Shown here: one piece after another, positions 1 to 64,000 of the stretch | How positions within the stretch are numbered: the first letter of the stretch is position 1 | Layout of the letters: each line of letters opens with the position of its first letter | From: Comamonadaceae bacterium | GTDB lineage: Bacteria; Pseudomonadota; Gammaproteobacteria; Burkholderiales; Burkholderiaceae_C | Direction of reading: 5' to 3' | Length of the DNA: 64,000 nucleotides | NCBI GenBank assembly: GCA_027484105.1 | Contig: JAIXUG010000001.1 | Span: 27,599-91,598 of the forward strand | The notes under the pieces: model-generated | Databases searched by the model: none | What the model was told of the DNA's origin: nothing | Seen by the model: only the letters and a program-made list of their open reading frames with translations | Translations under genes and position numbers: made by a program

Positions 1-2604
1 TTGAACGGCCAGTACGAAGAGGCTTTGGCCGTGGCACGTCAGCAGGTCGAAAACGGCGCGCAGGTCATTGACGTCAACATGGACGAAGCCATGCTCGACA
101 GCCAAGCGGCCATGGTGCGCTTCTTGAACCTGATGGCGGGTGAACCCGACATCGCCCGCGTGCCGGTGATGGTGGACTCCAGCAAATGGTCGGTGATTGA
201 AGCCGGCCTGCGCTGCATCCAGGGCAAGGGCATCGTCAACTCGATCAGCATGAAAGAGGGCTTGGACGAGTTCAAACGCCAAGCCAAGCTGGTCAAGCGC
301 TACGGCGCAGCGGCCGTGGTCATGGCGTTTGACGAAAAAGGCCAGGCCGACACCTTCGAGCGCAAGATCGAGATTTGCGAGCGCGCTTACCGCGTGTTGG
401 TGGACGAGGTGGGCTTCCCGCCCGAAGACATCATTTTCGACCCGAACATTTTTGCCATCGCCACCGGCATCGAAGAGCACAACAATTACGCGGTGGATTT
501 CATCGCAGCCACGCGCTGGATCAAACAGAACCTGCCGGGTGCCAAGGTCAGCGGCGGTGTGTCCAACGTGTCTTTCAGCTTCCGGGGCAACGACCCGGTG
601 CGCGAAGCCATCCACACCGTGTTCCTGTACCACGCCATCCAGGCGGGCATGGACATGGGCATCGTCAACGCGGGCATGGTCGGCGTGTACGACGATCTGG
701 AGCCCACGCTGCGCGAACGCGTGGAAGACGTGGTGCTGAACCGTCGCCCCGATGCAGGCGAGCGTTTGATCGAAGTGGCCGACAGCGCCAAAGGCGCGGC
801 CAAAGACGAGAGCACCAAACTGGCTTGGCGCGGCACGCCCGAAGCCCCCGTGGGCGTGGCGCAGCGCCTGTCACATTCCTTGGTGCACGGCATCACCGAC
901 TTCATCAACGACGACACCGAAGAGGCCTACCAGGAGATTCTGGCCAAGGGTGGGCGCCCCTTGCACGTGATCGAAGGTCCGCTCATGGACGGCATGAATG
1001 TGGTGGGCGATTTGTTCGGCCAAGGCAAGATGTTCTTGCCGCAGGTGGTCAAGAGCGCGCGCGTGATGAAGCAGGCCGTGGCGCATTTGTTGCCCTACAT
1101 CGAGGCCGAAAAACTCGCACAAGAAGCGGCGGGTCAAGACGTCAAAGCCAAGGGCAAGATCGTGATCGCCACCGTCAAGGGCGATGTGCACGACATCGGC
1201 AAAAACATCGTCACCGTGGTCTTGCAGTGCAACAACTTTGAAGTGGTCAACATGGGCGTGATGGTGCCCTGCCACGAAATCCTGGCCAAGGCCAAAGAAG
1301 AGAACGCCGACATCATTGGCCTTTCGGGCCTGATCACGCCGAGCTTGGAAGAGATGCAGTACGTGGCGGGCGAGATGGAAAAAGACCCCTACTTCCGCGA
1401 GCGCCAAATGCCGCTGCTCATCGGTGGCGCGACCTGCAGCCGCGTGCACACCGCCGTGAAAATTGCGCCCCACTACAGCGGCCCGGTGGTGTATGTGCCC
1501 GACGCCTCGCGCAGCGTCAGCGTGGCGCAGGGCCTGTTGTCCGAGCAAGCCGCGAACTACATCGCCGAGCTCAACGCCGACTACGCCAAAGTGCGCGAGC
1601 AGCACGCGGGCAAAAAACAAACCCCCATGTGGACGTTGGCGCAGGCCCGCGCCAACAAGACGCCCATCGACTGGTCGAATGGCGTGCCCGCTGCACCCAA
1701 GTTCATTGGTCGGCGCGTGTTCAAGAATTACGACCTGGCCGAGATCGCGCAGTACATCGACTGGGGCCCCTTCTTCCAGACCTGGGATTTGGCAGGCCCC
1801 TTCCCCGCCATCCTCGACGACGAGGTGGTGGGCGAGCAGGCGCGCAAGGTGTATGCCGATGGCCAGGCGATGCTGAAAAAAATCATCGAAGGCCGCTGGG
1901 TCACCGCGAATGCTGTGTTGGGTCTGTTCCCTGCCAACAGCGTGAACGACGACGACATCGCTCTTTATTCAGACGCCTCGCGCAGCCAAGTGGCCATGAC
2001 GTGGCGCGGCTTGCGCCAACAAACCGAGAAACAAGCCATCAACGGCGTGATGCGCCCCAGCCGCTGCTTGGCCGACTTCGTTGCGCCGCAAGGCACAGCG
2101 CCCGATCACGTCGGCCTGTTCGCCGTCACAGCAGGCATTGGTGCCGACAAACGCGCTGCCGCTTTTGAAGCTGCGCACGACGACTACAGCGCCATCATGC
2201 TCAAGTCACTGGCCGACCGTTTGGCCGAAGCATTGGCCGAATGCTTGCACAAAAAAGTACGTACCGACCTGTGGGGTTACGCGGCATCGGAGGACTTGAG
2301 CAACGAGGCCCTGATCGCCGAACAGTACCAAGGCATCCGCCCCGCGCCGGGCTACCCCGCCTGCCCCGACCACAGCGCCAAGCAGGCCATGTTCGACTTG
2401 CTGCAATGCCAAGACATTGGCATGGGTTTGACCGAAAGCCTGGCCATGACGCCTGCGGCCAGCGTGAGCGGTTTCTACATCGCGCACCCCGAGGCGCAGT
2501 ACTTCAGCGTGGGCAAAGTGGGCGAGGACCAAGTGCAAGACCTGGCGCAGCGCAGCGGCGTGGCAGTGAACGACCTGCAGCGTTTGCTTGCGCCCAATCT
2601 GTGA
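1..2604 (+). CDS. metH: Cobalamin-dependent methionine synthase MetH, C-terminal ~867 aa (5' end lies outside the window)
   Basis: The long ORF runs from the window edge. It has the B12-binding DxHxxG motif 'GDVHDIGKN', the end of the pterin-binding region, and a C-terminal AdoMet-activation domain ('[12 protein letters not shown]'). Confidence 0.95.
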
Positions 2605-2795
2605 AGGTGTCCTGCCCCATTGGATGCTGCATCGGTCATGCGGGTTGGGCAAATGGGTGATCGGTAGAAAGGGTCTCGTGATGGCCTGTCACGCTTCCCG
2701 TGTCTGAGCGTATAAGCTGTGGCGTGTGGTGACGGCCCGGCTCACCGCATCCGTGTTCATGGCAAGGCCCCGGCCACTTTGGAGTTTTCCTGCTC

Positions 2796-4958
2796 ATGCG
2801 TTTTCGACAAGCCCTGTTGTTGCTCTTGCTGGCGCTGACCATCGGCGCGTTTGTGGCGCTGGACCTGGGTCGCTACTTGAGCTTTGAGCAGCTCAAAGCC
2901 AGCCAAGCCAGTTTTGCGCAGCTGCATGCCGAGCAGCCGTTCACGGTGGCGGCGGTGTATTTCGTCGTCTATGTGCTGGCAACAGCGCTGTCCATTCCGG
3001 GGGCCGTGGTCATCACCTTGGCGGGTGGGGCTATTTTTGGCTTGTGGCAAGGCTTGTTGATCGTGTCTTTTGCGTCCACCGTGGGCGCCACCTTGGCGTT
3101 TTTGGCATCGCGCTTTTTGTTGCGCGATTGGGTGGAGGCGCGCTTTGGTCAGCGCCTGGCCGACATCAACACCGGCGTGAACCGCGAGGGCGGGTTTTAC
3201 CTCTTCACTTTGCGGCTGATTCCGGTCGTGCCGTTCTTCTTGATCAACCTGCTCATGGGCCTCACGCGCATGAAGGTGTGGACTTTTTATTGGGTCAGCC
3301 AACTTGGCATGTTGGCGGGCACGGCGGTGTATGTGAATGCGGGCACTCAGCTGGCGCAACTTGACGCTTTGCAAGGCATCTTGAGCCCCGCGCTTTTGGG
3401 CAGCTTTGTGCTGCTGGGCATCTTCCCGCTGGTCGCGCGCCGCACCCTGGCGGCGGTGCAAAAGCGCAAGGTCTACGCCCGTTGGGCCGACCAACGCCCC
3501 CAAACCTTTGACCGCAACCTGATCGTCATCGGCGGCGGCGCGGGCGGTTTGGTCAGCGCCTACATCGCGGCAGCCGTCAAGGCCAAGGTCACGCTGATCG
3601 AGGCGCACAAGATGGGTGGCGACTGCTTGAACTACGGCTGTGTGCCCAGCAAAGCGCTGATCAAAAGCGCCAAGCTCGTGCACCAAATGCGCCACGCGTC
3701 GAACTACGGCCTGAGCGATGCGGCCCCAAGCTTCAGCTTCAAAGCGGTGATGCGGCGCGTGCACGACGTGATCAAAGCCATTGAGCCGCACGACAGCATC
3801 GCGCGTTACACCGGCTTGGGCGTGGAGGTGCTGCAGGGGCACGGCAAGTTGCTGAACCCATGGACGGTGGAGGTGGCTTTAAACGACGGAACGACACAGC
3901 GGCTGACCGCCCGCAGCATCGTGATCGCCGCCGGTGCCCGGCCGTTTGTGCCACCTCTGCCCGGCTTGAATGAGGTGGGCTACGTGACCAGCGACACGCT
4001 GTGGGATGAATTCGCCCAACTCGATGAAGTGCCCCAACGTTTGGTGGTGCTGGGCGGTGGGCCGATTGGTTGCGAGCTGGCACAAAGCTTTGCCAGGCTG
4101 GGCTCACACGTCACGCAAGTGGAAATGGGCGCACGCATCATGGTGCGCGAAGACGCAGAGGTGAGCGAACTCGCCAAAGCTTCGCTGGAGGCCGACGGCG
4201 TGCAAGTGCTCACCAGCCACAAGGCGCTGCGGTGTGAACTGGTTGACGGCGAAAAGACCTTGGTGGTGGAACACGCCGGTGCAGAACAACGCATCGTGTT
4301 CGACCAGCTGCTGTGCGCCGTCGGCCGCGTGGCGCGTTTGCAGGGGTATGGCCTGGAGGACTTGGGCATCCCCACACAGAGCACTATTGAGACCAACGAG
4401 TACCTGCAAACCATTTACCCCAACATTTATGCCGCAGGCGACGTCGCCGGGCCGTTCCAGTTCACGCACACCGCCGCGCATCAAGCCTGGTACGCGGCCG
4501 TCAACGCGCTGTTTGGCGAGTGGAAGCTGTTCAAGGCCGACTACTCGGTCATCCCTTGGGCCACCTTCATCGACCCCGAGGTGGCGCGCTTGGGCCTCAA
4601 CGAGCAAGAAGCCCAAGAGAAGAACATCCCGTATGAGGTGACGAAGTACGGCATCGATGACCTCGACCGCGCCATCGCAGACAGCGAAGCGCACGGTTTT
4701 GTGAAGGTGCTCACCGTGCCGGGCAAGGACAAGATTTTGGGCGTGACCATCGTGGGCGCACACGCGGCAGATTTGTTGGCCGAGTACGTGCTGGCCATGA
4801 AACACGGCCTGGGCCTGAACAAAATTCTGGGCACCATCCACACCTACCCCACCATGAGCGAGGCCAACAAATACGCGGCGGGCGAATGGAAGCGAGCCCA
4901 TGCGCCACAGCGCTTGCTTGCTTGGGTGAAGAAGTACCACGACTGGCGGCGCGGATGA
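2796..4958 (+). CDS. Fusion protein: TVP38/TMEM64 (DedA/SNARE-associated) membrane domain plus class-I FAD-dependent pyridine nucleotide-disulfide oxidoreductase
   Basis: The N-terminal ~230 aa are multi-TM ('VPFFLINLLMGLT'). They are followed by 'GGGAGGLVSAYIAA' (FAD fold), the redox-active disulfide 'GGDCLNYGCVPSK', the NAD fold 'VVLGGGPIGCELAQ', and the dimerisation-domain motif 'HTYPTMSE'. Confidence 0.85.
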   Translation: MRFRQALLLLLLALTIGAFVALDLGRYLSFEQLKASQASFAQLHAEQPFTVAAVYFVVYVLATALSIPGAVVITLAGGAIFGLWQGLLIVSFASTVGATLAFLASRFLLRDWVEARFGQRLADINTGVNREGGFYLFTLRLIPVVPFFLINLLMGLTRMKVWTFYWVSQLGMLAGTAVYVNAGTQLAQLDALQGILSPALLGSFVLLGIFPLVARRTLAAVQKRKVYARWADQRPQTFDRNLIVIGGGAGGLVSAYIAAAVKAKVTLIEAHKMGGDCLNYGCVPSKALIKSAKLVHQMRHASNYGLSDAAPSFSFKAVMRRVHDVIKAIEPHDSIARYTGLGVEVLQGHGKLLNPWTVEVALNDGTTQRLTARSIVIAAGARPFVPPLPGLNEVGYVTSDTLWDEFAQLDEVPQRLVVLGGGPIGCELAQSFARLGSHVTQVEMGARIMVREDAEVSELAKASLEADGVQVLTSHKALRCELVDGEKTLVVEHAGAEQRIVFDQLLCAVGRVARLQGYGLEDLGIPTQSTIETNEYLQTIYPNIYAAGDVAGPFQFTHTAAHQAWYAAVNALFGEWKLFKADYSVIPWATFIDPEVARLGLNEQEAQEKNIPYEVTKYGIDDLDRAIADSEAHGFVKVLTVPGKDKILGVTIVGAHAADLLAEYVLAMKHGLGLNKILGTIHTYPTMSEANKYAAGEWKRAHAPQRLLAWVKKYHDWRRG

Positions 4959-5698
4959 GTGCGCGCCTGCTGTGGCTCTTGCTGTGGTGTGCCTTGAACG
5001 CGACAGCCGCCATGGCGCAAACCCTGTCGCCCTTGGTGCCGGTGGATGGTTCGGCTGCGAGTGCCTGGCGCTTTGTGGGGCTCCCGAAGTCCAAGGCCGA
5101 TATCCCGCCCACGCGTTTTGAGTTGGCCACCTTGCAGGGTGAGCGTGCCTTGAAGGTCAGCACCCGCGCATCCTACGGGACCTGGGTGCACGATTTGCCA
5201 TCCGTCAACCCGGGTCGTTTGCAATGGCGCTGGCGGTTGGATCAGGCACTCACGGGCGGCAAAACAAAACCTGACATGTTCACCAAGGCCGGTGATGACG
5301 CGGCGCTCAAGGTCTGCGTGCTGTTTGATCACCCCTTGGAGCGCGTTCCATTTGCAGAGCGCACCTTGCTTCGCATGGCGCGGCGCATCAGTGGCGAAGA
5401 TTTGCCCGCCGCCACCCTGTGCTATGTGTGGGACAGTGTTTATCCAGCGGGCACGCAGGGTGCCAATCCTTACACACAGCGTGTGCGTTTCATCAATGTG
5501 CAGGGCAAAGGTGCCCCATTGGGCCAGTGGCAATCCGAATCACGCGACGTGGCCGCCGACTTTGCGCAGCTGTTTGCCGACGAGCTGCCCCAAGGTGCGG
5601 TCGTGCCTTCGGTGCGCGCCGTGCTGATTGGGGCTGACAGCGACAACACCGGGGCAGAGAGTGTGGGTTGGCTCAAGTCCTTGGCGTGGAGCCCATGA
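4955..5698 (+). CDS. Secreted DUF3047-like protein
   Basis: The ATG at 4955 overlaps the upstream stop (ATGA). The signal peptide is 'LLWLLLWCALNATAAMAQ'. The family call is from memory of the DUF3047 pattern ('WRFVGLP...TRFEL'). Confidence 0.6.
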   Translation: MSARLLWLLLWCALNATAAMAQTLSPLVPVDGSAASAWRFVGLPKSKADIPPTRFELATLQGERALKVSTRASYGTWVHDLPSVNPGRLQWRWRLDQALTGGKTKPDMFTKAGDDAALKVCVLFDHPLERVPFAERTLLRMARRISGEDLPAATLCYVWDSVYPAGTQGANPYTQRVRFINVQGKGAPLGQWQSESRDVAADFAQLFADELPQGAVVPSVRAVLIGADSDNTGAESVGWLKSLAWSP

Positions 5699-5756
5699 GG
5701 TTCGCGGCCGTGTCGTTCGCGCCAGCGGCTTCGATCAGGCGCGACGCGCCACAAAC

Positions 5757-6779
5757 TCAAGCCGATTTTTGAGCGTACAAATCGTTCAACAGCGACAGGC
5801 CATCGGCATATTGCGCGGCGTTGCGCTTTTCCTCCTGACGCACGCGCCATTTGCGCAAAGGCTGGCCATCGCGCAATTGTTGCAGCAGATAAGGCACCCA
5901 CCGGCGTGCTTGCTGCGCAGACACCAAAGGGTGGCTGTCATCACGGGCTGCAGACGTGTTTTGAGCTTTCACAAACTGTGCCACCACGCTCAGATTGTCC
6001 GAAGCATCGGCGTTGTGGGCCACGATTTTGAACCCAGCGATTTCCAGCAAATTGCGCAAGGTCTCGCCTGTGAAGTACAAAGTGTGCGCCCTGAAAAACA
6101 TGTAATGCGGTGAACACAAGCGCAGGGCGTTGGGCACCTCGATGTAGAGCAGGCCTTCGGGTTTGAGTTTTTCGCCCATGGTGCGCAAGGCCGAGACGGG
6201 ATCTGGCAAATGCTCGAGCACATGGAACATCGAGATCAGGTCTAAAGACCAGGCCGCTTCACTGGCCAAGCCTTGTTGCAAGGTGACATTGTTGACATCA
6301 ATGCCCAGCATGTTTCGGGCGTAAGTTGCGTAGCCCGCGTGGGGTTCAATCCCCTTGGCCTGAAAACCCAGGGTGTGCATCAGATAAACGAACTCACCAC
6401 TGCTGGAGCCAATGTCCAGGCTGCGTCGGGGGTGGGTGTTGTGGGCTGGCTCCAGGCCCACGCTGTTTTGGCGCAACCATTGCCAGCGCAATTGGGCATT
6501 GCGACCCGCCCGCAAGACATGGCGCAGTGCGGGTTGAACGGCCGATTTGTAGGCTTGGCGATATTGCGTTGCATACCACTCAGCCAGCTCCTGGTCAGTG
6601 GGAAGCGGATCAATGCGCCCCAAGCCGCAATCGCTGCAGGACACGGTGATCAAGGTCTCACCCGTTTTGCCGTCTTGATTGGCAATGATTTGAGCCGACC
6701 GACCACCGCAACTGGGACAAGCCGTGTGGGCATTCAGTGGGGTGCCTGTGTCGGTTTTGGATGAGGGGGTGGTATTCAT
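5757..6779 (-). CDS. Class I SAM-dependent methyltransferase with an N-terminal 4-Cys zinc ribbon
   Basis: The zinc ribbon is 'CPSCGG...CSDCG'. SAM motif I is 'LDIGSSSGEF', followed by 'FHVLEHLPDP', which is typical of Methyltransf_11/23. Confidence 0.75.
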   Translation of the reverse strand: MNTTPSSKTDTGTPLNAHTACPSCGGRSAQIIANQDGKTGETLITVSCSDCGLGRIDPLPTDQELAEWYATQYRQAYKSAVQPALRHVLRAGRNAQLRWQWLRQNSVGLEPAHNTHPRRSLDIGSSSGEFVYLMHTLGFQAKGIEPHAGYATYARNMLGIDVNNVTLQQGLASEAAWSLDLISMFHVLEHLPDPVSALRTMGEKLKPEGLLYIEVPNALRLCSPHYMFFRAHTLYFTGETLRNLLEIAGFKIVAHNADASDNLSVVAQFVKAQNTSAARDDSHPLVSAQQARRWVPYLLQQLRDGQPLRKWRVRQEEKRNAAQYADGLSLLNDLYAQKSA

Positions 6780-6977
6780 CCGGGCATTGTAAGTGGACCG
6801 AATGGGCTCTTGTTAGAGGGTTTTCGGAGTTTGTCAGGCGCATGCATCCCCGCAGGGCATGCTCACATCGACATCAAGTGGAAAAAATAGATAGATAAAA
6901 ATCTATGAATAACGAGTTGAAAATCAATTTTACAAGTTCGACTCCTTTTTTTAGCATTCGTGGAAAGGAGCCATTTC

Positions 6978-7949
6978 ATGAACACCCTTCTCGATCCCGC
7001 CATTCTTTTCTTTGTTTTTGGTGTGCTGGCTGGCGCCTTCAAATCCAATTTGGAAATTCCAAGATCCATCGCCAAATTTCTGTCCCTGTACCTCTTGATG
7101 GCCTTGGGCCTGAAGGGCGGCTTTGCATTGGCCAAGTCGGGCATGGACGCCTCCATTGCCATCAGTCTGGGGGCTGCATTGGCCATGGCATTCATTGTTC
7201 CGGCCTTGGGCTACGCCTTGCTGAAAAACCGCATTCCTCGTCTGGATGCGGCTGCTGTGGCTGCAGCTTATGGGTCTGTCAGTGCCGTGACCTTTGTCAC
7301 CGCCACGCAGTTTCTGGAAGCCAGTGGGCTGCGCTTTGGTGGACACATGACGGTGGCCATGGTGATCATGGAGTCGCCTGCCATCATCATGGCGGTGCTC
7401 CTGGCCAATGCCAATCGCCAGGCCCTTGCCGGGTCGGGTCAGGGCTCTGCCAGCTCATTTTCCCTAGGGAAAATCCTGCATGAGTCGTTCACCGACGGAG
7501 CACACTTGTTGTTGATTGGATCGATGGTCATTGGCTACATCGGCGGTGAAGCCGGCAAGACCATGATGCAACCTTTTGCGGGCGACCTGTTCAAAGGCTT
7601 GCTCGCATTCTTTTTGCTGGACATGGGGCTCATGGTGGCCAGGAATTTTTCGCAGGCGCGCAAGACATCCGCGTTTTTGCTGGTATTCGCAGCCGTCGGT
7701 CCCTTGGTTCACGCGGCCATTGCTTTGGCCTTGGCCGTGGTCTTGAAAATGCCCGTCGCAGACGCTGCCATGTTGATGGTGTTGTCGGCCAGTGCTTCGT
7801 ACATCGTGGTGCCAGCCGTGCTGCGTTACGCCATCCCGGAGGCCAACCCCTCGCTGTACTTTGGTCTTTCCTTGGGCATCACTTTCCCGCTGAATATTCT
7901 GGTGGGAATCCCTTTGTACATCCATGTGGCCCGGTGGGCTTTGGGCTGA
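6978..7949 (+). CDS. SbtA-family (sodium-dependent bicarbonate transporter-like) permease
   Basis: A polytopic membrane protein starting 'MNTLLDPAILFFVFGVLAGAF'. An AAGGAG RBS lies 7 nt upstream of the ATG. The family call is from memory. Confidence 0.65.
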   Translation: MNTLLDPAILFFVFGVLAGAFKSNLEIPRSIAKFLSLYLLMALGLKGGFALAKSGMDASIAISLGAALAMAFIVPALGYALLKNRIPRLDAAAVAAAYGSVSAVTFVTATQFLEASGLRFGGHMTVAMVIMESPAIIMAVLLANANRQALAGSGQGSASSFSLGKILHESFTDGAHLLLIGSMVIGYIGGEAGKTMMQPFAGDLFKGLLAFFLLDMGLMVARNFSQARKTSAFLLVFAAVGPLVHAAIALALAVVLKMPVADAAMLMVLSASASYIVVPAVLRYAIPEANPSLYFGLSLGITFPLNILVGIPLYIHVARWALG

Positions 7950-7983
7950 GCTGCACACCGCCACAGATCCCCGCCATGTGGGC

Positions 7984-9180
7984 TCAATCCTTCAACCCCA
8001 GTTCTTGCAGGATCGTCTCGGTGTGTTCACCCACCCGGGGAATGGGGTCCATGCGGTAGTCAAAACCGCTTTGCCTGCCCGGGGGCAGCAGGGCGGGCAA
8101 GGGGCCAGCGGGGGAGGCCACGTGGGTCCAGCGTTGCCGGGCGTGCAGTTGCGGGTGGGCCCACAGGTCAGCCATGGTGTTCACGCGCGCATTGGCGATG
8201 TGCGCGGCGTCCAGTCTGGCCAGCACTTGCGGCACGGTCAGCGGAGCGAAAGTGTCGAGGATGATCTTTTGCAAGGCCAGTCGGTGATCATTGCGATGGG
8301 CATTGGTGTCAAAACGCGGGTCGCTGGCCAGGGCGGGTTTCAGCAAAACATGCGCACAAAACTGCACCCACTCGCGTTCGTTTTGCAGGCCCAGCATCAC
8401 GGTGCCGATGTGCTCGCCCGTGCCGTCGACCTGGCTGCCCACCTGGAAGGGTCCGTAGGGGTAGATGGTGGCGTGCGCCGCTGCGTTGCGCGGCGGTGCT
8501 TCAGCGCCATCCATCGCGTAATACATCGGAAAGCCCATCCACTCGGTCAGCGCTTCCAGCATGGACACATCGATGTGCGAGCCCTCGCCAGTCTTGTCGC
8601 GCTGCAGCAAGGCCGCCAGGATGCTGCTGTAGGCGTACATGCCGGCGGCGATGTCGGCAATCGAGTTGCCGCTCTTGCTGGGCTGCTCGGGTGTGCCCGT
8701 CACACTCAGATACCCCGCCTCGCTTTGGATCAACAGGTCATAGGCTTTTTTGTCGCGGTAAGGCCCGTCGTTGCCATAGCCCGAGATGTCGCACACGATC
8801 AGTCGTGGGTGTTGCGCGCGCAGTGTGGCGGCATCCAGGCCCATGCGTAGCGTGGCACCGGGTGCGAGGTTTTGCACCAGCACGTCGGCTTTGGCCAGCA
8901 GGGCTTGCAGCGCGGCCAGATGCTCAGGCGCTTTGAGGTCCAGCGCCAGGCTTTCCTTGGAGCGGTTGACCCAGACAAAGTGCGAGGACAGCCCGCGTGC
9001 CCGCTGGTCGTAAGCGCGGGCAAAGTCGCCCGTTTCCGGGCGTTCGACTTTGATCACGCGCGCGCCCAGATCGGCCAGCTGGCGGGTGCAAAAAGGGGCG
9101 GCAATGGCGTGCTCCAAAGACACCACCGTGATGTGGTCCAGCGGCCGCTGGCCGGTTGGGGGTGAAGGCTGGGTGGACAT
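7984..9180 (-). CDS. CaiB/BaiF family III CoA-transferase
   Basis: Family signature 'VVSLEHAIAAPFCTRQLADLGARVIKVERPETGD'. The start at 9180 overlaps the stop of the upstream gene (TGATG). Confidence 0.85.
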   Translation of the reverse strand: MSTQPSPPTGQRPLDHITVVSLEHAIAAPFCTRQLADLGARVIKVERPETGDFARAYDQRARGLSSHFVWVNRSKESLALDLKAPEHLAALQALLAKADVLVQNLAPGATLRMGLDAATLRAQHPRLIVCDISGYGNDGPYRDKKAYDLLIQSEAGYLSVTGTPEQPSKSGNSIADIAAGMYAYSSILAALLQRDKTGEGSHIDVSMLEALTEWMGFPMYYAMDGAEAPPRNAAAHATIYPYGPFQVGSQVDGTGEHIGTVMLGLQNEREWVQFCAHVLLKPALASDPRFDTNAHRNDHRLALQKIILDTFAPLTVPQVLARLDAAHIANARVNTMADLWAHPQLHARQRWTHVASPAGPLPALLPPGRQSGFDYRMDPIPRVGEHTETILQELGLKD

Positions 9181-10349
9181 CAAAAAGAGCGGGGCAAACC
9201 CAACACATGTTCGGCCATGTAGGCGTGGATGAGGTTGGTGGAAATGGGGGCCACCTGGTACAGGCGGGTTTCGCGGAATTTGCGTTCCACATCGTATTCG
9301 GCGGCAAAACCAAAACCGCCGTGGGTTTGCAGGCACACATTGGCCGCCTCCCACGAGGCCTTGGCCGCCAGGTACTTGGCCATGTTGGCCTCGGCCCCGC
9401 AGGGCTGGCCTTCGTCAAACAGGGCGCAAGCCCGAAAGCGCATCAGGTTGGCTGCTTCGGTTTCGATGTAGCTCTCGGACAGGGGGAACTGGATGCCCTG
9501 GTTTTGACCAATCGGGCGGCCAAACACCTGCCTTTCATTGGCGTAGCGCCGCGCTTTGTCGACAAACCAGTAGGCGTCGCCAATGCACTCGGCCGCGATC
9601 AGGCTGCGCTCGGCGTTCAGGCCGTCGAGGATGTAGCGAAAGCCCTGCCCTTCCTGGCCGATCAGGTTGTCGGCCGGAATTTCCAGTTCGTCAAAAAACA
9701 CCTCGTTGGTTTCGTGGTTGACCATGTTGCGGATGGGCTTGACGCTCATGCCTTGGCCCAAGGCCTGCTGCAGGTCGACGATGAACACCGACATGCCCTC
9801 GCTCTTGCGCGCCACTTGGCTCAATGGTGTGGTGCGCGCCAGCAAAATCATCCAGTCCGAGTGCTGGACGCGCGAGATCCACACTTTTTGGCCGTTGACC
9901 ACATAGCGGTCGCCGCGCCGGATGGCGGTGGTTTTGAGTTGTGTGGTGTCGGTGCCCGTGCTCGGCTCGGTCACGGCCATCGATTGCAAGCGCCACTCGC
10001 CACTGGCGATTTTGGGCAGGTACAGGGCTTTTTGTGCGGCCGAGCCATGGCGCAGCAAGGTGCCCATGTTGTACATCTGGCCATGACACGACCCTGCATT
10101 GCCACCGGACAGGTTGATCTCTTCCATGATCACCGAGGCCTCGGTCAGCCCCAGCCCCGAGCCGCCAAATTCGGTGGGGATCATGGCGGCCAACCAGCCC
10201 GCTTCGGTCAAGGCTTTGACAAAAGCTTCGGGGTAGCCGCGGGCTTCGTCCACGGCTTGCCAATAGGCCGAATCAAAGGGTTTGCACAGGTCACGCAAGG
10301 CTTCACGCAGGGCTTGGTGTGCATCGGGCCGGGGGATGTCGTGGGTCAT
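9180..10349 (-). CDS. Acyl-CoA dehydrogenase
   Basis: 389 aa. The C-terminal 'QTHGGFGFAAEYDVERKFRETRLYQVAPISTN' is typical of the ACAD family. Confidence 0.9.
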   Translation of the reverse strand: MTHDIPRPDAHQALREALRDLCKPFDSAYWQAVDEARGYPEAFVKALTEAGWLAAMIPTEFGGSGLGLTEASVIMEEINLSGGNAGSCHGQMYNMGTLLRHGSAAQKALYLPKIASGEWRLQSMAVTEPSTGTDTTQLKTTAIRRGDRYVVNGQKVWISRVQHSDWMILLARTTPLSQVARKSEGMSVFIVDLQQALGQGMSVKPIRNMVNHETNEVFFDELEIPADNLIGQEGQGFRYILDGLNAERSLIAAECIGDAYWFVDKARRYANERQVFGRPIGQNQGIQFPLSESYIETEAANLMRFRACALFDEGQPCGAEANMAKYLAAKASWEAANVCLQTHGGFGFAAEYDVERKFRETRLYQVAPISTNLIHAYMAEHVLGLPRSF

Positions 10350-10358
10350 GTCTAAGCT

Positions 10359-11267
10359 TCAAAGGAATTGGGCGCTCGCTTGCATCGTCAGCCAGCCTTC
10401 GTGGTCTTGTGCCCACAGGCGCAGGCGCTGCTCATCCACCGCTTGTGCGTTCACTTGCAAGGGACGAGCGTCGGCGCACTCAAAGGTGGGGCGCAGGGCT
10501 TTGAATTCGAAGCGGTGAATGGGCCGCTGGGTGTGCCTGCGCACCAGGTCCAGCAGCAGCGTGGCGATCAGGGGGCCATGCACCACCAGCCCCGGATAGC
10601 CTTCCACCTGCCGCACGTAATCGCGGTCGTAATGGATGCGGTGGCCGTTGAAAGTCAGGGCCGAGTAACGGAACAGCAGCACCGCATCGGGCACGAGGGT
10701 GCGTTGCCACAAAGGGCTTGTGGGGTCGTGCAAGCCGGCTGCCGCTTGCACCGCAGGCGCCGCAGGCGCCGCATCATCGGGGGTGGCTGCGGGGCGGTAC
10801 ACGATGTCGTGCTCTTCCCTCAGGCACAAGCCCTGTGCGTTGTGCACCTCGTGTCCCACCTGCACAAACAGCAGGGGTCCACTGCGCCCTGTTTTGTATT
10901 GGACTGAATCGATGGTCGATGTCCGCCAGGCCTCATCGCCCACCCGCAGCGGGGCATGCCACTGCAGGCGGCCGCCCGCCCACATGCGGCGCGGCAGGGG
11001 CACGGGGGGCAAAAAACCGCCGCGCAGCGCATGGCCATCGGGGCCGGTTTCGCTTTGCGCGTGGTGCGGCAAAAAGAACAACCAATGCCACAAAGGCGGC
11101 ACTTCGGTGCCTGGGGCGACAGCCGGGTCATGGCGATCCAGGGTGGCGCTCAGACCACGCAAGGGCGCGGGTGTGATCAGGTCGTGCACCGTCTCGCTGC
11201 GGCCTTGCCAACTTTGCAGCTGGGCCAGCGTGTCGGCGCTCAACATGGGGGCATGCTCTGTGGACAT
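10359..11267 (-). CDS. MaoC/FAS1-like double hot-dog (R)-specific enoyl-CoA hydratase (itaconyl/mesaconyl-CoA hydratase-like)
   Basis: Hot-dog motifs 'FNGHRIHYDRDY' and 'YPGLVVHGPL'. The start was chosen at 'MSTEHAPML'. The upstream part of the ORF looks non-coding. Confidence 0.7.
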   Translation of the reverse strand: MSTEHAPMLSADTLAQLQSWQGRSETVHDLITPAPLRGLSATLDRHDPAVAPGTEVPPLWHWLFFLPHHAQSETGPDGHALRGGFLPPVPLPRRMWAGGRLQWHAPLRVGDEAWRTSTIDSVQYKTGRSGPLLFVQVGHEVHNAQGLCLREEHDIVYRPAATPDDAAPAAPAVQAAAGLHDPTSPLWQRTLVPDAVLLFRYSALTFNGHRIHYDRDYVRQVEGYPGLVVHGPLIATLLLDLVRRHTQRPIHRFEFKALRPTFECADARPLQVNAQAVDEQRLRLWAQDHEGWLTMQASAQFL

Positions 11268-11455
11268 GCCAGTCAGTTTAGCCAAGGTGATCTGGGGGCG
11301 CCAATCACCCGGGTGACGTCTCAAGGCATGGGCTCGGTCGGGCCTGAGCAGGGCCCGTGACATCAGTCGCTCAGGTGCCTCTTGGCAGCGCAACGCCCCT
11401 GTGCAAAGCACTGCGCCAGCGTTAAGCTCGCAGGCTTCAAAAAGGCTTGGCGAAC

Positions 11456-12166
11456 ATGATCAACAAGTTTGTTTCTTCCGTCAGCGAGGCGCTGGCGGGC
11501 ACGGCCGACGGCGCCACGGTGATGATTGGCGGGTTTGGCACCGCAGGCATTCCCGATGAACTGATTGAGGGCCTGCTGGCCCAAGGGGCACGCGACCTCA
11601 CCTTGGTCAACAACAATGCGGGCAACGCCGAGCAAGGCTTGGCGGCTTTGCTCAAGGCGGGGCGGGTGCGCAAAATCATTTGCAGTTTTCCACGGCAAAC
11701 CGACTCCTATGTGTTCGATGGTTTGTACCGTTCGGGCCAGGTCGAGCTGGAATTGGTGCCCCAGGGCAATTTGGCCGAGCGCATCCGGGCCGCCGGCGCA
11801 GGCATTGGCGGGTTTTTCACGCCCACGGGGTATGGCACCGATCTGGCCAAGCACCCCGATGGCTCGCCCAAAGAGACGCGTGAAATCGATGGCCGCATGT
11901 ACGTGTACGAAACGCCCATCCATGCCGATCTGGCCCTGATCAAAGCCGAACGCGGCGACCGCTGGGGCAACCTGACCTACCGCAAGGCAGCGCGCAACTT
12001 TGGCCCCATCATGGCCATGGCGGCACGCAAAACCGTGGCCACGGTGCACGAGCAAGTGGCCTTGGGCGAGATGGACCCCGAGACCGTGGTCACGCCCGGT
12101 ATTTTTGTGCAAGCGGTGGTCAAGATCGACCGTGTGGCCACGCAGGCCGGAGGCATCAAGGCATGA
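11456..12166 (+). CDS. 3-oxoacid CoA-transferase subunit A
   Basis: 'GGFGTAGIPDELI' and overall ScoA/PcaI/AtoD-like sequence. ATG at 11456; an in-frame TTG at 11447 is an alternative start. Confidence 0.9.
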   Translation: MINKFVSSVSEALAGTADGATVMIGGFGTAGIPDELIEGLLAQGARDLTLVNNNAGNAEQGLAALLKAGRVRKIICSFPRQTDSYVFDGLYRSGQVELELVPQGNLAERIRAAGAGIGGFFTPTGYGTDLAKHPDGSPKETREIDGRMYVYETPIHADLALIKAERGDRWGNLTYRKAARNFGPIMAMAARKTVATVHEQVALGEMDPETVVTPGIFVQAVVKIDRVATQAGGIKA

Positions 12167-12807
12167 GCTACACCCGACGCAGCAAAGACGAATTGGCCGC
12201 CCGCGTGGCGCAAGACATTCCCGAGGGGGCCACGGTGAACTTAGGGATTGGCCAGCCCACCTTGGTCGCCAACCACATTCCGGCCAGCCGCGAGGTGCTC
12301 TTGCACAGCGAAAACGGCATCCTGGGCATGGGCCCGGCACCGGCCAAAGGCCTGGAAGATTACGACCTGATCAACGCGGGCAAACAGCCGGTGACTTTGT
12401 TGCCGGGTGGCGCGTATTTTCACCACGCCGACAGCTTTGCCATGATGCGCGGCGGGCACCTGGACATCTGCGTGCTGGGCGCGTTTCAGGTCAGCGCCAC
12501 CGGCGATCTGGCCAACTGGCACACCGGCGAGGCCAATGCCATTCCCGCCGTGGGCGGTGCCATGGACTTGGCGGTGGGGGCCAAGCAAACCTGGGTGATG
12601 ATGGACCTGCTGACCAAACAAGGACACAGCAAATTGGTGCCCGCTTGCAGCTATCCGCTGACCGGCATTGGCTGTGTCAAACGCGTTTACACCGACCTGG
12701 CCACTTTTGCCTGCACACCGCAAGGGTTGGCGGTGATCGATGCCGTGGATGGCCTGAGCCTGGACGCACTGTCCGAGCTGGTGGGTTTGCCTTTGCGGAT
12801 GGCTTGA
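12163..12807 (+). CDS. 3-oxoacid CoA-transferase subunit B
   Basis: The catalytic-Glu motif 'SENGILGMGP' is present. The start overlaps the subunit A stop (ATGA). Confidence 0.9.
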   Translation: MSYTRRSKDELAARVAQDIPEGATVNLGIGQPTLVANHIPASREVLLHSENGILGMGPAPAKGLEDYDLINAGKQPVTLLPGGAYFHHADSFAMMRGGHLDICVLGAFQVSATGDLANWHTGEANAIPAVGGAMDLAVGAKQTWVMMDLLTKQGHSKLVPACSYPLTGIGCVKRVYTDLATFACTPQGLAVIDAVDGLSLDALSELVGLPLRMA

Positions 12808-12837
12808 AGCGGGCCCCTTCAAGCCACGGCCACAGGC

Positions 12838-13413
12838 TCAATGCGGAAACGGCGCAATGCCCGGCGCAGCGTTGTCGGGCAAATCACGCCGCGTGGTGTT
12901 CATCACCATCGCCAGCAAGCTGTAGTAGCCGCAGTGCGCCGTCATGTCGATGACACCTTGGTCGCCAAACATCTTTTGCGCAGCCGCCCAGGTCACATCG
13001 CTCACCGACTGGTTGTGCAGCAGTTCCTGCAAGAAGTCGTACACCATGGTTTCTTCAGCCGTCATGTGGGGCGGGCGGCGGCCTTCGGCAATCGCATCAC
13101 AGGTTTCTTCGCTCACACCTGCTTTCATGGCGATGGGTTTGTGGATGTGCCACTCGACCGGTTGCGACCAGTGGCGCGCCACCACCAGCACCGCGAACTC
13201 CGAGTTGTGCAAACCCACGGAGTTGTCGTAGCGCAGGTATTCCCCCACCTTTTGCAGGCGGCGCATCAGCTCGGGGCTGCGCATCAAGGGCACAAAGGGG
13301 CCCGAGAGTTTGCCGCGCGGCCCGCTGACGAGTTCGTCCACCGCGGCGCGTTGGGCCTCGGTCATTTGTTCACGCGGGATTTCGGGCAGGCGGTCGGTTT
13401 TGGGTGCGGTCAT
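12838..13413 (-). CDS. Carboxymuconolactone decarboxylase (AhpD-like) family protein
   Basis: A 191-aa all-helical protein with CMD-family character. This is a family-level call only. Confidence 0.65.
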   Translation of the reverse strand: MTAPKTDRLPEIPREQMTEAQRAAVDELVSGPRGKLSGPFVPLMRSPELMRRLQKVGEYLRYDNSVGLHNSEFAVLVVARHWSQPVEWHIHKPIAMKAGVSEETCDAIAEGRRPPHMTAEETMVYDFLQELLHNQSVSDVTWAAAQKMFGDQGVIDMTAHCGYYSLLAMVMNTTRRDLPDNAAPGIAPFPH

Positions 13414-13483
13414 CGGGCTGTCTCTTGGGGTGAGGGGCGGGTTGAAAGATCAAGCCCCAATTTATCACCGGACCTGACGACGA

Positions 13484-14236
13484 TCAGTCGTGTGCGGGAT
13501 AGCCCGGTGGCGCCACCGCCGCGCCCTGGATCTGGTGGCGCACAAAGGCCTCGGCCACCCAGCCCGACTGTTTGGCGTCCTCCACAAAACCGTTCAGCCA
13601 TTGCCGCGCTGGTTCGCTGCGCTGTGCGGGCATGCCCATGGCCTGGTGAATGACCATGAAGCGGCCTGGCAGCAGCCGCACGCCCGGCAGGCGCTGCGCG
13701 TCGGCTTCCAATTGTTGCTTGACGCCTGCAGCCACCTCGAGTTGCTGCGCCAGGAACACATCGACCACCGCAGGCGAGCTGGGCGCGCGCACGATGGTGG
13801 CTTGTTTCAGCTGGCGCGTCAGGTACAAATCGTAGGCACTGCCTGCGCCCACCGTGACGCGCTGGCCAGGCTGATCGACCTGATCGTTGCTTTGCAAGGG
13901 CGAGTCGTTGCGCACCATGTAGGCGCCTTCGATTTGCACATAAGGCGGCGAAAAATGCAGACCCTCGCCGCGCAGCGGGTCGATGGCAAAAAAGCCGATG
14001 TCGGCTTCGTCGGCACGCACGCACTGCACAGACGCATCGGCTTTCTTGAAAACACGCCATTCAATGCCCAGGCCCAGCTGGGCCGCCAGTTTGCGCGACA
14101 GGTCGGCCGAAATGCCCGAGGGTTCGCCGGCTGCGTCGAGCCCGGCGAGCACCGGGTTGCCCAGGTTGATGGCCACGCGCAAGACGCCGTGGGGTGCGAA
14201 CTGATCGGCCAAAGTGTTTGCAGCTGCAGAGTTCAT
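13484..14236 (-). CDS. Type-3 solute-binding-protein-like domain protein with no recognisable signal peptide
   Basis: 'VLRVAINLGNPVLAG' and overall SBP_bac_3-like sequence. Only ATG 14236 or 14275 fit before the upstream gene, and neither gives a signal peptide. Confidence 0.6.
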   Translation of the reverse strand: MNSAAANTLADQFAPHGVLRVAINLGNPVLAGLDAAGEPSGISADLSRKLAAQLGLGIEWRVFKKADASVQCVRADEADIGFFAIDPLRGEGLHFSPPYVQIEGAYMVRNDSPLQSNDQVDQPGQRVTVGAGSAYDLYLTRQLKQATIVRAPSSPAVVDVFLAQQLEVAAGVKQQLEADAQRLPGVRLLPGRFMVIHQAMGMPAQRSEPARQWLNGFVEDAKQSGWVAEAFVRHQIQGAAVAPPGYPAHD

Positions 14237-14328
14237 GGGGTCTAGGGAAAATGAACGAAAAAAACCTGCACCCATTTTAAAAACCGAGCCGTGCAGTTGG
14301 CTGACAGCCTCCTGTCGGGGATGACGCC

Positions 14329-15027
14329 TCAGCCCAAGACTTGGAGCACCGCCGTCAAATCCCGCCCGGTGTGGTGAGGTGCGGGCCCGATGGCTTCGGG
14401 TGGCAGGCCCTGGCGGTTGACCCACAGGGTGGTGAAGCCAAACCAGGTCGCGCCCATCACATCCCAGGCGTTGCTCGAGACAAACAACACTTCGGCGGGT
14501 GCAAGCCCAAAGTGGTCGGTCACGATTTGGTAGCTGGTGGGCGTGGTTTTGAACTGGCGCACGCTGTCCACCGACAGCACCGCGTCCAGGCATTCACCCA
14601 TGCCCGCACTGTGCACGGCCGAGGCCAGCATCTCGGGGCTGCCGTTGGACAAAATCGCCGTGGCCATGCCCCGCTCGCGCAAAGCTTGCAGTACCCCCAG
14701 GTTTTCTGGAAAAGCCGTGAGCTCGGCGTACTGCGCCATCAGCGCTTCTTCATTCGCGTGGGTGTGCACCAGGCCCAAACGCGCCAGCGCATACCGCAGC
14801 GACAAGCGCGTGATGTCCCAAAACGACTGGTAATGCCGGCTGCCTTGAGGACTCGGATCGCTCAGCGAAATCAGCCGCGTGTACTCGATTTGCTTGTCTC
14901 GCCAGAGCACCGACAGGGCCGCGCCTTGTCCGGGGTAGAGCCGCTCGGCGAGGGCGCCGATCGAGTACATATCGAACAAGGTGCCATAGGCGTCGAAGAC
15001 CACGGCTTGGATGGTGGTCTTGCTCAT
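14329..15027 (-). CDS. Haloacid dehalogenase type II (HAD superfamily)
   Basis: HAD motif I 'VVFDAYGTLFD' and type II dehalogenase-like length (232 aa). Confidence 0.85.
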   Translation of the reverse strand: MSKTTIQAVVFDAYGTLFDMYSIGALAERLYPGQGAALSVLWRDKQIEYTRLISLSDPSPQGSRHYQSFWDITRLSLRYALARLGLVHTHANEEALMAQYAELTAFPENLGVLQALRERGMATAILSNGSPEMLASAVHSAGMGECLDAVLSVDSVRQFKTTPTSYQIVTDHFGLAPAEVLFVSSNAWDVMGATWFGFTTLWVNRQGLPPEAIGPAPHHTGRDLTAVLQVLG

Positions 15028-15109
15028 GCCCGGTGCGCGGTTTTCAAGAGAACCAAACAGTTTTCGGGGTGTAAGGGCAGGTCTTGATGCATTGCAGGAT
15101 TCAAGGCGT

Positions 15110-17473
15110 TCAGGTTTTCAAAACCACCGGCTCCAGCGCATCGGCTTGTGCGTTGATGCGGCCAATGATCGCTGTGTGCGCGTAACCTGCGTCCTTCAAG
15201 GCCTGCACACAGGCCGCCGCTTGTGCGGCAGGCACGCTGGCCAGCAAACCGCCTGCGGTTTGCGGATCGAACAGCAGCGGGTAGCGCGGGTCTTGCACAA
15301 AGTCTTCGGCATTGCGCAAGGCGCGACGCAAGCGCACATTGGCGGGCTGCAAAGAGCTCACGATGCCCGCTTTGACGCAGTCCACCGCGCCGTCGAGCAG
15401 GGGTAGCTGGCTCAGCTGCAACTCGGCGTCCACGCCCGAGGGGCGCGTCATTTCCACCAAATGGCCCAGCAGACCAAACCCCGTGAGGTCGGTACAGGCC
15501 GTGGCGCCGTGGTGGCGCAAAATTTGAGCGCCTGCCTGGTTGGATTGCACCATCGACTGCAGCGCGGCCGCGATCCAGCGGCCCTTGGCAGCCGCTCGGG
15601 CGTGCGCGGCAAACAGCGTGCCGGTGCCCATGGGTTTGGTCAGCAGCAGCAGATCGCCGGCTTGCATGCCGCCCTTGCGCATCACGCCGCTCATCTGCTC
15701 GTCGATCAGGCCATTGATGGCAAAGCCCAAGGCCAACTCGGCCCCCTCGCCCGTGTGCCCGCCCACCAGCGCGCAGCCTGCGGCGTTCAGCACCTCCATG
15801 GCCCCGCCCATCATTTGCTTGAGCAGGTCTTCCACCTTGCGCTCCAGACCCGGCGGCACCGTGACGACCGCGGTGGCGCTTTGCGGCTCAGCCCCCATGG
15901 CAAAGATGTCACCCAGTGCGTGGTTGGCCGCCACCTTGCCAAACAGGTAAGGGTCGTCGATGAACGAGCGGAAAAAGTCCACGGTGTGCACCATGGCCAT
16001 GCCCGGTGGCACGCGCACCACGGCCGCGTCGTCGGGCGAATGCAGGCCGATCAAGACGTCGGAACGGTCCACCGGCTGCAACGACCCCAAGGCGCGAGAC
16101 AAGACATTGGCACCGACTTTGGCCCCGCAGCCGCCACAGCGCATGGCGATGGCCGAAATGGCTTGCAGCGATTCCTCAGAGCTCAAACTCAGGCGTGTGG
16201 TCGGGGCCTTGCCCTGCACCTGGATGTCCCTGAGCAGTTGCCCCATGGCGCGCACAGCTTCGCGCAAATTGGCCCCGGGTGAAACGCCGCCTGTGTGAGG
16301 CATGGCGGGCCACTCGCTGAAGCGCCGCATGAAATGGCGGTCGATCCGGTCTTTCCAACGCCAGACCCATTCACCACCAAAACCCAAGGCACCGCGAGAC
16401 CCGACGGCATACCGGTTGCCCGTGGATATCAAGGCCAGCCAATGCTGCTGGGGTGTATAGGCCTTCAGTTTTTGACCCCGCAGGCTGCGACGCAAATTGT
16501 CGGCCAAGGGCTTGGCCATGCGCACCGCGAACACGCCGGCTTTTTCCAGGGGGCGCTCGACAAACGAGGCCACATCGCCGGCCGCAAAAACCAAGGGGTC
16601 ATTCAAGCTCTGCAACTGCGGATGGACCAGGATGAAGCCTTGGGGGTCCAGTGCCAGCCCTGTGCTTTGCAGCCAGGCAGGCCCTCCGGCTTGTGTGACC
16701 CACATGGTTTCGTCGGCGTCAAAGGTTCGTCCATTGCGTGTGTGAAGGCAGCCTGGCGAGACTTGCACCACTTCAGCGTGGGTGTGCACTTCGACGTTGC
16801 GCTCTTGCATCACTTGCGCAAAACGTGCGCGCACGCCCGGGTTGTGGGTGGGCAAAATCGAATCGCCAGAGGTCAAGAGCACAAACTTCAGGTCTTCAGG
16901 GTTGCGCCCCAGGGCTTTGAGCTCAAGGCGCAAGCGGTATTGCATCGACAAGACCAGCTCGACCCCGCCAGCGCCGCCGCCCACCACCGCGATCGTCATG
17001 CGCCCCCGGTGGGAAGGCCATTGCCGCGCTTTGTCCAGCAGGGCCAACCAGCGCTGGTTGAATTGCGCAATGGGTTTGACGGGGGTGGCCAGGGCTTGCG
17101 CACCTTCGATGTTTTGCACCTGGGGTGTGGAGCCGGTGTTGATGGACAGCAGGTCGTAGGCCACGGGTGGCCGGTGTGCACAAATCACCTGTTGGTTCTG
17201 GCGGTCAATGCCCACCACTTCATCGCGGTACAAGCGGGCACCGGCAAATGCGCACAGGCGACCCAGGTCGATGTGCACCTCGTCAAAGCTGTAGTGGCCC
17301 GATATATAGCCGGGCAGCATGCCCGAGTAGGGGGTGTCGATGTCGGTGCAGATGACGGTGATGCGCACCCCGGGCTCGGGGTTCATGGCGAACATGCGCA
17401 GCACGCCCACATGGCTGTGGCCACCGCCGACCAGCACCAGGTCGCGCAACACGGGTTGGTTGATGGATTGCAT
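15110..17473 (-). CDS. selD: Bifunctional FAD-dependent pyridine nucleotide-disulfide oxidoreductase / selenide, water dikinase (SelD; SenC-like)
   Basis: N-terminal 'LVLVGGGHSHVG' flavoprotein domain (the 'N-term-to-SelD' family). C-terminal SelD/AIR-synthase fold with the N-loop 'RCGGCGAKVG' (catalytic Cys and Lys retained) and 'VGGHTGEG'. Confidence 0.9.
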   Translation of the reverse strand: MQSINQPVLRDLVLVGGGHSHVGVLRMFAMNPEPGVRITVICTDIDTPYSGMLPGYISGHYSFDEVHIDLGRLCAFAGARLYRDEVVGIDRQNQQVICAHRPPVAYDLLSINTGSTPQVQNIEGAQALATPVKPIAQFNQRWLALLDKARQWPSHRGRMTIAVVGGGAGGVELVLSMQYRLRLELKALGRNPEDLKFVLLTSGDSILPTHNPGVRARFAQVMQERNVEVHTHAEVVQVSPGCLHTRNGRTFDADETMWVTQAGGPAWLQSTGLALDPQGFILVHPQLQSLNDPLVFAAGDVASFVERPLEKAGVFAVRMAKPLADNLRRSLRGQKLKAYTPQQHWLALISTGNRYAVGSRGALGFGGEWVWRWKDRIDRHFMRRFSEWPAMPHTGGVSPGANLREAVRAMGQLLRDIQVQGKAPTTRLSLSSEESLQAISAIAMRCGGCGAKVGANVLSRALGSLQPVDRSDVLIGLHSPDDAAVVRVPPGMAMVHTVDFFRSFIDDPYLFGKVAANHALGDIFAMGAEPQSATAVVTVPPGLERKVEDLLKQMMGGAMEVLNAAGCALVGGHTGEGAELALGFAINGLIDEQMSGVMRKGGMQAGDLLLLTKPMGTGTLFAAHARAAAKGRWIAAALQSMVQSNQAGAQILRHHGATACTDLTGFGLLGHLVEMTRPSGVDAELQLSQLPLLDGAVDCVKAGIVSSLQPANVRLRRALRNAEDFVQDPRYPLLFDPQTAGGLLASVPAAQAAACVQALKDAGYAHTAIIGRINAQADALEPVVLKT

Positions 17474-17578
17474 TCTTGGGCTGTTCAGGTTGTGCTGGAG
17501 TTCAGGGGTGCATGACGATGGGGCTTGCGGCCATGTCTTGAGTGTGCCACCAGTTGAAAAGGGACTGGGTGGTTTTTG

Positions 17579-17611
17579 CTGTTCTGATGTAACGTATTGA
17601 CTTCAGAACAG
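17579..17611. promoter_or_regulatory. Perfect 9-bp inverted repeat in the selD / rSAM divergent promoter region
   Basis: 'CTGTTCTGA-N15-TCAGAACAG'. The AT-rich spacer contains a -35-like TTGACT. The repeat ends 28 nt before the rSAM ATG. Confidence 0.45.
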
Positions 17612-17638
17612 ACCGCCGCTTGATCAGGAACCCCCGCG

Positions 17639-18640
17639 ATGCACCCCACTTTGCCACTTTTGAGAGCGACCGACTTTCCGCCCATCCGCCGCAAAACCCT
17701 CGACACCTTGCAGGTCAATCTGGGCTACAAATGCAACCAGAGCTGTCTGCATTGCCATGTGGGCGCCGGCCCCAACCGCACGGAGATGATGGATGCGGCC
17801 ACAGTCGAGTCGGTCCTGGCGGTTTTGGCTCGGCGTCAGATTCAGACGCTGGATTTGACCGGGGGGGCGCCAGAGCTCAACAGCGAATTCCGGTCTTTGG
17901 TGGCGCGCGCGCGCGCCCTGGGGGTGCGCGTGATCGACCGCTGTAACCTCACCATTCTCAGTGAGCCTGGGCAAGAAGACCTGGCCGAATTCTTGGCTGC
18001 GCACCAAGTCGAGGTCACGGCATCTTTGCCCTGCTATTCGCCCGCCAATGTCGACCGACAAAGAGGTGATGGGGTTTTCGAGCGCAGCATTGCGGGGCTC
18101 AAGCAACTCAATGCCTTGGGATATGGTCAGGCTTCACGTCCTGAGCTTGTCCTGAATCTGGTTTACAACCCGCAAGGGCCCTCTTTGCCGCCGCCTCAGA
18201 CCGCCTTGCAGGCGGATTACAAGCGAGAGCTGCTCGCGCATTTCGGCATCCATTTCAACCACCTGTTTGCCTTGACCAACATGCCGGTGCAGCGTTTTGG
18301 CAGCACCTTGGTGAGCAAAGGCCAATTTGCAAGCTACATGCAGTTGCTGCGCAGTGCTTACCGTCCAGAAAATCTGGACACGGTCATGTGCCGCACCCTC
18401 ATCAGCGTGGATTGGCAAGGCTTTTTGTACGACTGCGATTTCAACCAGATGTTGGGGATGCCTTCACCCAGCGCGAGCGCCAAGCCAGCCCGCATTGAAG
18501 ACCTGTTGTCTTGGGAGGTGACGGAGCAGCCCATTGCCATTGCGGACCATTGCTATGGCTGTACCGCGGGTCAAGGCAGCAGTTGCGGCGGGGCTTTGGA
18601 AGACCCGCCAGCCCGGGTGGCGCAGTTGTCCCCGTCATGA
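17639..18640 (+). CDS. arsS: Radical SAM/Cys-rich domain protein, ArsS-like (TIGR04167-type), Cys form
   Basis: rSAM cluster motif 'CNQSCLHC'. The C-terminal Cys-rich motif is 'HCYGCTAGQGSSCGG'. From memory, some homologues carry Sec in this motif. Confidence 0.85.
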   Translation: MHPTLPLLRATDFPPIRRKTLDTLQVNLGYKCNQSCLHCHVGAGPNRTEMMDAATVESVLAVLARRQIQTLDLTGGAPELNSEFRSLVARARALGVRVIDRCNLTILSEPGQEDLAEFLAAHQVEVTASLPCYSPANVDRQRGDGVFERSIAGLKQLNALGYGQASRPELVLNLVYNPQGPSLPPPQTALQADYKRELLAHFGIHFNHLFALTNMPVQRFGSTLVSKGQFASYMQLLRSAYRPENLDTVMCRTLISVDWQGFLYDCDFNQMLGMPSPSASAKPARIEDLLSWEVTEQPIAIADHCYGCTAGQGSSCGGALEDPPARVAQLSPS

Positions 18641-19342
18641 GTGCCGCCAACCTTGGCTGAACCCATGCGATCGCCTTTGTGCATTGTGCTGCCGGTGCTG
18701 AACGAAGCGGCCACCCTGGAGGCCACGTTGCAAAGCCTGGCGCCCTTGCGCCTGCGCGGCGCTGCTGTGGTGGTGGTGGATGGCGGCAGCACCGATGCCA
18801 CCATGGACTTGGCCCGCCCCCATGCCGATGTGGTGATGGCCTCTGCGCGCGGTCGCGCGGCCCAAATGAACGCGGGGGCGGCCTTGGGCCGGGGTGATGT
18901 GCTCTTGTTTTTGCATGCGGACACCACCTTGCCCGACCAGGCCGACCGATGCGTCACGCAAGCGCTGGCCGCAGGCCATGCCTGGGGGCGATTTGATGTG
19001 CGCATCGCCGGCAGCCACTGGATGCTGCCGGTGGTGGCCACCCTGATGAACAGGCGCTCGCGCTGGACGGGCATCGCCACGGGCGACCAGGCCCTGTTCA
19101 TGCGCCGTGAGGTGTTTGAGCACCTGGGGGGCTTTGCCGCGCAAGCCCTGATGGAAGACATCGAGATGTCCAAGCGCTTGCGCGATTGGGGGGCACCCGC
19201 TTGCATCCGCCAACCGGTGCGCACTTCCGGGCGACGTTGGGAGCAGCACGGCGTGTGGCGCACCATTTTTTTGATGTGGCGCTTGCGCTGGCGTTACTGG
19301 CGTGGCGAGTCGCCCGATCGATTGGCACAGGACTACCGATGA
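18641..19342 (+). CDS. GT-A family 2 glycosyltransferase-like protein ('transferase 2, rSAM/selenodomain-associated' type)
   Basis: 'IVLPVLNEA...VVVVDGGSTD...FLHADT'. A GTG at 18641 directly abuts the rSAM stop; an ATG at 18665 is an alternative start. Confidence 0.8.
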   Translation: MPPTLAEPMRSPLCIVLPVLNEAATLEATLQSLAPLRLRGAAVVVVDGGSTDATMDLARPHADVVMASARGRAAQMNAGAALGRGDVLLFLHADTTLPDQADRCVTQALAAGHAWGRFDVRIAGSHWMLPVVATLMNRRSRWTGIATGDQALFMRREVFEHLGGFAAQALMEDIEMSKRLRDWGAPACIRQPVRTSGRRWEQHGVWRTIFLMWRLRWRYWRGESPDRLAQDYR

Positions 19343-19986
19343 GTGTGGCCTTGATCATTCTGAGCAAAGCCCCTGTCGCCGGGCTGGCCAAAACCCGTTT
19401 GATCCCGGCCCTGGGTGCGCAGGGCGCAGCCGACTTGGCTGGGCAGCTCTTGCTGCACGCGGTGCAACAGGCCCTTCAAACCCCGTTTGAGCACCTTGAG
19501 CTGTGCGTCAGCCCGGAAGTCGCTCACCCGGCGTTTGCGCAAGCAAAAGCCCTCGCGCCAGGTCGTTTGCATTGGACGGCGCAAGGCGAGGGTGATCTGG
19601 GTGCGCGCATGCACCGTGCTTTGCTGCGGCGGCTGGTGCATGAGCCATCGGTGTTGCTCATGGGCACGGATGCACCGGGCCTGAGCGCCGACGTGTTGAA
19701 GGCTGCCGCGCGGGCCTTGGACTGCAACGATGCGGTGTTCGTGCCTGCCTGTGATGGAGGGTATGCCTTGGTGGGTTTGCGTCGCCCTTGTCCGGGTTTG
19801 TTTGAAGGCATGGCATGGAGCACCCCGCAGGTCATGGCTGAGACACGCCTTCGGGCCCGAGCGGCCGGCTTGTGCTGGCAAGAGCTCGACCCGGTCTTTG
19901 ACATGGATGAGGCGTCCGATTTGCACCATCTGCCGCCGGATTGGCCCGGCCGAGACCTTTTGTTGAAAGCCCCAGCGACGCCATGA
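19339..19986 (+). CDS. DUF2064 / CofC-like nucleotidyl- or glycosyl-transferase ('transferase 1, rSAM/selenodomain-associated' type)
   Basis: N-terminus 'MSVALIILSKAPVAGLAKTRLIPALG'. There are ATGA overlaps with both neighbouring genes. Confidence 0.8.
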   Translation: MSVALIILSKAPVAGLAKTRLIPALGAQGAADLAGQLLLHAVQQALQTPFEHLELCVSPEVAHPAFAQAKALAPGRLHWTAQGEGDLGARMHRALLRRLVHEPSVLLMGTDAPGLSADVLKAAARALDCNDAVFVPACDGGYALVGLRRPCPGLFEGMAWSTPQVMAETRLRARAAGLCWQELDPVFDMDEASDLHHLPPDWPGRDLLLKAPATP

Positions 19987-20951
19987 ACGTCCCATCCTCT
20001 GCAGGCCGCAGCTGCCCCTTGCATTACCAATACGGCCCCGACGTGTTTTGTTCGGCCCCTGATCCGTGCTTGAGCGATTTGGAGACGCTGTACCTTGTGG
20101 GGGGGCTGTATGGCAACGAACTGGCGCTGCACGAGGTGTTGCGCTTGTTTGCGCAAGAAACCGGACGCAAGCGCCTGGTGTTCAATGGCGACTTCCATTG
20201 GTTCGACACCGACCCGGCCACTTTTGCACGGGTTCAAGCGGCCGTGCTCCAGCATGTGGCTTTGCGGGGCAACGTCGAAACCGAATTGGCCGACAGCCAG
20301 CCCGACCCCGATGCGGGTTGCGGCTGCGCCTACCCCGACTGGGTGGGGCAGGAGGTGGTGTCGCGCTCCAACCGCATCCTGCAGCAATTGCGCACCGCCA
20401 CCACGCCGCAGCAGCGCCAGCAACTGGCGGCCTTGCCCATGTGGCGGGTGGCGCAAGTGGGCCGCATGCGTGTGGGTGTGGTGCATGGCGATGCCCAGTC
20501 CTTGGCGGGCTGGGGCTTTGCCCAGGAACACTTGCGCCAGCCCGAGCAACGTGAGCAGGTCAGGCGCTGGTTTGAACGGGCGCAAGTCCAGGCCTTTGCC
20601 AGCTCTCACACCTGCTTGCCGGTGTTCCAGCAAGTGAAGGTGCCCGGGCAGACCCAACCCGCATGGGTGCTCAACAACGGCGCTGCGGGCATGCCCAACT
20701 TTCAGGGCGATCTGTCGGGTTTGTTCACACGCATTTCGGTCCTGCCTTTTGAGGGGCCGCAACAAAGGTGCAGCGTGCAAGCCCACGGGCTGCACTTGCA
20801 AGCCATCGCCATCGAAACCTCTGCCGAGCAAGTGCAGCAGCGCTTTTTGCAGCAGTGGCCCGAAGGTTCCGACGCACACGCGTCTTATTTTTCGCGCATC
20901 GCGGCAGGCCCTGCTTACCGCGAAGCCGATGTCATTCGCTGGGAGACCTGA
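19983..20951 (+). CDS. Calcineurin-like metallophosphoesterase-fold protein with degenerate metal-binding motifs
   Basis: Motif series 'LVGGLYGN' (in place of DxHG), 'FNGDFHWFD', 'LRGNVE' (in place of GNHE), 'VVHGD' and 'SSHTC'. It is translationally coupled to its neighbours. Confidence 0.6.
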   Translation: MNVPSSAGRSCPLHYQYGPDVFCSAPDPCLSDLETLYLVGGLYGNELALHEVLRLFAQETGRKRLVFNGDFHWFDTDPATFARVQAAVLQHVALRGNVETELADSQPDPDAGCGCAYPDWVGQEVVSRSNRILQQLRTATTPQQRQQLAALPMWRVAQVGRMRVGVVHGDAQSLAGWGFAQEHLRQPEQREQVRRWFERAQVQAFASSHTCLPVFQQVKVPGQTQPAWVLNNGAAGMPNFQGDLSGLFTRISVLPFEGPQQRCSVQAHGLHLQAIAIETSAEQVQQRFLQQWPEGSDAHASYFSRIAAGPAYREADVIRWET

Positions 20952-20953
20952 CC

Positions 20954-21799
20954 ATGTTGGCCATCATCGGAGGCACGGGCCTTTATGAACTGCCGGGCTT
21001 GCGCATCACGCAACGCCTGAACGACGGTACGCCCTTTGGCCAAGCCTCGGGCGAAGTGCTGCGCGGTCAGTACCACGACCAAGAGGTGCTGTTTTTGGCG
21101 CGCCACGGCAGCGGCCACCGCCTCCTGCCGCACGAGGTGAATTACCGCGCCAACATCTTCGCCCTCAAGCAAGCCGGGGCCACGCAGTTGCTCGGCTTTT
21201 CGGCGGTGGGCAGCCTGAGTCTGGAGGTCAAACCCGGCGACATGGCCATGCCCGAGCAGTACTTTGACTGGACACGGGGCCAACGCGAGCGCACTTTTTT
21301 TGGGCAAGGCGTGGCCGCCCACGTGTCCACCGCCAAGCCCGTCAGTGCGGGCCTGGTGGATGCGGTCTCCAATGCCGCGCAGCGCTGCGGCCTGTCGGTG
21401 CACCGCGGCCTGACCTATGCCTGCGTAGAAGGACCGCGCCTGGGCACGCAGGCCGAGAGCCATTTCTTGCGGCAAGCCGGTTGCCACCTGGTGGGCATGA
21501 CCAATGTGCCCGAGGTCTTCTTGGCCCGCGAAGCCCAGATGGCCTATGCCACCGTGGGCCTGGTCACCGACTACGACTGCTGGTTGGACGACCCGGCGCA
21601 GCACGTCAGCGTGTCCGGCATTTTTGAGCTCTATGGCAAAACCCTGGCCAAGGCCGGGCAGGTGCTCGACGCTTTGCTGTCCGCCCCTTTGCCAGCGCCG
21701 GATGCGGACAGCCGACAAGCCTTGGCCAGTGCCATGCTCACGCCCGATGCCGCTTTGTCTCCCGAGCAGGCGCAGTGGCTGGCGGTTTTGCGGCGCTGA
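20954..21799 (+). CDS. MTAP-family 5'-deoxy-5'-substituted-adenosine/inosine phosphorylase
   Basis: 'MLAIIGGTGLYELPG', 'FLARHG.GH', 'GMTNVPEVFLAREA', 'TDYDCW'. The start lies 2 nt after the upstream stop. Confidence 0.85.
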   Translation: MLAIIGGTGLYELPGLRITQRLNDGTPFGQASGEVLRGQYHDQEVLFLARHGSGHRLLPHEVNYRANIFALKQAGATQLLGFSAVGSLSLEVKPGDMAMPEQYFDWTRGQRERTFFGQGVAAHVSTAKPVSAGLVDAVSNAAQRCGLSVHRGLTYACVEGPRLGTQAESHFLRQAGCHLVGMTNVPEVFLAREAQMAYATVGLVTDYDCWLDDPAQHVSVSGIFELYGKTLAKAGQVLDALLSAPLPAPDADSRQALASAMLTPDAALSPEQAQWLAVLRR

Positions 21800-21803
21800 G
21801 TCC

Positions 21804-22778
21804 TCAAGAGTCGATGAGGTCTTGCACCCAGCGGTGCAGGGCGGCGCGCTCGGCCTGTGGTTCAAACAAGGGCGCGCGCAAAGCGCATTGGTTTTCAAGC
21901 TGTGCCATCAGCGCCGGGCCGCCAGCCGCGTCGCGGCAAGCCAGCAGCCGTGCGGCCAGGCCCTGCGCGTCTCCAGGCTCGAACACGCCGGTGTAATCCT
22001 CGCCCAGCAGGCCCATGTTGCCGTCGATGCGCGAGACCAGCACGGGGGTGCCGCTGCAAATGGCTTCCATCAGCACATGCGCGCCGCCCTCCATGCGGCT
22101 GGTGTGCACCAGCAAGTGGGCGCGCTGGATGCGCTGCAGGGTTTGGCGGTGCGGCAAGGCACCCAGCCAGCGGTAATGCGGGCATTGCGCTTGTGTGGCT
22201 TGCGCGGCTTGGCCCAGCGCGGCATCAAGAGGCGCGCCGATGTGGTCGATCAGGATGCCGCTGTCCGCAGGCAACAAGCGGGCGGCAGCCATCAGGGTCA
22301 GGGGGTCTTTTTCGTCACGCAAGTGGCCCACCATCACCACGCGCAGGTGGCGTGCAGTTTTGGTCAGGTGTTGGCGGGTCAGCGTGGATTGGTAGATCAC
22401 GCGGGCCTTGGCTTGGAGCGCTGGGGACAGTTGGTGAAGGCCCAGCCCTTGCAGCACCACCAGCGATGAGGCCAGTTGCAAGGATTGCTGGGCCATCGCG
22501 TCATGGGCAATGTCGCGGTACAGGTCGGTACCCGTGAGGACCAAGCCCAAGCCGTGTCCACCGTGTTGTTTGTGCCAAGCCAATACGGCGTCTGCCGAGC
22601 GACGGGCATGCAAGGCCAACATCACCTCGTCGGCTTGCGCCAGGGCATCGGGCCATTGCTGCACGATGCGCACACGGTGTGGCCACAGCAGGCGCTGCCA
22701 GCGACGTGCCGTTTGCCAATTGCCATTGTTGGCGGCGGCCAAGGCAGGGCTGACAATCACAATGCGCAGAGATTTCAT
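21804..22778 (-). CDS. senB: GT-B glycosyltransferase, SenB-like selenosugar synthase (TIGR04348-type)
   Basis: 'MKSLRIVIVSPALAAANNGNWQTARRW...' followed by the second Rossmann half 'LRVVMVGHLRDEKDP'. The family call is from memory of SenB/TIGR04348. The selD context supports it. Confidence 0.7.
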   Translation of the reverse strand: MKSLRIVIVSPALAAANNGNWQTARRWQRLLWPHRVRIVQQWPDALAQADEVMLALHARRSADAVLAWHKQHGGHGLGLVLTGTDLYRDIAHDAMAQQSLQLASSLVVLQGLGLHQLSPALQAKARVIYQSTLTRQHLTKTARHLRVVMVGHLRDEKDPLTLMAAARLLPADSGILIDHIGAPLDAALGQAAQATQAQCPHYRWLGALPHRQTLQRIQRAHLLVHTSRMEGGAHVLMEAICSGTPVLVSRIDGNMGLLGEDYTGVFEPGDAQGLAARLLACRDAAGGPALMAQLENQCALRAPLFEPQAERAALHRWVQDLIDS

Positions 22779-22952
22779 GAGGGTTTTATAACCGAGCACC
22801 CGGATCCGCAGTGTGGACCAGTGGCATTGAAAACCCCTTGTGCAGCAAGATCAATTTCATACTTTGTAAGCAGGAATGGACCAAAGATGCATCATCTGCA
22901 CTGCGATGGTTCGGCAATCAATTCCCCTTTTTAAATTCGGATAAAACTGATT

Positions 22953-22969
22953 GAATGAATTTTTCATTC
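22953..22969. promoter_or_regulatory. 17-bp palindrome in the senB / RND divergent intergenic region
   Basis: 'GAATGAA-TTT-TTCATTC', followed ~10 nt later by a -10-like 'TAGAAT'. The surrounding region is AT-rich. Confidence 0.4.
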
Positions 22970-23025
22970 TGCTTTTTGTAGAATATCGACCTTCCATGCG
23001 ACTCACATATACCCAGGACCATCCC

Positions 23026-24381
23026 ATGATCCGTCACGCGGTCGTCAGCGGCCCATCGCGCCTCAAGGCGTCAAGTTCCAGCTTGGCAGCACTTTGTGTG
23101 CTGAGCGCTTTGTTGTGGACCCTCCCCTTGTCCGGCTTCGCGGCCAATGCGCCGGTGCCGCAGGCTTTCGGCCAGGGCGTCACGCCAGCAGGCGATGTCC
23201 AGGAGTTCGACACGGCCCGTCTCGAAGCTTTGGTGCTGCAATTTAACCCCTTGCTCAAGGCCACTGCGCAATCTGTGGACGCCGCACGGGCTTCAGTGAC
23301 TTCTGCAGGGGCTTTGCTGAACCCTCGGGTGGACTGGTCCAGGGGCCCATGGCAGCCGCAGGGGGCCAGCTCTGCCTCCAGTCAAAGCTGGACTTTGACC
23401 CAGCCGATTGAAAACCCCCTAATTCGCCGCGCGCGCATCGACAGTGCCCAAGCGGGTCAAAAAAGCGCCGAGCAGCAATTGGCCACGGTGCGCAACGACC
23501 TGTTGGCGCAACTGCGGATGCGGATTTTTGAAGCCCTGCTGCATCAGGGTGAAGCCGAGGCCGCTGCCGAGTCGCTCACCTTGCTGGAGCAAGTGCAGCA
23601 AAGGGTTCGCGTGCGCGTGACCAGCGGAGAAGCCGCACGCTACGAGCTGATCAAGGCCGATGCCGAAGTCATCAACGCCCGCGAGCGCCAGCAAACCGCC
23701 GCCTTGCGTGCAGACAAAACGCTGCTCGAAATCAACCGGCTGGCAGCAGGCCAGTTGCCCGCCCGCTGGACGCTCAAGCCGCCGACCGCCGCCGAGCGGT
23801 CCATGACGCTGACGCTTGAGCAGCTGCAGGCCAGTGCCAGCCAGTTCAACCCGGAAATTCTCATACTCAAGCATGAGTTTGACCGAGCTCAGTCCCGATT
23901 GGCGGCCGTGCGCGCCAGTGTGTTGCCGTCGGTCGATTTGCGTTATTCCCAGATGACGGACCCCCAGGTTCGCCAATCGCAGTGGGGTATCGGCGTGCAA
24001 ATCCCCTTGCTGGACCAGCGCAGCGGCCCCATTGCCGAGGCGGTGGCCGAACTTGAGAGGGCCCGCACACGTTACGAAGGACGGCAAGCCGAAATGAACC
24101 AGCAGGTGTTGTTGGCCTGGCGGTCCCTGGAAATGTCGCGCTTGCGGGTAGACGCCCTGAGCCAGGGTGTGGTCCGCGAAGCCGAATCGGCATTGCGCGT
24201 GGCCGAGGCGGCTTACCGCTTTGGCGAGCGAGGCATTCTGGATGTGCTGGATGCACAGCGGGTTTTGCGCAGCGTTCGCGCCGACCTCTTGCAGGCCCGT
24301 TACCAGCTGCAGGTGGCCCGCATCACCCTCATTCAGCTCAGTGGCCGTTACGCTTCAGATTCCAACCTTTCCCAAAAATGA
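23026..24381 (+). CDS. TolC-family outer-membrane efflux protein
   Basis: Signal peptide 'LAALCVLSALLWTLPLSGFAA'. It has two OEP-type repeats and is the first gene of an RND operon. The start is uncertain (22951, 22996 or 23026). Confidence 0.8.
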   Translation: MIRHAVVSGPSRLKASSSSLAALCVLSALLWTLPLSGFAANAPVPQAFGQGVTPAGDVQEFDTARLEALVLQFNPLLKATAQSVDAARASVTSAGALLNPRVDWSRGPWQPQGASSASSQSWTLTQPIENPLIRRARIDSAQAGQKSAEQQLATVRNDLLAQLRMRIFEALLHQGEAEAAAESLTLLEQVQQRVRVRVTSGEAARYELIKADAEVINARERQQTAALRADKTLLEINRLAAGQLPARWTLKPPTAAERSMTLTLEQLQASASQFNPEILILKHEFDRAQSRLAAVRASVLPSVDLRYSQMTDPQVRQSQWGIGVQIPLLDQRSGPIAEAVAELERARTRYEGRQAEMNQQVLLAWRSLEMSRLRVDALSQGVVREAESALRVAEAAYRFGERGILDVLDAQRVLRSVRADLLQARYQLQVARITLIQLSGRYASDSNLSQK

Positions 24382-25562
24382 ACCCCATGCACTCCCTGAT
24401 CAAGCGCCCCCTGCGTTCACGCGCATTGTTGCTGACCACCCTCGTTGGTGCCTTGGTGCTGGTGGGCTGCGGCCAGCAGTCTGCGCCTGTCGCCACACCA
24501 GCGGCCAAACCTGCCACAGACCCCTTGCAAATCAAGGTTGAGCCTTCCATGGCCAGCCGGTTCAAGGTGGGCGATGTGGCGATGAGCAACATCGTTCCCA
24601 TCAAAGAGGTCCCCGGACGCATTGAGGCCAATGAACGGCAGGTGACCCGCATTGGGGCTTCGGTCACCGGTCGCGTGACCGAATTGCTGGTGGAGGTGGG
24701 TGATCGCATCCGTGTCGGGCAGCCTTTGGCACGTTTTGCCAGCCCTGAATTGACCCAAGCCCAAATGGCATTCTTGCGGGCCCACTCCAACGCGGGATTG
24801 GCCGAGCGGGCGGTCGACCGTGCGCGACAGCTCTTTCAGGCGGATGTGATTGGTGCTGCAGAACTGCAGCGCCGTGAGTCCGAACTGTCCGTGGCCCGTG
24901 CAGAATTGCGCGCTTTGGGCGATCAGCTCAAGCTTCTGGGCATTTCGGGGGCTCCCTTGGAGGCGCTGCGCGACCAAGGCGCCTTGCAATCCCATGCGCC
25001 CATTTTGGCCACTCAATCAGGCGTCTTGCTTGAGCGCAAAATCAGCAATGGCCAGGTGGTGCAACCCGGTGATCACCTTTTTACAGTGGCCGATCTGGGC
25101 AATGTCTGGGTGGGTGGCGCTTTGCCGGAGCAAACCGCTCGCGCCGTGCGCATGGGTCAACAGGTGGACATCGAAGTGCCTGCCTTGGGCAATCGGCAAT
25201 TGTCAGGCCGGATCATTTATGTGGGCGACGCGGTATCGCCCGAGACACGCACCGTTCCGTTTCGCACCCAGGTGGACAACCTGAACCGCGATTTAAAACC
25301 CCAAATGCTGGCCACCATGCGCATCCGTGGTGAAGCCACCAGCGAATTGGTGGTGCCCAATGACGCCGTCATCCGTGAAAGCGACCGTGACCATGTGTAC
25401 CTCAAGGTGGCAGAGGGCACCTACCGCTTCACGCCGGTCGAACTGGCCCCGGCCCACAACGATTTGCGGCCTGTGATCAAGGGACTGAAGTTGGGCGACC
25501 AAGTGGTCATTGATGGCGCGTTCCATCTGCACAACGAGCGCAAGCGCGCCGAACTTCAGTAA
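24378..25562 (+). CDS. Efflux RND periplasmic adaptor (membrane fusion) lipoprotein
   Basis: Lipobox 'LVLVGC', HlyD-like hairpin and barrel regions, and an ATGA overlap with the upstream gene. Confidence 0.85.
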   Translation: MNPMHSLIKRPLRSRALLLTTLVGALVLVGCGQQSAPVATPAAKPATDPLQIKVEPSMASRFKVGDVAMSNIVPIKEVPGRIEANERQVTRIGASVTGRVTELLVEVGDRIRVGQPLARFASPELTQAQMAFLRAHSNAGLAERAVDRARQLFQADVIGAAELQRRESELSVARAELRALGDQLKLLGISGAPLEALRDQGALQSHAPILATQSGVLLERKISNGQVVQPGDHLFTVADLGNVWVGGALPEQTARAVRMGQQVDIEVPALGNRQLSGRIIYVGDAVSPETRTVPFRTQVDNLNRDLKPQMLATMRIRGEATSELVVPNDAVIRESDRDHVYLKVAEGTYRFTPVELAPAHNDLRPVIKGLKLGDQVVIDGAFHLHNERKRAELQ

Positions 25563-25574
25563 CAAGGACTCACC

Positions 25575-28500
25575 ATGCTGAAGTCATTGATCCGTGCCGC
25601 CTTGTCCCAGCGCTTGCTGGTGCTGGTGGTGGCGATTGTTTTGCTGGGTTTTGGCGGTCGCGCCGCCATGCGCCTGTCTGTCGATGCGTTTCCCGATGTG
25701 ACCAATGTGCAGGTCCAAGTGGCCACCGAGGTGCCTGGCCGTTCGCCCGAAGAGGTCGAGCGTTTTGTCACCATGCCGCTCGAAGTGGCCATGACCGGTT
25801 TGCCGGGCCTGACCGAAATGCGTGCGCTCAACCGTGCAGGTTTGTCCTTGGTCACCTTGGTGTTCACCGACAAAACCGACGTTTATTTCGCGCGCCAATT
25901 GGTGATGGAGCGTTTGCTCGAAGTCACCCCCCGCATGCCCGAGGGGGTGGTGCCGGTTTTGGGCCCGGTGTCCACCGGTTTGGGTGAGGTTTACCAATAC
26001 ACCTTGGTGCACCCGGACGATGGCCAGCGCCAACTCTCCGAGAATGAACTGATGGAGCGGCGTGTCATCCAGGACTGGGTGTTGCGCCCCATGCTGCGCT
26101 CGATTCCGGGTGTGGCCGAGATCAACTCGATGGGTGGTCTGGAGCGCCAATTCCAGGTGTTGGTCAATCCGGACCGTTTGCGGCATTACCGTCTGACCTT
26201 GCGAGAGGTGCTGGAGGCGGTGGAGCGCAACAACGCCAATTCGGGCGGGGGGTTGCTGCGCTCTTCGGCCGAACAGTACCTGATCCGTGGCGTGGGCCTG
26301 ATCCAAACCGCCGACGACATCGGCAACATCATTTTGAAAGAGTCGGGTGATGTGCCGGTGTTCGTGCGCGATGTGGCGCAAGTCCAGGTGGGCGCTGCGG
26401 TGCGGCAGGGTGCGATTGTGCGCAACGGCGAGACCGAAGCGGTGGCCGGCATTGTGATGATGCTGCGCGGCGCCAACGCCAAAGACGTGGTGGGTCGCGT
26501 CAAAAACAAGGTGGAAGAAATCAACCAAAAGGGCTTGCTGCCCGGTGGTTTGCAAATCGAGCCGTTTTATGACCGCACGGAGCTGGTGGACTCGGCCTTG
26601 TGGATGGTGACCAAAGTCCTGCTGGAAGGCATTGTTTTCATCGTCATCATTTTGTTGCTGTTTTTGGGCGATGTGCGCTCCAGTCTGGTGGTGGTGGCCA
26701 CGATCGTCATCACGCCCTTGGTGACCTTCATGATGATGAACCAGTTGGGCTTGTCGGCCAACCTGATGTCGCTGGGGGGTTTGGCCATCGCGATTGGTTT
26801 GATGGTGGACGGCACCGTGGTGGTGGTCGAAAACGTCTTCCACAAATTGGGTCTGGCGGGCCCGGGTCGCGAATCCAAGCTGCGCATCATTTTGGAGGCG
26901 ACCAACGAGATTGCCAAACCCACGGTGTACGGCATGTCCATCATCATTTTGGTGTTCTTGCCCTTGATGACCTTGACCGGCATGGAAGGCAAGATGTTTG
27001 CACCCTTGGCCTTGACCATTGCGATCGCATTGGCGGTTTCTTTGGCGGTGTCACTCTTTTTGTCGCCCGTGCTGTGCAGCTACATCTTGCGGGGCGGCAG
27101 CGAGCACGACACCAAGCCAATCGCCTTCTTGAAACGCCATTACCTGACGGTTCTGCATGTGGCCTTGGGTGCAGAAAAGAAGACGATCGCGATCGCCGTG
27201 GCCTTGTTGGTCGGCTCTTTGTCCTTGTTTCCGCTGCTTGGCAAAAGCTTCATCCCCACCATGAAAGAGGGCAACATCGTTCCTCAATTGATTCGAGTCC
27301 CCAGCATTGCTTTGGAAGAATCGCTCAAGGTGGAATTTGAGGCGATGAAAATCGTTTCGCAAGTGCCAGGCGTCAAGTCGGTGGTGGCCAAACTGGGCCG
27401 TGGCGAATCCTTGGCAGACCCGGTTGGACCCAATGAATCCGATCCGATTGTGGTGATAGACCGCGAAGCCGGTCGCACTCAGACCGAGATCGAAGAAGAC
27501 ATTCGCAAGGCCCTGGCGGTCTTGCCCGGTGTACAGGTCATCATGAACCAGCCCATCGCACAGCGGGTGGACGAAATGGTGACCGGGGTGCGCTCGCAGT
27601 TGGCCATCAAGGTGTTTGGTGACGATCTGGCTGAACTCAAGCGCATCTCCGAAGAGGTCGCGCGCATCACCAGCACCGTGCCCGGCGCCATTGACTTGCG
27701 TGTGGAACGCTTGTCGGGGCAGCAGACCTTGACCATTGAAATCGACCGGCAGTCGATTGCCCGGTATGGCATCAATGTCTCGGATGTCAACGACCTGATC
27801 GAAACCGCTTTTGGCGGCAACGAGGTGGGCCAGTTGTACGAAGGACAAAGGCGATTTGCCATCGTGGTGCGTTACCCGAACGAGTACCGCAATTCGATCC
27901 AGACGATTCGCAACACCACCTTGAAAACCAGCGACGGCACCTTGGTGCCCTTGTCGGCCGTGGCTAGCATCGAATTGCTGGACAGTCCTCCCACCATCAG
28001 CCGTGAGTTTGGCAAACGCCGTGTGGTGGTGGGTGCCAACGTCAGCGGTCGTGACTTGGGTGGCTTTGTGCAAGAGGTGCAGCGCCGCGTCGATGCCGAG
28101 TTGATCTTGCCCGATGGTTATTACCTGTCGTGGGGCGGGCAGTTTGAGAACATGGAGCGCGCCATGGCCACCTTGACGATCATTGTGCCGCTCACCATTG
28201 CTGCGATCTTCTTCCTGCTGTTCATGCTGTTCAATTCGGTGCGCTTGGCCTCATTGATCATCATGGTCCTGCCCTTCGCCTCGATTGGTGGTGTCATCGC
28301 CTTGTTTGTTTCGGGCGAATACATCAGCGTGCCGGCATCGGTGGGCTTCATTGCCTTGTGGGGCATTGCGGTGCTCAATGGCGTGGTGCTCGTCAGCTCC
28401 ATCCGCAAACTTCGCGAAGACGGCATGTCGGTCGCAGCGGCCGTGCGTGAGGGCTGTGTGCAGCGCTTCAGGCCCGTGCTCATGACCGCCACGGTGGCCA

Positions 28501-28664
28501 TGCTGGCCCTGGTGCCTTTCCTGTTTGCCACAGGCCCGGGCTCGGAAGTGCAACGGCCCTTGGCGGTCGTTGTGATCGGGGGTTTGATTTCCTCTACATT
28601 ACTGACATTGGTCGTTTTGCCTGCCCTTTACCGGTGGTTCGATGACATGCCACAAGAAGCTTGA
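25575..28664 (+). CDS. CusA/CzcA-family (HME-type) RND efflux permease
   Basis: 1029 aa with a 12-TM ACR_tran architecture. The TM4 motif is 'AIGLMVDGTVVVVEN'. Confidence 0.9.
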   Translation: MLKSLIRAALSQRLLVLVVAIVLLGFGGRAAMRLSVDAFPDVTNVQVQVATEVPGRSPEEVERFVTMPLEVAMTGLPGLTEMRALNRAGLSLVTLVFTDKTDVYFARQLVMERLLEVTPRMPEGVVPVLGPVSTGLGEVYQYTLVHPDDGQRQLSENELMERRVIQDWVLRPMLRSIPGVAEINSMGGLERQFQVLVNPDRLRHYRLTLREVLEAVERNNANSGGGLLRSSAEQYLIRGVGLIQTADDIGNIILKESGDVPVFVRDVAQVQVGAAVRQGAIVRNGETEAVAGIVMMLRGANAKDVVGRVKNKVEEINQKGLLPGGLQIEPFYDRTELVDSALWMVTKVLLEGIVFIVIILLLFLGDVRSSLVVVATIVITPLVTFMMMNQLGLSANLMSLGGLAIAIGLMVDGTVVVVENVFHKLGLAGPGRESKLRIILEATNEIAKPTVYGMSIIILVFLPLMTLTGMEGKMFAPLALTIAIALAVSLAVSLFLSPVLCSYILRGGSEHDTKPIAFLKRHYLTVLHVALGAEKKTIAIAVALLVGSLSLFPLLGKSFIPTMKEGNIVPQLIRVPSIALEESLKVEFEAMKIVSQVPGVKSVVAKLGRGESLADPVGPNESDPIVVIDREAGRTQTEIEEDIRKALAVLPGVQVIMNQPIAQRVDEMVTGVRSQLAIKVFGDDLAELKRISEEVARITSTVPGAIDLRVERLSGQQTLTIEIDRQSIARYGINVSDVNDLIETAFGGNEVGQLYEGQRRFAIVVRYPNEYRNSIQTIRNTTLKTSDGTLVPLSAVASIELLDSPPTISREFGKRRVVVGANVSGRDLGGFVQEVQRRVDAELILPDGYYLSWGGQFENMERAMATLTIIVPLTIAAIFFLLFMLFNSVRLASLIIMVLPFASIGGVIALFVSGEYISVPASVGFIALWGIAVLNGVVLVSSIRKLREDGMSVAAAVREGCVQRFRPVLMTATVAMLALVPFLFATGPGSEVQRPLAVVVIGGLISSTLLTLVVLPALYRWFDDMPQEA

Positions 28665-28679
28665 ATTTGGAGTTTGTTG

Positions 28680-29009
28680 ATGAAAGAAGTACGAGCCATC
28701 ATTCGCCCCAACCGTCGCGAGCGTTTGCGAGAAGCTTTGCGGGCCATCCCCAATTTTCCAGGTGTTTCCATGTTCAGCGCGCAGGGCTTCACAGCCCCGG
28801 CGTCTGTCGATAAACGCAGTGTGCGTGACGAGTTGACCGACTTCACAGAGAAGTTCATGGTTTGCGTTTTGTGTCCCGATGACATGGTGGAAACCATTCG
28901 TGAAACCATCATCAAATCGTGCAGCACCGGTCAAATCGGCGATGGCTTGGTCTGGGTGCTGGACGTGGCCACAGTGCACCGCATCCGCAACAGTGAGCCC
29001 ATGGCCTGA
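28680..29009 (+). CDS. PII-like (GlnB-superfamily) small protein with a divergent T-loop, RND-associated
   Basis: It aligns by eye with the GlnK in this window: 'MKEVRAIIRP...' versus '[10 protein letters not shown]', and 'TGQIGDGLVWVLDV..VHRIRN' versus '[20 protein letters not shown]'. The 'YRGAEY' T-loop is absent. Confidence 0.75.
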   Translation: MKEVRAIIRPNRRERLREALRAIPNFPGVSMFSAQGFTAPASVDKRSVRDELTDFTEKFMVCVLCPDDMVETIRETIIKSCSTGQIGDGLVWVLDVATVHRIRNSEPMA

Positions 29010-29083
29010 TGCCATCTTCCGCAGGACTGCGACATGATCGGCCTGCTTGAGTCCTGGCGTGTTCAGGCCCAATCATTTTCAAG

Positions 29084-30241
29084 GTGGCGGAGCCTCTGAT
29101 CAACCCCTCTCGTACATCAGGATCGGCGGCATTGGCTGCAGCATTGCTCGCCACCCGCCAACGCACACTCGGTCTGATGCAGGCTTGGCAAGCGGCATTG
29201 CCCGATCTGGCTGTGCCACCCTCACCCGGCATGAATCCGCCTCTTTGGGAGTGGGGCCACATCGCCTGGTTCCAAGAGTGGTGGACAGTGCGCAACCGCC
29301 AGCGCCACGAAGGCATTCGCAGTGCATCGTCAGGCGATGGCTTCGCCCCCTCGCTCATGCCGCATGCCGACGCACTGTACAACTCCAGTGAAGTCGCCCA
29401 CGACAGCCGCTGGTCGCTGGCCCTGCCCGACTTTGAACACACCCAAGGGTATTTGTCTGACGTGCTGGCACACAGCTTGGCGCATTTGCAGGCCACGCCC
29501 GATGCCAGCGATGAGGCCCTGTACTTTTGGCGGCTCGTTCTGCAACACGAGGCCATGCACAACGAAGCCTCGGTTTACATGGCACAAGACCTCGGTCTGG
29601 CTGTACCCGAAACCCTGTGCGTTGGGCACACGCACACGGCGCATCCCGGTGCCGACACCCCGCTGCACCTGCCTGCCCAAGAGTGGACCTTGGGTCACCA
29701 CGGGCCCGGCTTTGCGTTTGACAACGAGTGTCTTGCCCACACTGTCCGTTTGCAGGCCTTCGACATCGATGCGAATGCGGTGACTTGGTCCCAATACCTG
29801 CCGTTTGTGCAGGCCACGGGCTATGCCCTGCCGCCGCACGTGCGTTGCGAACAAGGCGTTTGGCAAATGCGTCGCATGGGCGCTTGGCGAACGATGGACC
29901 CCCAGGCGCCCGTGGTGCATGTGAATGCGGTGGATGCCCAGGCCTGGTGCGAATGGGCTGGCAGGCGTTTGCCCACCGAGGCCGAATGGGAGTGTGCCGC
30001 ACACGCCACGGGTTTTGTGTGGGGCCAGGTGTGGGAGTGGACCGCCAGCGACTTCGCGCCTTACCCGGGTTTTGTGGCCCACCCCTACCGCGACTACTCC
30101 GAACCCTGGTGGCACGACCACCGTGTGCTGCGCGGCGCTTGTGCCGCCACTTCAGCCCATCTGATGGATGTGCGTTACCGCAACTTCTTTGCACCGCAGC
30201 GGCGGGACATCTTTGCAGGGTTCCGGTCGGTGGCGCTTTGA
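29084..30241 (+). CDS. senA: EgtB-family sulfoxide/selenoxide synthase (DinB_2 + FGE-sulfatase domains); SenA (selenoneine synthase) candidate
   Basis: 'WEWGHIAWFQEWW', the iron-binding motif 'LQHEAMHNE', and C-terminal 'RLPTEAEWE', 'VWEWTASDF', 'RGACAATS', 'YRNFF'. The GTG start at 29084 is uncertain. Confidence 0.75.
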   Translation: MAEPLINPSRTSGSAALAAALLATRQRTLGLMQAWQAALPDLAVPPSPGMNPPLWEWGHIAWFQEWWTVRNRQRHEGIRSASSGDGFAPSLMPHADALYNSSEVAHDSRWSLALPDFEHTQGYLSDVLAHSLAHLQATPDASDEALYFWRLVLQHEAMHNEASVYMAQDLGLAVPETLCVGHTHTAHPGADTPLHLPAQEWTLGHHGPGFAFDNECLAHTVRLQAFDIDANAVTWSQYLPFVQATGYALPPHVRCEQGVWQMRRMGAWRTMDPQAPVVHVNAVDAQAWCEWAGRRLPTEAEWECAAHATGFVWGQVWEWTASDFAPYPGFVAHPYRDYSEPWWHDHRVLRGACAATSAHLMDVRYRNFFAPQRRDIFAGFRSVAL

Positions 30242-30248
30242 GCGATTT

Positions 30249-31217
30249 TCAGGCCTGCGCCCAAAACACCGCGAAACGCTCGGCCGGGTCCGTCCAAAAC
30301 TCGGTGCTGGCAAAACCGGCTTGGCGCAGCAAAGCACCAAAGTCAGGCACGCGCCACTTGTAAGCGTTCTCGGTGTGGATGGTCTCGCCCGCAGCGAACG
30401 CGCGCTCGCCGCCAGGCCAGCGCACGGTCAGGGCTTGGCGTGCCTGCAGGTGCATCTCCACCCGCGATTGGACCGCGTTGAACCGCGACAGGTGTTGCCA
30501 GTCGCGCACCGCAAAGTCGCTGCCCACCAAGCGGTTGATGTGCAGCAACAAATTCAAATCGAAAGCGGCCGTCACACCCAAAGCATCGTCGTAGGCGGCT
30601 TCCAGCTCGGCGGGGTCTTTGAGCAAATCCACTCCGATGAACAAACCGCTGCCCGGCGCCGTGCCGCAACAGGTGTGCAGTTGGCGCAAAAACACCAGTG
30701 ACTCATTCGGCGTGAAGTTGCCGATGCTCGAACCTGGGTAGAACAGCACCCGCGGCTGTGCCGGGTCCAAGCCGAGCGCTGGCGGCAAGCTCAAGCCCGA
30801 AGAAAAGTCCAAGCCCACCCCCGCCATGGGCAAATCGGGGTATTGGCGTTGCAAACACGCGAGCGCGTGGCGCAAAAAATCCACCGAGATGTCCACCGCC
30901 ACATAGCGCCCCGCGGAGAACGCCCCCAACAAGCGCCCGGCTTTTTCGCAATTGCCAGCCCCCAAATCAATCCAGCAAGCCGCAGACGGCAAACGCGCGA
31001 TCATGGCCGGTGTGTGCAAGCCCATGGCCTGCGCCTCGTTGCGCGTGACGTCGTATTCCGGCAGCTCGGTGATGGCCTCGAACAGGCGCGAGCCCAATGC
31101 GTCGTAGAGGTATTTGGGCGAAGTGAAGGCCTGCGGGGCGCTCAAGCCCTGAAGGAGTTCCTGCGCCACGGCGGCGGCGTTGTGTTGGTACAGCTGGATG
31201 AATTGGGGTGTGGTCAT
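30249..31217 (-). CDS. egtD: L-histidine N-alpha-methyltransferase (hercynine synthase) EgtD
   Basis: 'SPKYLYDALGSRLFEAITELPEYDVTRNE', 'YPGSSIGNF', 'DDALGVTAAFDLNLL'. These are EgtD/Methyltransf_33 signatures. Confidence 0.9.
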   Translation of the reverse strand: MTTPQFIQLYQHNAAAVAQELLQGLSAPQAFTSPKYLYDALGSRLFEAITELPEYDVTRNEAQAMGLHTPAMIARLPSAACWIDLGAGNCEKAGRLLGAFSAGRYVAVDISVDFLRHALACLQRQYPDLPMAGVGLDFSSGLSLPPALGLDPAQPRVLFYPGSSIGNFTPNESLVFLRQLHTCCGTAPGSGLFIGVDLLKDPAELEAAYDDALGVTAAFDLNLLLHINRLVGSDFAVRDWQHLSRFNAVQSRVEMHLQARQALTVRWPGGERAFAAGETIHTENAYKWRVPDFGALLRQAGFASTEFWTDPAERFAVFWAQA

Positions 31218-31290
31218 GTGGCGATGCTAACCCGTGGCATTGATTCTGTGCATCGATGGCCGAGTTCAGCGAGCGCCGTGGCCCGTCGGG

Positions 31291-32502
31291 TTAACGCAAA
31301 AACCGCTCGGCCAACTGACACCAAAACGCAGCACCACAGGTGAGGTTGTCATCGTTGAAGTCATAGCCCGCGTTGTGCAGACCCCGGCCTTTGACCAAGG
31401 GGCCGTTGCCAATCCTGATCAGCGCTCCTGGGCACGCTTGGAGCATGTAGGCAAAGTCTTCACTTCCGGTGATTTGTGGGTGTTCCAATTCGACGCCATC
31501 AGGGCCCATCAAATCGTTGGCAACTTCTGCAGCCAGATCGACGGCCTCTGGTGTGTTGATCAAGACGGGGTAGCCTTCGATGTATTGGATGTCGGCTTGT
31601 GTGTCGTGTGCTTGCGCGATGCCCGAGATGATGTCGGTGATTCGTTTTTGCAGCAGTGCGCGAACAGCAGGAGAAAACGACCTGACGCTGATGCCGATTT
31701 CGGCCATCTCGGGTATCACGTTCAAGGCGTCGCCTGACCGAAAGCGCCCGACCGTGACCACCGCCGTTTCTGCCGGGTCGACATTTCTGGCCACCACGGT
31801 TTGCAAAGAGCTGACGATGGCTGCGGCGGCGACGAGTGGATCGGCAGCCAAGTGAGGTCTTGCCGCATGCCCGCCAACGCCCAAAATTTTCACGAACACG
31901 CGGTCGCCCGCTGCCATGAATGCACCGCGTCGCAACAAAATTCGGCCTTGTTCTACTCCCGGATGGTTGTGCATGGCATACACCGCATCGCACGGGAACC
32001 TGTCAAAGAGTCCGTCATTGACCATGGCTTTGGCACCGCTGTCAAAGCCCTTCTCCTCTGCGGGCTGAAAGATCAGGTTGAGGGTGCCCGAAAAATTCCG
32101 GTGTTTGGCCAGGTGCCTTGCAGCACCCAGCAGCATCGTCATGTGGCCATCGTGGCCACAGGCATGCATGCGACCCGCAACGGTGCTCGCATGCGCTGCC
32201 CCTGTGCACTCGTGGATAGGCAGGGCGTCCATGTCGGCACGAATGCCCAGACGCTTGGAGCCTGTGCCATTTTTCAGCGTACCCACCAAACCTGTACCGC
32301 CAATGCCTCTTGTCACCACATACCCGTATTCTTCGAGCTTTTGTGCCATGAGGCGGGAGGTTTGGTGCTCCGCAAAGGCCAGTTCGGGGTGCTGGTGAAG
32401 GTATTTGCGGATGCGTGTCAACTCATCCGCATGAGGCTTCAAGTCCTCAATACGCGTGTATTGAAAAGGTTGCACGGAGGGTGATGACACGGAATCGCTC
32501 AT
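31291..32502 (-). CDS. M20D-family amidohydrolase (hippurate hydrolase / N-acyl-amino-acid amidohydrolase-like)
   Basis: 'MHACGHDGH' metal-binding motif and 'HNHPG'. 403 aa. Confidence 0.85.
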   Translation of the reverse strand: MSDSVSSPSVQPFQYTRIEDLKPHADELTRIRKYLHQHPELAFAEHQTSRLMAQKLEEYGYVVTRGIGGTGLVGTLKNGTGSKRLGIRADMDALPIHECTGAAHASTVAGRMHACGHDGHMTMLLGAARHLAKHRNFSGTLNLIFQPAEEKGFDSGAKAMVNDGLFDRFPCDAVYAMHNHPGVEQGRILLRRGAFMAAGDRVFVKILGVGGHAARPHLAADPLVAAAAIVSSLQTVVARNVDPAETAVVTVGRFRSGDALNVIPEMAEIGISVRSFSPAVRALLQKRITDIISGIAQAHDTQADIQYIEGYPVLINTPEAVDLAAEVANDLMGPDGVELEHPQITGSEDFAYMLQACPGALIRIGNGPLVKGRGLHNAGYDFNDDNLTCGAAFWCQLAERFLR

Positions 32503-33482
32503 TCCGCGACGATGTTGTTGGCCTTGGCGATGCGCTGGTAAAACTGGATTCGATCTCCGATTTCAGTGCGGTAGGCGGCAGGTGAGATGTCCTCGGGCAC
32601 CATCATCCCCTTGTCTGTCCAAACCGACTGGGTGGCCGGTTCGTTCAAAATGCCGCGCACAGTCCTGTACAGCAGTTGAACGATGGGCTCGGGGGTGTTG
32701 GCAGGCGCGGCAAGCCCTGTCCAAGAGGTGAGGTTCAGATCGGGCAATTTGAGCTCGGCAAACGTGGGGACATCTGGCAGTTGAGGCACGCGTTGCGGTG
32801 CGGCCACGGCCAGGGCACGCAGGTTGCCGTTGCGGATGTTGGCGATGTTGGAAGACAGGTTGTTCCAGGTCAATTGAACTTGACCGGAAAGCAAGTCCAC
32901 CAGCGCAGGACCGGCCCCACGGTAGGCAATGTGTGCCATCGGCAATTTCGCCTGAACCTTCATCAACTCCATGCTCAGGTGAGACACAGAGCCAATGCCC
33001 GCGCTGGCATAGCTCAGTTTGTCTGGGTTGGCTTGTGCGTACTTCACCAAATCGGCAAAAGATTTGACAGGCAGATCTTTGTTGACAAGCAACACATTGG
33101 CCAAGCGGTCAATCAAGGTGATGGGGGCAAAGTCTTTGAGAGCGTCGTAAGGCAATTTGGGGTTGACCGCAGGATTGACCACATGCGTGCTTTGCGAAGT
33201 CACCACCAAGGTGTAGCCGTCTGGGGCCGCTTTGGCCGCAAAACTCGAACCAATGGCACCGCCTGCCCCTGCTTTGTTGTCCACAATGACCGGGACTTTC
33301 AGTACCCGGCTCAAGCGTTCGGCCATCAGGCGTCCCGAGTTGTCCACGGCTCCACCCGGCGCGAAAGGCACGACCAAGGTGATGGGCTTGGACGGATAGC
33401 CCACTTGGGCGAAGGCTTGGTGCAGGGGCGTCAAAGAGCTGGCTGCGGCCAGGCCCATCATTTGGCGTCGATTGAGTTGCAT
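32499..33482 (-). CDS. Bug-family (TctC-like) tripartite tricarboxylate transporter substrate-binding protein
   Basis: Signal peptide 'MQLNRRQMMGLAAASSLTPLHQAFAQ' followed by 'YPSKPITLVVPFAPGGAVD'. Confidence 0.85.
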   Translation of the reverse strand: MQLNRRQMMGLAAASSLTPLHQAFAQVGYPSKPITLVVPFAPGGAVDNSGRLMAERLSRVLKVPVIVDNKAGAGGAIGSSFAAKAAPDGYTLVVTSQSTHVVNPAVNPKLPYDALKDFAPITLIDRLANVLLVNKDLPVKSFADLVKYAQANPDKLSYASAGIGSVSHLSMELMKVQAKLPMAHIAYRGAGPALVDLLSGQVQLTWNNLSSNIANIRNGNLRALAVAAPQRVPQLPDVPTFAELKLPDLNLTSWTGLAAPANTPEPIVQLLYRTVRGILNEPATQSVWTDKGMMVPEDISPAAYRTEIGDRIQFYQRIAKANNIVAE

Positions 33483-33558
33483 GAGGTGCTTTCTGGATGA
33501 AAGCACAGAGATTAGTCAGAAGAATGACGCTGTACAAACGACAAAGTCATCGCCCTCG

Positions 33559-33573
33559 ATAACCTAATGTTAT
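33559..33573. promoter_or_regulatory. LysR-type T-N11-A palindromic box in the divergent Bug/LysR intergenic region
   Basis: Perfect dyad 'ATAAC-CTAAT-GTTAT', 11 nt upstream of the LysR gene start. Confidence 0.55.
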
Positions 33574-33583
33574 AAAGCAAACC

Positions 33584-34492
33584 ATGAAAGTTCGGTCTCC
33601 TTCCATGGTGGAGATGCACGCGTTTCTCGCGGTGTGTCGTGTGAAAAGCTTCAAAGGTGCGGCCGAGCAGTTGTGTGTGACGCAAGCGGCTGTGAGCAAG
33701 GCCGTGCAGAGACTTGAAGAGCACTTGGGTGGCGTCAGGCTTTTTGACAGAAATTCAGCAGGCGTGGTGTTGACCGAACGGGGTGTTGAACTCAGCAAAT
33801 TGATACAGCGCCCCATCTTGGCATTGGAATCGGCTTTTGAAAGCTTCGGCAATGCCTTGCAATCTCGCCCTGTCCGAATCAGTGTGATTCCCACATTGGG
33901 CATCCAGTGGTTTTTGCCCCGACTGCCGCAGCTCCGGCAGATACATCCCGATTTGAGCATCGAGATGCGGCAATTCAGGCACGACGAGGACTTCACCCGG
34001 GATGACGTTGATTTTTGGATTGAGGTCAAGCGCCCCTACCGGAAATGGCCTGACCATGTGCACACACGCTACTTGCTAGGGCGTGAACTGGTGCCAGTCT
34101 GTACACCTGAACTCAAGAAGCGATACCGCAAGCCTAAAGACCTGCATTCGGCCACCTTGCTGGGGCACACCAATTTTCCCGACAACTGGGCAAGGTGGTT
34201 TGATGCAGCAGGCGTGCCTTTCACGCCTCGCTTGGGCCCCAGCTTTGACCTGACCATGAATTTGATCGTGGCGGCCAAATCCGGTATGGGCGTTGCCGTC
34301 GTGCCTGCTTGCCTCGTTCAGCTTGAACTCATCAAGGGCGAGTTGGTCAAGCCCTTCGATACAGAGGTCTCTTGCGGGCGAGGTTACTTTTTATGTCGGC
34401 ACAAGGACGCGCCCCACTTTGACGCTGGCGACCGATTCGCTGATTGGCTGGTCAAGCAAACCGCCGATGACCACTTTCATGGGGCTCTCTGA
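33584..34492 (+). CDS. LysR-family transcriptional regulator (GcvA-like)
   Basis: HTH 'FKGAAEQLCVTQAAVSKAVQRLE'. It is divergent from the Bug-M20 unit. Confidence 0.85.
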   Translation: MKVRSPSMVEMHAFLAVCRVKSFKGAAEQLCVTQAAVSKAVQRLEEHLGGVRLFDRNSAGVVLTERGVELSKLIQRPILALESAFESFGNALQSRPVRISVIPTLGIQWFLPRLPQLRQIHPDLSIEMRQFRHDEDFTRDDVDFWIEVKRPYRKWPDHVHTRYLLGRELVPVCTPELKKRYRKPKDLHSATLLGHTNFPDNWARWFDAAGVPFTPRLGPSFDLTMNLIVAAKSGMGVAVVPACLVQLELIKGELVKPFDTEVSCGRGYFLCRHKDAPHFDAGDRFADWLVKQTADDHFHGAL

Positions 34493-34611
34493 ATCAACCC
34501 ATGGCTAACACGCGTGTCTGTCCACCACACCGGCAGTGGTCTCTGAGGCATGGAGGTGCCTGGTTTTTTGTTTCGCTGTTTAATCAAGCTCTTCTTTATT
34601 TTCAACACACC

Positions 34612-35490
34612 ATGATGCTTACCCTTCAAAAAAATTGGCGTTCCAGCTTTCTGGCCATGTCGGCAGCTTTGGTGCTGCAGTTTGCATGGGGCTCGGCTCA
34701 AGCCCAAACCACCTTGCGCGTGACCACCATCCCCGAGGAAGCCGCCACCGAACAGGTGCGCAAGTTCACGCCTTTGGCCTCGTACCTCGAAAAGCAGTTG
34801 GGCATGAAGGTGGTGTTCACGCCCGTGACCGACTACCCCGCTGCGGTGGAGTCGCTGGTGAACAAGAAGGTGGATGTGGTCTGGTTTGGTGGCTTCACCT
34901 TTGTGCAAGCGAGCATCCGCTCGGGCGGCAAGATCGTGCCCATTGCCCAGCGTGAAGAGGACACCCGCTTTCAGTCGGTGTTCATCGCCAAGACCAACTC
35001 GGGCATCAAAAGCTTGGCCGACATGAAAGGCAAGCAAGTTTCGTTCGGCTCGCAAAGCAGCACCTCGGGCCACCTGATGCCGCGCAGCTTTTTGCTGCAA
35101 GCCAACATCGACCCTGAAAAAGACTTCAAACGCATCGCCTACAGCGGCGCGCACGACGCCACCATCGCCTCGGTGGTCAGTGGCAAGGTCGACGCCGCTG
35201 CGCTGGACATCACGGTCTGGCGCAAGTTTGTGTCCGAGAACAAGGTCAACACACAAGACGTGAACGTGTTCTTCACCACCGCGCCTTACTTCAACTACAA
35301 CTGGTCGGTGCATGCCGACATGCCCGCCGATTTGCGCGAAAAGATCAAGGCGGCCTTGCTGGCCCTGAACCCGGCCAACCCCGAGCACGCCGAGATCCTG
35401 AAGCTCAACCGCGCCACCCGCTATGTGCCGACCACGCCCGAGAACTACAAGGGCCTGGAGTCGGCGGCCCGCAGTGCGGGTTTGCTTTAA
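34612..35490 (+). CDS. PhnD-family ABC substrate-binding protein (phosphonate/phosphite-type; of the kind annotated 'putative selenate ABC transporter SBP')
   Basis: Signal peptide 'FLAMSAALVLQFAWGSAQA'. PhnD-like motifs 'LRVTTIPEE', 'VDVVWFGGFTFV', 'SSTSGHLMPR'. Confidence 0.75.
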   Translation: MMLTLQKNWRSSFLAMSAALVLQFAWGSAQAQTTLRVTTIPEEAATEQVRKFTPLASYLEKQLGMKVVFTPVTDYPAAVESLVNKKVDVVWFGGFTFVQASIRSGGKIVPIAQREEDTRFQSVFIAKTNSGIKSLADMKGKQVSFGSQSSTSGHLMPRSFLLQANIDPEKDFKRIAYSGAHDATIASVVSGKVDAAALDITVWRKFVSENKVNTQDVNVFFTTAPYFNYNWSVHADMPADLREKIKAALLALNPANPEHAEILKLNRATRYVPTTPENYKGLESAARSAGLL

Positions 35491-35508
35491 AGCCTGAGCC
35501 GTTTCGCA

Positions 35509-36345
35509 GTGCACATCGATCTGCAGTCTTTGGAGGCCCGCCACCCGGCCGCCCTGCCCGGTGCGGCTGCGGCTTTGCGCGCCCTGGACCTGCAACTGGC
35601 CGCGGGCGAACAGGTGGCCATCATCGGCCCCTCGGGCGCGGGCAAGACCACCTTGCTGCAGGTTCTGGCCTGCGCGCAACCGCCCACCCAGGGCACGCTG
35701 CAGTTGTCGGGCGTGAACCCCTGGACGCAATCGCCTGGCGAATTGCGCGGTTTGCGGGGTCGCTTGTTTTTGGCCCCGCAGGTGCCGCCCTTGCCGCCGC
35801 GCCAGCGCGTGGTGACTTCGGTGCTGGCGGGGCGTTTGCCTGCCATGGGTTTGTGGGCGAGTCTGCGCTCCTTGTTTTACCCCGCCGACATCCCGGCGGC
35901 TTACGAAGCGCTGGCACATTTTGATTTGGCCGACAAATTGTTCGAACGGGTGGACCGCTTGTCGGGCGGTGAGCGTCAGCGTGTGGGCCTGGCCCGCGCC
36001 CTGTTGGCCCCGGCCAGTCTGTGGCTGATCGACGAGCCCTTGTCGGCACTCGACCCCATGCGCGCCCGCATGGCGATGACGGCTTTGGTGGGTTTGGCCG
36101 CCGAGCGCCAAGTGACGCTGGTGGCCACCTTGCACCAGGTGGACATGGCCTTGGCGCATTTCCCGCGCATCGTGGGTTTACGCGACGGGCAACTGGTGTT
36201 TGACTTGCCGTCTGCGCAAGTCAGCCGCGCACACCTGGCCCACCTGTATGACCAGCACGAACACGAGCTGCGCGGCGAAGCGCCGATGCGGGTGGACGAG
36301 CCAGCCCCGCCAGCGACTGCGCCAGCTGTGATGCATTGCCGCTGA
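35509..36345 (+). CDS. PhnC-like ABC transporter ATP-binding protein
   Basis: Walker A 'GPSGAGKTT', signature 'LSGGERQRV', Walker B 'LWLIDEP'. GTG start. Confidence 0.85.
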   Translation: MHIDLQSLEARHPAALPGAAAALRALDLQLAAGEQVAIIGPSGAGKTTLLQVLACAQPPTQGTLQLSGVNPWTQSPGELRGLRGRLFLAPQVPPLPPRQRVVTSVLAGRLPAMGLWASLRSLFYPADIPAAYEALAHFDLADKLFERVDRLSGGERQRVGLARALLAPASLWLIDEPLSALDPMRARMAMTALVGLAAERQVTLVATLHQVDMALAHFPRIVGLRDGQLVFDLPSAQVSRAHLAHLYDQHEHELRGEAPMRVDEPAPPATAPAVMHCR

Positions 36346-36358
36346 CGCGGCTTGCGCC

Positions 36359-37264
36359 TTGACCCTGCACGCACACGACATGGCAGCCACCGTTTCCCGA
36401 ATGCCCGACGCGCAGCCGCCTGGCTTGCCACCGACCATCTCGCGCCCGGGTGCGCCTGCGCGAGACCCGGCGTTTTTAGCGCGGGTGTTTTGGCTCAGCC
36501 TGGCGCTGGTGCTGCTGTGGCCATTGGCCGTGGCCACCGAGTTCCGGCCCTGGGTTTTGTGGGCGCCCGAGAACCGCAAGGTCACGGCCGATTTTGTGGC
36601 CAGCTTTTGGCCGCTGGTGCACAACGCCGAATTCATGCAGATGGTGGTGCGCGAAACCTGGCGCACCGTGGCCATGGCCACCGCGGGCGTCACGCTGGCG
36701 CTGGTGCTGGCCGTGCCTTTGAGTCTGATGGCGACCCGCGTGCTGTCGCTCTCGGCCTTGTCGGGCCGCATGGACCGCTGGCCTGCTGTGGTGCGTTGGA
36801 GCGTGCGGGCCACTTTGATCGTGCTGCGCAGCGTGCCCGAACTGGTGTGGGCCTTGGTGTTTGTGCGGGTGGTGGGCTTGGGGCCCACGGCGGGCGTGCT
36901 GGCGATTGCGCTGACCTATGGCGGCATGCTGGGCAAGGTGTACGCCGAAATTCTGGAAAGCGGCGAAAGCCACGCCACCCAAACCCTGATGCGCAACGGC
37001 AGTGGCCGCCTGCAGGCTTTTGTCTATGCGCTGCTGCCCAGCCATGCGGCCGAACTGGCGTCGTACACCGTGTACCGCTGGGAATGCGCCATCCGCTCTT
37101 CCGTGGTGCTGGGCTTTGTGGGCGCGGGCGGCTTGGGCCAGCAACTGGACAACTCGATGAAGATGTTCAATGGCGGTGAAGTGGCTACCTTGCTCCTGGT
37201 GTTCATCGCGCTGGTGGCCCTGGCCGACCGGGTGAGCGCCTGGTTGCGAAAGGCCTTGGCATGA
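36359..37264 (+). CDS. PhnE-like ABC transporter permease 1
   Basis: A multi-TM protein of the BPD_transp_1 type. The start is uncertain (TTG 36359 or ATG 36380). Confidence 0.75.
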   Translation: MTLHAHDMAATVSRMPDAQPPGLPPTISRPGAPARDPAFLARVFWLSLALVLLWPLAVATEFRPWVLWAPENRKVTADFVASFWPLVHNAEFMQMVVRETWRTVAMATAGVTLALVLAVPLSLMATRVLSLSALSGRMDRWPAVVRWSVRATLIVLRSVPELVWALVFVRVVGLGPTAGVLAIALTYGGMLGKVYAEILESGESHATQTLMRNGSGRLQAFVYALLPSHAAELASYTVYRWECAIRSSVVLGFVGAGGLGQQLDNSMKMFNGGEVATLLLVFIALVALADRVSAWLRKALA

Positions 37265-38094
37265 AGTCTTTTTCACGCGAAGCGGCCAACCCGCCCTACA
37301 AATTACCGCCGCCGCTGTTTGACGCGCGTTGCCGCGCTTGCTGGTTCACGGCCGCTTTGCTGGTCTTGGTGGTGGCCAGCTTTGTGTCGCTGGACTTGGA
37401 CTGGGCCGCTTTTGCATCCATCGATGCGGCGCGCAGCATGGGCCGCTTTGTGGCCGAGTTTTTCCCGCCCGATCTGTCGCCCGTGTTCGTCAACAAAGTG
37501 GCTTGGGCCGCTTGGGAAACCCTGGCCATGTCGGCGCTGGGCACCGTGATGGCGGCGGCGCTCGGCCTGGCGCTGGCTGTGCCCGCCAGCCGCATGTCCG
37601 CCCAAGACCCGGCTTGGCTGCGCAGCCCCACGCGGTGGTTGCTCAATGCCCTGCGCGCCATCCCTGAACTGGTGTGGGCTGCGCTGTTGTTGATTTCGGC
37701 TGGTCTGGGCCCCATGGCGGGCACCTTGGCGCTGGCGCTGCACACCAGCGGCGTGTTGGGGCGCTTGTTTGCCGAGGCCATGGAGAACATCCCCACCGGC
37801 CCCGGCGACGCCTTGCGCACCCAAGGCGTGGGGCCGCTGCGCGTATTCTTTTACGCCACCTTCCCGCAGGTCTTGCCGCAACTCATGAGCTACACGCTGT
37901 ACCGCTGGGAAAACAACATCCGCGCCGCCGCCGTGCTGGGCGTGGTGGGCGCGGGGGGCTTGGGCCAAATGCTGTCCTTTCACATGGGCCTGTTCCACAT
38001 GAACAAAACCGCCACGATTTTGGGTGCGATGCTGCTCATGGTGGCGTGTGTGGATGCGCTGAGCTTTGCGGCCCGGCGCTGGTTGACGCGCTGA
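37261..38094 (+). CDS. PhnE-like ABC transporter permease 2
   Basis: A paralogue of the preceding permease, with an ATGA overlap. Confidence 0.8.
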   Translation: MKSFSREAANPPYKLPPPLFDARCRACWFTAALLVLVVASFVSLDLDWAAFASIDAARSMGRFVAEFFPPDLSPVFVNKVAWAAWETLAMSALGTVMAAALGLALAVPASRMSAQDPAWLRSPTRWLLNALRAIPELVWAALLLISAGLGPMAGTLALALHTSGVLGRLFAEAMENIPTGPGDALRTQGVGPLRVFFYATFPQVLPQLMSYTLYRWENNIRAAAVLGVVGAGGLGQMLSFHMGLFHMNKTATILGAMLLMVACVDALSFAARRWLTR

Positions 38095-38112
38095 GGCACT
38101 CAGGCGCTTGCC

Positions 38113-38775
38113 TCAAACCAGGCTGAAGCTCAGCCACATCGCCGTGCCCCACATCATCAAGGCCACTGCGCCGTCCAGTGCACGCCAAATGTGCAGCGAA
38201 TTCAAACGCCGACCCAGCCAGAAGGCGGCCACGCCCAAGCTCAAGAACCACAGCACCGAGCCCGCTGCCGCGCCCAGGCCAAAGCTGGTGGTGCCTTGCC
38301 CATAGGCCAGCGAAGCGGTGCCGATCAACACCGCTGTGTCCAGCCAGGCATGCGGGTTGAGCCATGAAAAAGCCAGCGCCGACAACAAGGCCTGACGGCG
38401 CGTGACGGGGGCCGCTTGGACACGCCCTGCGGGTGTGCCGGCCTCAGCGCTGGCCTTTTGTGGAGGGTTCAGCACAAGGGCCGTGGGGTGCAAAAACCGC
38501 TGAAACGCTTGCCAGCCATACACCATCAAAAACAGCATGCCCGCGCCGACCAAGGCGCCGTGCAATTTGTCAGACAAGCCCCCGAGCTGCGCCAGGCTGA
38601 GCACGCCCAGGGCAATCAGGGCGATGTCGGCCACCGCGCACACCGCCACCGTCAACCACAGGTGCTGGCGCTGCAGGCCCATGCGCAACACATGGGCGTT
38701 TTGGGGGCCGATGGCCATGATCAAGGAGATGCTCAGCACCATGCCGGCGGTGAAAGTGGGAAAGCTCAAAACCAT
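38113..38775 (-). CDS. argO: LysE/ArgO-family amino-acid exporter
   Basis: 'SLIMAIGPQNAHVLRMG' is a LysE signature. An AGGAG RBS is present. It is divergent from an ArgP-like regulator. Confidence 0.8.
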   Translation of the reverse strand: MVLSFPTFTAGMVLSISLIMAIGPQNAHVLRMGLQRQHLWLTVAVCAVADIALIALGVLSLAQLGGLSDKLHGALVGAGMLFLMVYGWQAFQRFLHPTALVLNPPQKASAEAGTPAGRVQAAPVTRRQALLSALAFSWLNPHAWLDTAVLIGTASLAYGQGTTSFGLGAAAGSVLWFLSLGVAAFWLGRRLNSLHIWRALDGAVALMMWGTAMWLSFSLV

Positions 38776-38886
38776 GACAAATCTCCTGAGGGGCGGCTGC
38801 GAATGGGCGGGAGTGTGCGCCAGACAGGGATTGAATTGAATGAAGTTCAATTAAACTCATGTCACTCAATATTTTTTAAATTCATT

Positions 38887-39798
38887 ATGCTCGACGCCCG
38901 TCAACTCGAAGCCCTGAGCGCTGTGGTCGAACACGGGGGCTTTGGCGCGGCGGCGCAGGCCTTGTCCATCACGCTGTCGGCGGTGTCCTTGCGCATCAAG
39001 GCGCTCGAAGACAGCCTGGGCCAGCGTTTGCTGGTGCGTGGCAAGCAGGTGCGGGCCACCCCCGCGGGACAGGCCTTGCTGGCCCACGTCAAACAAGTGC
39101 GCATGATGGAAGCCGATTTGCTGGGCGGGTTGCAGGGCACTTCTACCGAAAGCGGTGGGCGAAAGCCTGTGCGCTGGCAGTCGCTGAGCGTGGCCATCAA
39201 CGCCGATTCGGTGGACAGCTGGTTTTTGCCGGGTGTGGCCGCGATGCTGTTGCGCCACCATGTGCTGCTCGACATCATGATCGACGACCAAGACCACACG
39301 CACGACGCGCTCAAAAGCGGCGATGTGATGGGCTGCGTGACCACCCTGGCCGAGCCGATGCGCGGTTGCGTGGCCGAGCCCTTGGGGCTGATGCGTTACC
39401 GCTGCGTGGCCACCCCGGCGGTGCTCAAGCGCTGCCGCAGCAGCGCAGGTGCGGTGTCGGTGCACAAACTGCTGACGCAACCGGCCGTGATTTTCAACCG
39501 CAAGGACGCTTTGCAAGACAGCTTTTTGGCCCAGCACTTTGGCCTGCAGCAGCCGCATTACCCGCGCCACTTTGCCCCTGCCGTGGGGGCGTTTGAGACC
39601 GCCATCGAACTGGGCCTGGGCTGGGGCATGGTGCCCGAGCAGCATCTGGCCCAACGCCCGACGCTGCAAGAGCTGCTGCCGGGGGCCACGGTGGATGTGG
39701 CCCTGTATTGGCAGCACTGGGCCAGAGAGGCCCCGTCAGCCCAGCGCCTGACCCAGGCGGTCAAGGCCGCAGCCGCGCTGCATTTGCGTCAGGGCTGA
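38887..39798 (+). CDS. argP: LysR-family regulator ArgP/IciA-like
   Basis: 'MLDARQLEALSAVVEHGGFGAAAQALSITLSAVSLRIKALE'. The upstream part of the supplied 460-aa ORF is antisense to argO. Confidence 0.8.
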   Translation: MLDARQLEALSAVVEHGGFGAAAQALSITLSAVSLRIKALEDSLGQRLLVRGKQVRATPAGQALLAHVKQVRMMEADLLGGLQGTSTESGGRKPVRWQSLSVAINADSVDSWFLPGVAAMLLRHHVLLDIMIDDQDHTHDALKSGDVMGCVTTLAEPMRGCVAEPLGLMRYRCVATPAVLKRCRSSAGAVSVHKLLTQPAVIFNRKDALQDSFLAQHFGLQQPHYPRHFAPAVGAFETAIELGLGWGMVPEQHLAQRPTLQELLPGATVDVALYWQHWAREAPSAQRLTQAVKAAAALHLRQG

Positions 39799-39848
39799 CA
39801 ACGCCAGAGGAATGACCCTCTTCAAGGCAGACGGATCACCGCCAAGGC

Positions 39849-40097
39849 TCAGTGGTTCGCAGCCAGCGCTTGGCGTTTACGCCTGGCCAGAATCCGGGCT
39901 GAGTTGAGGCCGGTGAGGACCATGATGGGCCACAAGAAAGTGCAGACCATGGCCCACAACACGCGGCTGCCCAGTGTGGAGCCACCTTCGCCTGCATCGA
40001 CCTGGTGAGGCCCTTCGCTGAAGATGTGCCTGTAAGAAAAGGTCGAGAGACCGAATACAGCGCCAAACAAGAGGAACAAATAGATGTAGATGTTCAT
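39849..40097 (-). CDS. Small (82 aa) two-TM hypothetical membrane protein
   Basis: 'MNIYIYLFLLFGAVFGLSTF...LWAMVCTFLWPIMVLTGL'. An AGGAG lies 6-7 nt upstream of the ATG. No family was recognised. Confidence 0.5.
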   Translation of the reverse strand: MNIYIYLFLLFGAVFGLSTFSYRHIFSEGPHQVDAGEGGSTLGSRVLWAMVCTFLWPIMVLTGLNSARILARRKRQALAANH

Positions 40098-40188
40098 GAC
40101 AAGCTCCTGATGAGGGCAATCAGGGCCGTCTGAATCGGCGGTTTGCCTGACCTCAAGGCGACATCGTAAACCGGTGTCAATCAAATCT

Positions 40189-40204
40189 TACAAATTTATT
40201 TGTA
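40189..40204. promoter_or_regulatory. 16-bp perfect palindrome upstream of the small membrane-protein gene
   Basis: 'TACAAAT-TT-ATTTGTA' in an AT-rich stretch ~90 nt upstream of the start at 40097. Confidence 0.35.
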
Positions 40205-40357
40205 TAAAAACCTTTACACATCGGGGTTTATGTTTCGGCGAGCAGTGCGTGAGACACCAAATTTGCTGCGAGGGTGGCGATTCCTTTCAGACATGGCAAG
40301 GGTCTTGGGATGGGTCATGGACGCCTGTACAGACATGGAATGAACCTTGTGCATCTT

Positions 40358-41581
40358 TCAGGGCTGTGGAGTGCGGGCGTAGATTTGCGCTGCCCACAGC
40401 GCGGCTGTGCCCAGCAAACTGGCCAGCAGCAGCCACCACAGTGCCAAGGTGTAGCCATGCTCGGGCGACCACAGCAGGCCCAGTGTCAAGGGCGCCGCGG
40501 CGCGGGCCAAGGCGATGGGCAGACCCAGCAAACCATTGAGCTGCCCCACATGGGCGTGGCTGACGTATTGCGCCATGGCCGTGCCTTTGACGATGGTGTT
40601 CATGCCATTGCCCAGGCCATACAGCAGCACAAACACCAGCGAGGCGATCGGGCTGAGCCCACCGATCAGCAAGGCCAGCACGCCCGCCGGGATCAGGGTG
40701 GGAATCCATCGGTTGGCGGCGTGCACGTCCCAGTAACGCTCAAACACAAACAGCACCAGCCGCCCCAGCACCTGGATCACCCCAATGGCCGCTGGGATGG
40801 CAATCACCCAGGCCGGGGACAAGCCCGACTCTTGCAGCAAAGCGATCATGTGGGCGGGCAAGGCCGAGGTGACCGACATGGTGAGCACCATGAACAAAGC
40901 CAGCAGCCAAAATGGGGCGTGGCGCAGGTGTTCGCGCACCGAGGTCGGTGCCGGCGTGTCGGGCGAAGCCGTGGTGTCGCGTGCTGCGCGCGGAGCGGCT
41001 TGCAGCAACCAGGCGTGCAAGGGCGCACAAATCAACAACTGCAGCGCCGCCAGCGCCCACAGGGCCTGTCGCCAACCCCACCATTCCATCCACCAGGCAA
41101 ACAGCGGAATGAACACCGTGCTGGCCAAGCCACCCAAAAAAGTCAGCGTGATGATGGCGCGCCGAAAGTCTTGTGGAAAGCGCCGCGTGACCACGGCAAA
41201 CACCGGGTTGTACAGGGTGGCCGCCATCCCTAAGCCCAGCCAAATCCAGGCGGCATAAAAACCCGCCACCGTGGTGACGAAACTGTGCCCCACCAAGCCC
41301 ACGCCAATCCACACGGAGCCCAGCGTCATGACCCAGCGCTCGCGCCCTGCATCGATCCAGCGACCCACCCCATAAGCCATCAATCCCTCGGCCAGCAGCG
41401 CCAGGCTGAAGGCCAGCGATGATTCGGCCCGGCTCATGCCCAACTCGGCTTCGAGGGGCGTCATCAACAGTGAGAAGGTATAGAACACACTGCCCCAGGT
41501 GATGAGTTGGGGCAGCGACAGCCAGAAGCTGAAGGGGCCAAGGGCTAAGGCGCTCGGGGTGTGCTGGCGAGCATGGGGCAT
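40358..41581 (-). CDS. MFS transporter
   Basis: 12-TM-like hydrophobic pattern. The start was chosen at 'MPHARQHTPS'. Confidence 0.8.
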   Translation of the reverse strand: MPHARQHTPSALALGPFSFWLSLPQLITWGSVFYTFSLLMTPLEAELGMSRAESSLAFSLALLAEGLMAYGVGRWIDAGRERWVMTLGSVWIGVGLVGHSFVTTVAGFYAAWIWLGLGMAATLYNPVFAVVTRRFPQDFRRAIITLTFLGGLASTVFIPLFAWWMEWWGWRQALWALAALQLLICAPLHAWLLQAAPRAARDTTASPDTPAPTSVREHLRHAPFWLLALFMVLTMSVTSALPAHMIALLQESGLSPAWVIAIPAAIGVIQVLGRLVLFVFERYWDVHAANRWIPTLIPAGVLALLIGGLSPIASLVFVLLYGLGNGMNTIVKGTAMAQYVSHAHVGQLNGLLGLPIALARAAAPLTLGLLWSPEHGYTLALWWLLLASLLGTAALWAAQIYARTPQP

Positions 41582-41643
41582 GTGTTCATTATCCCGATGC
41601 CCCAATGTTTCACCTGTCGTGTCTGTGCGCCCCCCATTGGGGC

Positions 41644-43176
41644 TCACTGCGCCTTGAGCACCCGCCGGTACTGCACCGCTTCGGCCACATGGGCGGCGGC
41701 GATGGTGTCGCTGCCCGCCAGGTCGGCAATGGTGCGAGCCACTTTGAGGCTGCGGTGCACGCTGCGGCCACTCCAGCCGAGTTTGTCGGCGGCCCTTTGC
41801 AGCAAAACGGTGGCGTTGTCCTCGAGCCGCGCCTGAGCGTCGATGGCTTGGCCTTGCAGGTCGGCATTGGCGCAGCCTTGGCGGGCCAAGGCGCGCTCGC
41901 GGGCGGCCAAGCTGCGCGCCGCGATGGCGGCGGTGTTTTCGCCGGGCGGGGCCTTGAGCAAGTCGGGTGCGCTCAGGCTGGGCACTTCGATGTGCAGGTC
42001 AATCCGGTCGAGCAGCGGCCCACTCAGCTTGCCCTGGTAGCGGCTGACCTGGTCAGGCGTGCAGCGGCAGGTGCGTGCAGCACTCCCCAGATAGCCGCAA
42101 GGGCAGGGGTTCATGGCGGCGATCAATTGAAACCGCGCCGGGAATTCAGCCCGCCTTGCGGCCCGTGCGATGGTGATGCTGCCAGTCTCCAGCGGCTCGC
42201 GCAGGGCTTCGAGGGCGGCACGCGGAAACTCGGGCAGCTCATCCAGAAACAGCACGCCATGGTGCGCCAGCGAGATTTCACCGGGGCGCGGCGGCGAACC
42301 GCCGCCCACCAGCGCCACCGCGCTGGCCGAATGGTGGGGCTGACCCGTGGGGCGTTGCGCCCAGCGCGTCAAATCAAAGCGCCCCGCCAGACTGGCAATC
42401 GCCGCCGATTCCAGCGCTTGTTCGGTGGACATGGGCGGCAGCAAGCCCGCAAAGCGTTGCGCCAACATGGATTTGCCCGAACCGGGTGGGCCGACCATCA
42501 ACAAGGAATGGCCACCGGCTGCGGCGATCTCCAGCACGCGCTTGACGCCTGCCTGACCTTTCACATCGGCCAGGTCGGCATAACGCGGCGGTGTTGAGGG
42601 CGTGGTCGCGGCCATGCGTGCCCAACCGTCGCCAGCTTCGGGGGGCGGTTCGTTGGAAGGGGGCAAAAACTGTTGCACCACATCGAGCAAATGGCGCGCC
42701 CTGAAGACCTCGGCATCGGGCACCAGTGCGGCTTCTTCGGCGCTGCCCGGAGGCAGCACCAGCCGCGTGCGCACGTGCTGCTGGCGCAGCGCCAGGCTCA
42801 TGGCCAGCGCGCCGCGCACCGGGCGCAACTCGCCCGACAGCGACAACTCGCCCGCAAATTCATAGCCTGCCAGTTTGGCCGCGTCGATCTGCCCACTGGC
42901 CGCCAGGATGCCCAGCGCGATGGGCAAGTCCAGACGGCCCGAGTCTTTGGGCAGGTCGGCCGGGGCCAGGTTGACGGTGATGCGTTGGTTGTGCGGAAAG
43001 TGGAGGCCGCTGTTTTGCAGGGCCGAGCGCACCCGCTCGCGGGCTTCCTTGACCTCGACATCGGCCAAGCCCACCAGGGTGAAGCTGGGCAGCCCGTTGG
43101 CCATGTGCACCTCGACGGTGACGGCCGGCGCTTGCAAGCCGACCAAGGCGCGGCTGTGCACCAAACTGAGACTCAT
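41644..43176 (-). CDS. YifB/ComM-family Mg-chelatase-like AAA+ ATPase
   Basis: N-terminal Lon-like domain 'MSLSLVHSRALVGLQAPAVTVEVH', Walker A 'GPPGSGKS', and a C-terminal Zn-ribbon-like 'NPCPCGYLG...CRC'. Confidence 0.9.
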   Translation of the reverse strand: MSLSLVHSRALVGLQAPAVTVEVHMANGLPSFTLVGLADVEVKEARERVRSALQNSGLHFPHNQRITVNLAPADLPKDSGRLDLPIALGILAASGQIDAAKLAGYEFAGELSLSGELRPVRGALAMSLALRQQHVRTRLVLPPGSAEEAALVPDAEVFRARHLLDVVQQFLPPSNEPPPEAGDGWARMAATTPSTPPRYADLADVKGQAGVKRVLEIAAAGGHSLLMVGPPGSGKSMLAQRFAGLLPPMSTEQALESAAIASLAGRFDLTRWAQRPTGQPHHSASAVALVGGGSPPRPGEISLAHHGVLFLDELPEFPRAALEALREPLETGSITIARAARRAEFPARFQLIAAMNPCPCGYLGSAARTCRCTPDQVSRYQGKLSGPLLDRIDLHIEVPSLSAPDLLKAPPGENTAAIAARSLAARERALARQGCANADLQGQAIDAQARLEDNATVLLQRAADKLGWSGRSVHRSLKVARTIADLAGSDTIAAAHVAEAVQYRRVLKAQ

Positions 43177-43318
43177 ATCCCCTCCCTGCCCTTTTTTGGT
43201 GCAAGTTATGTGTTCTGACGCGCAGTCTCGGCGCAGAGAACTTGTTGAAATGCCATTCAAACATGCACGCGTCAAGCCAAGCACTGGGAAAACCCCCGAC
43301 ACCGTCACAAAGCTAACT

Positions 43319-43334
43319 TGGCACGTTCCCTGCT
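43319..43334 (+). promoter_or_regulatory. Sigma-54 (-24/-12) promoter candidate for the porin-glnK-amtB unit
   Basis: 'TGGCACgttccCTGCT' compares well with the consensus TGGCAC-N5-TTGC(A/T). It lies ~40 nt upstream of the porin ATG. An NtrC-like half-site 'TGGTGCA' sits ~120 nt further upstream. Confidence 0.6.
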
Positions 43335-43373
43335 TGGGTTGAAGGCCCTTTATTTCAATTTTTGGAGTCCTTC

Positions 43374-44484
<1,111 letters not shown>

Positions 44485-44506
44485 TGGATCAGAAAGAGAG
44501 TCCCAG

Positions 44507-46015
44507 ATGAAAAAGCTATTTGCAACCTTGGCCTTGGGCTTGAGCCTGGGCTTGGGTCTGTTCGGTACGACCTCGCTGGCCACCGCACAGACCGCCCCCG
44601 CTGCCGTGACAGCACCTGCAGCAGAAGCCAAACCGGAGGCAGCACCCGCTGCCGAAGCAACCGAAGCTGCGCCAGCGGCGGTGCCCAACAAGGGCGACAT
44701 TGCCTGGATGATGGTGGCCACCATCTTGGTGATCATGATGGTCATTCCCGGTTTGGCCTTGTTCTACGGTGGCTTGGTGCGCAGCAAAAACATGCTGTCG
44801 GTGCTGATGCAGGTCGTGGTCACCTTCTCGATGATCACGGTGCTGTGGTTCATCTATGGCTACAGCCTGGCGTTCACCGAAGGCAATGCTTTCATTGGCG
44901 GCTTTGACCGCCTGTTCATGAAGGGCATCTGGGACAACGCAGCCGGCACTTTTGCCAATGCGGCCACCTTCAGCAAGGGTGTGGTCATTCCTGAAATCTC
45001 GTTCGCCGCCTTCCAGGCCACGTTTGCGGGCATCACTTGCGCCCTGATCGTGGGCGCCTTCGCTGAGCGCATCAAGTTTTCTGCTGTGCTCGCCTTCATG
45101 GTGCTGTGGTTCACTTTCAGCTACCTGCCCATCGCCCACATGGTCTGGTTCTGGATGGGCCCTGACGCCTACACCGCCAAGGAAGTGGCCGATGAGATGA
45201 CCAGCAAAGCCGGTTTGATCTGGCAGTGGGGTGCGCTGGACTTCGCGGGCGGCACCGTGGTGCACATCAACGCCGCTGTGGCGGGCCTGGTGGGTGCCTT
45301 CATGGTCGGCAAGCGCGTAGGTTATGGCCGTGAATCCATGGCCCCTCACAGCCTGACTTTGACCATGGTGGGTGCGTCCTTGCTGTGGGTGGGCTGGTTC
45401 GGCTTCAACGCTGGCTCGGCTCTGGAAGCCAACGGTTTCGCCGCGCTCGCTTTCATCAACACCCTGGTGGCGACAGCCGGTGCGGTGCTGGCCTGGTGTG
45501 TGGGTGAGGCGCTGATGCGTGGCAAGGCTTCCATGTTGGGCGCTGCCTCGGGTGCTGTGGCCGGTTTGGTGGCCATCACGCCAGCGGCAGGCAACGTCGG
45601 CATCGGCGGTGGTCTGGTCATCGGTATCGTGGCGGGCTTTGCTTGCCTGTGGGGTGTGAACGGCCTCAAGAAGATGCTGGGTGCTGACGACTCGCTGGAC
45701 GTGTTCGGTGTGCACGGTGTGGGCGGTATCGTCGGCGCCTTGTTGACCGGCGTGTTCAACTCGCCCGCTTTGGGTGGCCCCAGCGCCGTGGGTGACTGGG
45801 TCACGGTGGCCATGATTGCCCCCGATGCCTACTCCATCGCTGCGCAGGTGTGGACACAGGCCAAGGCCGTGCTGCTGACCGTGGTGTGGTCGGGTGTGGT
45901 CTCGGTGGTGGCTTTCAAGATCGTGGACCTGACCATTGGTTTGCGCGTCACCGAAGAAGAAGAGCGCGAAGGCCTGGACATTTCGTCCCACGGCGAGTCC
46001 GCATACCACGGCTAA
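44507..46015 (+). CDS. amtB: Ammonium transporter AmtB
   Basis: A signal peptide is followed by an Ala/Pro-rich linker and then the Amt core ('FAAFQATFAGITCALIVGAFAERIKF', 'LDFAGGTVVHINAAVAGL'). Confidence 0.95.
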   Translation: MKKLFATLALGLSLGLGLFGTTSLATAQTAPAAVTAPAAEAKPEAAPAAEATEAAPAAVPNKGDIAWMMVATILVIMMVIPGLALFYGGLVRSKNMLSVLMQVVVTFSMITVLWFIYGYSLAFTEGNAFIGGFDRLFMKGIWDNAAGTFANAATFSKGVVIPEISFAAFQATFAGITCALIVGAFAERIKFSAVLAFMVLWFTFSYLPIAHMVWFWMGPDAYTAKEVADEMTSKAGLIWQWGALDFAGGTVVHINAAVAGLVGAFMVGKRVGYGRESMAPHSLTLTMVGASLLWVGWFGFNAGSALEANGFAALAFINTLVATAGAVLAWCVGEALMRGKASMLGAASGAVAGLVAITPAAGNVGIGGGLVIGIVAGFACLWGVNGLKKMLGADDSLDVFGVHGVGGIVGALLTGVFNSPALGGPSAVGDWVTVAMIAPDAYSIAAQVWTQAKAVLLTVVWSGVVSVVAFKIVDLTIGLRVTEEEEREGLDISSHGESAYHG

Positions 46016-46068
46016 GCACCGGTTCATTCAGTTTCATTGCAAGCGGTGGCGCAAGCCACCTCCTCATC

Positions 46069-46104
46069 AGCCCGCAGCGCTTCGGCCCTGCGGGCTGTTT
46101 CTTT
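46069..46104 (+). terminator. Rho-independent terminator downstream of amtB
   Basis: A 9-bp GC-rich stem AGCCCGCAG/CTGCGGGCT with a 10-nt loop, followed by 'GTTTCTTT'. A second small hairpin GGTGGC-gcaa-GCCACC lies at 46045-46060. Confidence 0.7.
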
Positions 46105-46122
46105 GGGGGCCGCTCGGGCACA

Positions 46123-47082
46123 ATGGATTGCATGCACGCACCCGCCTTGTCTTCACCCACTTGGGCCGCGATCACCACCGAGCCCGATGGCTTGGGCGAG
46201 TCGCCGTTTTGGCATCCGCAAGAGCAGCGCCTGTACTGGGTGGACATCCCCGGGCGGCGCATCGCGCGCGTGGCGGTGCAGGGTTTGCAGGCGCAAGGCC
46301 CGGTCGAGTACTGGCCTTTGACGCAAGAGCCGGGTTGCATCGCGCCGGTGCAGGGTGGCGGTTTGGTCATGGCCTTGCGCGATGGCATTTATTGGGCGCG
46401 CGAGTGGGGCGGCCCCTTGCAGTTGCTGGCGGCAGCGCCTTACGACACCGCCCAACTGCGTTTCAACGATGGTAAGTGCGATGCGCAAGGACGCTTTTGG
46501 GCAGGCAGTCTGTACGAACCCAAAGACCAGGCGCTGGGCGCGCTGTACATGCTGGACGGGCAAGGCCTGCACGCCATGATGGGCGGCGTGGTGACCGCCA
46601 ACGGCTTGGCTTGGTCACCCGATGGCGGCACGGCTTATTGGGCCGACACCGCCGCCCACCAAGTGCGGGCGTTTGACTTTGATGCCCCCAGCGGCCAACT
46701 CAGCAACGCCCGCGTGTTCTACCCAGCTGCGGCCAAACCCGCTGGCTGGGTTGGGGGCAGCGAGGCGCCCCAGACGCCCCCGTATGGCGGCCGCCCCGAC
46801 GGTGCCGCCGTGGACAGCGAGGGTTGCTATTGGTCTGCCCAATACGAAGGCGGGCGCCTGCTGCGCCTGTCGCCCACCGGCGAGGTGCTGGCCGCAGTGG
46901 CCACCCCGGCGCTTTGCCCCACCATGCCCTGCTTTGGCGGGCCCGACCTCAAAACCCTGTTCATCACCACTTCCCGCCAAGGCCGCAGCGCTCAAGAGCT
47001 GGCGCAATACCCAGGTGCAGGATGCGTCTTTGCGACGCGGGTGGAGGTGGCGGGTCTGCCGGTGAATGTTTATCGGACCTGA
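46123..47082 (+). CDS. SMP-30/gluconolactonase/LRE-family protein
   Basis: 'GESPFWHPQEQRLYWVDI', 'RFNDGKCDAQGRFWAG', 'ANGLAWSPDG'. Confidence 0.85.
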   Translation: MDCMHAPALSSPTWAAITTEPDGLGESPFWHPQEQRLYWVDIPGRRIARVAVQGLQAQGPVEYWPLTQEPGCIAPVQGGGLVMALRDGIYWAREWGGPLQLLAAAPYDTAQLRFNDGKCDAQGRFWAGSLYEPKDQALGALYMLDGQGLHAMMGGVVTANGLAWSPDGGTAYWADTAAHQVRAFDFDAPSGQLSNARVFYPAAAKPAGWVGGSEAPQTPPYGGRPDGAAVDSEGCYWSAQYEGGRLLRLSPTGEVLAAVATPALCPTMPCFGGPDLKTLFITTSRQGRSAQELAQYPGAGCVFATRVEVAGLPVNVYRT

Positions 47083-47159
47083 GTCGCTCAATTTCTCACA
47101 ACCCCACCGTTCAAAAAATTCACACTGTCCCCGAGGGTCGGGGGTTACCATCTTGGCCC

Positions 47160-48305
47160 ATGGAAGCTCAACTCAATTTCCTCATCGACGCCGTGCGCCA
47201 GGCCGCTGCGCAGGGCCGCACTTTGCGCTTGCGCGGTGGCGGCAGCAAAGATTTTTGGGGCCAAAGCCTCACGGGCGAGGTGCTCGACACCCGGGCCTAC
47301 CAGGGCATCGTCAGTTACGAGCCCAGTGAGTTGGTGGTCACGGCCCGTTGCGGCACGCCGCTGGCCGAGCTGGAAGCCACCTTGGCCGAAAAAGGCCAGT
47401 GCCTGGCGTTTGAGCCGCCGCACTTTGGTGAGGGGGCCACGGTGGGCGGCATGGTGGCCGCTGGCCTGAGTGGCCCCGCCCGCGCCACGGCTGGCGCTGT
47501 GCGCGACTATGTCTTGGGTGCGCGCTTCATCAACGGCTTGGGCGAGCACCTGACCTTTGGTGGGCAGGTCATGAAAAACGTGGCCGGTTACGACGTGAGC
47601 CGCCTGATGGCGGGCAGCTGGGGGACGCTGGGCCTGATCACCGAGGTCAGCCTCAAGGTGCTGCCCGTGGCACCGGCCGAGGCCACGCTGATGTGCGCGG
47701 GCCTGGCGCAAGCCGATGCGCTGGCCTTGCTGCACCGCTGGGGTGGTCAACCCTTGCCCCTGAATGCCAGCGCCTGGGTGCGTGACACCACCGCCCAACC
47801 GGTGGCCGATTACTTGTTTGTGCGCCTGCGGGGTGCGGTGGCGGCGGTGCAGTCGGCCATTGGCAAGATGAGCGCCGATGCCTTGGCCTTGGGGGCGCAA
47901 GTGCAGCAGATGGACGCGGACGAAGCGGCCCAAGACTGGCGCGCCAGCGGCGACCAGGCGATGCCGTTTTATGACGCACCTGCACCCGATGCCTGCTTGT
48001 GGCGTTTGTCGGTGCCGCAAACCGCCCCTGTGCTGGACTTGCCATTTGCCACGTACATCGAGTGGCAAGGCGCGCAGCGCTGGCTGTGGGCACCGGCTGC
48101 GGCAGCGTTCAGCATTCGGACTGCGGCGCAGGCAGCGGGCGGTCACGCCACCTTGTTCCGCGCCAGCGCTGCCCATGCAGACGCCGACAAGCTGGTGGGC
48201 GTGAACAGTCCCCTGGACCCCGTGCAGCAGCGCATTCAGCAGCAATTGCAACAACAGTTCGACCCGAAAGGCGTGTTCGCCACAGGTCGCTTGTACCCCC
48301 TCTGA
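47160..48305 (+). CDS. glcE: Glycolate oxidase FAD-binding subunit GlcE
   Basis: PCMH-type FAD domain ('LRLRGGGSKDFWG', 'KNVAGYDVSRL'). It lies directly upstream of glcF. Confidence 0.85.
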   Translation: MEAQLNFLIDAVRQAAAQGRTLRLRGGGSKDFWGQSLTGEVLDTRAYQGIVSYEPSELVVTARCGTPLAELEATLAEKGQCLAFEPPHFGEGATVGGMVAAGLSGPARATAGAVRDYVLGARFINGLGEHLTFGGQVMKNVAGYDVSRLMAGSWGTLGLITEVSLKVLPVAPAEATLMCAGLAQADALALLHRWGGQPLPLNASAWVRDTTAQPVADYLFVRLRGAVAAVQSAIGKMSADALALGAQVQQMDADEAAQDWRASGDQAMPFYDAPAPDACLWRLSVPQTAPVLDLPFATYIEWQGAQRWLWAPAAAAFSIRTAAQAAGGHATLFRASAAHADADKLVGVNSPLDPVQQRIQQQLQQQFDPKGVFATGRLYPL

Positions 48306-48316
48306 GGCGAACCGTC

Positions 48317-49558
48317 ATGCAAACCCACCTCGCCCCCGAATACCAAAACACCCCCGAAGGCCTGGAAGCCGAAGCCATCTTGCGCAAGTGCGTGCACTGC
48401 GGCTTTTGCACCGCCACCTGCCCCACCTACCAACTGCTGGGTGACGAGCTCGACGGCCCGCGGGGCCGCATTTATTTGATGAAGCAGGTGCTCGAAGGCG
48501 AAACGCCCACGCGCAAAACCCAGATGCACCTGGACCGGTGCCTGACCTGCCGCAACTGCGAAAGCACTTGCCCGAGCGGCGTGCAATACGGCCACCTGGT
48601 TGACATCGGCCGCAAACTGGTGGACGCCAAAGTCGAGCGCCCCGCAGGTGAAAAACTGGTGCGCTGGGCGCTCAAAGAAGGCTTGCCCTCGCCCCTGTTT
48701 GCGCCGGCCATGAAGATGGGCCAGATGGTGCGCGGCCTGCTGCCCGAAAGCCTCAAAGCCAAAGTCCCTGCACCGCAAGACGCCGGTGCCTGGCCCACCC
48801 GCACGCATGCGCGCAAGGTGCTGATGCTGGCCGGTTGCGTGCAGCCGAGCATGAGCCCCAACATCAACACCGCCACCGCCCGCGTGCTGGACGCTGCAGG
48901 CATTCAGGCGGTGACCGCCCCCAAAGCCGGTTGCTGCGGCGCGCTCAAGTTCCACCTGAATGACCAGGGCGGCGGCAAAGACCACATGCGCGCCAACATT
49001 GACGCCTGGTGGCCACTGGTGGAGAGCGGCGAGGTCGAAGCCATCGTCATGAACGCCTCGGGCTGCGGCGTCATGGTCAAGGACTACGGCCACGTGCTCA
49101 AAGATGACCCAGCCTATGCCGACAAAGCCGCCCGCATCGGTGCATTGACACGCGACCTGAGCGAGCTGCTGCCCGAGTTGGTGCCCTTGCTCAAGGACAA
49201 GCTCCAACCCGAGGCCCTGCAAGCCGCAGGCCTGCAGGCTTACCACCCACCTTGCACGCTGCAGCACGGCCAGCAACTCAAAGGTGGTGTCGAAAAGCAT
49301 TTGGGCGATCTGGGCTTTCAGATCAAGGTCACCGCCAACGAGTCGCACCTGTGCTGCGGCTCAGCGGGCACCTACAGCGTGCTCAACCCTGATCTGTCCA
49401 AACAGCTGCGCGACCGCAAGCTGGGCCACCTGAACGCGCTGGCACCGAAAGGCGTCATCAGCGCCAACATCGGCTGCATCACCCACCTGCAAAGCGGCAG
49501 CGGCCTGCCGGTGAGGCATTGGGTGGAGTTGGTGGATGAGACTTTAGGCCCAGCTTGA
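48317..49558 (+). CDS. glcF: Glycolate oxidase iron-sulfur subunit GlcF
   Basis: Two 4Fe-4S motifs, 'CVHCGFCTATCP' and 'CLTCRNCESTCP', plus two CCG domains. Confidence 0.9.
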   Translation: MQTHLAPEYQNTPEGLEAEAILRKCVHCGFCTATCPTYQLLGDELDGPRGRIYLMKQVLEGETPTRKTQMHLDRCLTCRNCESTCPSGVQYGHLVDIGRKLVDAKVERPAGEKLVRWALKEGLPSPLFAPAMKMGQMVRGLLPESLKAKVPAPQDAGAWPTRTHARKVLMLAGCVQPSMSPNINTATARVLDAAGIQAVTAPKAGCCGALKFHLNDQGGGKDHMRANIDAWWPLVESGEVEAIVMNASGCGVMVKDYGHVLKDDPAYADKAARIGALTRDLSELLPELVPLLKDKLQPEALQAAGLQAYHPPCTLQHGQQLKGGVEKHLGDLGFQIKVTANESHLCCGSAGTYSVLNPDLSKQLRDRKLGHLNALAPKGVISANIGCITHLQSGSGLPVRHWVELVDETLGPA

Positions 49559-49562
49559 AAAC

Positions 49563-50045
49563 TCACGCGGCGAGTGCCGCCTCAATGTCCTTGGCGATCT
49601 TCTGGGGTGCATCCTGCGGCGCGTAGCGCTTGATCACGCGCCCGTCACGCCCCACCAAAAACTTGGTGAAGTTCCACTTGATGGCCTTGCTGCCCAGAAT
49701 GCCGGGGGCTTCGGCCGTGAGCCATTGGTACAACGGGTGGGCGCCGTCGCCCTTGACCTGGATCTTGCTCATCATCTGAAAGCTCACGCCGTAGTTCTTT
49801 TGGCAGAAGTTGGCGATTTGAGCGTCGTCGCCGGGGTCCTGGCTGGCGAACTGGTTGCAAGGAAAGCCCAGCACCACCAGGCCTTTGTCGCCATAAGTTT
49901 GGTGCAGCTTTTCCAGGCCGGCGAACTGCGGCGTGAAGCCGCAGGCGCTGGCCGTGTTGACGATCAGCATCACCTGGCCTTTGTATTGGCTCAGGGCCAC
50001 GGGCTGGTTGTCGATGCTCTGGGCTGCAAAGTCATAAAGGCTCAT
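49563..50045 (-). CDS. Glutathione peroxidase (Cys type)
   Basis: 'NTASACGFT', 'FPCNQF', 'WNFTKFLV'. Confidence 0.9.
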   Translation of the reverse strand: MSLYDFAAQSIDNQPVALSQYKGQVMLIVNTASACGFTPQFAGLEKLHQTYGDKGLVVLGFPCNQFASQDPGDDAQIANFCQKNYGVSFQMMSKIQVKGDGAHPLYQWLTAEAPGILGSKAIKWNFTKFLVGRDGRVIKRYAPQDAPQKIAKDIEAALAA

Positions 50046-50953
50046 GGGGTGCTTTCAGGTGTGGGTTGAGGAGGGGTCCATCCTACCGACAAGGCCGCTG
50101 CCAGCAAGATGAGTGCGCCACCGATCAGGGTGCGGCCATCCCAGCTTGAGGCGCCCAAAACGATGGACGAGATGCTGGCAAACAGCACTTCGGACAGCAT
50201 GACCAAGGCGGTGGTGTGGGCGGCCAGCCGCGCAGCGCCGTACTGCAAGGCCAGGTTGCCCAGCAAAAAAGACACGCACAGCAAGGCCACCAGGGGCCAC
50301 CAGGCCCATGTGGGTGATTCGCCATGGCTCACCACGCCCGTGGCGATGCCGGCGATGGCAGCCAGCGTGGCCATGACCGCGCCACCCCCAAACATGGCCA
50401 GGGTGCGCGACGCGTTGGGTGTGTCCTTGAGTTTGAGCAGCAAGGCATTGGTGATGGCAAAGGTCAAACCCCCCATCAGGGCCAGCACGTCGGCCAGGCT
50501 TTCGGGAACGGGCCAGGGCGTTTCGGGGGTTTTGAGCACGATGAACAAGCCGGCCAGGGCCAGCACCAGACGCAACAGAGCCATCGCGGTGGGCTTTTCA
50601 CCCAGCAACCACCAAGCGACCAACACCGACCAGGCGGGCATCAAATAAAACAGCAGCACCACGCGCACCACGTCGCCCACCGTGACGGCCCAGTTGAAGC
50701 CCACATTGGTCAGGCCCGAAGCCAGCAGCAATAGCCACAAACCTGGATGCCCTCGCCAGCTTTGCAAACGTCCACTGCGCCACATCCACAGCGCCAGAGC
50801 GACAAAAACAAAGCCATAAACCAGTGCCGTGGCCCACAAAGGGTGCAAGCCCAAAGCCTCCAGCTGTTTGAATGGCCACCAGCACACGCCCCAGACAAAA
50901 GCGTTGAAAAGGAGCCCGGCGACCGCCAGGCTTTTGGGTGACGTATCGCCCAT
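50042..50953 (-). CDS. DMT/EamA-family transporter
   Basis: 10-TM-like pattern. The start was chosen at 'MGDTSPKSLAVAGLLFNAF'. The upstream ORF extension is not protein-like. Confidence 0.75.
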   Translation of the reverse strand: MGDTSPKSLAVAGLLFNAFVWGVCWWPFKQLEALGLHPLWATALVYGFVFVALALWMWRSGRLQSWRGHPGLWLLLLASGLTNVGFNWAVTVGDVVRVVLLFYLMPAWSVLVAWWLLGEKPTAMALLRLVLALAGLFIVLKTPETPWPVPESLADVLALMGGLTFAITNALLLKLKDTPNASRTLAMFGGGAVMATLAAIAGIATGVVSHGESPTWAWWPLVALLCVSFLLGNLALQYGAARLAAHTTALVMLSEVLFASISSIVLGASSWDGRTLIGGALILLAAALSVGWTPPQPTPESTP

Positions 50954-50964
50954 GAATGGGCGGC

Positions 50965-51597
50965 TCAGGAAACGTCGCCAGGGGCTTTGGCGGTTGCGGC
51001 CTGGCGCTTGCGCCACCAACGCCAGCCCAACCACACGATGCCAATGCCCAGCAGGGCAAAAATGCCATGCTGGAACTGACGCAGCACGCCAAACATCCAG
51101 TCCCAGTTCTGGGCGCCGAAATAGCCCAGATAGACCCAGATGGGGACGCTGATCAAGGCGGCAAAGCCGTCCATGAAGAACCAGGTGGAAAAGCTCACGC
51201 GTCGGCTCATGCCGGCTGAAAAGAAGACCGGCGTGCGCAAACCGGGCAAAAAGCGGGCCACGAACATGACCCATTTGCCATATTTATGAAAGGCTTCTTG
51301 GGCGCTGGCAAAACGCTCGGGTGTCAGGATTTTTCGAAAGCCGGGCAATCTGCAAATCCGCTCGCCATACAGACGGCCCAAGGTGAACATCAAGCCATCA
51401 CCGACCATCACACCCGCCATGCCCACCGCAAACATGGTGTGGACATCGGCATGCCCCAAGCCTGCAATCACCCCGCCCGTGACCAGGGTCACATCTTCCG
51501 GAATAGGGACACCAAAACCGCAGATGAGCAACATCACGAACACGGCCAGGTAACCGTACTCGGTAAAGATGGGCATTAAAAACTCAAAAACTTCCAT
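50965..51597 (-). CDS. DedA-family membrane protein
   Basis: 'YGYLAVFVMLLICGFGVPIPEDVTLVTGG' is the SNARE_assoc signature. Alternative starts are at 51606 (TTG) and 51576. Confidence 0.8.
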   Translation of the reverse strand: MEVFEFLMPIFTEYGYLAVFVMLLICGFGVPIPEDVTLVTGGVIAGLGHADVHTMFAVGMAGVMVGDGLMFTLGRLYGERICRLPGFRKILTPERFASAQEAFHKYGKWVMFVARFLPGLRTPVFFSAGMSRRVSFSTWFFMDGFAALISVPIWVYLGYFGAQNWDWMFGVLRQFQHGIFALLGIGIVWLGWRWWRKRQAATAKAPGDVS

Positions 51598-51813
51598 GGA
51601 TTTCAAAGTTTGACCGCTTGAAAAAACCCGTGGAGAAATGCACGGGCTCTGCAGGCTGCGCGCCAGTGTAAAGCATTTGTATGCCCCTTCCAGAGGCAGG
51701 TCAGGCGGGTATTCCAGAGCATGTCAACCCGCATGCGATCGTGTGCATCAAACCTTCGATCGCCCGGCTTTGCTGGCACACTTGTGTGTGTTCTTCAGAT
51801 TTCACGACAGTCC

Positions 51814-52911
51814 ATGCCCCGCCCGATTCAAGCCACCATCCACCCACAAGCCCTGCGCCACAATTTGGCCCGCGTTCGCCAGGCTGCGCCTGATGCACAG
51901 GTGTGGGCCGTGGTCAAGGCCAATGCCTATGGACATGGCATCGAGCGGGTGTTCGATGGTTTGCGCGGGGCCGATGGCTTTGCCTTGCTGGACTTGGGTG
52001 AGGCTGAACGCGTGAGGGCTTTGGGCTGGCGCGGACCGATCTTGCTGCTGGAAGGCGCTTTTGAGGCCCGCGATCTGGAGCTGTGCTCGCGCCTGAACCT
52101 CTGGCACACGGTGCACTGCGATGAACAAATTGAGATGTTGGCCTTGCACAAAACACACGAGCCCCATCGGGTGTTTCTCAAAATGAATTCGGGCATGAAC
52201 CGCTTGGGCTTTACCCCGCAGCGTTACCGCTCGGCCTGGACGCGACTCAATGCGCTGCCTCAGGTCGATGAAATCTCGCTCATGACCCATTTCAGCGATG
52301 CCGATGGACCCAAAGGCATCGCCGAGCAGATGGCCCGTTTTGAAGAGGCCACGCGGGACTTGCTCGGCGAGCGCAGTGTGAGCAACAGTGCCGCCACCTT
52401 GCGCCATGCGCAAGATGCCGCCGTGAGAGCCGACTGGATTCGGCCTGGCATCGCGGTGTATGGCAGTGCCCCCGACTTTCCCGAACACGGTGCCCAGCAT
52501 TGGGGTCTGCAGCCTGCCATGAGCCTGAACGCCAGCATCATCGCCGTGCAGCACCTGCAAGCCGGTGACAGCGTGGGTTATGGCTCCAGTTTTGTGGCCG
52601 ATCAGGCCATGCGCATCGGCGTGGTGGCCTGCGGCTATGCCGATGGTTACCCGCGCATTTGCCCGACTGGCACGCCTGTGCTGGTCAATGGTTTGCGCAG
52701 CCGTACCGTGGGCCGGGTCAGCATGGACATGCTGACGGTGGACTTGAGCCCCATGCCCGACGCGGGCGTGGGCAGCCAAGTCACGCTGTGGGGGCAAGCC
52801 GATGGGGGCGCAGTGCTGGACATTGACGAAGTGGCGCAAGCTGCGGGCACCGTGGGCTATGAACTGATGTGCGCCCTGGCGCCGCGCGTGCCGGTGGTGG
52901 TGCAGGCTTGA
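51814..52911 (+). CDS. alr: Alanine racemase
   Basis: PLP-lysine motif '[11 protein letters not shown]', and C-terminal '[12 protein letters not shown]' and 'YELMCAL'. Confidence 0.9.
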
Positions 52912-53828
52912 CACGCCACCGACACGACCAACGTGCCTTGCTCGTGGCCCTGGTGCTGGTCGTCATCTGGGGGGGCAACTTCACCCTGCAAAAGTACCTG
53001 TTCGGGTTGATTACACCCGGCGGTTTTTTGTGGGCGCGCTACCTGATCATGCCCGTGTGTGCCTTGGTTTTGATGCGTTGGCGTTTTGGGGTCTGGCTGC
53101 CGCCTTTGCCCCGCAAGGATTGGTTGCAGATGGCGTGGCTGGGCTTCATTGGACACTCTTTGCATGTGGGCCTGGTCACCCACGGCATCCACTGGTCAAC
53201 GGCGTTTTCCAGTTCGGTCATCCTGGCCTGCGGCCCGATTTTTACCTTGCTGATTTTGCGCATCCAGGGTTTGGAGCGGCTGAGCTTGCCCCAGATGGCC
53301 GGGGTGTCTTTGGCCTTTTGCGGCGTCTTGATGTTTTTGTCCGACAAATTGCTGGGGGGCAATTGGCGGGCTGGTGGGGGTGATCTGGTCTTGCTGGTCG
53401 CAGCCAGTCTGTTTTCTTATTACACCGTGGCCGTCAAGCCCGTGATGCAGCAACACGGCCCGGTATTGACGATGGGTTACGCCACCTTGTTGGGCGGCCT
53501 GCCGGTGATGTTGTGGTCTGCCCCTGCAGGTTTGCAGGCTTCTTGGTCTTTGCTGGACTTTTGGGCTTGGGTGGGCTTGCTTTGGTCGGTCATGGTGTCG
53601 GCCTTTGCCGGGTGGCTGGCTTGGGGCTGGATCAACAATGTGCGTGGCGTGGCCCGCACCGCACCCTTGATGTATTTGATGCCCCCCGTGGCGGGGGTGT
53701 TTGCCTGGGCTTTGTCGGGTGAGCACTACACCTGGATCAAAGTCGCCGGTGCGGGCGTCACGCTGCTGGGTGTGGCGCTGGCGCAGTACGCTGGGCAACG
53801 CCGTTGGCAGTGGCGTATGAAGCGTTGA
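52908..53828 (+). CDS. DMT/EamA-family transporter
   Basis: '[13 protein letters not shown]' and a 10-TM-like pattern. The start is uncertain (a TTG at 52908 overlaps the alr stop). Confidence 0.7.
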
Positions 53829-53880
53829 ACCCGTTCAACACCCACCGCCAAGGCGAGCCCCCACGCTGTGGCGACACCCT

Positions 53881-54642
53881 TCAGGCCTTGAACCACGTGT
53901 CATAGGTCGTTTTGCAAATCAAGGCCAGCACCACGAGGATGAACACTTGGCGCACAAAGCTGGAGCCGTGTTTGAGGGCCAGGCGGGTGCCAATCAGGCT
54001 GCCCACGATGTTGGCCACCGCCATGGCCAAGGCCAGATGCCACCACACATGGCCCTGGTAGGCGAACAACATGAGTGCCGAGAAATTGGTGGCCACGTTG
54101 ATGAGTTTGGCCGAAGCAGAGGCATTCAAAAAGTCATAGCCCAGCCAGCGAACATAGGCAAACACCAAAAAACTGCCCGTGCCGGGTCCAAAAAAACCGT
54201 CGTAAAAACCAATCGTCAGGCCGATACCGGAGGCAACCCAGGCTTCTTGTCGCCCATGAAAGACGGGGGCATGTTCGCGACCCAAATCTTTTTTGGCCAA
54301 GGTGTAAACCAGCAACACGGCCATGAACACCGGAAGCGCTTTGCGGAACAAGGCCGGGTCCACCTGGGTGACCACCCAGGCGCCGATCACCGAGCCCACC
54401 AAGCCCGCACCAGCTGCGGGCAGCAAGGAGCGCCAGGGCATGACCACCTTGCGGCTGTATTGCACAGCGGCAAAAGCGGTTCCCCAGATCGATGCGCTTT
54501 TGTTGGTGCCAAACAAAGTGGCGGGTGCGGCACCTGGAAAGGTGGCAAACAAGGCGGGGATCAATATCAGGCCGCCGCCGCCGACGATCGAGTCCACCAG
54601 CCCGGCCAGCAAGGAGGCCAGCGAAACAATCAATAAATCCAT
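53881..54642 (-). CDS. TauE/SafE-family sulfite/anion exporter
   Basis: 'MDLLIVSLASLLAGLVDSIVGGGGLILIPALF'. Confidence 0.8.
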   Translation of the reverse strand: MDLLIVSLASLLAGLVDSIVGGGGLILIPALFATFPGAAPATLFGTNKSASIWGTAFAAVQYSRKVVMPWRSLLPAAGAGLVGSVIGAWVVTQVDPALFRKALPVFMAVLLVYTLAKKDLGREHAPVFHGRQEAWVASGIGLTIGFYDGFFGPGTGSFLVFAYVRWLGYDFLNASASAKLINVATNFSALMLFAYQGHVWWHLALAMAVANIVGSLIGTRLALKHGSSFVRQVFILVVLALICKTTYDTWFKA

Positions 54643-54702
54643 GTCAAGGATTGTGTCACTGCGAGAGCAACTGAACTGTCGCCCTGTCGCAAGTGCACGG
54701 GT

Positions 54703-54730
54703 AAAAAAAAAGCGCCGCACAGGCGACGCC
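54703..54730 (-). terminator. Rho-independent terminator (minus strand) between the GMC oxidoreductase gene and the TauE gene
   Basis: The minus strand reads 'GGCGTCGCCTGTGCGGCGC' (an imperfect GC hairpin) followed by T9. Confidence 0.6.
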
Positions 54731-54869
54731 TTGAAAAGTACACCTCGTTCGGGTGTTGGGTGATGTTCGAATTCTTCGGGTTTCGAGATGTCTCCTCGGC
54801 CCTCAGGATGCACCTACTGCTGTGCATCGAGTGAATGCACTGTAAGGGATGATTCCCCAGCATTTCATC

Positions 54870-54897
54870 AGGGATTTCCCGACCCGGGGAAATCCCT
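54870..54897. repeat. Strong 11-bp-stem hairpin in the non-coding tract downstream of the GMC oxidoreductase gene
   Basis: 'AGGGATTTCCC-gacccg-GGGAAATCCCT'. There is no adjacent T-tract on either strand. Confidence 0.5.
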
Positions 54898-54957
54898 GCC
54901 TTTGACCCCACAAGGGGTGGCCATCGCAGGCGGGAAATGGGCCAGTGCGCGCGGTGT

Positions 54958-56613
54958 TCAGGCCGAGCGAGCCGCGTCGGCCAAGATCCATTCGGCGGCT
55001 TTTTCAGCAATCATCAGGGTGGGGCTGTTGGTGTTTCCGCTGGTGATGGTGGGCATGACGCCTGCATCGACCACGCGCAGACCTGCCACGCCACGCACTT
55101 GCAGCCGTGCATTGACCACCGCCATCGGGTCGTTCTCGCGCCCCATGCGGGTGGTGCCCACCGGGTGAAAGATGGTGCTGGCGATGTCCCCCGCCAGCTT
55201 GGCCAGCTCTTCGTCGGTTTGGTATTGCACACCGGGCTTGAACTCTTCGGGTGCAAAAGCCTTCATCGCGTCTTGCGCCATGATGCGGCGCGTCACGCGC
55301 AGGCTGTCGGCCGCTACCCTGCGGTCTTCGTCGGTGGACAGGTAGTTGGGCGCGATCGCGGGGGCGTCTTCAAAGCGGGGTGTCTTGATTTGCACCGTGC
55401 CGCGGCTGCTGGGGTTGAGGTTGCACACGCTGGCGGTGATGGCCGGAAAGCTGTGCAGCGGCTCGCCAAATGCGTCCAGGCTCAGCGGTTGCACGTGGTA
55501 CTGGATGTTGGGCCAGGCGAGCGCCGGATCGCTCTTGGTGAAGGCGCCCAGTTGGCTGGGGGCCATGCTCATGGGGCCCGTGCGTTTCAAGGCGTACTCC
55601 AGCCCGATCATGGCTTTGCCCCAGAGGCTGGACGCCAGGGTATTGAGCGTGGTGGCATTGCGCACTTTGTAGACCGAGCGGATTTGCAAATGGTCTTGCA
55701 AATTGGCCCCTACCCCCGGCAAGTCCAGTTTGACGGGCACGCCCTTGCTGTGCAGCAGCGCTGCCGGGCCAAGGCCCGACAGTTGCAAGATCTGCACCGA
55801 GCCGATGCTGCCCGCGCTCAGGATCACTTCGGCCCGAGCCTCCACCGATATGGCTTGGCCTTGTCGCACCAGATCGGCACCCACACAGCGCCAAGCACCA
55901 TCGGCCTGCGCGGCCAATTGCAGTTGTTGCACCTGCGTTTCGGTCCAGATGCTCAGGTTGGGGCGGTCTTGTGCGGGGCGCAAAAAGGCCTTGGAGGCGT
56001 TCCAGCGCCAGCCGTCTTTTTGGTTGACCTCGAAGTAGCCCACGCCCTCGTTGTTGCCGGTGTTGAAGTCAGGCGTCTTGGGGATGCCCGCTTGCTCGGC
56101 GGCTTGGGCAAAGGCGTCCAGCACATCCCAGCGCAGGCGCTGTTTTTCAATGCGCCATTCGCCGCCATGGCCGTGCAGCGCGGCAAATTCTGCAGGCGCT
56201 GGGGCGTCGAGTTTGTGGTGATTCTCATGGGCCTTGAAAGCAGGCAGGCAGTTGCGCCAAAGCCATTGTTCGTCGCCCGTGATCTGAGCCCACTGGTCGT
56301 AGTCGCGCGACTGGCCGCGCATGTAAATCATGCCGTTGATGCTAGAGCAGCCGCCCAACACCTTGCCACGCGGGTAGCGCAGGCTGCGGCCATTGAGTCC
56401 CTCGGCCGCTTCGGTCTGGTAGAGCCAATCGGTGCGCGGGTTGCCGATGCAGTACAAGTAACCGACCGGGATGTGCACCCAGTGGTAATTGTCTTTTTTG
56501 CCCGCTTCCACCAGCAAGACCCGCTTGCTGGGGTCGGCGCTCAGGCGATTGGCCAACAAGCACCCTGCCGTGCCCGCGCCGATGATGATGTAGTCGAAGC
56601 TGTGGTCGTTCAT
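54958..56613 (-). CDS. GMC-family (choline dehydrogenase-like) FAD oxidoreductase
   Basis: 'FDYIIIGAGTAGCLLANRLS', 'GGCSSINGMIYMRG', and C-terminal 'HPVGTTRMG'. Confidence 0.9.
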   Translation of the reverse strand: MNDHSFDYIIIGAGTAGCLLANRLSADPSKRVLLVEAGKKDNYHWVHIPVGYLYCIGNPRTDWLYQTEAAEGLNGRSLRYPRGKVLGGCSSINGMIYMRGQSRDYDQWAQITGDEQWLWRNCLPAFKAHENHHKLDAPAPAEFAALHGHGGEWRIEKQRLRWDVLDAFAQAAEQAGIPKTPDFNTGNNEGVGYFEVNQKDGWRWNASKAFLRPAQDRPNLSIWTETQVQQLQLAAQADGAWRCVGADLVRQGQAISVEARAEVILSAGSIGSVQILQLSGLGPAALLHSKGVPVKLDLPGVGANLQDHLQIRSVYKVRNATTLNTLASSLWGKAMIGLEYALKRTGPMSMAPSQLGAFTKSDPALAWPNIQYHVQPLSLDAFGEPLHSFPAITASVCNLNPSSRGTVQIKTPRFEDAPAIAPNYLSTDEDRRVAADSLRVTRRIMAQDAMKAFAPEEFKPGVQYQTDEELAKLAGDIASTIFHPVGTTRMGRENDPMAVVNARLQVRGVAGLRVVDAGVMPTITSGNTNSPTLMIAEKAAEWILADAARSA

Positions 56614-56673
56614 CGTTCTGCCCTTGTCTCCTCTGTTGGCGATTGTGCCCGCCAACCGGCTCTCAGAACCCCA

Positions 56674-58185
56674 TCACTTGGCTGTGGGCATCACAAACTC
56701 AGCGCCTTTGCCGATGCTCTCGGGCCAGCGCTGCATGATGGACTTTTGCTTGGTGTAGAAACGCACGCCCTCTTCGCCATACGCGTGCATGTCGCCAAAC
56801 AGCGAACGCTTCCAGCCGCCAAAGCCGTGCCAGGCCATGGGCACCGGGATCGGCACATTGATGCCGACCATGCCCACCTGGATGCGGCGCGCAAACTCGC
56901 GCGCCACGTTGCCATCGCGGGTGAAGCAGGAGACGCCGTTGCCGAACTCGTGGTCGTTGATGATCTGCACGGCGGTGGCAAAGTCAGGCACACGCACGCA
57001 GGACAACACCGGGCCAAAGATTTCTTCTTTGTAGATCTTCATGTCGGTGGTCACGTGGTCAAACAGCGTGCCGCCCAGCCAGAAGCCCTTGTCGCAACCG
57101 GCACCCGCTTTGGCGCCGTCAAACTCGCGGCCATCGATCAAGAGCTTGGCGCCTTCGGCCACGCCCGCGTCGATGTAGCCCTTGATGCGCTGGCGCGCCG
57201 CGTCGGTCACGATGGGGCCCATCTCGGCGGCCAGGTTTTCACCGTTGAGGACTTTCAAGGTCTTGGTGCGCTCGATGAGTTGGGGGATGATTTTGTCGGC
57301 CACGTCACCGACCAAGACCGCCACCGAGATCGCCATGCAACGCTCACCGGCCGAGCCGTAACCCGCGCCAATCAGCGCGTCCACGGTCTGGTCGATGTCG
57401 GCGTCAGGCATGACCACCAAGTGGTTTTTCGCGCCGCCCAGGGCTTGCACGCGCTTGCCGTGGTGTGCGCCGGTCTCGTAGATGTAGTTGGCGATCGGTG
57501 TGGAGCCGACGAAGCTGATGGCTTTGACATCGGGGTGGACCAACAAAGCATCCACGGCTTCCTTGTCGCCTTGCACCACGTTGAACACGCCGTCGGGCAG
57601 ACCGGCTTGTTTCAGCAGGTCAGCGATGAACAGCGACGGGGTCGGGTCGGTCGGACTGGGCTTGAGCACGAAGGTGTTGCCTGCGGCGATGGCGACCGGG
57701 AACATCCACATGGGCACCATCACCGGAAAGTTGAAGGGCGTGATGCCCGCGACCACGCCCAAAGGCTGGCGCAGGGTCCAGTTGTCGATGCCGGTGGAGA
57801 CCTGGTCAGTGAAGTCGCCCTTGAGCAGCTGAGGGATGCCGGTGGCAAATTCCACGATGTCGATGCCACGGCTCACTTCGCCTTGCGCGTCGGTGAACAC
57901 CTTGCCGTGCTCGGCGGTGATCATGTGGGCCAACTCGTCCTTGTGGGTGTTCAGCAGTTCGAGAAACTTGAACAGCACCCGGGCGCGGCGCAGCGGCGGT
58001 GTATCGGCCCAAGCGGAGAAGGCCGCTTGCGCAACGGCCACGGCTTTGGCCACTTCGGCGCTGTTGGCCAGGGCCACGTTGCCGGTCACGGCACCGGTGG
58101 CGGGGTTGGTCACGGGTTGGCTGCGGCCCGAAGTGCCTGCGGCGACCAGGCCGTTGATGTAGTGGCCGATGTTGGAAATGCTCAT
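56674..58185 (-). CDS. mmsA: CoA-acylating methylmalonate-semialdehyde dehydrogenase
   Basis: ALDH fold with '[12 protein letters not shown]' and catalytic-Cys 'AGERCMA'. 503 aa. Confidence 0.9.
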
Positions 58186-58294
58186 GAGGGGCTCCTGGAT
58201 GGAATGGTGTGCACCGCAATAGGGCGCGAAACCGATGGCGATTGCACAGTGTAGGCACCCCCTCTACCCCTCACAAGCCCATAAAACTGAAATG

Positions 58295-58316
58295 ATTGTT
58301 CAAAATAGTGAACAAT
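58295..58316. promoter_or_regulatory. Inverted repeat (candidate LysR operator) between mmsA and its divergent LysR gene
   Basis: Perfect 8-bp arms, 'ATTGTTCA-aaatag-TGAACAAT'. Confidence 0.5.
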
Positions 58317-58322
58317 ACTTGA

Positions 58323-59261
58323 ATGGAAGAGCAAAAAATCAACACCCTCTGGACACACCTGCATTGGTTGAGCGTGCTGGCCCAACAAGGCAGTTACACC
58401 GCTGCTGCTGCCCGCCTGGGCGTGAGCAAGGCCGCCATGAGCCAGCGCATCGCCGAGTTGGAGCGGGCTGCCAAAGTGACCCTGGTGCAGCGCACCACCC
58501 GCAGCCTGCGCCTGACCGAGGCGGGGCAAAAGCTGGTGGACGACACACGCGCTTCGTTTGAGCAGATCGAGCAGAGCTTTGCCCAGGTGCGCGACCTGGC
58601 CGAGCAACCCAGCGGCCTCATCCGCATGACCGCTCCGGTGGCGCTGGCGCGCCAACAACTGGTGCCCTTGCTGGCCGACTTCCTCAAGGCCCACCCGGAG
58701 GTGAGGATCGAGCTGGACATGTCCGACCGTTTGACGGCCTTGGCCACCGAGGGCTTCGATCTGGCGATCCGCCACACCGCCCGTCCGCCCGATACCCATG
58801 TGGCTTGGGCGCTGTGCACCACCGAAACGGTGCTGGTGGCCACCCGTGCCTATTTGCGTAAACAGGGTGAGCCGCAAACCCCGTCCGATTTGCAGGCCCA
58901 CAACTGCCTGCATTACCCCCGCTCGCAAGACACCCCGGCGTGGACTTTCGAGCCTCGCCAGCTTTTGCGCGGTGACGATCGCATCACGGTGCCCGTCATG
59001 GGTTATTTTGCGGCCAACAACAGCGAGGCGCTGCGCGAAGCGGCCCTGGCCGGCGCGGGCATTGCCCTGCTCCCCGACTTCAGCGCCCAAGCCGCCTTGC
59101 GCCAGGGCAAGCTGGTTCGTGTGCTGCCCGACTGGAAACCTGTGGGCGCGTTTGCCGAAACCATTTTCGCCATCCGGCCTTATGCGCCCCACGTGCCCCG
59201 AGCGGTGACCGCCCTGGTGGATGCTTTGCGCCAGGGTTTGGCCGTGGGTTTTCCGGATTGA
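58323..59261 (+). CDS. LysR-family transcriptional regulator
   Basis: HTH 'YTAAAARLGVSKAAMSQRIAELE'. It is divergent from mmsA. Confidence 0.85.
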   Translation: MEEQKINTLWTHLHWLSVLAQQGSYTAAAARLGVSKAAMSQRIAELERAAKVTLVQRTTRSLRLTEAGQKLVDDTRASFEQIEQSFAQVRDLAEQPSGLIRMTAPVALARQQLVPLLADFLKAHPEVRIELDMSDRLTALATEGFDLAIRHTARPPDTHVAWALCTTETVLVATRAYLRKQGEPQTPSDLQAHNCLHYPRSQDTPAWTFEPRQLLRGDDRITVPVMGYFAANNSEALREAALAGAGIALLPDFSAQAALRQGKLVRVLPDWKPVGAFAETIFAIRPYAPHVPRAVTALVDALRQGLAVGFPD

Positions 59262-59897
59262 TCAGCGTCCGGCCAGCACCGGAAACAACTTGTGCAGCCC
59301 GTCGGCCATCACTTCCACGGCCAGTGCCGCCAGAATCAAACCCATCAGCCGGGTCATGACGTTGATGCCGGTTTTGCCCAGAATGCGGGCAATCGGGGTG
59401 GCCAATGAAAAGCACAGTGCTGTGGCCAACGCGATGACCACGCCGTAGCCCACGAGAGCGGCCAGTTGGGCAAAGTCTTTGGCCTTTTCGGCATAAATCA
59501 CCACAGTGGACATGGTGGCCGGGCCGGTCAGCAGCGGGATGGTCAGTGGCACCACAGCGATGCTGGCGCCCATGGCGGCTTTGGCTTCGGCGTCATGCAC
59601 TTCATCGGCATTGGCACGGGATTCAGCGGGTTGGGCGTTCAGCATCGACAGTGCCGATGTGAGCAGCAGCATGCCGCCGCCGACCTGAAAACTGGCCAAA
59701 GAGATGCCAAAGAACGCCAGAATTTGCAGGCCCAGCAAGGCGCTGGCGGCGATCACGATGAATGCCGTCGCAGAAGAGACCAAGATGGTGCGCTGGCGCT
59801 GCACCCGGCTGAAGCCCTGGGTGTAGTGGATGAAAAACGGGACGATGGCCAAAGGGTTGACGATGGCCAGCAGGGTGATGAGGGGTTTGAAATCCAT
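59262..59897 (-). CDS. MarC-family (UPF0056) membrane protein
   Basis: 'LLAIVNPLAIVPFFI' is a MarC signature. It has six TM segments. Confidence 0.8.
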   Translation of the reverse strand: MDFKPLITLLAIVNPLAIVPFFIHYTQGFSRVQRQRTILVSSATAFIVIAASALLGLQILAFFGISLASFQVGGGMLLLTSALSMLNAQPAESRANADEVHDAEAKAAMGASIAVVPLTIPLLTGPATMSTVVIYAEKAKDFAQLAALVGYGVVIALATALCFSLATPIARILGKTGINVMTRLMGLILAALAVEVMADGLHKLFPVLAGR

Positions 59898-59916
59898 TTC
59901 CGGATTGTGCCCGGCT

Positions 59917-60390
59917 TCAAGCCGCTGGCGTGCGACGGCGGAACATGCCCCAGCCTTCCATGTGCAGCACTTTGTCGCCGTGCTGGTTGAACATTTCCCA
60001 CAGGTTGCGGGTCATGCCCACATCGGGGCGTTTGCCCATGGGCTTGGTTTCCAGCACCGTGCTTTGCAGTCGCAAGGTATCGCCCGGGAACACGGGTTTG
60101 AGCCATTTGATGCCCTCCAATCCGGGCGAGCCCAAGCTGGAGGTTTGGCACAAAAAGTTGGTCACCATGAGCCGCATGGCCATGGCGCAGGTGTGCCAGC
60201 CGCTGGCCGACAGCGCGCCAAACACCGAGGCTTTGGCCGCTTCGTCGTCCAAGTGAAAGGGTTGGGGGTCGAACTGGGTGGCAAAAGCAATGATCTCTTC
60301 GCGCGTGGGTGTGATGCTGCCCAGGTCGCGCACTTGGCCTGTGGCCATGTCTTCCCAGTAGTATTGGATGGAGCCTGAGGTATGCGCCAT
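59917..60390 (-). CDS. MaoC-family dehydratase (single hot-dog)
   Basis: 'FDPQPFHLDDEAAK', 'ASGWHT', 'PVFPGDTL'. Only the C-terminal 157 aa of the supplied 411-aa ORF is protein-like. Confidence 0.8.
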   Translation of the reverse strand: MAHTSGSIQYYWEDMATGQVRDLGSITPTREEIIAFATQFDPQPFHLDDEAAKASVFGALSASGWHTCAMAMRLMVTNFLCQTSSLGSPGLEGIKWLKPVFPGDTLRLQSTVLETKPMGKRPDVGMTRNLWEMFNQHGDKVLHMEGWGMFRRRTPAA

Positions 60391-61136
60391 CAGCGGCCTC
60401 CCGAAATGTCCAGAAAACTCATGGTGGTGTAGCTGGCCGCATCCGAAAGCAGCCAGACAATGCCCTGTGCCACTTCTTCGGCTGTGCCGCCACGTTGGGC
60501 GGGCACCAGATGCTGCAGCTCTTTGACCCGGTTGGGCAGACCGCCAGAGGCGTGGATCTCGGTTTCGATCAGACCCGGGCGCACCGCGTTGACCCGCACG
60601 CCCTCTGCGGCCACCTCTTTGGCCAGGCCGATGGTGAAGGCGTCGATGGCCCCTTTGGCCGCGGCGTAGTCCACATACTGAGCCGGTGAGCCCAGGCGCG
60701 AGGCGGCGCTCGAGATGTTGACGATGCTGCCGCCTTCGCCGCCGTGGCGGGTGCTCATGCGGCGCACGGCTTCGCGGGCGCAGATCAGGCTGCCGATCAC
60801 GTTGATGTCGAACATGCGCTTCCATCGCGCCACGCTCATCTCGTCCACTCGGGCGGTCACGTCCACCACGCCCGCGTTGTTGACCAAGCCGGTCAGCCTG
60901 CCAAATTTGGCGTCGATGTGTTCGAACATGCGCAGCACCTGCGCTTCGTCGGCCACATCGGCCTGCACCGACATGGCTTGCCCGCCCGAGGCGCGGATCT
61001 GGCGCACCACTTCGTCGGCCGCCAGGGAGTTGGCGGTGTAGTTCACCGCCACAGCCCAGCCGCTTTGTGCCGCCAACAAGGCGGTGGCCGCCCCGATGCC
61101 CCGGCTGCCCCCGGTCACCAACAAGACCTTGTTCAT
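60390..61136 (-). CDS. SDR-family oxidoreductase
   Basis: 'LVTGGSRGIG', 'NNAG', catalytic 'YAAAKGA'. Its stop overlaps the downstream start (TGATG). Confidence 0.9.
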   Translation of the reverse strand: MNKVLLVTGGSRGIGAATALLAAQSGWAVAVNYTANSLAADEVVRQIRASGGQAMSVQADVADEAQVLRMFEHIDAKFGRLTGLVNNAGVVDVTARVDEMSVARWKRMFDINVIGSLICAREAVRRMSTRHGGEGGSIVNISSAASRLGSPAQYVDYAAAKGAIDAFTIGLAKEVAAEGVRVNAVRPGLIETEIHASGGLPNRVKELQHLVPAQRGGTAEEVAQGIVWLLSDAASYTTMSFLDISGGR

Positions 61137-61217
61137 GTTGTGTCTCCTGCAAAAATGGTCGAGAACGGTTAAAAACCTTGTCTCATTCAAAGATTACACA
61201 ACACACCAGGAGACCAC

Positions 61218-61820
61218 ATGGGTCGCACAGTGGACTATTACTTCGCCCCGCAGAGCCCTTGGGCTTATTTGGGCCACCAGCGCTTGGCCGATACCGTGCG
61301 GCGCACCGGGGCTACGGTACGCGTCATGCCCATCGACTTGGGGGGCAAGGTGTTTCCGATTTCGGGTGGCTTGCCCTTGGGCCAGCGCGCCCCCCAGCGG
61401 CAGGCCTATCGCTTGGTGGAGCTGCGGCGTTTCAGCGAGCACCTGAATGTGCCCCTGAACCTCAAGCCCAAATATTTCCCGGTTGGTGGCGACGATTCGG
61501 CGCGCCTGATCATTGCCACCGATTTGGCGCTGGGTTCGCAGGCCGCCATGCAAATTGCGGGCGCCATTTTGGCCGCTTGCTGGGCGCAAGAGCGCAATAT
61601 GGCGGACGACAAGGTGCTGGCCGAGTTGTTGCAAGAGCAGGATTTACCCGCCAGCTTGATGACCCAGTCGCAAAGCCAAGCGGTGCAAGAGCGCTATGAA
61701 AGCTACACCCAGTCGGCCATCGATGCGGGCGTTTTTGGCGCCCCCAGCTATGTGGTGGACGGGGAGATTTTTTGGGGCCAGGACCGGCTTGACTTCGTCG
61801 AGCGCGCACTGACCCGTTGA
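61218..61820 (+). CDS. 2-hydroxychromene-2-carboxylate isomerase / DsbA-like thioredoxin-fold protein
   Basis: 'VDYYFAPQSPWAYLG', and C-terminal 'GVFGAPSYVVDGEIFWGQDRL'. Confidence 0.85.
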   Translation: MGRTVDYYFAPQSPWAYLGHQRLADTVRRTGATVRVMPIDLGGKVFPISGGLPLGQRAPQRQAYRLVELRRFSEHLNVPLNLKPKYFPVGGDDSARLIIATDLALGSQAAMQIAGAILAACWAQERNMADDKVLAELLQEQDLPASLMTQSQSQAVQERYESYTQSAIDAGVFGAPSYVVDGEIFWGQDRLDFVERALTR

Positions 61821-61849
61821 TGTGATGGTATTGACTTGAGGAGCCCCAA

Positions 61850-62539
61850 ATGGGAGAGATGATCCAGTTGAAATCTGCAGACGGCACGGTGGTGCCGGCT
61901 TACGTGGCCCGTCCTTCGGTCACGCCCAAAGGGGCCGTGGTGGTGGTGCAGGAGATTTTTGGCGTGAACAGCCACATCCGCCAAGTGGCCGATGGCTACG
62001 CCGCCGAGGGCTATGTGGCCGTGGCCCCGGCGGCCTTTCACCGCGTCAAACCCGGGGTGGAGCTGGGTTACACCGATGCCGACATGGGCGAAGGCTTTGG
62101 CTACAAAACGGCGGTCGAGGCTTTGCCCGCGCCGGGTGTGATGCAGGACATTCAGGCGGCGATTGACCATGCGGCCCAAGTCTCGGGTGGCAAAGTGGGG
62201 ATCGTGGGCTATTGCTGGGGCGGTTTGCTGACCTGGCGCTCGGCCTGCACCCTGAAAGGCTTGAGTGCGGCGGCGCCTTATTACGGTGGAGGCGTGACCA
62301 CCGAGGCCGAAACCGCTCGGCAGCCACAGGTGCCTGTGATGGCCCACTTTGCCGAAGAAGACACGTGGATCCCGATGGACACGGTGGCGTCTTTCCAAAA
62401 AGCCCATCCGGAGGTGACGGTTCACACCTACGCGGCGCACCATGGCTTCAATTGTGACCAGCGGGGTTCTTGGCATGCGCCCTCGGCCCAGTTGGCGCGC
62501 CAGCGAACCTTGGCTTTTTTCAAAGAACATCTGGCTTGA
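61850..62539 (+). CDS. Dienelactone hydrolase family protein
   Basis: 'VVVVQEIFGVN', the nucleophile motif 'GYCWGG', and a C-terminal 'HGF'. Confidence 0.85.
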   Translation: MGEMIQLKSADGTVVPAYVARPSVTPKGAVVVVQEIFGVNSHIRQVADGYAAEGYVAVAPAAFHRVKPGVELGYTDADMGEGFGYKTAVEALPAPGVMQDIQAAIDHAAQVSGGKVGIVGYCWGGLLTWRSACTLKGLSAAAPYYGGGVTTEAETARQPQVPVMAHFAEEDTWIPMDTVASFQKAHPEVTVHTYAAHHGFNCDQRGSWHAPSAQLARQRTLAFFKEHLA

Positions 62540-62583
62540 GCTGCCAGGCCTTGGGGGTGTCCGTCCTGGGGGCTTGATGCCGA

Positions 62584-64000
<1,417 letters not shown>

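Follow-up and report, generated by a model that had tools for sequence, protein, structure and literature searches.

A selenoneine biosynthetic locus of the Comamonadaceae type whose genes are separated by three inserted blocks

Results

The window encodes the enzymes of the selenoneine pathway

The window, by which we mean the whole 64-kb stretch of DNA analysed here, carries a locus for selenoneine biosynthesis (sen) of the Comamonadaceae type, a kind that has already been described, in a Limnohabitans-like freshwater bacterium. The pathway genes and the operon associated with them are as follows:

15110..17473, minus strand: senC, an NDH-2-like flavoprotein (TIGR03169) fused to the selenophosphate synthetase SelD (787 aa; profile matches)
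17474..17638: divergent intergenic region between the selD fusion and arsS (165-bp spacer)
21804..22778, minus strand: senB, selenosugar synthase (GT-B; TIGR04348 profile and residue mapping)
29084..30241, plus strand: senA, selenoneine synthase (DinB plus FGE-sulfatase fold, non-haem Fe; NF041186 profile and residue mapping)
30249..31217, minus strand: egtD, histidine N-alpha-trimethyltransferase forming hercynine (TIGR03438), convergent with senA across a 7-bp gap
34501..38094, plus strand: putative selenate/selenite ABC importer operon (TIGR04553)
34501-35490, plus strand: TIGR04553 binding protein (349 bits, cut-off 250)
35509-36345, plus strand: ABC importer ATPase
36359-37264 and 37261-38094, plus strand: two PhnE-like permeases of the importer

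A preliminary description had placed four of these genes, the SelD fusion, senB, a senA candidate and egtD, and all four ORFs are present. In the first, the TIGR03169 'Nterm_to_SelD' model matches residues 11-385 of the 787-aa protein with 501.5 bits (cut-off 310) and the TIGR00476 selD model residues 444-751 with 294.7 bits (cut-off 125). We rejected the SelD-like 'fusion_not_SelD' family for this protein, which scored 468.6 bits, below the cut-off of 700. When aligned to E. coli SelD (3u0o), C449 and K452 correspond to the catalytic pair Cys17 and Lys20, confirming the Cys/Lys loop that had been proposed. Our synteny sample comprised 80 SenB-anchored loci (L001-L080) from different related species, in 46 of which the SelD is of the fused form. 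The fusion directly follows senB in the Limnohabitans-group loci nearest to the window (L001-L008, L012, L063), and the window protein is 86-93% identical to these in the N domain and 87-91% in the SelD domain; the flavoprotein-SelD fusion also follows senB in both Variovorax loci sampled (L056, L060). Fusions of an NADH-dehydrogenase-like protein to SelD (TIGR03169 plus SelD) are the commonest SelD fusion known (Zhang et al. 2008; Mariotti et al. 2015, PMC4561486).

The senB ORF spans 21804-22799, with the ATG at 22778, the start already favoured, the likelier one. The protein belongs to the SenB/TIGR04348 family, as had been suspected (416 bits, cut-off 300), and its closest solved structure is V. 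paradoxus SenB (VpSenB; 398 bits). K164 corresponds to the catalytic K158 of VpSenB, and R161 and the EGGAHV motif are conserved (motif and residue roles from PMC10891094 and PMC11237966). Q29 replaces VpSenB R22, and this is the sole non-conserved position among the SenA and SenB catalytic and substrate-site residues that we mapped.

The EgtB-fold protein scored 455.8 bits with the SenA model NF041186 (cut-off 420) and only 223.6 with the EgtB model TIGR03440 (cut-off 360). Its closest solved structures are V. paradoxus SenA (VpSenA; 406 bits), OvsA (156) and EgtB (102). The iron triad H59/H155/H159 and Y335 correspond to H71/H167/H171 and Y363 of VpSenA; N51, E56 and R109 to the selenosugar-site residues N63, E68 and R120; and H106 to H117 (VpSenA residue roles from PMC11237966). 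Residue spacing suggests that VpSenA H117 occupies the position of EgtB Arg87, with His in its place. The C-terminal motif is almost identical overall to that of VpSenA in the Asp416 region. With true EgtBs from the sister loci L038 and L052 the pattern is reversed, the EgtB model giving 501-543 bits and the SenA model 323-349. We therefore discarded a thiol-using EgtB identity for the 29084-30241 protein, which missed the EgtB cut-off, and retained the SenA assignment first put forward as a candidate. An OvoA identity was also rejected, the cut-off of the OvoA model having been missed.

EgtD, likewise assigned before, scored 329.9 bits with TIGR03438 (cut-off 290.9) and aligned full-length (residues 14-317, 184 bits) with the solved M. 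smegmatis EgtD, 4pim. The E-values of the SelD-fusion, SenB, SenA and EgtD model matches range from 1e-88 to 1e-150, so the four family matches are not due to chance. The preliminary description had held that the window encodes all four activities of the selenoneine route, and had proposed profile searches for SenA, SenB and SelD; the claim stands, as the curated models for the four proteins were passed with the catalytic residues kept, and the three NCBIfam cut-offs were exceeded (456/420, 416/300 and, for selD, 295/125). It is also correct that no selA, selB or selU is visible among the large ORFs scanned in the 64-kb window. No tRNA genes or Rfam matches were found in the 64 kb, and a promoter and terminator scan of the window gave no more matches than chance.

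In about 43 of the 80 loci the ABC operon adjoins the sen genes; a selenium oxyanion is its putative substrate, following the hypothesis of the curators of TIGR04553. Both this operon (34501-38094) and the third insertion described below (~31219-34695) had been overlooked in the preliminary description.

Three gene blocks occupy the junctions of a conserved locus

The usual layout in the relatives is a putative selenate ABC importer, followed by egtD and senA facing each other, and then by senB and the selD fusion in the same direction as egtD, with gaps of 4-284 bp. The senB-selD gap is 4-194 bp in the 80 loci except L004, L015 and L061, and the senA-senB gap 50-284 bp except in L004. In the window these gaps are 4330 bp and 6284 bp, distances beyond the adjacency by which the sen family was found. 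The eight core genes nevertheless keep the order and orientation of the relatives' compact loci, and only three blocks, at three of the four junctions, break the collinearity of the window with L001 and L004:

17474-21803, plus strand: insertion 1, ArsS-type ('arsenosugar') radical-SAM cassette (genes 17639-21799)
17639..18640, plus strand: ArsS-family radical SAM enzyme (TIGR04167, 464 bits, cut-off 300)
18641..19342, plus strand: TIGR04283 GT2 glycosyltransferase (274.9 bits, cut-off 182; Pfam Glycos_transf_2)
19339..19986, plus strand: TIGR04282/DUF2064 nucleotidyl-transferase-like protein (179.3 bits, cut-off 134)
19983..20951, plus strand: cassette-associated metallophosphoesterase-like protein (weak Metallophos_2 match)
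20954..21799, plus strand: MTAP-like 5'-deoxy-5'-substituted-adenosine phosphorylase, last gene of insertion 1 (TIGR01694, 268.1 bits, below the cut-off of 274.85)
22800-29083, plus strand: insertion 2, heavy-metal RND efflux block (genes 22951..29009)
22951-24381, plus strand: TolC-family outer-membrane factor (TolC-family match below cut-off)
24378-25562, plus strand: membrane fusion protein (TIGR01730, 151.6 bits, cut-off 94.9)
25575-28664, plus strand: CusA/CzcA-family HME-RND pump (TIGR00914, 1098 bits, cut-off 701)
28674-29009, plus strand: P-II/DUF3240-like protein
~31219-34695: insertion 3, LysR/TctC/amidohydrolase block (genes 31291..34492)
31291-32502, minus strand: M20 amidohydrolase
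32499-33506, minus strand: TctC-family binding protein
33584-34492, plus strand: LysR/GcvA-like regulator

The sen genes look scattered because these three blocks were inserted between them. We consider it likely that this is a canonical sen locus of about 8.5 kb that three unrelated passenger blocks, in its intergenic junctions, have expanded to some 23 kb. The two modules that had been reported as wedged between the sen genes are real (the radical-SAM operon at 17639-21799 and the RND operon with its P-II-like gene at 22951-29009, both on the plus strand). They had been read, together with the dispersal, as signs of a larger, composite selenium system. A survey of relatives had been suggested, and it recovered the same genes; there, however, they are compact, and the reading of dispersal as a sign of such a system is not supported in that form. 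Other inserts occur at the relatives' junctions; in L003, L005 and L063, for instance, egtD and senA are separated by a block of some 7 kb. Insertion 3 is found in the window only; in L001, L004, L011 and L018 nothing of it separates egtD from the ABC operon.

Breakdown of the locus would be another way to read the insertions, which would have parted the genes from their promoters and left a pathway that no longer works. Three of the four junctions are disrupted, and senB is convergent with the cassette across a 4-bp gap with no terminator between them. We find this scarcely credible: the eight core ORFs are full length, keep their catalytic residues and share 75-97% amino-acid identity with their orthologues in L004, a lineage that itself has kept the ArsS insertion and whose sen genes are intact.

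The RND operon is intact in the window only

The RND operon has a GC content of 59.5%, compared with 63-65% for the sen genes, and is intact in one of 81 loci, that of the window. The sister MAG L004 carries a deletion scar next to an intact senA, in which TolC is reduced to a 226-aa stub and the pump gene to 65 bp. The earlier view of this operon as part of a composite selenium system is thus not borne out. It might have been recruited as a dedicated exporter, the operon then ending with senA, and its cargo could be selenoneine, selenosugars or complexes of selenoneine with metals. In favour, senA follows the P-II-like gene on the same strand at a distance of 75 bp, and in L004 the promoter-proximal TolC stub is kept directly upstream of senA. 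Set against this are the heavy-metal efflux family of the pump (CusA/CzcA, 1098 bits, cut-off 701), the lower GC and the loss of the operon in the sister lineage with senA intact, and we regard such a role as very improbable.

ArsS-cassette genes are found close to sen loci at above-chance frequency

The ArsS protein has a CX3CX2C motif at C32/C36/C39 and a C-terminal Cys-rich domain with Cys, not Sec. The ORF of the TIGR04282 gene opens at 19186, its probable start being the ATG at 19339, which overlaps the upstream stop codon; that of the metallophosphoesterase-like gene opens at 19941, with a probable start at ATG 19983. We found no PDB relative of this last protein (19983-20951); its orthologues adjoin ArsS in 13 of the 36 long loci in our comparison sample of 80 ArsS-anchored loci. 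The MTAP-like protein is 92% identical to the L004 copy, and its stop codon lies 4 bp from that of senB. Among the 80 loci and the window, the cassette sits between senB and selD only in the window and L004, and it is intact in both (five proteins, full-length tblastn matches, 66-92% identical).

More broadly, 6 of the 80 species-level loci, in addition to the window, have ArsS-cassette genes no more than 10 kb from senB, where about 0.5 would be expected; their placement is therefore not random, and a looser functional or regulatory link between ArsS and sen may exist. This is the part of the composite proposal that survives. The genes occur in at least four separate lineages with differing arrangements (L004 and the window; L043; L078; and the Hydrogenophaga loci L027, L038 and L042), and the sen-linked ArsS proteins form no clade of their own.

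A stronger version would tie the cassette functionally to the selenium genes in a composite metalloid system. The cassette and selD might be served by one regulator and by the TIGR03169 reductase domain, and the cassette might even adenosylate selenium species to give 5-deoxy-5-seleno-ribosides, instead of or besides arsenosugars. Several observations are consistent with this. The cassette lies exactly between senB and selD, abutting the TIGR03169 domain, and the 165-bp divergent spacer holds an operator-like inverted repeat (17579-17590 / 17600-17611) whose conserved block, 17582-17608, is 26/27 identical in L004 while the remainder of the spacer has diverged. The cassette stayed intact in both genomes while the RND operon decayed in L004, and cassette genes lie near sen in at least four lineages, far above chance. 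A standalone TIGR03169 protein belongs to some ArsS cassettes; such proteins (333 and 320 bits, cut-off 310) and a DedA-MerA/DUF547/DUF3047 trio are common to ArsS cassettes and sen loci, the trio (with its DedA-flavoprotein) recurring near sen loci far above chance. Two genes at the periphery of the window are of this kind:

2796-4958, plus strand: DedA(VTT)-MerA-like flavoprotein fusion, recurring near sen loci
4886-5698 (ORF), plus strand: DUF3047 protein, recurring near sen loci

Co-location in other species suggests that these two genes may be members of the window locus. Finally, tblastn with an ArsS-linked ArsM-like query gave no match in the window or in L001-L080, sen-linked cassettes included, and the MTAP-like, nucleotidyl-transferase-like and GT2 genes would fit a route in which a 5'-substituted adenosine loses its adenine and the sugar is activated and then passed on by glycosyl transfer.

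However, no SelD domain, senB, senA or egtD occurs in any of the 80 ArsS-anchored loci, so the cassette has no general need of selenophosphate, and it is missing from most sen loci, which work without it. ArsM-type methyltransferases adjoin ArsS in 6 of the 36 long loci, which fits arsenic chemistry, and in NCBIfam the family is an equivalog of the ArsS shown to adenosylate arsenic (PMC12159101, citing Cheng et al. 2021). On balance we regard a functional tie as unlikely, and the place given in the composite system to the radical-SAM operon, which belongs to the known ArsS/TIGR04283/TIGR04282 cassette, is not supported in the form proposed. We hold it to be quite improbable that the cassette, the TIGR03169 protein and the DedA-MerA/DUF547/DUF3047 trio belong to a broader system for metalloid small molecules, drawing on the same supply of reduced selenium and the same regulation as sen and building a second organoselenium class. 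If it were so, these Burkholderiales would make, for example, 5-deoxy-5-seleno-ribosides via radical adenosylation, phosphorolysis and glycosyl transfer.

Discussion

Proposed pathway and regulation

With the locus read as a canonical sen locus carrying passengers, the pathway would run in six steps. The TIGR04553-type ABC importer, judging by its family name, would take up a selenium oxyanion, and the NDH-2-like flavoprotein domain fused to SelD may help to supply reduced selenium. The SelD domain would convert selenide and ATP to selenophosphate, as shown for V. paradoxus SenC, and SenB would transfer its selenium to UDP-GlcNAc to give 1-seleno-GlcNAc, as shown for VpSenB and for two other SenBs of the order Burkholderiales (from a Comamonadaceae bacterium and a Ramlibacter sp.). 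EgtD would trimethylate histidine to hercynine, which SenA would join to the selenosugar with O2 and Fe(II), the resulting selenoxide giving selenoneine by spontaneous elimination, as shown for VpSenA. The ArsS cassette, the RND operon and the LysR/TctC/amidohydrolase block would be passengers outside this pathway. The three blocks have probably rewired sen transcription: selD would now share a divergent promoter region with arsS, senA would follow the RND operon by 75 bp on the same strand, and egtD would lie downstream of the amidohydrolase.

Comparison with known systems

The sen work of Kayrouz and Seyedsayamdost was reportedly published in Nature in 2022. These authors catalogued 827 sen clusters, the type being senC-senB-senA of Variovorax paradoxus DSM 30034 (bioRxiv 10.1101/2022.04.13.486033). 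The window resembles the type in its three enzyme families, in the matches of about 400 bits to the solved SenA and SenB and in the conserved active sites. Unlike the type, its senB and selD neither adjoin nor overlap and lie 4.3 kb apart, egtD has no neighbouring canonical egtB, and SenB has Gln at the UDP-ribose-contacting Arg22 position; senA and senB are 6.3 kb apart, compared with 50-284 bp in the relatives. The SelD fusion is like the known NDH-like/SelD fusions in joining an N-terminal NDH-2-like flavoprotein domain to a Cys-type SelD (PMC4561486), but its setting, here and in 46 of the 80 sampled loci, is a sen locus and not a selenoprotein context.

The RND block is built like CusCBA/CzcCBA operons: a TolC-type outer-membrane factor and a membrane fusion protein come before an HME-RND pump, and a small P-II/DUF3240-like gene comes after it. 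The TM4 motif of the pump is AIAIGLMVDGTVVVVEN, which we take to be neither the classic Czc form, DFG..DGA..VEN, nor the Cus form. Insertion 1 resembles the ArsS arsenosugar system (Synechocystis ArsM/ArsS; NCBIfam cassette) in that ArsS, TIGR04283 and TIGR04282 are all above cut-off, and the TIGR04167/TIGR04282/TIGR04283 cassette in its translationally coupled genes and usual phosphoesterase partner. It differs in having no ArsM nearby (one may be encoded elsewhere in the genome), in its MTAP-like phosphorylase and in being embedded between senB and selD; the DedA-MerA fusion, which is beside ArsS in half of the long ArsS loci, is absent from it. Ovoselenol (ovs) and ergothioneine (egt) clusters share with the window related EgtB-fold Fe enzymes, and the ovs cluster also a SenB-type selenosugar synthase and SelD. 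In contrast to both, the window protein fails the EgtB and OvoA cut-offs and matches OvsA with 156 bits and EgtB with 102, compared with 406 for SenA.

Core sen genes and their active sites

The preliminary description had assigned four ORFs in this region to a SelD fusion, SenB, a SenA candidate and EgtD. We recovered all four at the same positions, each passing a curated NCBIfam model, and the profile-HMM check it had proposed put SenA, SenB and SelD all above the curated cut-offs; the genes had been identified correctly, and the support for them is strong. The features discussed here are listed below, with scores in bits and curated cut-offs in parentheses.

2796-5698: DedA-MerA fusion and DUF3047 genes
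15110-17473, minus strand: SelD fusion (senC), 787 aa, two domains
17474-21803: insertion 1, the ArsS cassette, five translationally coupled genes for the ArsS radical SAM protein (TIGR04167, 464 (300)), a GT2 protein (TIGR04283, 275 (182)), a TIGR04282/DUF2064 protein (179 (134)), a phosphoesterase-like protein and an MTAP-like phosphorylase (268, slightly below the cut-off of 274.85)
21804-22799, minus strand: senB, likely start ATG 22778; SenB model 416 (300)
22800-29083: insertion 2, the efflux operon, with genes for a TolC-family protein, a membrane fusion protein and an RND pump, and a P-II-like gene
29084-30241, plus strand: senA; SenA model 455.8 (420)
30249-31217, minus strand: egtD; EgtD model 329.9 (290.9)
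~31219-34695: insertion 3, an M20 amidohydrolase, a TctC binding protein and a LysR regulator; found in the window only
34501-38094, plus strand: ABC importer, overlooked by the preliminary description; TIGR04553 349 (250)

The SelD fusion joins a TIGR03169 'N-terminal to SelD' pyridine-nucleotide-disulfide oxidoreductase (residues 11-385, 501.5 bits, cut-off 310), which resembles type-II NADH dehydrogenases (9pxk, 4nwz), to a domain matching the selD model (residues 444-751, 294.7 bits, cut-off 125); on the 'fusion_not_SelD' model of a SelD-like family it scores 468.6, below the cut-off of 700. C449 and K452 align with the catalytic Cys17 and Lys20 of E. coli SelD (3u0o), and the Cys19 position is Ala. 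The GT-B protein does not lie outside the SenB clade, since it passes the TIGR04348 SenB model and scores 398 bits against Variovorax paradoxus SenB (VpSenB). It keeps K164 (K158 of VpSenB), R161 and the EGGAHV motif (residues per PMC10891094, PMC11237966), and the sole difference among the residues compared is a Gln replacing the ribose-contacting Arg22.

Nor does the EgtB-fold protein belong with the thiol-using EgtBs: it passes the SenA model, fails the EgtB model (223.6 bits, cut-off 360), and scores 406 bits against the solved V. paradoxus SenA (VpSenA) versus 156 against OvsA and ~102 against EgtB. These two models tell the two enzyme types apart within the window's clade, and the true EgtBs adjoining egtD in two related loci (L038, L052) score 501-543 on the EgtB model and only 323-349 on the SenA model. 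Alignment to VpSenA gives H59/H155/H159 as the iron triad and Y335 as the catalytic Tyr, and N51, E56 and R109 correspond to VpSenA residues that are crippling when mutated (PMC11237966). SenA proteins carry a His where EgtB has the thiol-binding Arg87 (10.1101/2022.04.13.486033), and the spacing suggests that H106 of the window SenA occupies this position.

Gene order in related genomes

At the level of the enzymes the window has everything expected of a sen cluster; the sole defining feature it lacks is the physical adjacency of senB, selD and senA, which the insertions explain. A SenB scan of species-representative genomes gave 80 loci (L001-L080), whose genes were mapped by tblastn. Their usual layout is a four-gene ABC importer operon, then egtD (forward), senA (reverse), senB (forward) and selD (forward), and all eight genes are present in the window with order and orientation unchanged. 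The senB-selD gap is 4-194 bp in all of these loci except L004 (a sister MAG), L015 and L061, and the senA-senB gap is 50-284 bp in all except L004. In 46/80, including both Variovorax loci, one ORF encodes the whole flavoprotein-SelD fusion, and the TIGR04553-type ABC operon adjoins the sen genes in ~43/80.

The closest loci come from Limnohabitans MAGs, with SenB 78-82% identical and flanking proteins up to 97%. By DNA alignment, the window is collinear with L004 and with the close Limnohabitans-group locus L001 outside the three inserted blocks. The egtD-senA junction of other relatives holds different inserts of ~1.4 to 7 kb, and junctions of the sen locus are therefore generally insertion-prone. 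The only signs of mobile elements at the edges of the insertions were short inverted repeats, none of them flanking the inserts.

Some relatives depart from the usual layout in other ways. Four Limnohabitans loci (L006, L007, L008, L012) carry senB and the selD fusion with senA and egtD absent within 10 kb, and these species may produce selenosugars alone or supply another pathway. Six Rhodoferax loci (L040, L041, L057-L059, L067) have a second SenA lineage, ~40% identical to the window SenA, encoded on the same strand as senB and at a different position; the copies scanned (L040, L041) pass the SenA model with 433-435 bits.

The RND efflux operon

The preliminary description proposed a larger, composite selenium system including a radical-SAM operon and the RND operon. 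The RND part of this proposal is not supported. In L004, a 226-aa TolC stub (9156-9836) and 65 bp of the pump gene (9171-9235) lie directly upstream of an intact senA, so the operon goes back to the common ancestor and was then lost in the sister lineage with senA unharmed. The RND operon is almost certainly not part of a selenium system. That L004 kept the promoter-proximal part of an otherwise lost operon suggests that senA is transcribed from the RND-operon promoter. The pump (25575-28664) belongs to the CusA/CzcA family (1098 bits, cut-off 701), its TM4 motif is AIAIGLMVDGTVVVVEN, which we take to be neither a Czc-type nor a Cus-type signature, and the GC content of the operon is 59.5% versus 63-65% for the sen genes.

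The ArsS cassette

The radical-SAM part of the proposal stands only as a tentative reading, as the evidence on a link between the ArsS cassette and the sen genes is mixed. The cassette exactly occupies the interval between the senB stop and the start of selD, leaving no extra DNA, and among the 80 SenB loci the block is common to L004 only (five full-length tblastn matches, 66-92% identity). In 6/80 species, and also in the window, cassette genes are found no more than 10 kb from senB; at least four lineages are represented, the arrangements differ, and chance would give ~0.5 cases (P ~1e-5, or 2e-3 if lineages are counted). In the ArsS tree, the proteins linked to sen genes are scattered over three separate parts, so this juxtaposition has come about more than once.

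Against membership in a selenium system, the SelD domain, senB, senA and egtD were found in none of a second set of 80 metagenome loci anchored on ArsS, and ArsS is known as the arsenic-adenosylating enzyme of the arsenosugar pathway (PMC12159101, citing Cheng et al. 2021). Its partners in the 36 of these loci that are at least 8 kb long were TIGR04283 (21), TIGR04282 (20), a DedA(VTT)-MerA-like flavoprotein fusion (18), the phosphoesterase-like protein (13), an ArsM-like methyltransferase (6), standalone TIGR03169 (6), DUF3047 (5), DUF547 (5) and the MTAP-like protein (5). The fullest version of the cassette among the loci studied here is an extended ArsS operon in L084 (3988-14853), comprising ArsS, the DedA-MerA fusion, TIGR04283, TIGR04282, standalone TIGR03169, the phosphoesterase-like and MTAP-like proteins and a PhnDEC-like ABC system, without ArsM.

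We rejected two further ideas: a specialised sen-linked ArsS subfamily, by the NJ tree, and ArsS as a selenoprotein, which would account for the selD link, as the ORF is complete, has Cys-rich motifs and contains no in-frame stop. A PDB sequence search with the phosphoesterase-like protein gave no match. The only other arsenic-related hit within the window is an MFS transporter (40358-41647) that scores 181.6 bits against the arsenite efflux protein ArsK, below the cut-off of 400.

selD and arsS are divergent and share a 165-bp spacer containing an inverted repeat, CTGTTCTGATGT ... ACTTCAGAACAG (17579-17611). Within it, the block 17582-17608 matches L004 at 26/27 positions, with the surrounding spacer diverged; the repeat may be a regulator binding site.

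An accessory gene set shared by sen and ArsS loci

A trio comprising the DedA/VTT-MerA-like flavoprotein fusion (~720 aa), DUF547 and DUF3047 recurs beside both sen loci and ArsS cassettes. These accessory genes occur near senB in at least 17/80 loci (L006, L008, L009, L012, L013, L027, L032, L033, L038, L041-L043, L050, L057, L058, L066, L078) and adjoin ArsS in 18/36 of the long ArsS-anchored loci (trio loci in the ArsS set range from L083 to L155). Hydrogenophaga SelD is unfused, and a standalone TIGR03169 gene there shares an operon with the DedA-MerA fusion and DUF3047. No NCBIfam model covers the trio, DUF3047 had no PDB relative by sequence, and the searchable literature held nothing tying the ArsS-cassette families, DUF547, DUF3047 or DedA-flavoprotein fusions to selenoneine.

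The trio and TIGR03169 together make up an accessory set that is a possible bridge between the two kinds of locus. Each pathway would depend on a metalloid in reduced form (selenide for SelD, trivalent arsenic for ArsS), and similar reductase genes in both may explain the co-location with no shared product required. A low-GC patch (55.6%, 6001-8000) covers part of a Methyltransf_23 gene (5757-6779, minus strand) and an Sbt_1-family permease gene (6960-7949, plus strand). Both genes were rejected as members of the accessory module, having counterparts in 0/160 loci.

Proposed pathway and transcription

In V. paradoxus, SelD/SenC converts selenide and ATP into selenophosphate and rejects sulfide, SenB combines selenophosphate with UDP-GlcNAc, UDP-Glc or UDP-GalNAc into 1-seleno-sugars, and SenA joins the selenosugar to hercynine, the product of EgtD; the resulting selenoxide eliminates to selenoneine without an EgtE-type lyase (10.1101/2022.04.13.486033). 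On sequence grounds, the window's Limnohabitans-like bacterium is predicted to have the complete route, in which selenium would enter through the ABC system and the fused flavoprotein domain of SelD would have a selenium-reducing role. The insertions would also have created new transcriptional wiring, with selD and arsS connected through their divergent spacer and its L004-conserved repeat, senA placed 75 bp behind the RND operon and egtD behind the amidohydrolase. A promoter/terminator scan of 14.8-31.5 kb gave counts not above those in shuffled sequence, and thus does not support an operon structure.

Scanned in full for Rfam families and tRNAs, the window gave no match, so tRNA-Sec, SECIS and riboswitches are absent there; likewise, as first noted, no selA, selB or selU was found among the large ORFs scanned within the 64 kb. 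The window also has no canonical egtB next to egtD, unlike L038 and L052; were egtB also missing from the rest of the genome, egtD would be dedicated to selenoneine.

Significance and comparison with known systems

Limnohabitans is abundant in freshwater plankton. Planktonic producers like the window's bacterium are plausible sources of selenoneine at the base of the food web, and where the selenoneine accumulating in aquatic animals comes from has been termed enigmatic (10.1101/2022.04.13.486033). Genome mining by senB-selD adjacency misses real sen loci split by insertions. What deserves pursuit is that ArsS-cassette and DedA-flavoprotein/DUF547/DUF3047 genes are placed non-randomly near sen loci; if functional, this co-location could reveal unknown steps in selenium/arsenic reduction or handling.

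The NADH-dehydrogenase-like/SelD fusion is the commonest SelD fusion (PMC4561486), and the window SelD has the same form. SenB homologues from a Comamonadaceae bacterium and from a Ramlibacter sp. have been assayed (PMC10891094). The locus is otherwise of a known type, and its unusual feature is a gene order split by insertions.

Follow-up and report, generated by a model that had tools for sequence, protein, structure and literature searches.

An Ndh-SelD fusion gene, the only selD of a Limnohabitans-like genome, and the putative reductive role of its flavoprotein half

The fusion gene and its neighborhood

The window analyzed here is a stretch of 64,000 nucleotides from a Comamonadaceae genome that is Limnohabitans-like, 3.1 Mb in size and 100% complete by marker genes. 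Positions 15110..17473 on the minus strand carry a single open frame of 787 codons plus a stop, without any internal stop codon. The NCBIfam profile search identified in this uninterrupted ORF both TIGR03169 ("Nterm_to_SelD"; residues 11-385, 501.5 bits against a cut-off of 310) and TIGR00476 (selD; residues 444-751, 294.7 bits against a cut-off of 125), and the Pfam domains found in the protein are Pyr_redox_2 (residues 11-305), AIRS (481-589) and AIRS_C (604-776). The product can thus be divided into an N-terminal NDH-2-like FAD/NAD(P)H flavoprotein domain (residues 11-385; 16319..17443, minus strand), delimited by the TIGR03169 match, the NDH-2 matches and the fold, an interdomain linker (residues 386-443; 16145..16318, minus strand), and a SelD (selenide, water dikinase) domain (residues 444-787; 15113..16144, minus strand), delimited by TIGR00476, the match to E. 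coli SelD and the fold. The initial annotation had described a 787-aa ORF that joins a flavoprotein N-domain to a full SelD, which the two matches above cut-off confirm, and the motifs it had picked out (VGGGHSHVG, VVGGGAGGVE and RCGGCGAK) are all found in the translation.

Full-length homologs with 79-92% identity, annotated as SelD, occur in Limnohabitans and its relatives, and at least 7998 proteins in a large protein collection match the fusion at E<=1e-20. Fusions of a COG1252-like domain with SelD have long been known (PMC2432076, PMC2398784, PMC4561486). Because both halves exceed the curated cut-offs, the catalytic loop and the ATP-site aspartates are kept, and the fusion is abundant and documented in Zhang 2008 and Mariotti 2015, we are very confident that the gene product is an Ndh-SelD fusion, the C-terminal half of which is, to judge from its sequence, a complete Cys-type selenophosphate synthetase. 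The fusion is therefore an already known system, first described in 2008, and the gene is an ordinary member of the family, which it also matches in coming from an aquatic host.

Upstream of the fusion gene, across a divergent spacer (17474..17638) recognized from the cassette position and the gene order of relatives, lies an ArsS-type radical-SAM cassette (17639-21799, plus strand), which stands between the fusion gene and senB (21804..22799, minus strand; TIGR04348, 416 bits, cut-off 300), the gene of the selenosugar synthase and a selenophosphate client. The selenoneine synthase gene senA (29084..30241, plus strand; NF041186, 455.8 bits, cut-off 420) and egtD, encoding the histidine N-alpha-methyltransferase (30249..31217, minus strand; TIGR03438, 329.9 bits, cut-off 290.9), follow further on; SenB, SenA and EgtD share a 16-kb island with the fusion, SenB at a distance of 4.3 kb and SenA at 11.6 kb. 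In close relatives (loci L032, L033 and L036) senB ends immediately before the fusion gene, hence the cassette looks like an insertion between the two. Since it separates senB from the fusion here, the spacer must hold selD's own putative promoter; a crude consensus scan reported no consensus promoter in 17474..17638, and the Rfam search reported no RNA families in positions 12000-32000.

On the other side, the fusion gene is followed by genes for a type II haloacid dehalogenase-family HAD hydrolase (14329..15027, minus strand; TIGR01428, 219.1 bits, cut-off 125.4) and an SBP_bac_3-family protein (13484..14236, minus strand; PF00497, 48.7 bits). The same scan, too crude for operon structure, detected no terminators in the selD-HAD and HAD-SBP gaps. 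Contigs from four runs of freshwater metatranscriptomes cover parts of selD, HAD, SBP and arsS with 92-100% identity, bearing in mind that RNA-library assemblies can stem from DNA; one contig of 536 nt takes in the last part of the N-domain together with most of the linker, and no contig in the four runs bridges positions 15045-15103 between selD and HAD. Among 51 related loci, the HAD gene is found near the fusion in one and the SBP gene in two. A functional link of either protein to the fusion is unlikely, since both follow it only in the closest Limnohabitans relatives.

The SelD half, the flavoprotein half and their predicted docking

E. coli SelD (3u0o) matches the C-terminal domain of the fusion with an E-value of 2e-49, and a structure search with the predicted model returned SelD structures as fold matches. 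The HMMER alignment to 3u0o places C449 at Cys17, A451 at Cys19, K452 at Lys20 and C446 at Gly14, in agreement with the earlier reading of a loop that retains Cys17 and Lys20 and has Ala at the Cys19 position. This active-site loop, C446-G-G-C449-G-A-K452 (CxxCxxK), is encoded at 16118..16138 on the minus strand. The same alignment indicates that the motifs at the ATP/metal sites are retained (DDAAV, TVDFF, AANHALGDIFAMG and CTDLTGFG); the ATP/metal residues of the E. coli enzyme we take to be Asp51, Asp68, Asn87, Asp91 and Asp227. As the SelD half alone, used as a query, returned only fragments of fused genes, unfused controls were drawn from 30 genome loci. In a set of 92 fused representatives, 90% have Cys at the position of C446 and 85% at that of C449, whereas in each of the 30 canonical unfused SelDs examined the loop reads G-[C/U]-G-C-K and lacks a Cys at -3. 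Judged by these sequences, only the fused clade carries the CxxC motif; its presence in the active-site loop of Ndh-SelD has been reported previously (PMC2398784).

The closest solved sequences to the N-domain are those of NDH-2 (YjlD, E=5e-17; C. thermarum 4nwz, E=4e-15), and the predicted model matches the NDH-2 fold with a target-normalized TM of 0.87-0.89 and an rmsd of 2.2-2.6 Å over ~385 columns. The motifs GGGHxH and GGGAGGxE are invariant in the N-domain family, and the fused-family alignment reveals no conserved Cys in the N-domain. The residues aligned to the AQxAxQ motif of NDH-2 read G313-V314-F315-A316-V317-R318, with V314 and R318 in the places of Q317 and Q321, and K374 aligns with I379 of the C. 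thermarum quinone site; V314, R318 and K374 are invariant across the family. From the alignment, the quinone pocket is apparently rebuilt with invariant basic residues, with the FAD and NAD(P)H motifs intact, and the N-domain falls outside the NDH-2 family. The model ends this domain with a conserved amphipathic helix (residues 368-386), after which come the linker and SelD.

The full-length model has a pLDDT of 93.1 and a pTM of 0.91, with the lowest confidence (pLDDT 55-68) in the linker, which is poorly conserved (alignment A2) and is modeled as two helices (residues 403-420 and 432-442). When the halves were folded as separate chains, the docking score was 0.88, versus 0.01 for the best control. 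Of 80 solved complexes 58 score as high, as do 2 of 110 mismatched pairs; these counts are only approximate here, since a custom alignment was used and FAD was included, and the docked chains are two halves of one polypeptide. The docking runs share at least 93% of contacts, with a partner pLDDT of at least 88, and the CxxC loop lies outside the confidently predicted interface. The flavoprotein and SelD halves are accordingly predicted to dock rigidly; among the sequence and fold matches no solved structure contains both domains. The predicted NDH-2 fold, the Val/Arg/Lys replacements in the pocket and the modeled fixed docking of the halves are what the present analysis adds.

Selenium traits of the genome and of related loci

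The profile search of the genome's contigs found a single SelD. Over the whole genome, SelA had no match, SelB none above the cut-off and tRNA-Sec none above the gathering score. An intact SelU (tRNA 2-selenouridine synthase) is encoded on another contig (G000:C9:26414-27325), in an open frame of 371 aa with a TIGR03167 score of 356.2 bits against a cut-off of 219.75. An orphan SelD is defined as one in a genome that has neither the Sec nor the SeU trait (Zhang et al. 2008, PMC2432076), so the label "orphan", which the initial annotation had applied, does not hold: SelU is present and only the Sec trait is missing. As the only SelD in the genome, the fusion must supply SelU as well as SenB/SenA/EgtD. 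It had also been called an entry gate for two downstream branches, sen and radical-SAM. The former is trivially true, the fusion being the sole SelD and SenB requiring selenophosphate (Kayrouz et al. 2022, bioRxiv 10.1101/2022.04.13.486033); the latter is unsupported, as only 2 of the 51 related loci have ArsS at a distance of up to 6 kb from the fusion, versus 27 for SenB, and SelU, a third client, had been overlooked.

In a sample of 251 Pseudomonadota genomes, the fused form occurs in 13 of the 61 genomes with SelD; SelU accompanies it in 12 of these 13 (adjacent in 8) and SelA in one. TIGR03169 scores above its cut-off in 18 genomes of the sample and is fused to SelD in 13 of them. Stand-alone members are found far from selD, one of them in a genome (G220) with no SelD match; downstream of three stand-alone N-domains (P0142, P0158 and P0186) no SelD start was seen within 280-600 nt, the contigs being short. 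The fusion is the SenC of selenoneine clusters, beside senB in most relatives, and among the relatives' loci the fused form is the usual SelD adjoining senB. In another genome of the same family (G027), senC is unfused and its loop is the canonical GGGCGCK.

Proposed function and relationship to known systems

The explanation we favor, with a probability of roughly 60% for the whole, is that the gene encodes an Ndh-SelD fusion which is the sole SelD of the genome, with clients, and in which the flavoprotein half acts reductively. That the flavoprotein may provide SelD with selenium in reduced form has already been put forward by Zhang et al. (2008, PMC2432076), and a supply of reduced selenium to SelD is the most likely mechanism, at somewhat less than even odds. 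In this mechanism the flavin of the N-domain would be reduced by NAD(P)H and would in turn reduce oxidized selenium, most plausibly a selenotrisulfide or selenenylsulfide on the C446/C449 loop, so that the selenide or perselenide substrate would be generated within the enzyme, in oxic water. The proposal fits the domain anatomy. The NDH-2 fold, the invariant GGGAGGxE, the altered pocket (V314/R318/K374), the CxxC of the fused clade, the confident model and the docking all speak for a reductase.

The absence of the CxxC loop from the confident interface, the stand-alone TIGR03169 members far from selD and the genome with such a member and no SelD match speak against reductive supply, as does the functioning of V. 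paradoxus-type SenC and of E. coli SelD without a flavoprotein domain (Kayrouz et al. 2022, bioRxiv 10.1101/2022.04.13.486033). Since the N-domain has no conserved Cys, S-Se or S-S bonds would have to be reduced by the flavin directly, an unusual chemistry. The searchable literature reports no experiment on this domain. In a more speculative version, which we regard as possible but rather doubtful, the fusion would be a self-contained machine from selenite to selenophosphate: a Cys446-S-Se-S-Cys449 bridge would be formed from selenite or Se(0), reduced at the R318/K374 flavin site and the product phosphorylated with ATP, free selenide never being released. If true, aerobic aquatic bacteria would possess in this fusion a physiological system that donates selenium to SelD.

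The flavoprotein could instead serve the maintenance of the active site, re-reducing with NAD(P)H a protective C446-C449 disulfide, while selenide comes from elsewhere; the O2-sensitive catalytic Cys would in this way stay active in aerobic aquatic bacteria. The restriction of CxxC to the fused clade, the prominence of fused forms in aquatic, mostly aerobic taxa (see also PMC2398784) and the predicted rigid docking of the two domains agree with such a role, but the N-domain has no conserved Cys through which electrons could pass to the disulfide, the basic pocket (R318, K374) points to a small anion, and not a peptide loop, as its ligand, and the loop is outside the confident interface, which makes this role unlikely. 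An oxidative function like that of SQR, in which selenide is oxidized and Se(0) is loaded on Cys449 as a perselenide, or excess selenide is detoxified, was prompted by SQR structures being the second-best fold matches (target-normalized TM 0.72-0.79), one of them a sodium selenide complex, and by weak sequence similarity to the SQR 3hyv (E=5e-5). We rejected it as very improbable: the N-domain is nearer to NDH-2 than to SQR in both sequence and fold, it lacks conserved cysteines and thus the SQR-type catalytic ones, and its second Rossmann motif, of the NAD(P)H type and with an invariant Glu, favors a reductase.

It is hardly credible, and the least probable of the readings considered, that the N-domain is an ordinary respiratory NDH-2 (NADH:quinone oxidoreductase) that became joined to SelD fortuitously or tethers it to the membrane. 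The NDH-2 fold over ~385 columns and the amphipathic helix would agree with this; however, the AQxAxQ glutamines and the quinone-site Ile are exchanged for invariant V, R and K, the N-domain family is curated separately, in 13 of the 18 sample genomes that score above its cut-off it is joined to SelD, and the predicted docking interface is specific. Scarcely more probable is an orphan SelD dedicated to small molecules, gating the sen and radical-SAM branches and co-transcribed with HAD and SBP. The divergently adjoining ArsS-type cassette and the selD-HAD gap without a terminator detected by the crude scan would be in its favor, but SelU is present, ArsS, HAD and SBP are each near the fusion in only one or two of the 51 loci, and the cassette looks inserted where close relatives have senB directly 5' of the fusion. 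Reductive supply thus remains our preferred reading of the flavoprotein half.

The family bears on the in vivo source of reduced selenium for SelD, notably in aerobic cells; in ocean metagenomes Ndh-SelD makes up ~40% of the Cys-type SelDs (PMC2398784). The gene adds no new type of system. Being clean and typical, it lends itself to assays of the flavoprotein half, for which the rebuilt pocket (V314, R318, K374), the predicted docking surface and the CxxC loop offer specific residues of interest for mutation.

With canonical single-domain SelD (E. coli 3u0o, A. aeolicus 2yye) the fusion shares the equivalents of Cys17 and Lys20, the ATP/metal Asp residues and the AIRS fold, but the identity is only ~33-37%, TIGR00476 gives ~295 bits as opposed to 410-452 bits in canonical proteobacterial SelDs, and the second Cys of the loop is at -3 (CxxC) instead of +2 (CGC). 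The oxidoreductase/SelD-related fusions of TIGR04369 ("fusion_not_SelD") have the N-domain and an AIRS-fold C-domain in common with it; membership in this family was rejected (whole-protein score 468.6 bits, cut-off 700), and the Cys/Lys loop kept in the 787-aa fusion is absent from the TIGR04369 SelD-related forms. NDH-2 (C. thermarum 4nwz, B. subtilis YjlD) resembles the N-domain in its fold, its FAD/NAD(P)H Rossmann motifs and the Glu after the second GxGxxG, whereas in the fusion AQxAxQ is lost (Q317->V314, Q321->R318), I379 is replaced by K374, the first motif reads GGGHxH, and the C-terminal region runs on into linker and SelD, apparently in place of a membrane anchor. SenC of the senABC cluster from Variovorax paradoxus (Kayrouz et al. 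2022) is likewise a SelD that feeds SenB; the characterized SenC is apparently a plain single-domain SelD, as inferred from residue numbering (PMC11929427), while the SelD analyzed here is of the fused CxxC type and has SelU to serve as well. Compared with a typical Ndh-SelD, the essentials are identical, and the differences are that HAD and SBP genes shared only with the closest relatives come after the fusion and that an ArsS-type cassette here splits off senB.

Fusion protein and active-site loop

The 787-codon gene at 15110..17473 (minus strand) is a single open frame encoding an Ndh-SelD fusion, here called P0001, whose nearest homologues carry Limnohabitans names. Pfam assigns Pyr_redox_2 to residues 11-305, AIRS to 481-589 and AIRS_C to 604-776, while in NCBIfam residues 11-385 (the N-domain) belong to TIGR03169 'Nterm_to_SelD' (501.5 bits, cut-off 310) and the SelD equivalog TIGR00476 covers residues 444-751 (294.7 bits, cut-off 125). 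Membership of TIGR04369 'fusion_not_SelD' was rejected (468.6 bits, cut-off 700). The HMMER alignment with E. coli SelD (3u0o, E=2e-49) pairs C449 with Cys17, A451 with Cys19 and K452 with Lys20, and sets an additional cysteine, C446, opposite Gly14; the motifs of the ATP/metal residues, which we take to be Asp51, Asp68, Asn87, Asp91 and Asp227 in the E. coli enzyme, are preserved in the SelD half. All motifs quoted in the initial annotation are present, its E. coli loop numbering (Cys17 and Lys20 kept, Ala at the Cys19 position) is borne out by this alignment, and its sequence-level observation is correct.

The fusion is genuine, and an ordinary one, its family being both known and abundant. 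Full-length P0001 has at least 7998 protein matches at E<=1e-20, and an exhaustive search with the N-domain yielded 9642 clusters (50% identity) at E<=1e-3; among the best 150 of these, 91 are of fused length (690-830 aa) and 29 of stand-alone length. The name Ndh-SelD comes from Zhang and Gladyshev 2008 (PMC2398784), who found that in ocean metagenomes it accounts for ~40% of the Cys-type SelDs; fusion to an NADH-oxidoreductase (COG1252) is one of the top links of SelD in Zhang et al. 2008 (PMC2432076) and by far the commonest SelD fusion in Mariotti et al. 2015 (PMC4561486).

In 92 aligned fused-length sequences (the 91 from the best 150 clusters and P0001) the loop consensus is M-R-C-x-G-C-[GA]-[ASG]-K, with Cys in 90% at the C446 column and in 85% at the C449 column. 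In all 30 canonical unfused proteobacterial SelDs compared the loop is G-[AG]-G-[C/U]-G-C-K, and position -3 is never Cys. The CxxC was reported in the SelD active site of every fusion and of <5% of single-domain SelDs (PMC2398784), an observation that ours reproduces and to which it adds nothing. The same fused-length alignment revealed no conserved Cys in the N-domain (C74 in 49%, C98 in 37%).

About 12 fused-length sequences are without the loop, and in the ten scanned (P0126, P0128, P0129, P0137, P0138, P0151, P0162, P0171, P0216 and P0218) the N-domain is strong (426-505 bits) and the SelD-like domain, lacking the Cys/Lys loop, is weak and N-terminally truncated (TIGR00476 below 150 bits; three of these domains gave no match within the limit of 1e-30); they also fall under the TIGR04369 cut-off. 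By N-domain, the window gene has P0126, P0128 and P0129 among its closest relatives. Two other fused SelDs, P0174 (MRCGGGGSK) and P0267 (IRCGGGSAK), keep the -3 Cys, and in both the catalytic Cys17 position is occupied by Gly.

Selenium traits and genomic neighborhood

The host genome (3.1 Mb, 29 contigs, rated 100% complete) encodes exactly one SelD. Searches of it returned no match to SelA, nothing above cut-off for SelB and nothing above the gathering score for tRNA-Sec; an intact tRNA 2-selenouridine synthase (SelU; 371-aa frame; TIGR03167, 356.2 bits, cut-off 219.75) was found on another contig, C9. An orphan SelD is one from a genome with neither the Sec nor the SeU trait (Zhang et al. 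2008, PMC2432076). As the SeU trait is present, the designation 'orphan' in the initial annotation is refuted, and the fusion is the sole selenophosphate source for SelU in this genome.

Among 251 Pseudomonadota genomes, SelD was found in 61 and is fused in 13 of them (frames of 704-854 aa; TIGR00476 263-313 bits vs 410-452 for canonical SelDs). Genomes with a fused SelD contain SelU in 12/13 cases (adjoining the fusion in 8), SenB in 3/13 and SelA in 1/13, counts that carry no statistic, since 8 of the 13 genomes belong to one taxonomic family and few independent lineages are represented. We also compared the 80 genome loci that match the N-domain best, and the fusion is present in every one with enough sequence. 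Fifty-one of these loci extend at least 5 kb to either side of the fusion; the genes found within 6 kb of it there are SenB (27), SenA (16), EgtD (13), ArsS, SelU and SBP (2 each) and HAD (1). The fusion gene is the SenC-equivalent of the selenoneine cluster; its HAD and SBP neighbours are specific to the lineage.

The end of senB directly precedes the fusion gene in L032, L033 and L036, the closest relatives. In the window, a 4.2-kb cassette of the ArsS type (17639-21799), encoded on the other strand and divergent from selD, stands between them; by this comparison it has the look of an insertion that has broken up a senB-selD unit. The cassette's radical-SAM gene (TIGR04167, 464 bits) is accompanied by a glycosyltransferase gene (TIGR04283), a further gene (TIGR04282), one ORF without a family match and an MTAP-like phosphorylase gene (20768-21799, plus strand; TIGR01694 268.1 bits, just below the cut-off of 274.85), the annotated start of which is probably too far upstream. 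Beyond it lie senB (TIGR04348, 416 bits), a CusA/CzcA-type RND efflux set (22951-28664, plus strand: OMF, MFP and a 1029-aa pump, TIGR00914 1098 bits) and then senA (NF041186, 455.8 bits) with egtD (TIGR03438, 329.9 bits).

selD is followed on its own strand by a HAD gene of the type II haloacid-dehalogenase family (TIGR01428, 219 bits) and one for a protein with a family match to SBP_bac_3, in which no signal peptide is evident from the ATG at 14236. A consensus scan found no matching promoter or terminator around the fusion gene. By eye, an inverted repeat (CTGCAC...GTGCAG) with a T run after it can be seen in the HAD-SBP gap (~14258-14300, minus strand), possibly a weak terminator not reported by the scan. 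Freshwater metatranscriptome contigs overlap parts of selD, HAD, SBP and arsS, and none spans the selD-HAD gap. A 191-aa ORF (12838-13413, minus strand) without Pfam or NCBIfam match has a 95% identical counterpart in L033, the nearest of the relatives, there too after the SBP gene. Elsewhere in the window, a 720-aa protein (2796-4958, plus strand) combines a membrane domain of VTT/DedA type (residues 70-184) with a class-I pyridine-nucleotide-disulfide oxidoreductase that includes a dimerisation domain and is akin to MerA and Lpd, and its gene is followed by a DUF3047 gene (4886-5698).

Stand-alone N-domains and docking of the two halves

TIGR03169 scores above cut-off in 18 of the 251 genomes, and in 13 of the 18 it is fused to SelD. 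The view that this family is known mainly from fusion to, or adjacency with, SelD thus holds broadly but not absolutely: three stand-alone copies lie far from selD in SelD-bearing genomes, and one (G220) occurs in a genome without a SelD match. A stand-alone copy from the same taxonomic family as the host (genome G027, L145 7396-8613, minus strand; TIGR03169 318.7 bits, 35% identity to the window N-domain) is located 1.6 kb downstream of an unfused senA-senB-senC, with the canonical SelD loop GGGCGCK, which suggests that the flavoprotein may also work in trans with SenC. In one genus (G159/G183; L144, L147) one species has the fusion, and in its congener SelD is unfused (loop GGCAAK, 349.5 bits) and adjoins selU, with a stand-alone N-domain gene ~645 kb away; the difference could reflect a fission or replacement event.

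When the halves were folded as separate chains together with FAD, they docked with a score of 0.88 (best control: 0.01), a mark reached by 58/80 solved complexes and 2/110 mismatched pairs, counts that are only rough here because our own alignment was used and the ligand was present. Contact agreement between runs was at least 93% and partner pLDDT at least 88; parts of the same natural polypeptide would be expected to associate to some extent. None of the solved structures matched by sequence or Foldseek contains both domains, so the result is unlikely to be a memory of a solved complex. The confidently predicted interface comprises residues 7-11, 37, 45-46, 69-83, 101-105 and 388 of the N-domain and 506-509, 540-557 and 624-635 of SelD, and does not include the CxxC loop. 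In 33 stand-alone N-domains the fused-type majority residue is kept at a frequency of 0.41 at the interface vs 0.53 elsewhere, and R101, for example (89% in fused forms), is not conserved; from so few sequences this is a weak hint. At the level of sequence and model, the analysis shows an intact SelD and a predicted NAD(P)H/FAD domain whose pocket is not of the quinone type, with a predicted fixed docking of the two.

Fold and possible role of the flavoprotein half

Among solved proteins, those of the NDH-2 type are nearest to the N-domain in sequence (YjlD of B. subtilis, E=5e-17; 4nwz of C. thermarum, E=4e-15). An AlphaFold2 model of the full-length protein, built from 76 homologues (mean pLDDT 93.1, pTM 0.91), is uncertain only in the linker 391-440; in Foldseek its C-terminal half retrieved SelD structures, and residues 1-385 matched NDH-2 (TM 0.87-0.89, target-normalised; rmsd 2.2-2.6 A). 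The second dinucleotide motif, GGGAGGxE, is invariant, and the first reads GGGHxH. The HMMER alignment pairs A316-Q317-x-A319-x-Q321 of C. thermarum with G313-V314-F315-A316-V317-R318, and I379 (mutated in 5kmq) with K374; V314, R318 and K374 are invariant in fused and stand-alone members. The C. thermarum motif and I379 are presumably quinone-site residues, as the 5kmq entry title also indicates. The basic pocket of the N-domain would suit an anionic acceptor.

We favor, at a probability of roughly 0.45, a reductive supply of selenium: the NAD(P)H-reduced flavin would reduce an oxidised selenium species, most plausibly held on the C446/C449 pair, and perselenide or selenide would be handed to the kinase site, the toxic, oxygen-labile selenide not being released. 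The same cysteines could instead form a protective disulfide that the flavoprotein re-reduces, a distinctly less probable role. An SQR-like function in oxidative loading or detoxification seems improbable; SQR ranks second by fold for residues 1-385 (TM 0.72-0.79, Foldseek on the model) and its sequence match is far weaker (E=5e-5). There is little to recommend the initial annotation's version, an orphan SelD gating the sen and radical-SAM branches, given the SeU trait of the genome, and least of all an ordinary NDH-2, near as it is in sequence and fold, given the rebuilt pocket.

Reductive selenium supply is not a new idea: it was published in 2008 and is still a proposal. The literature searched, with subscription journals mostly outside it, yielded no experiments on the N-domain. 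The rebuilt pocket and the docking-surface residues are modest additions that can guide its biochemistry. The motifs and the pattern of pocket residues suggest that, like NDH-2, the N-domain would keep the NAD(P)H/FAD half-reaction, but that, unlike NDH-2, it lacks the quinone site of that family.
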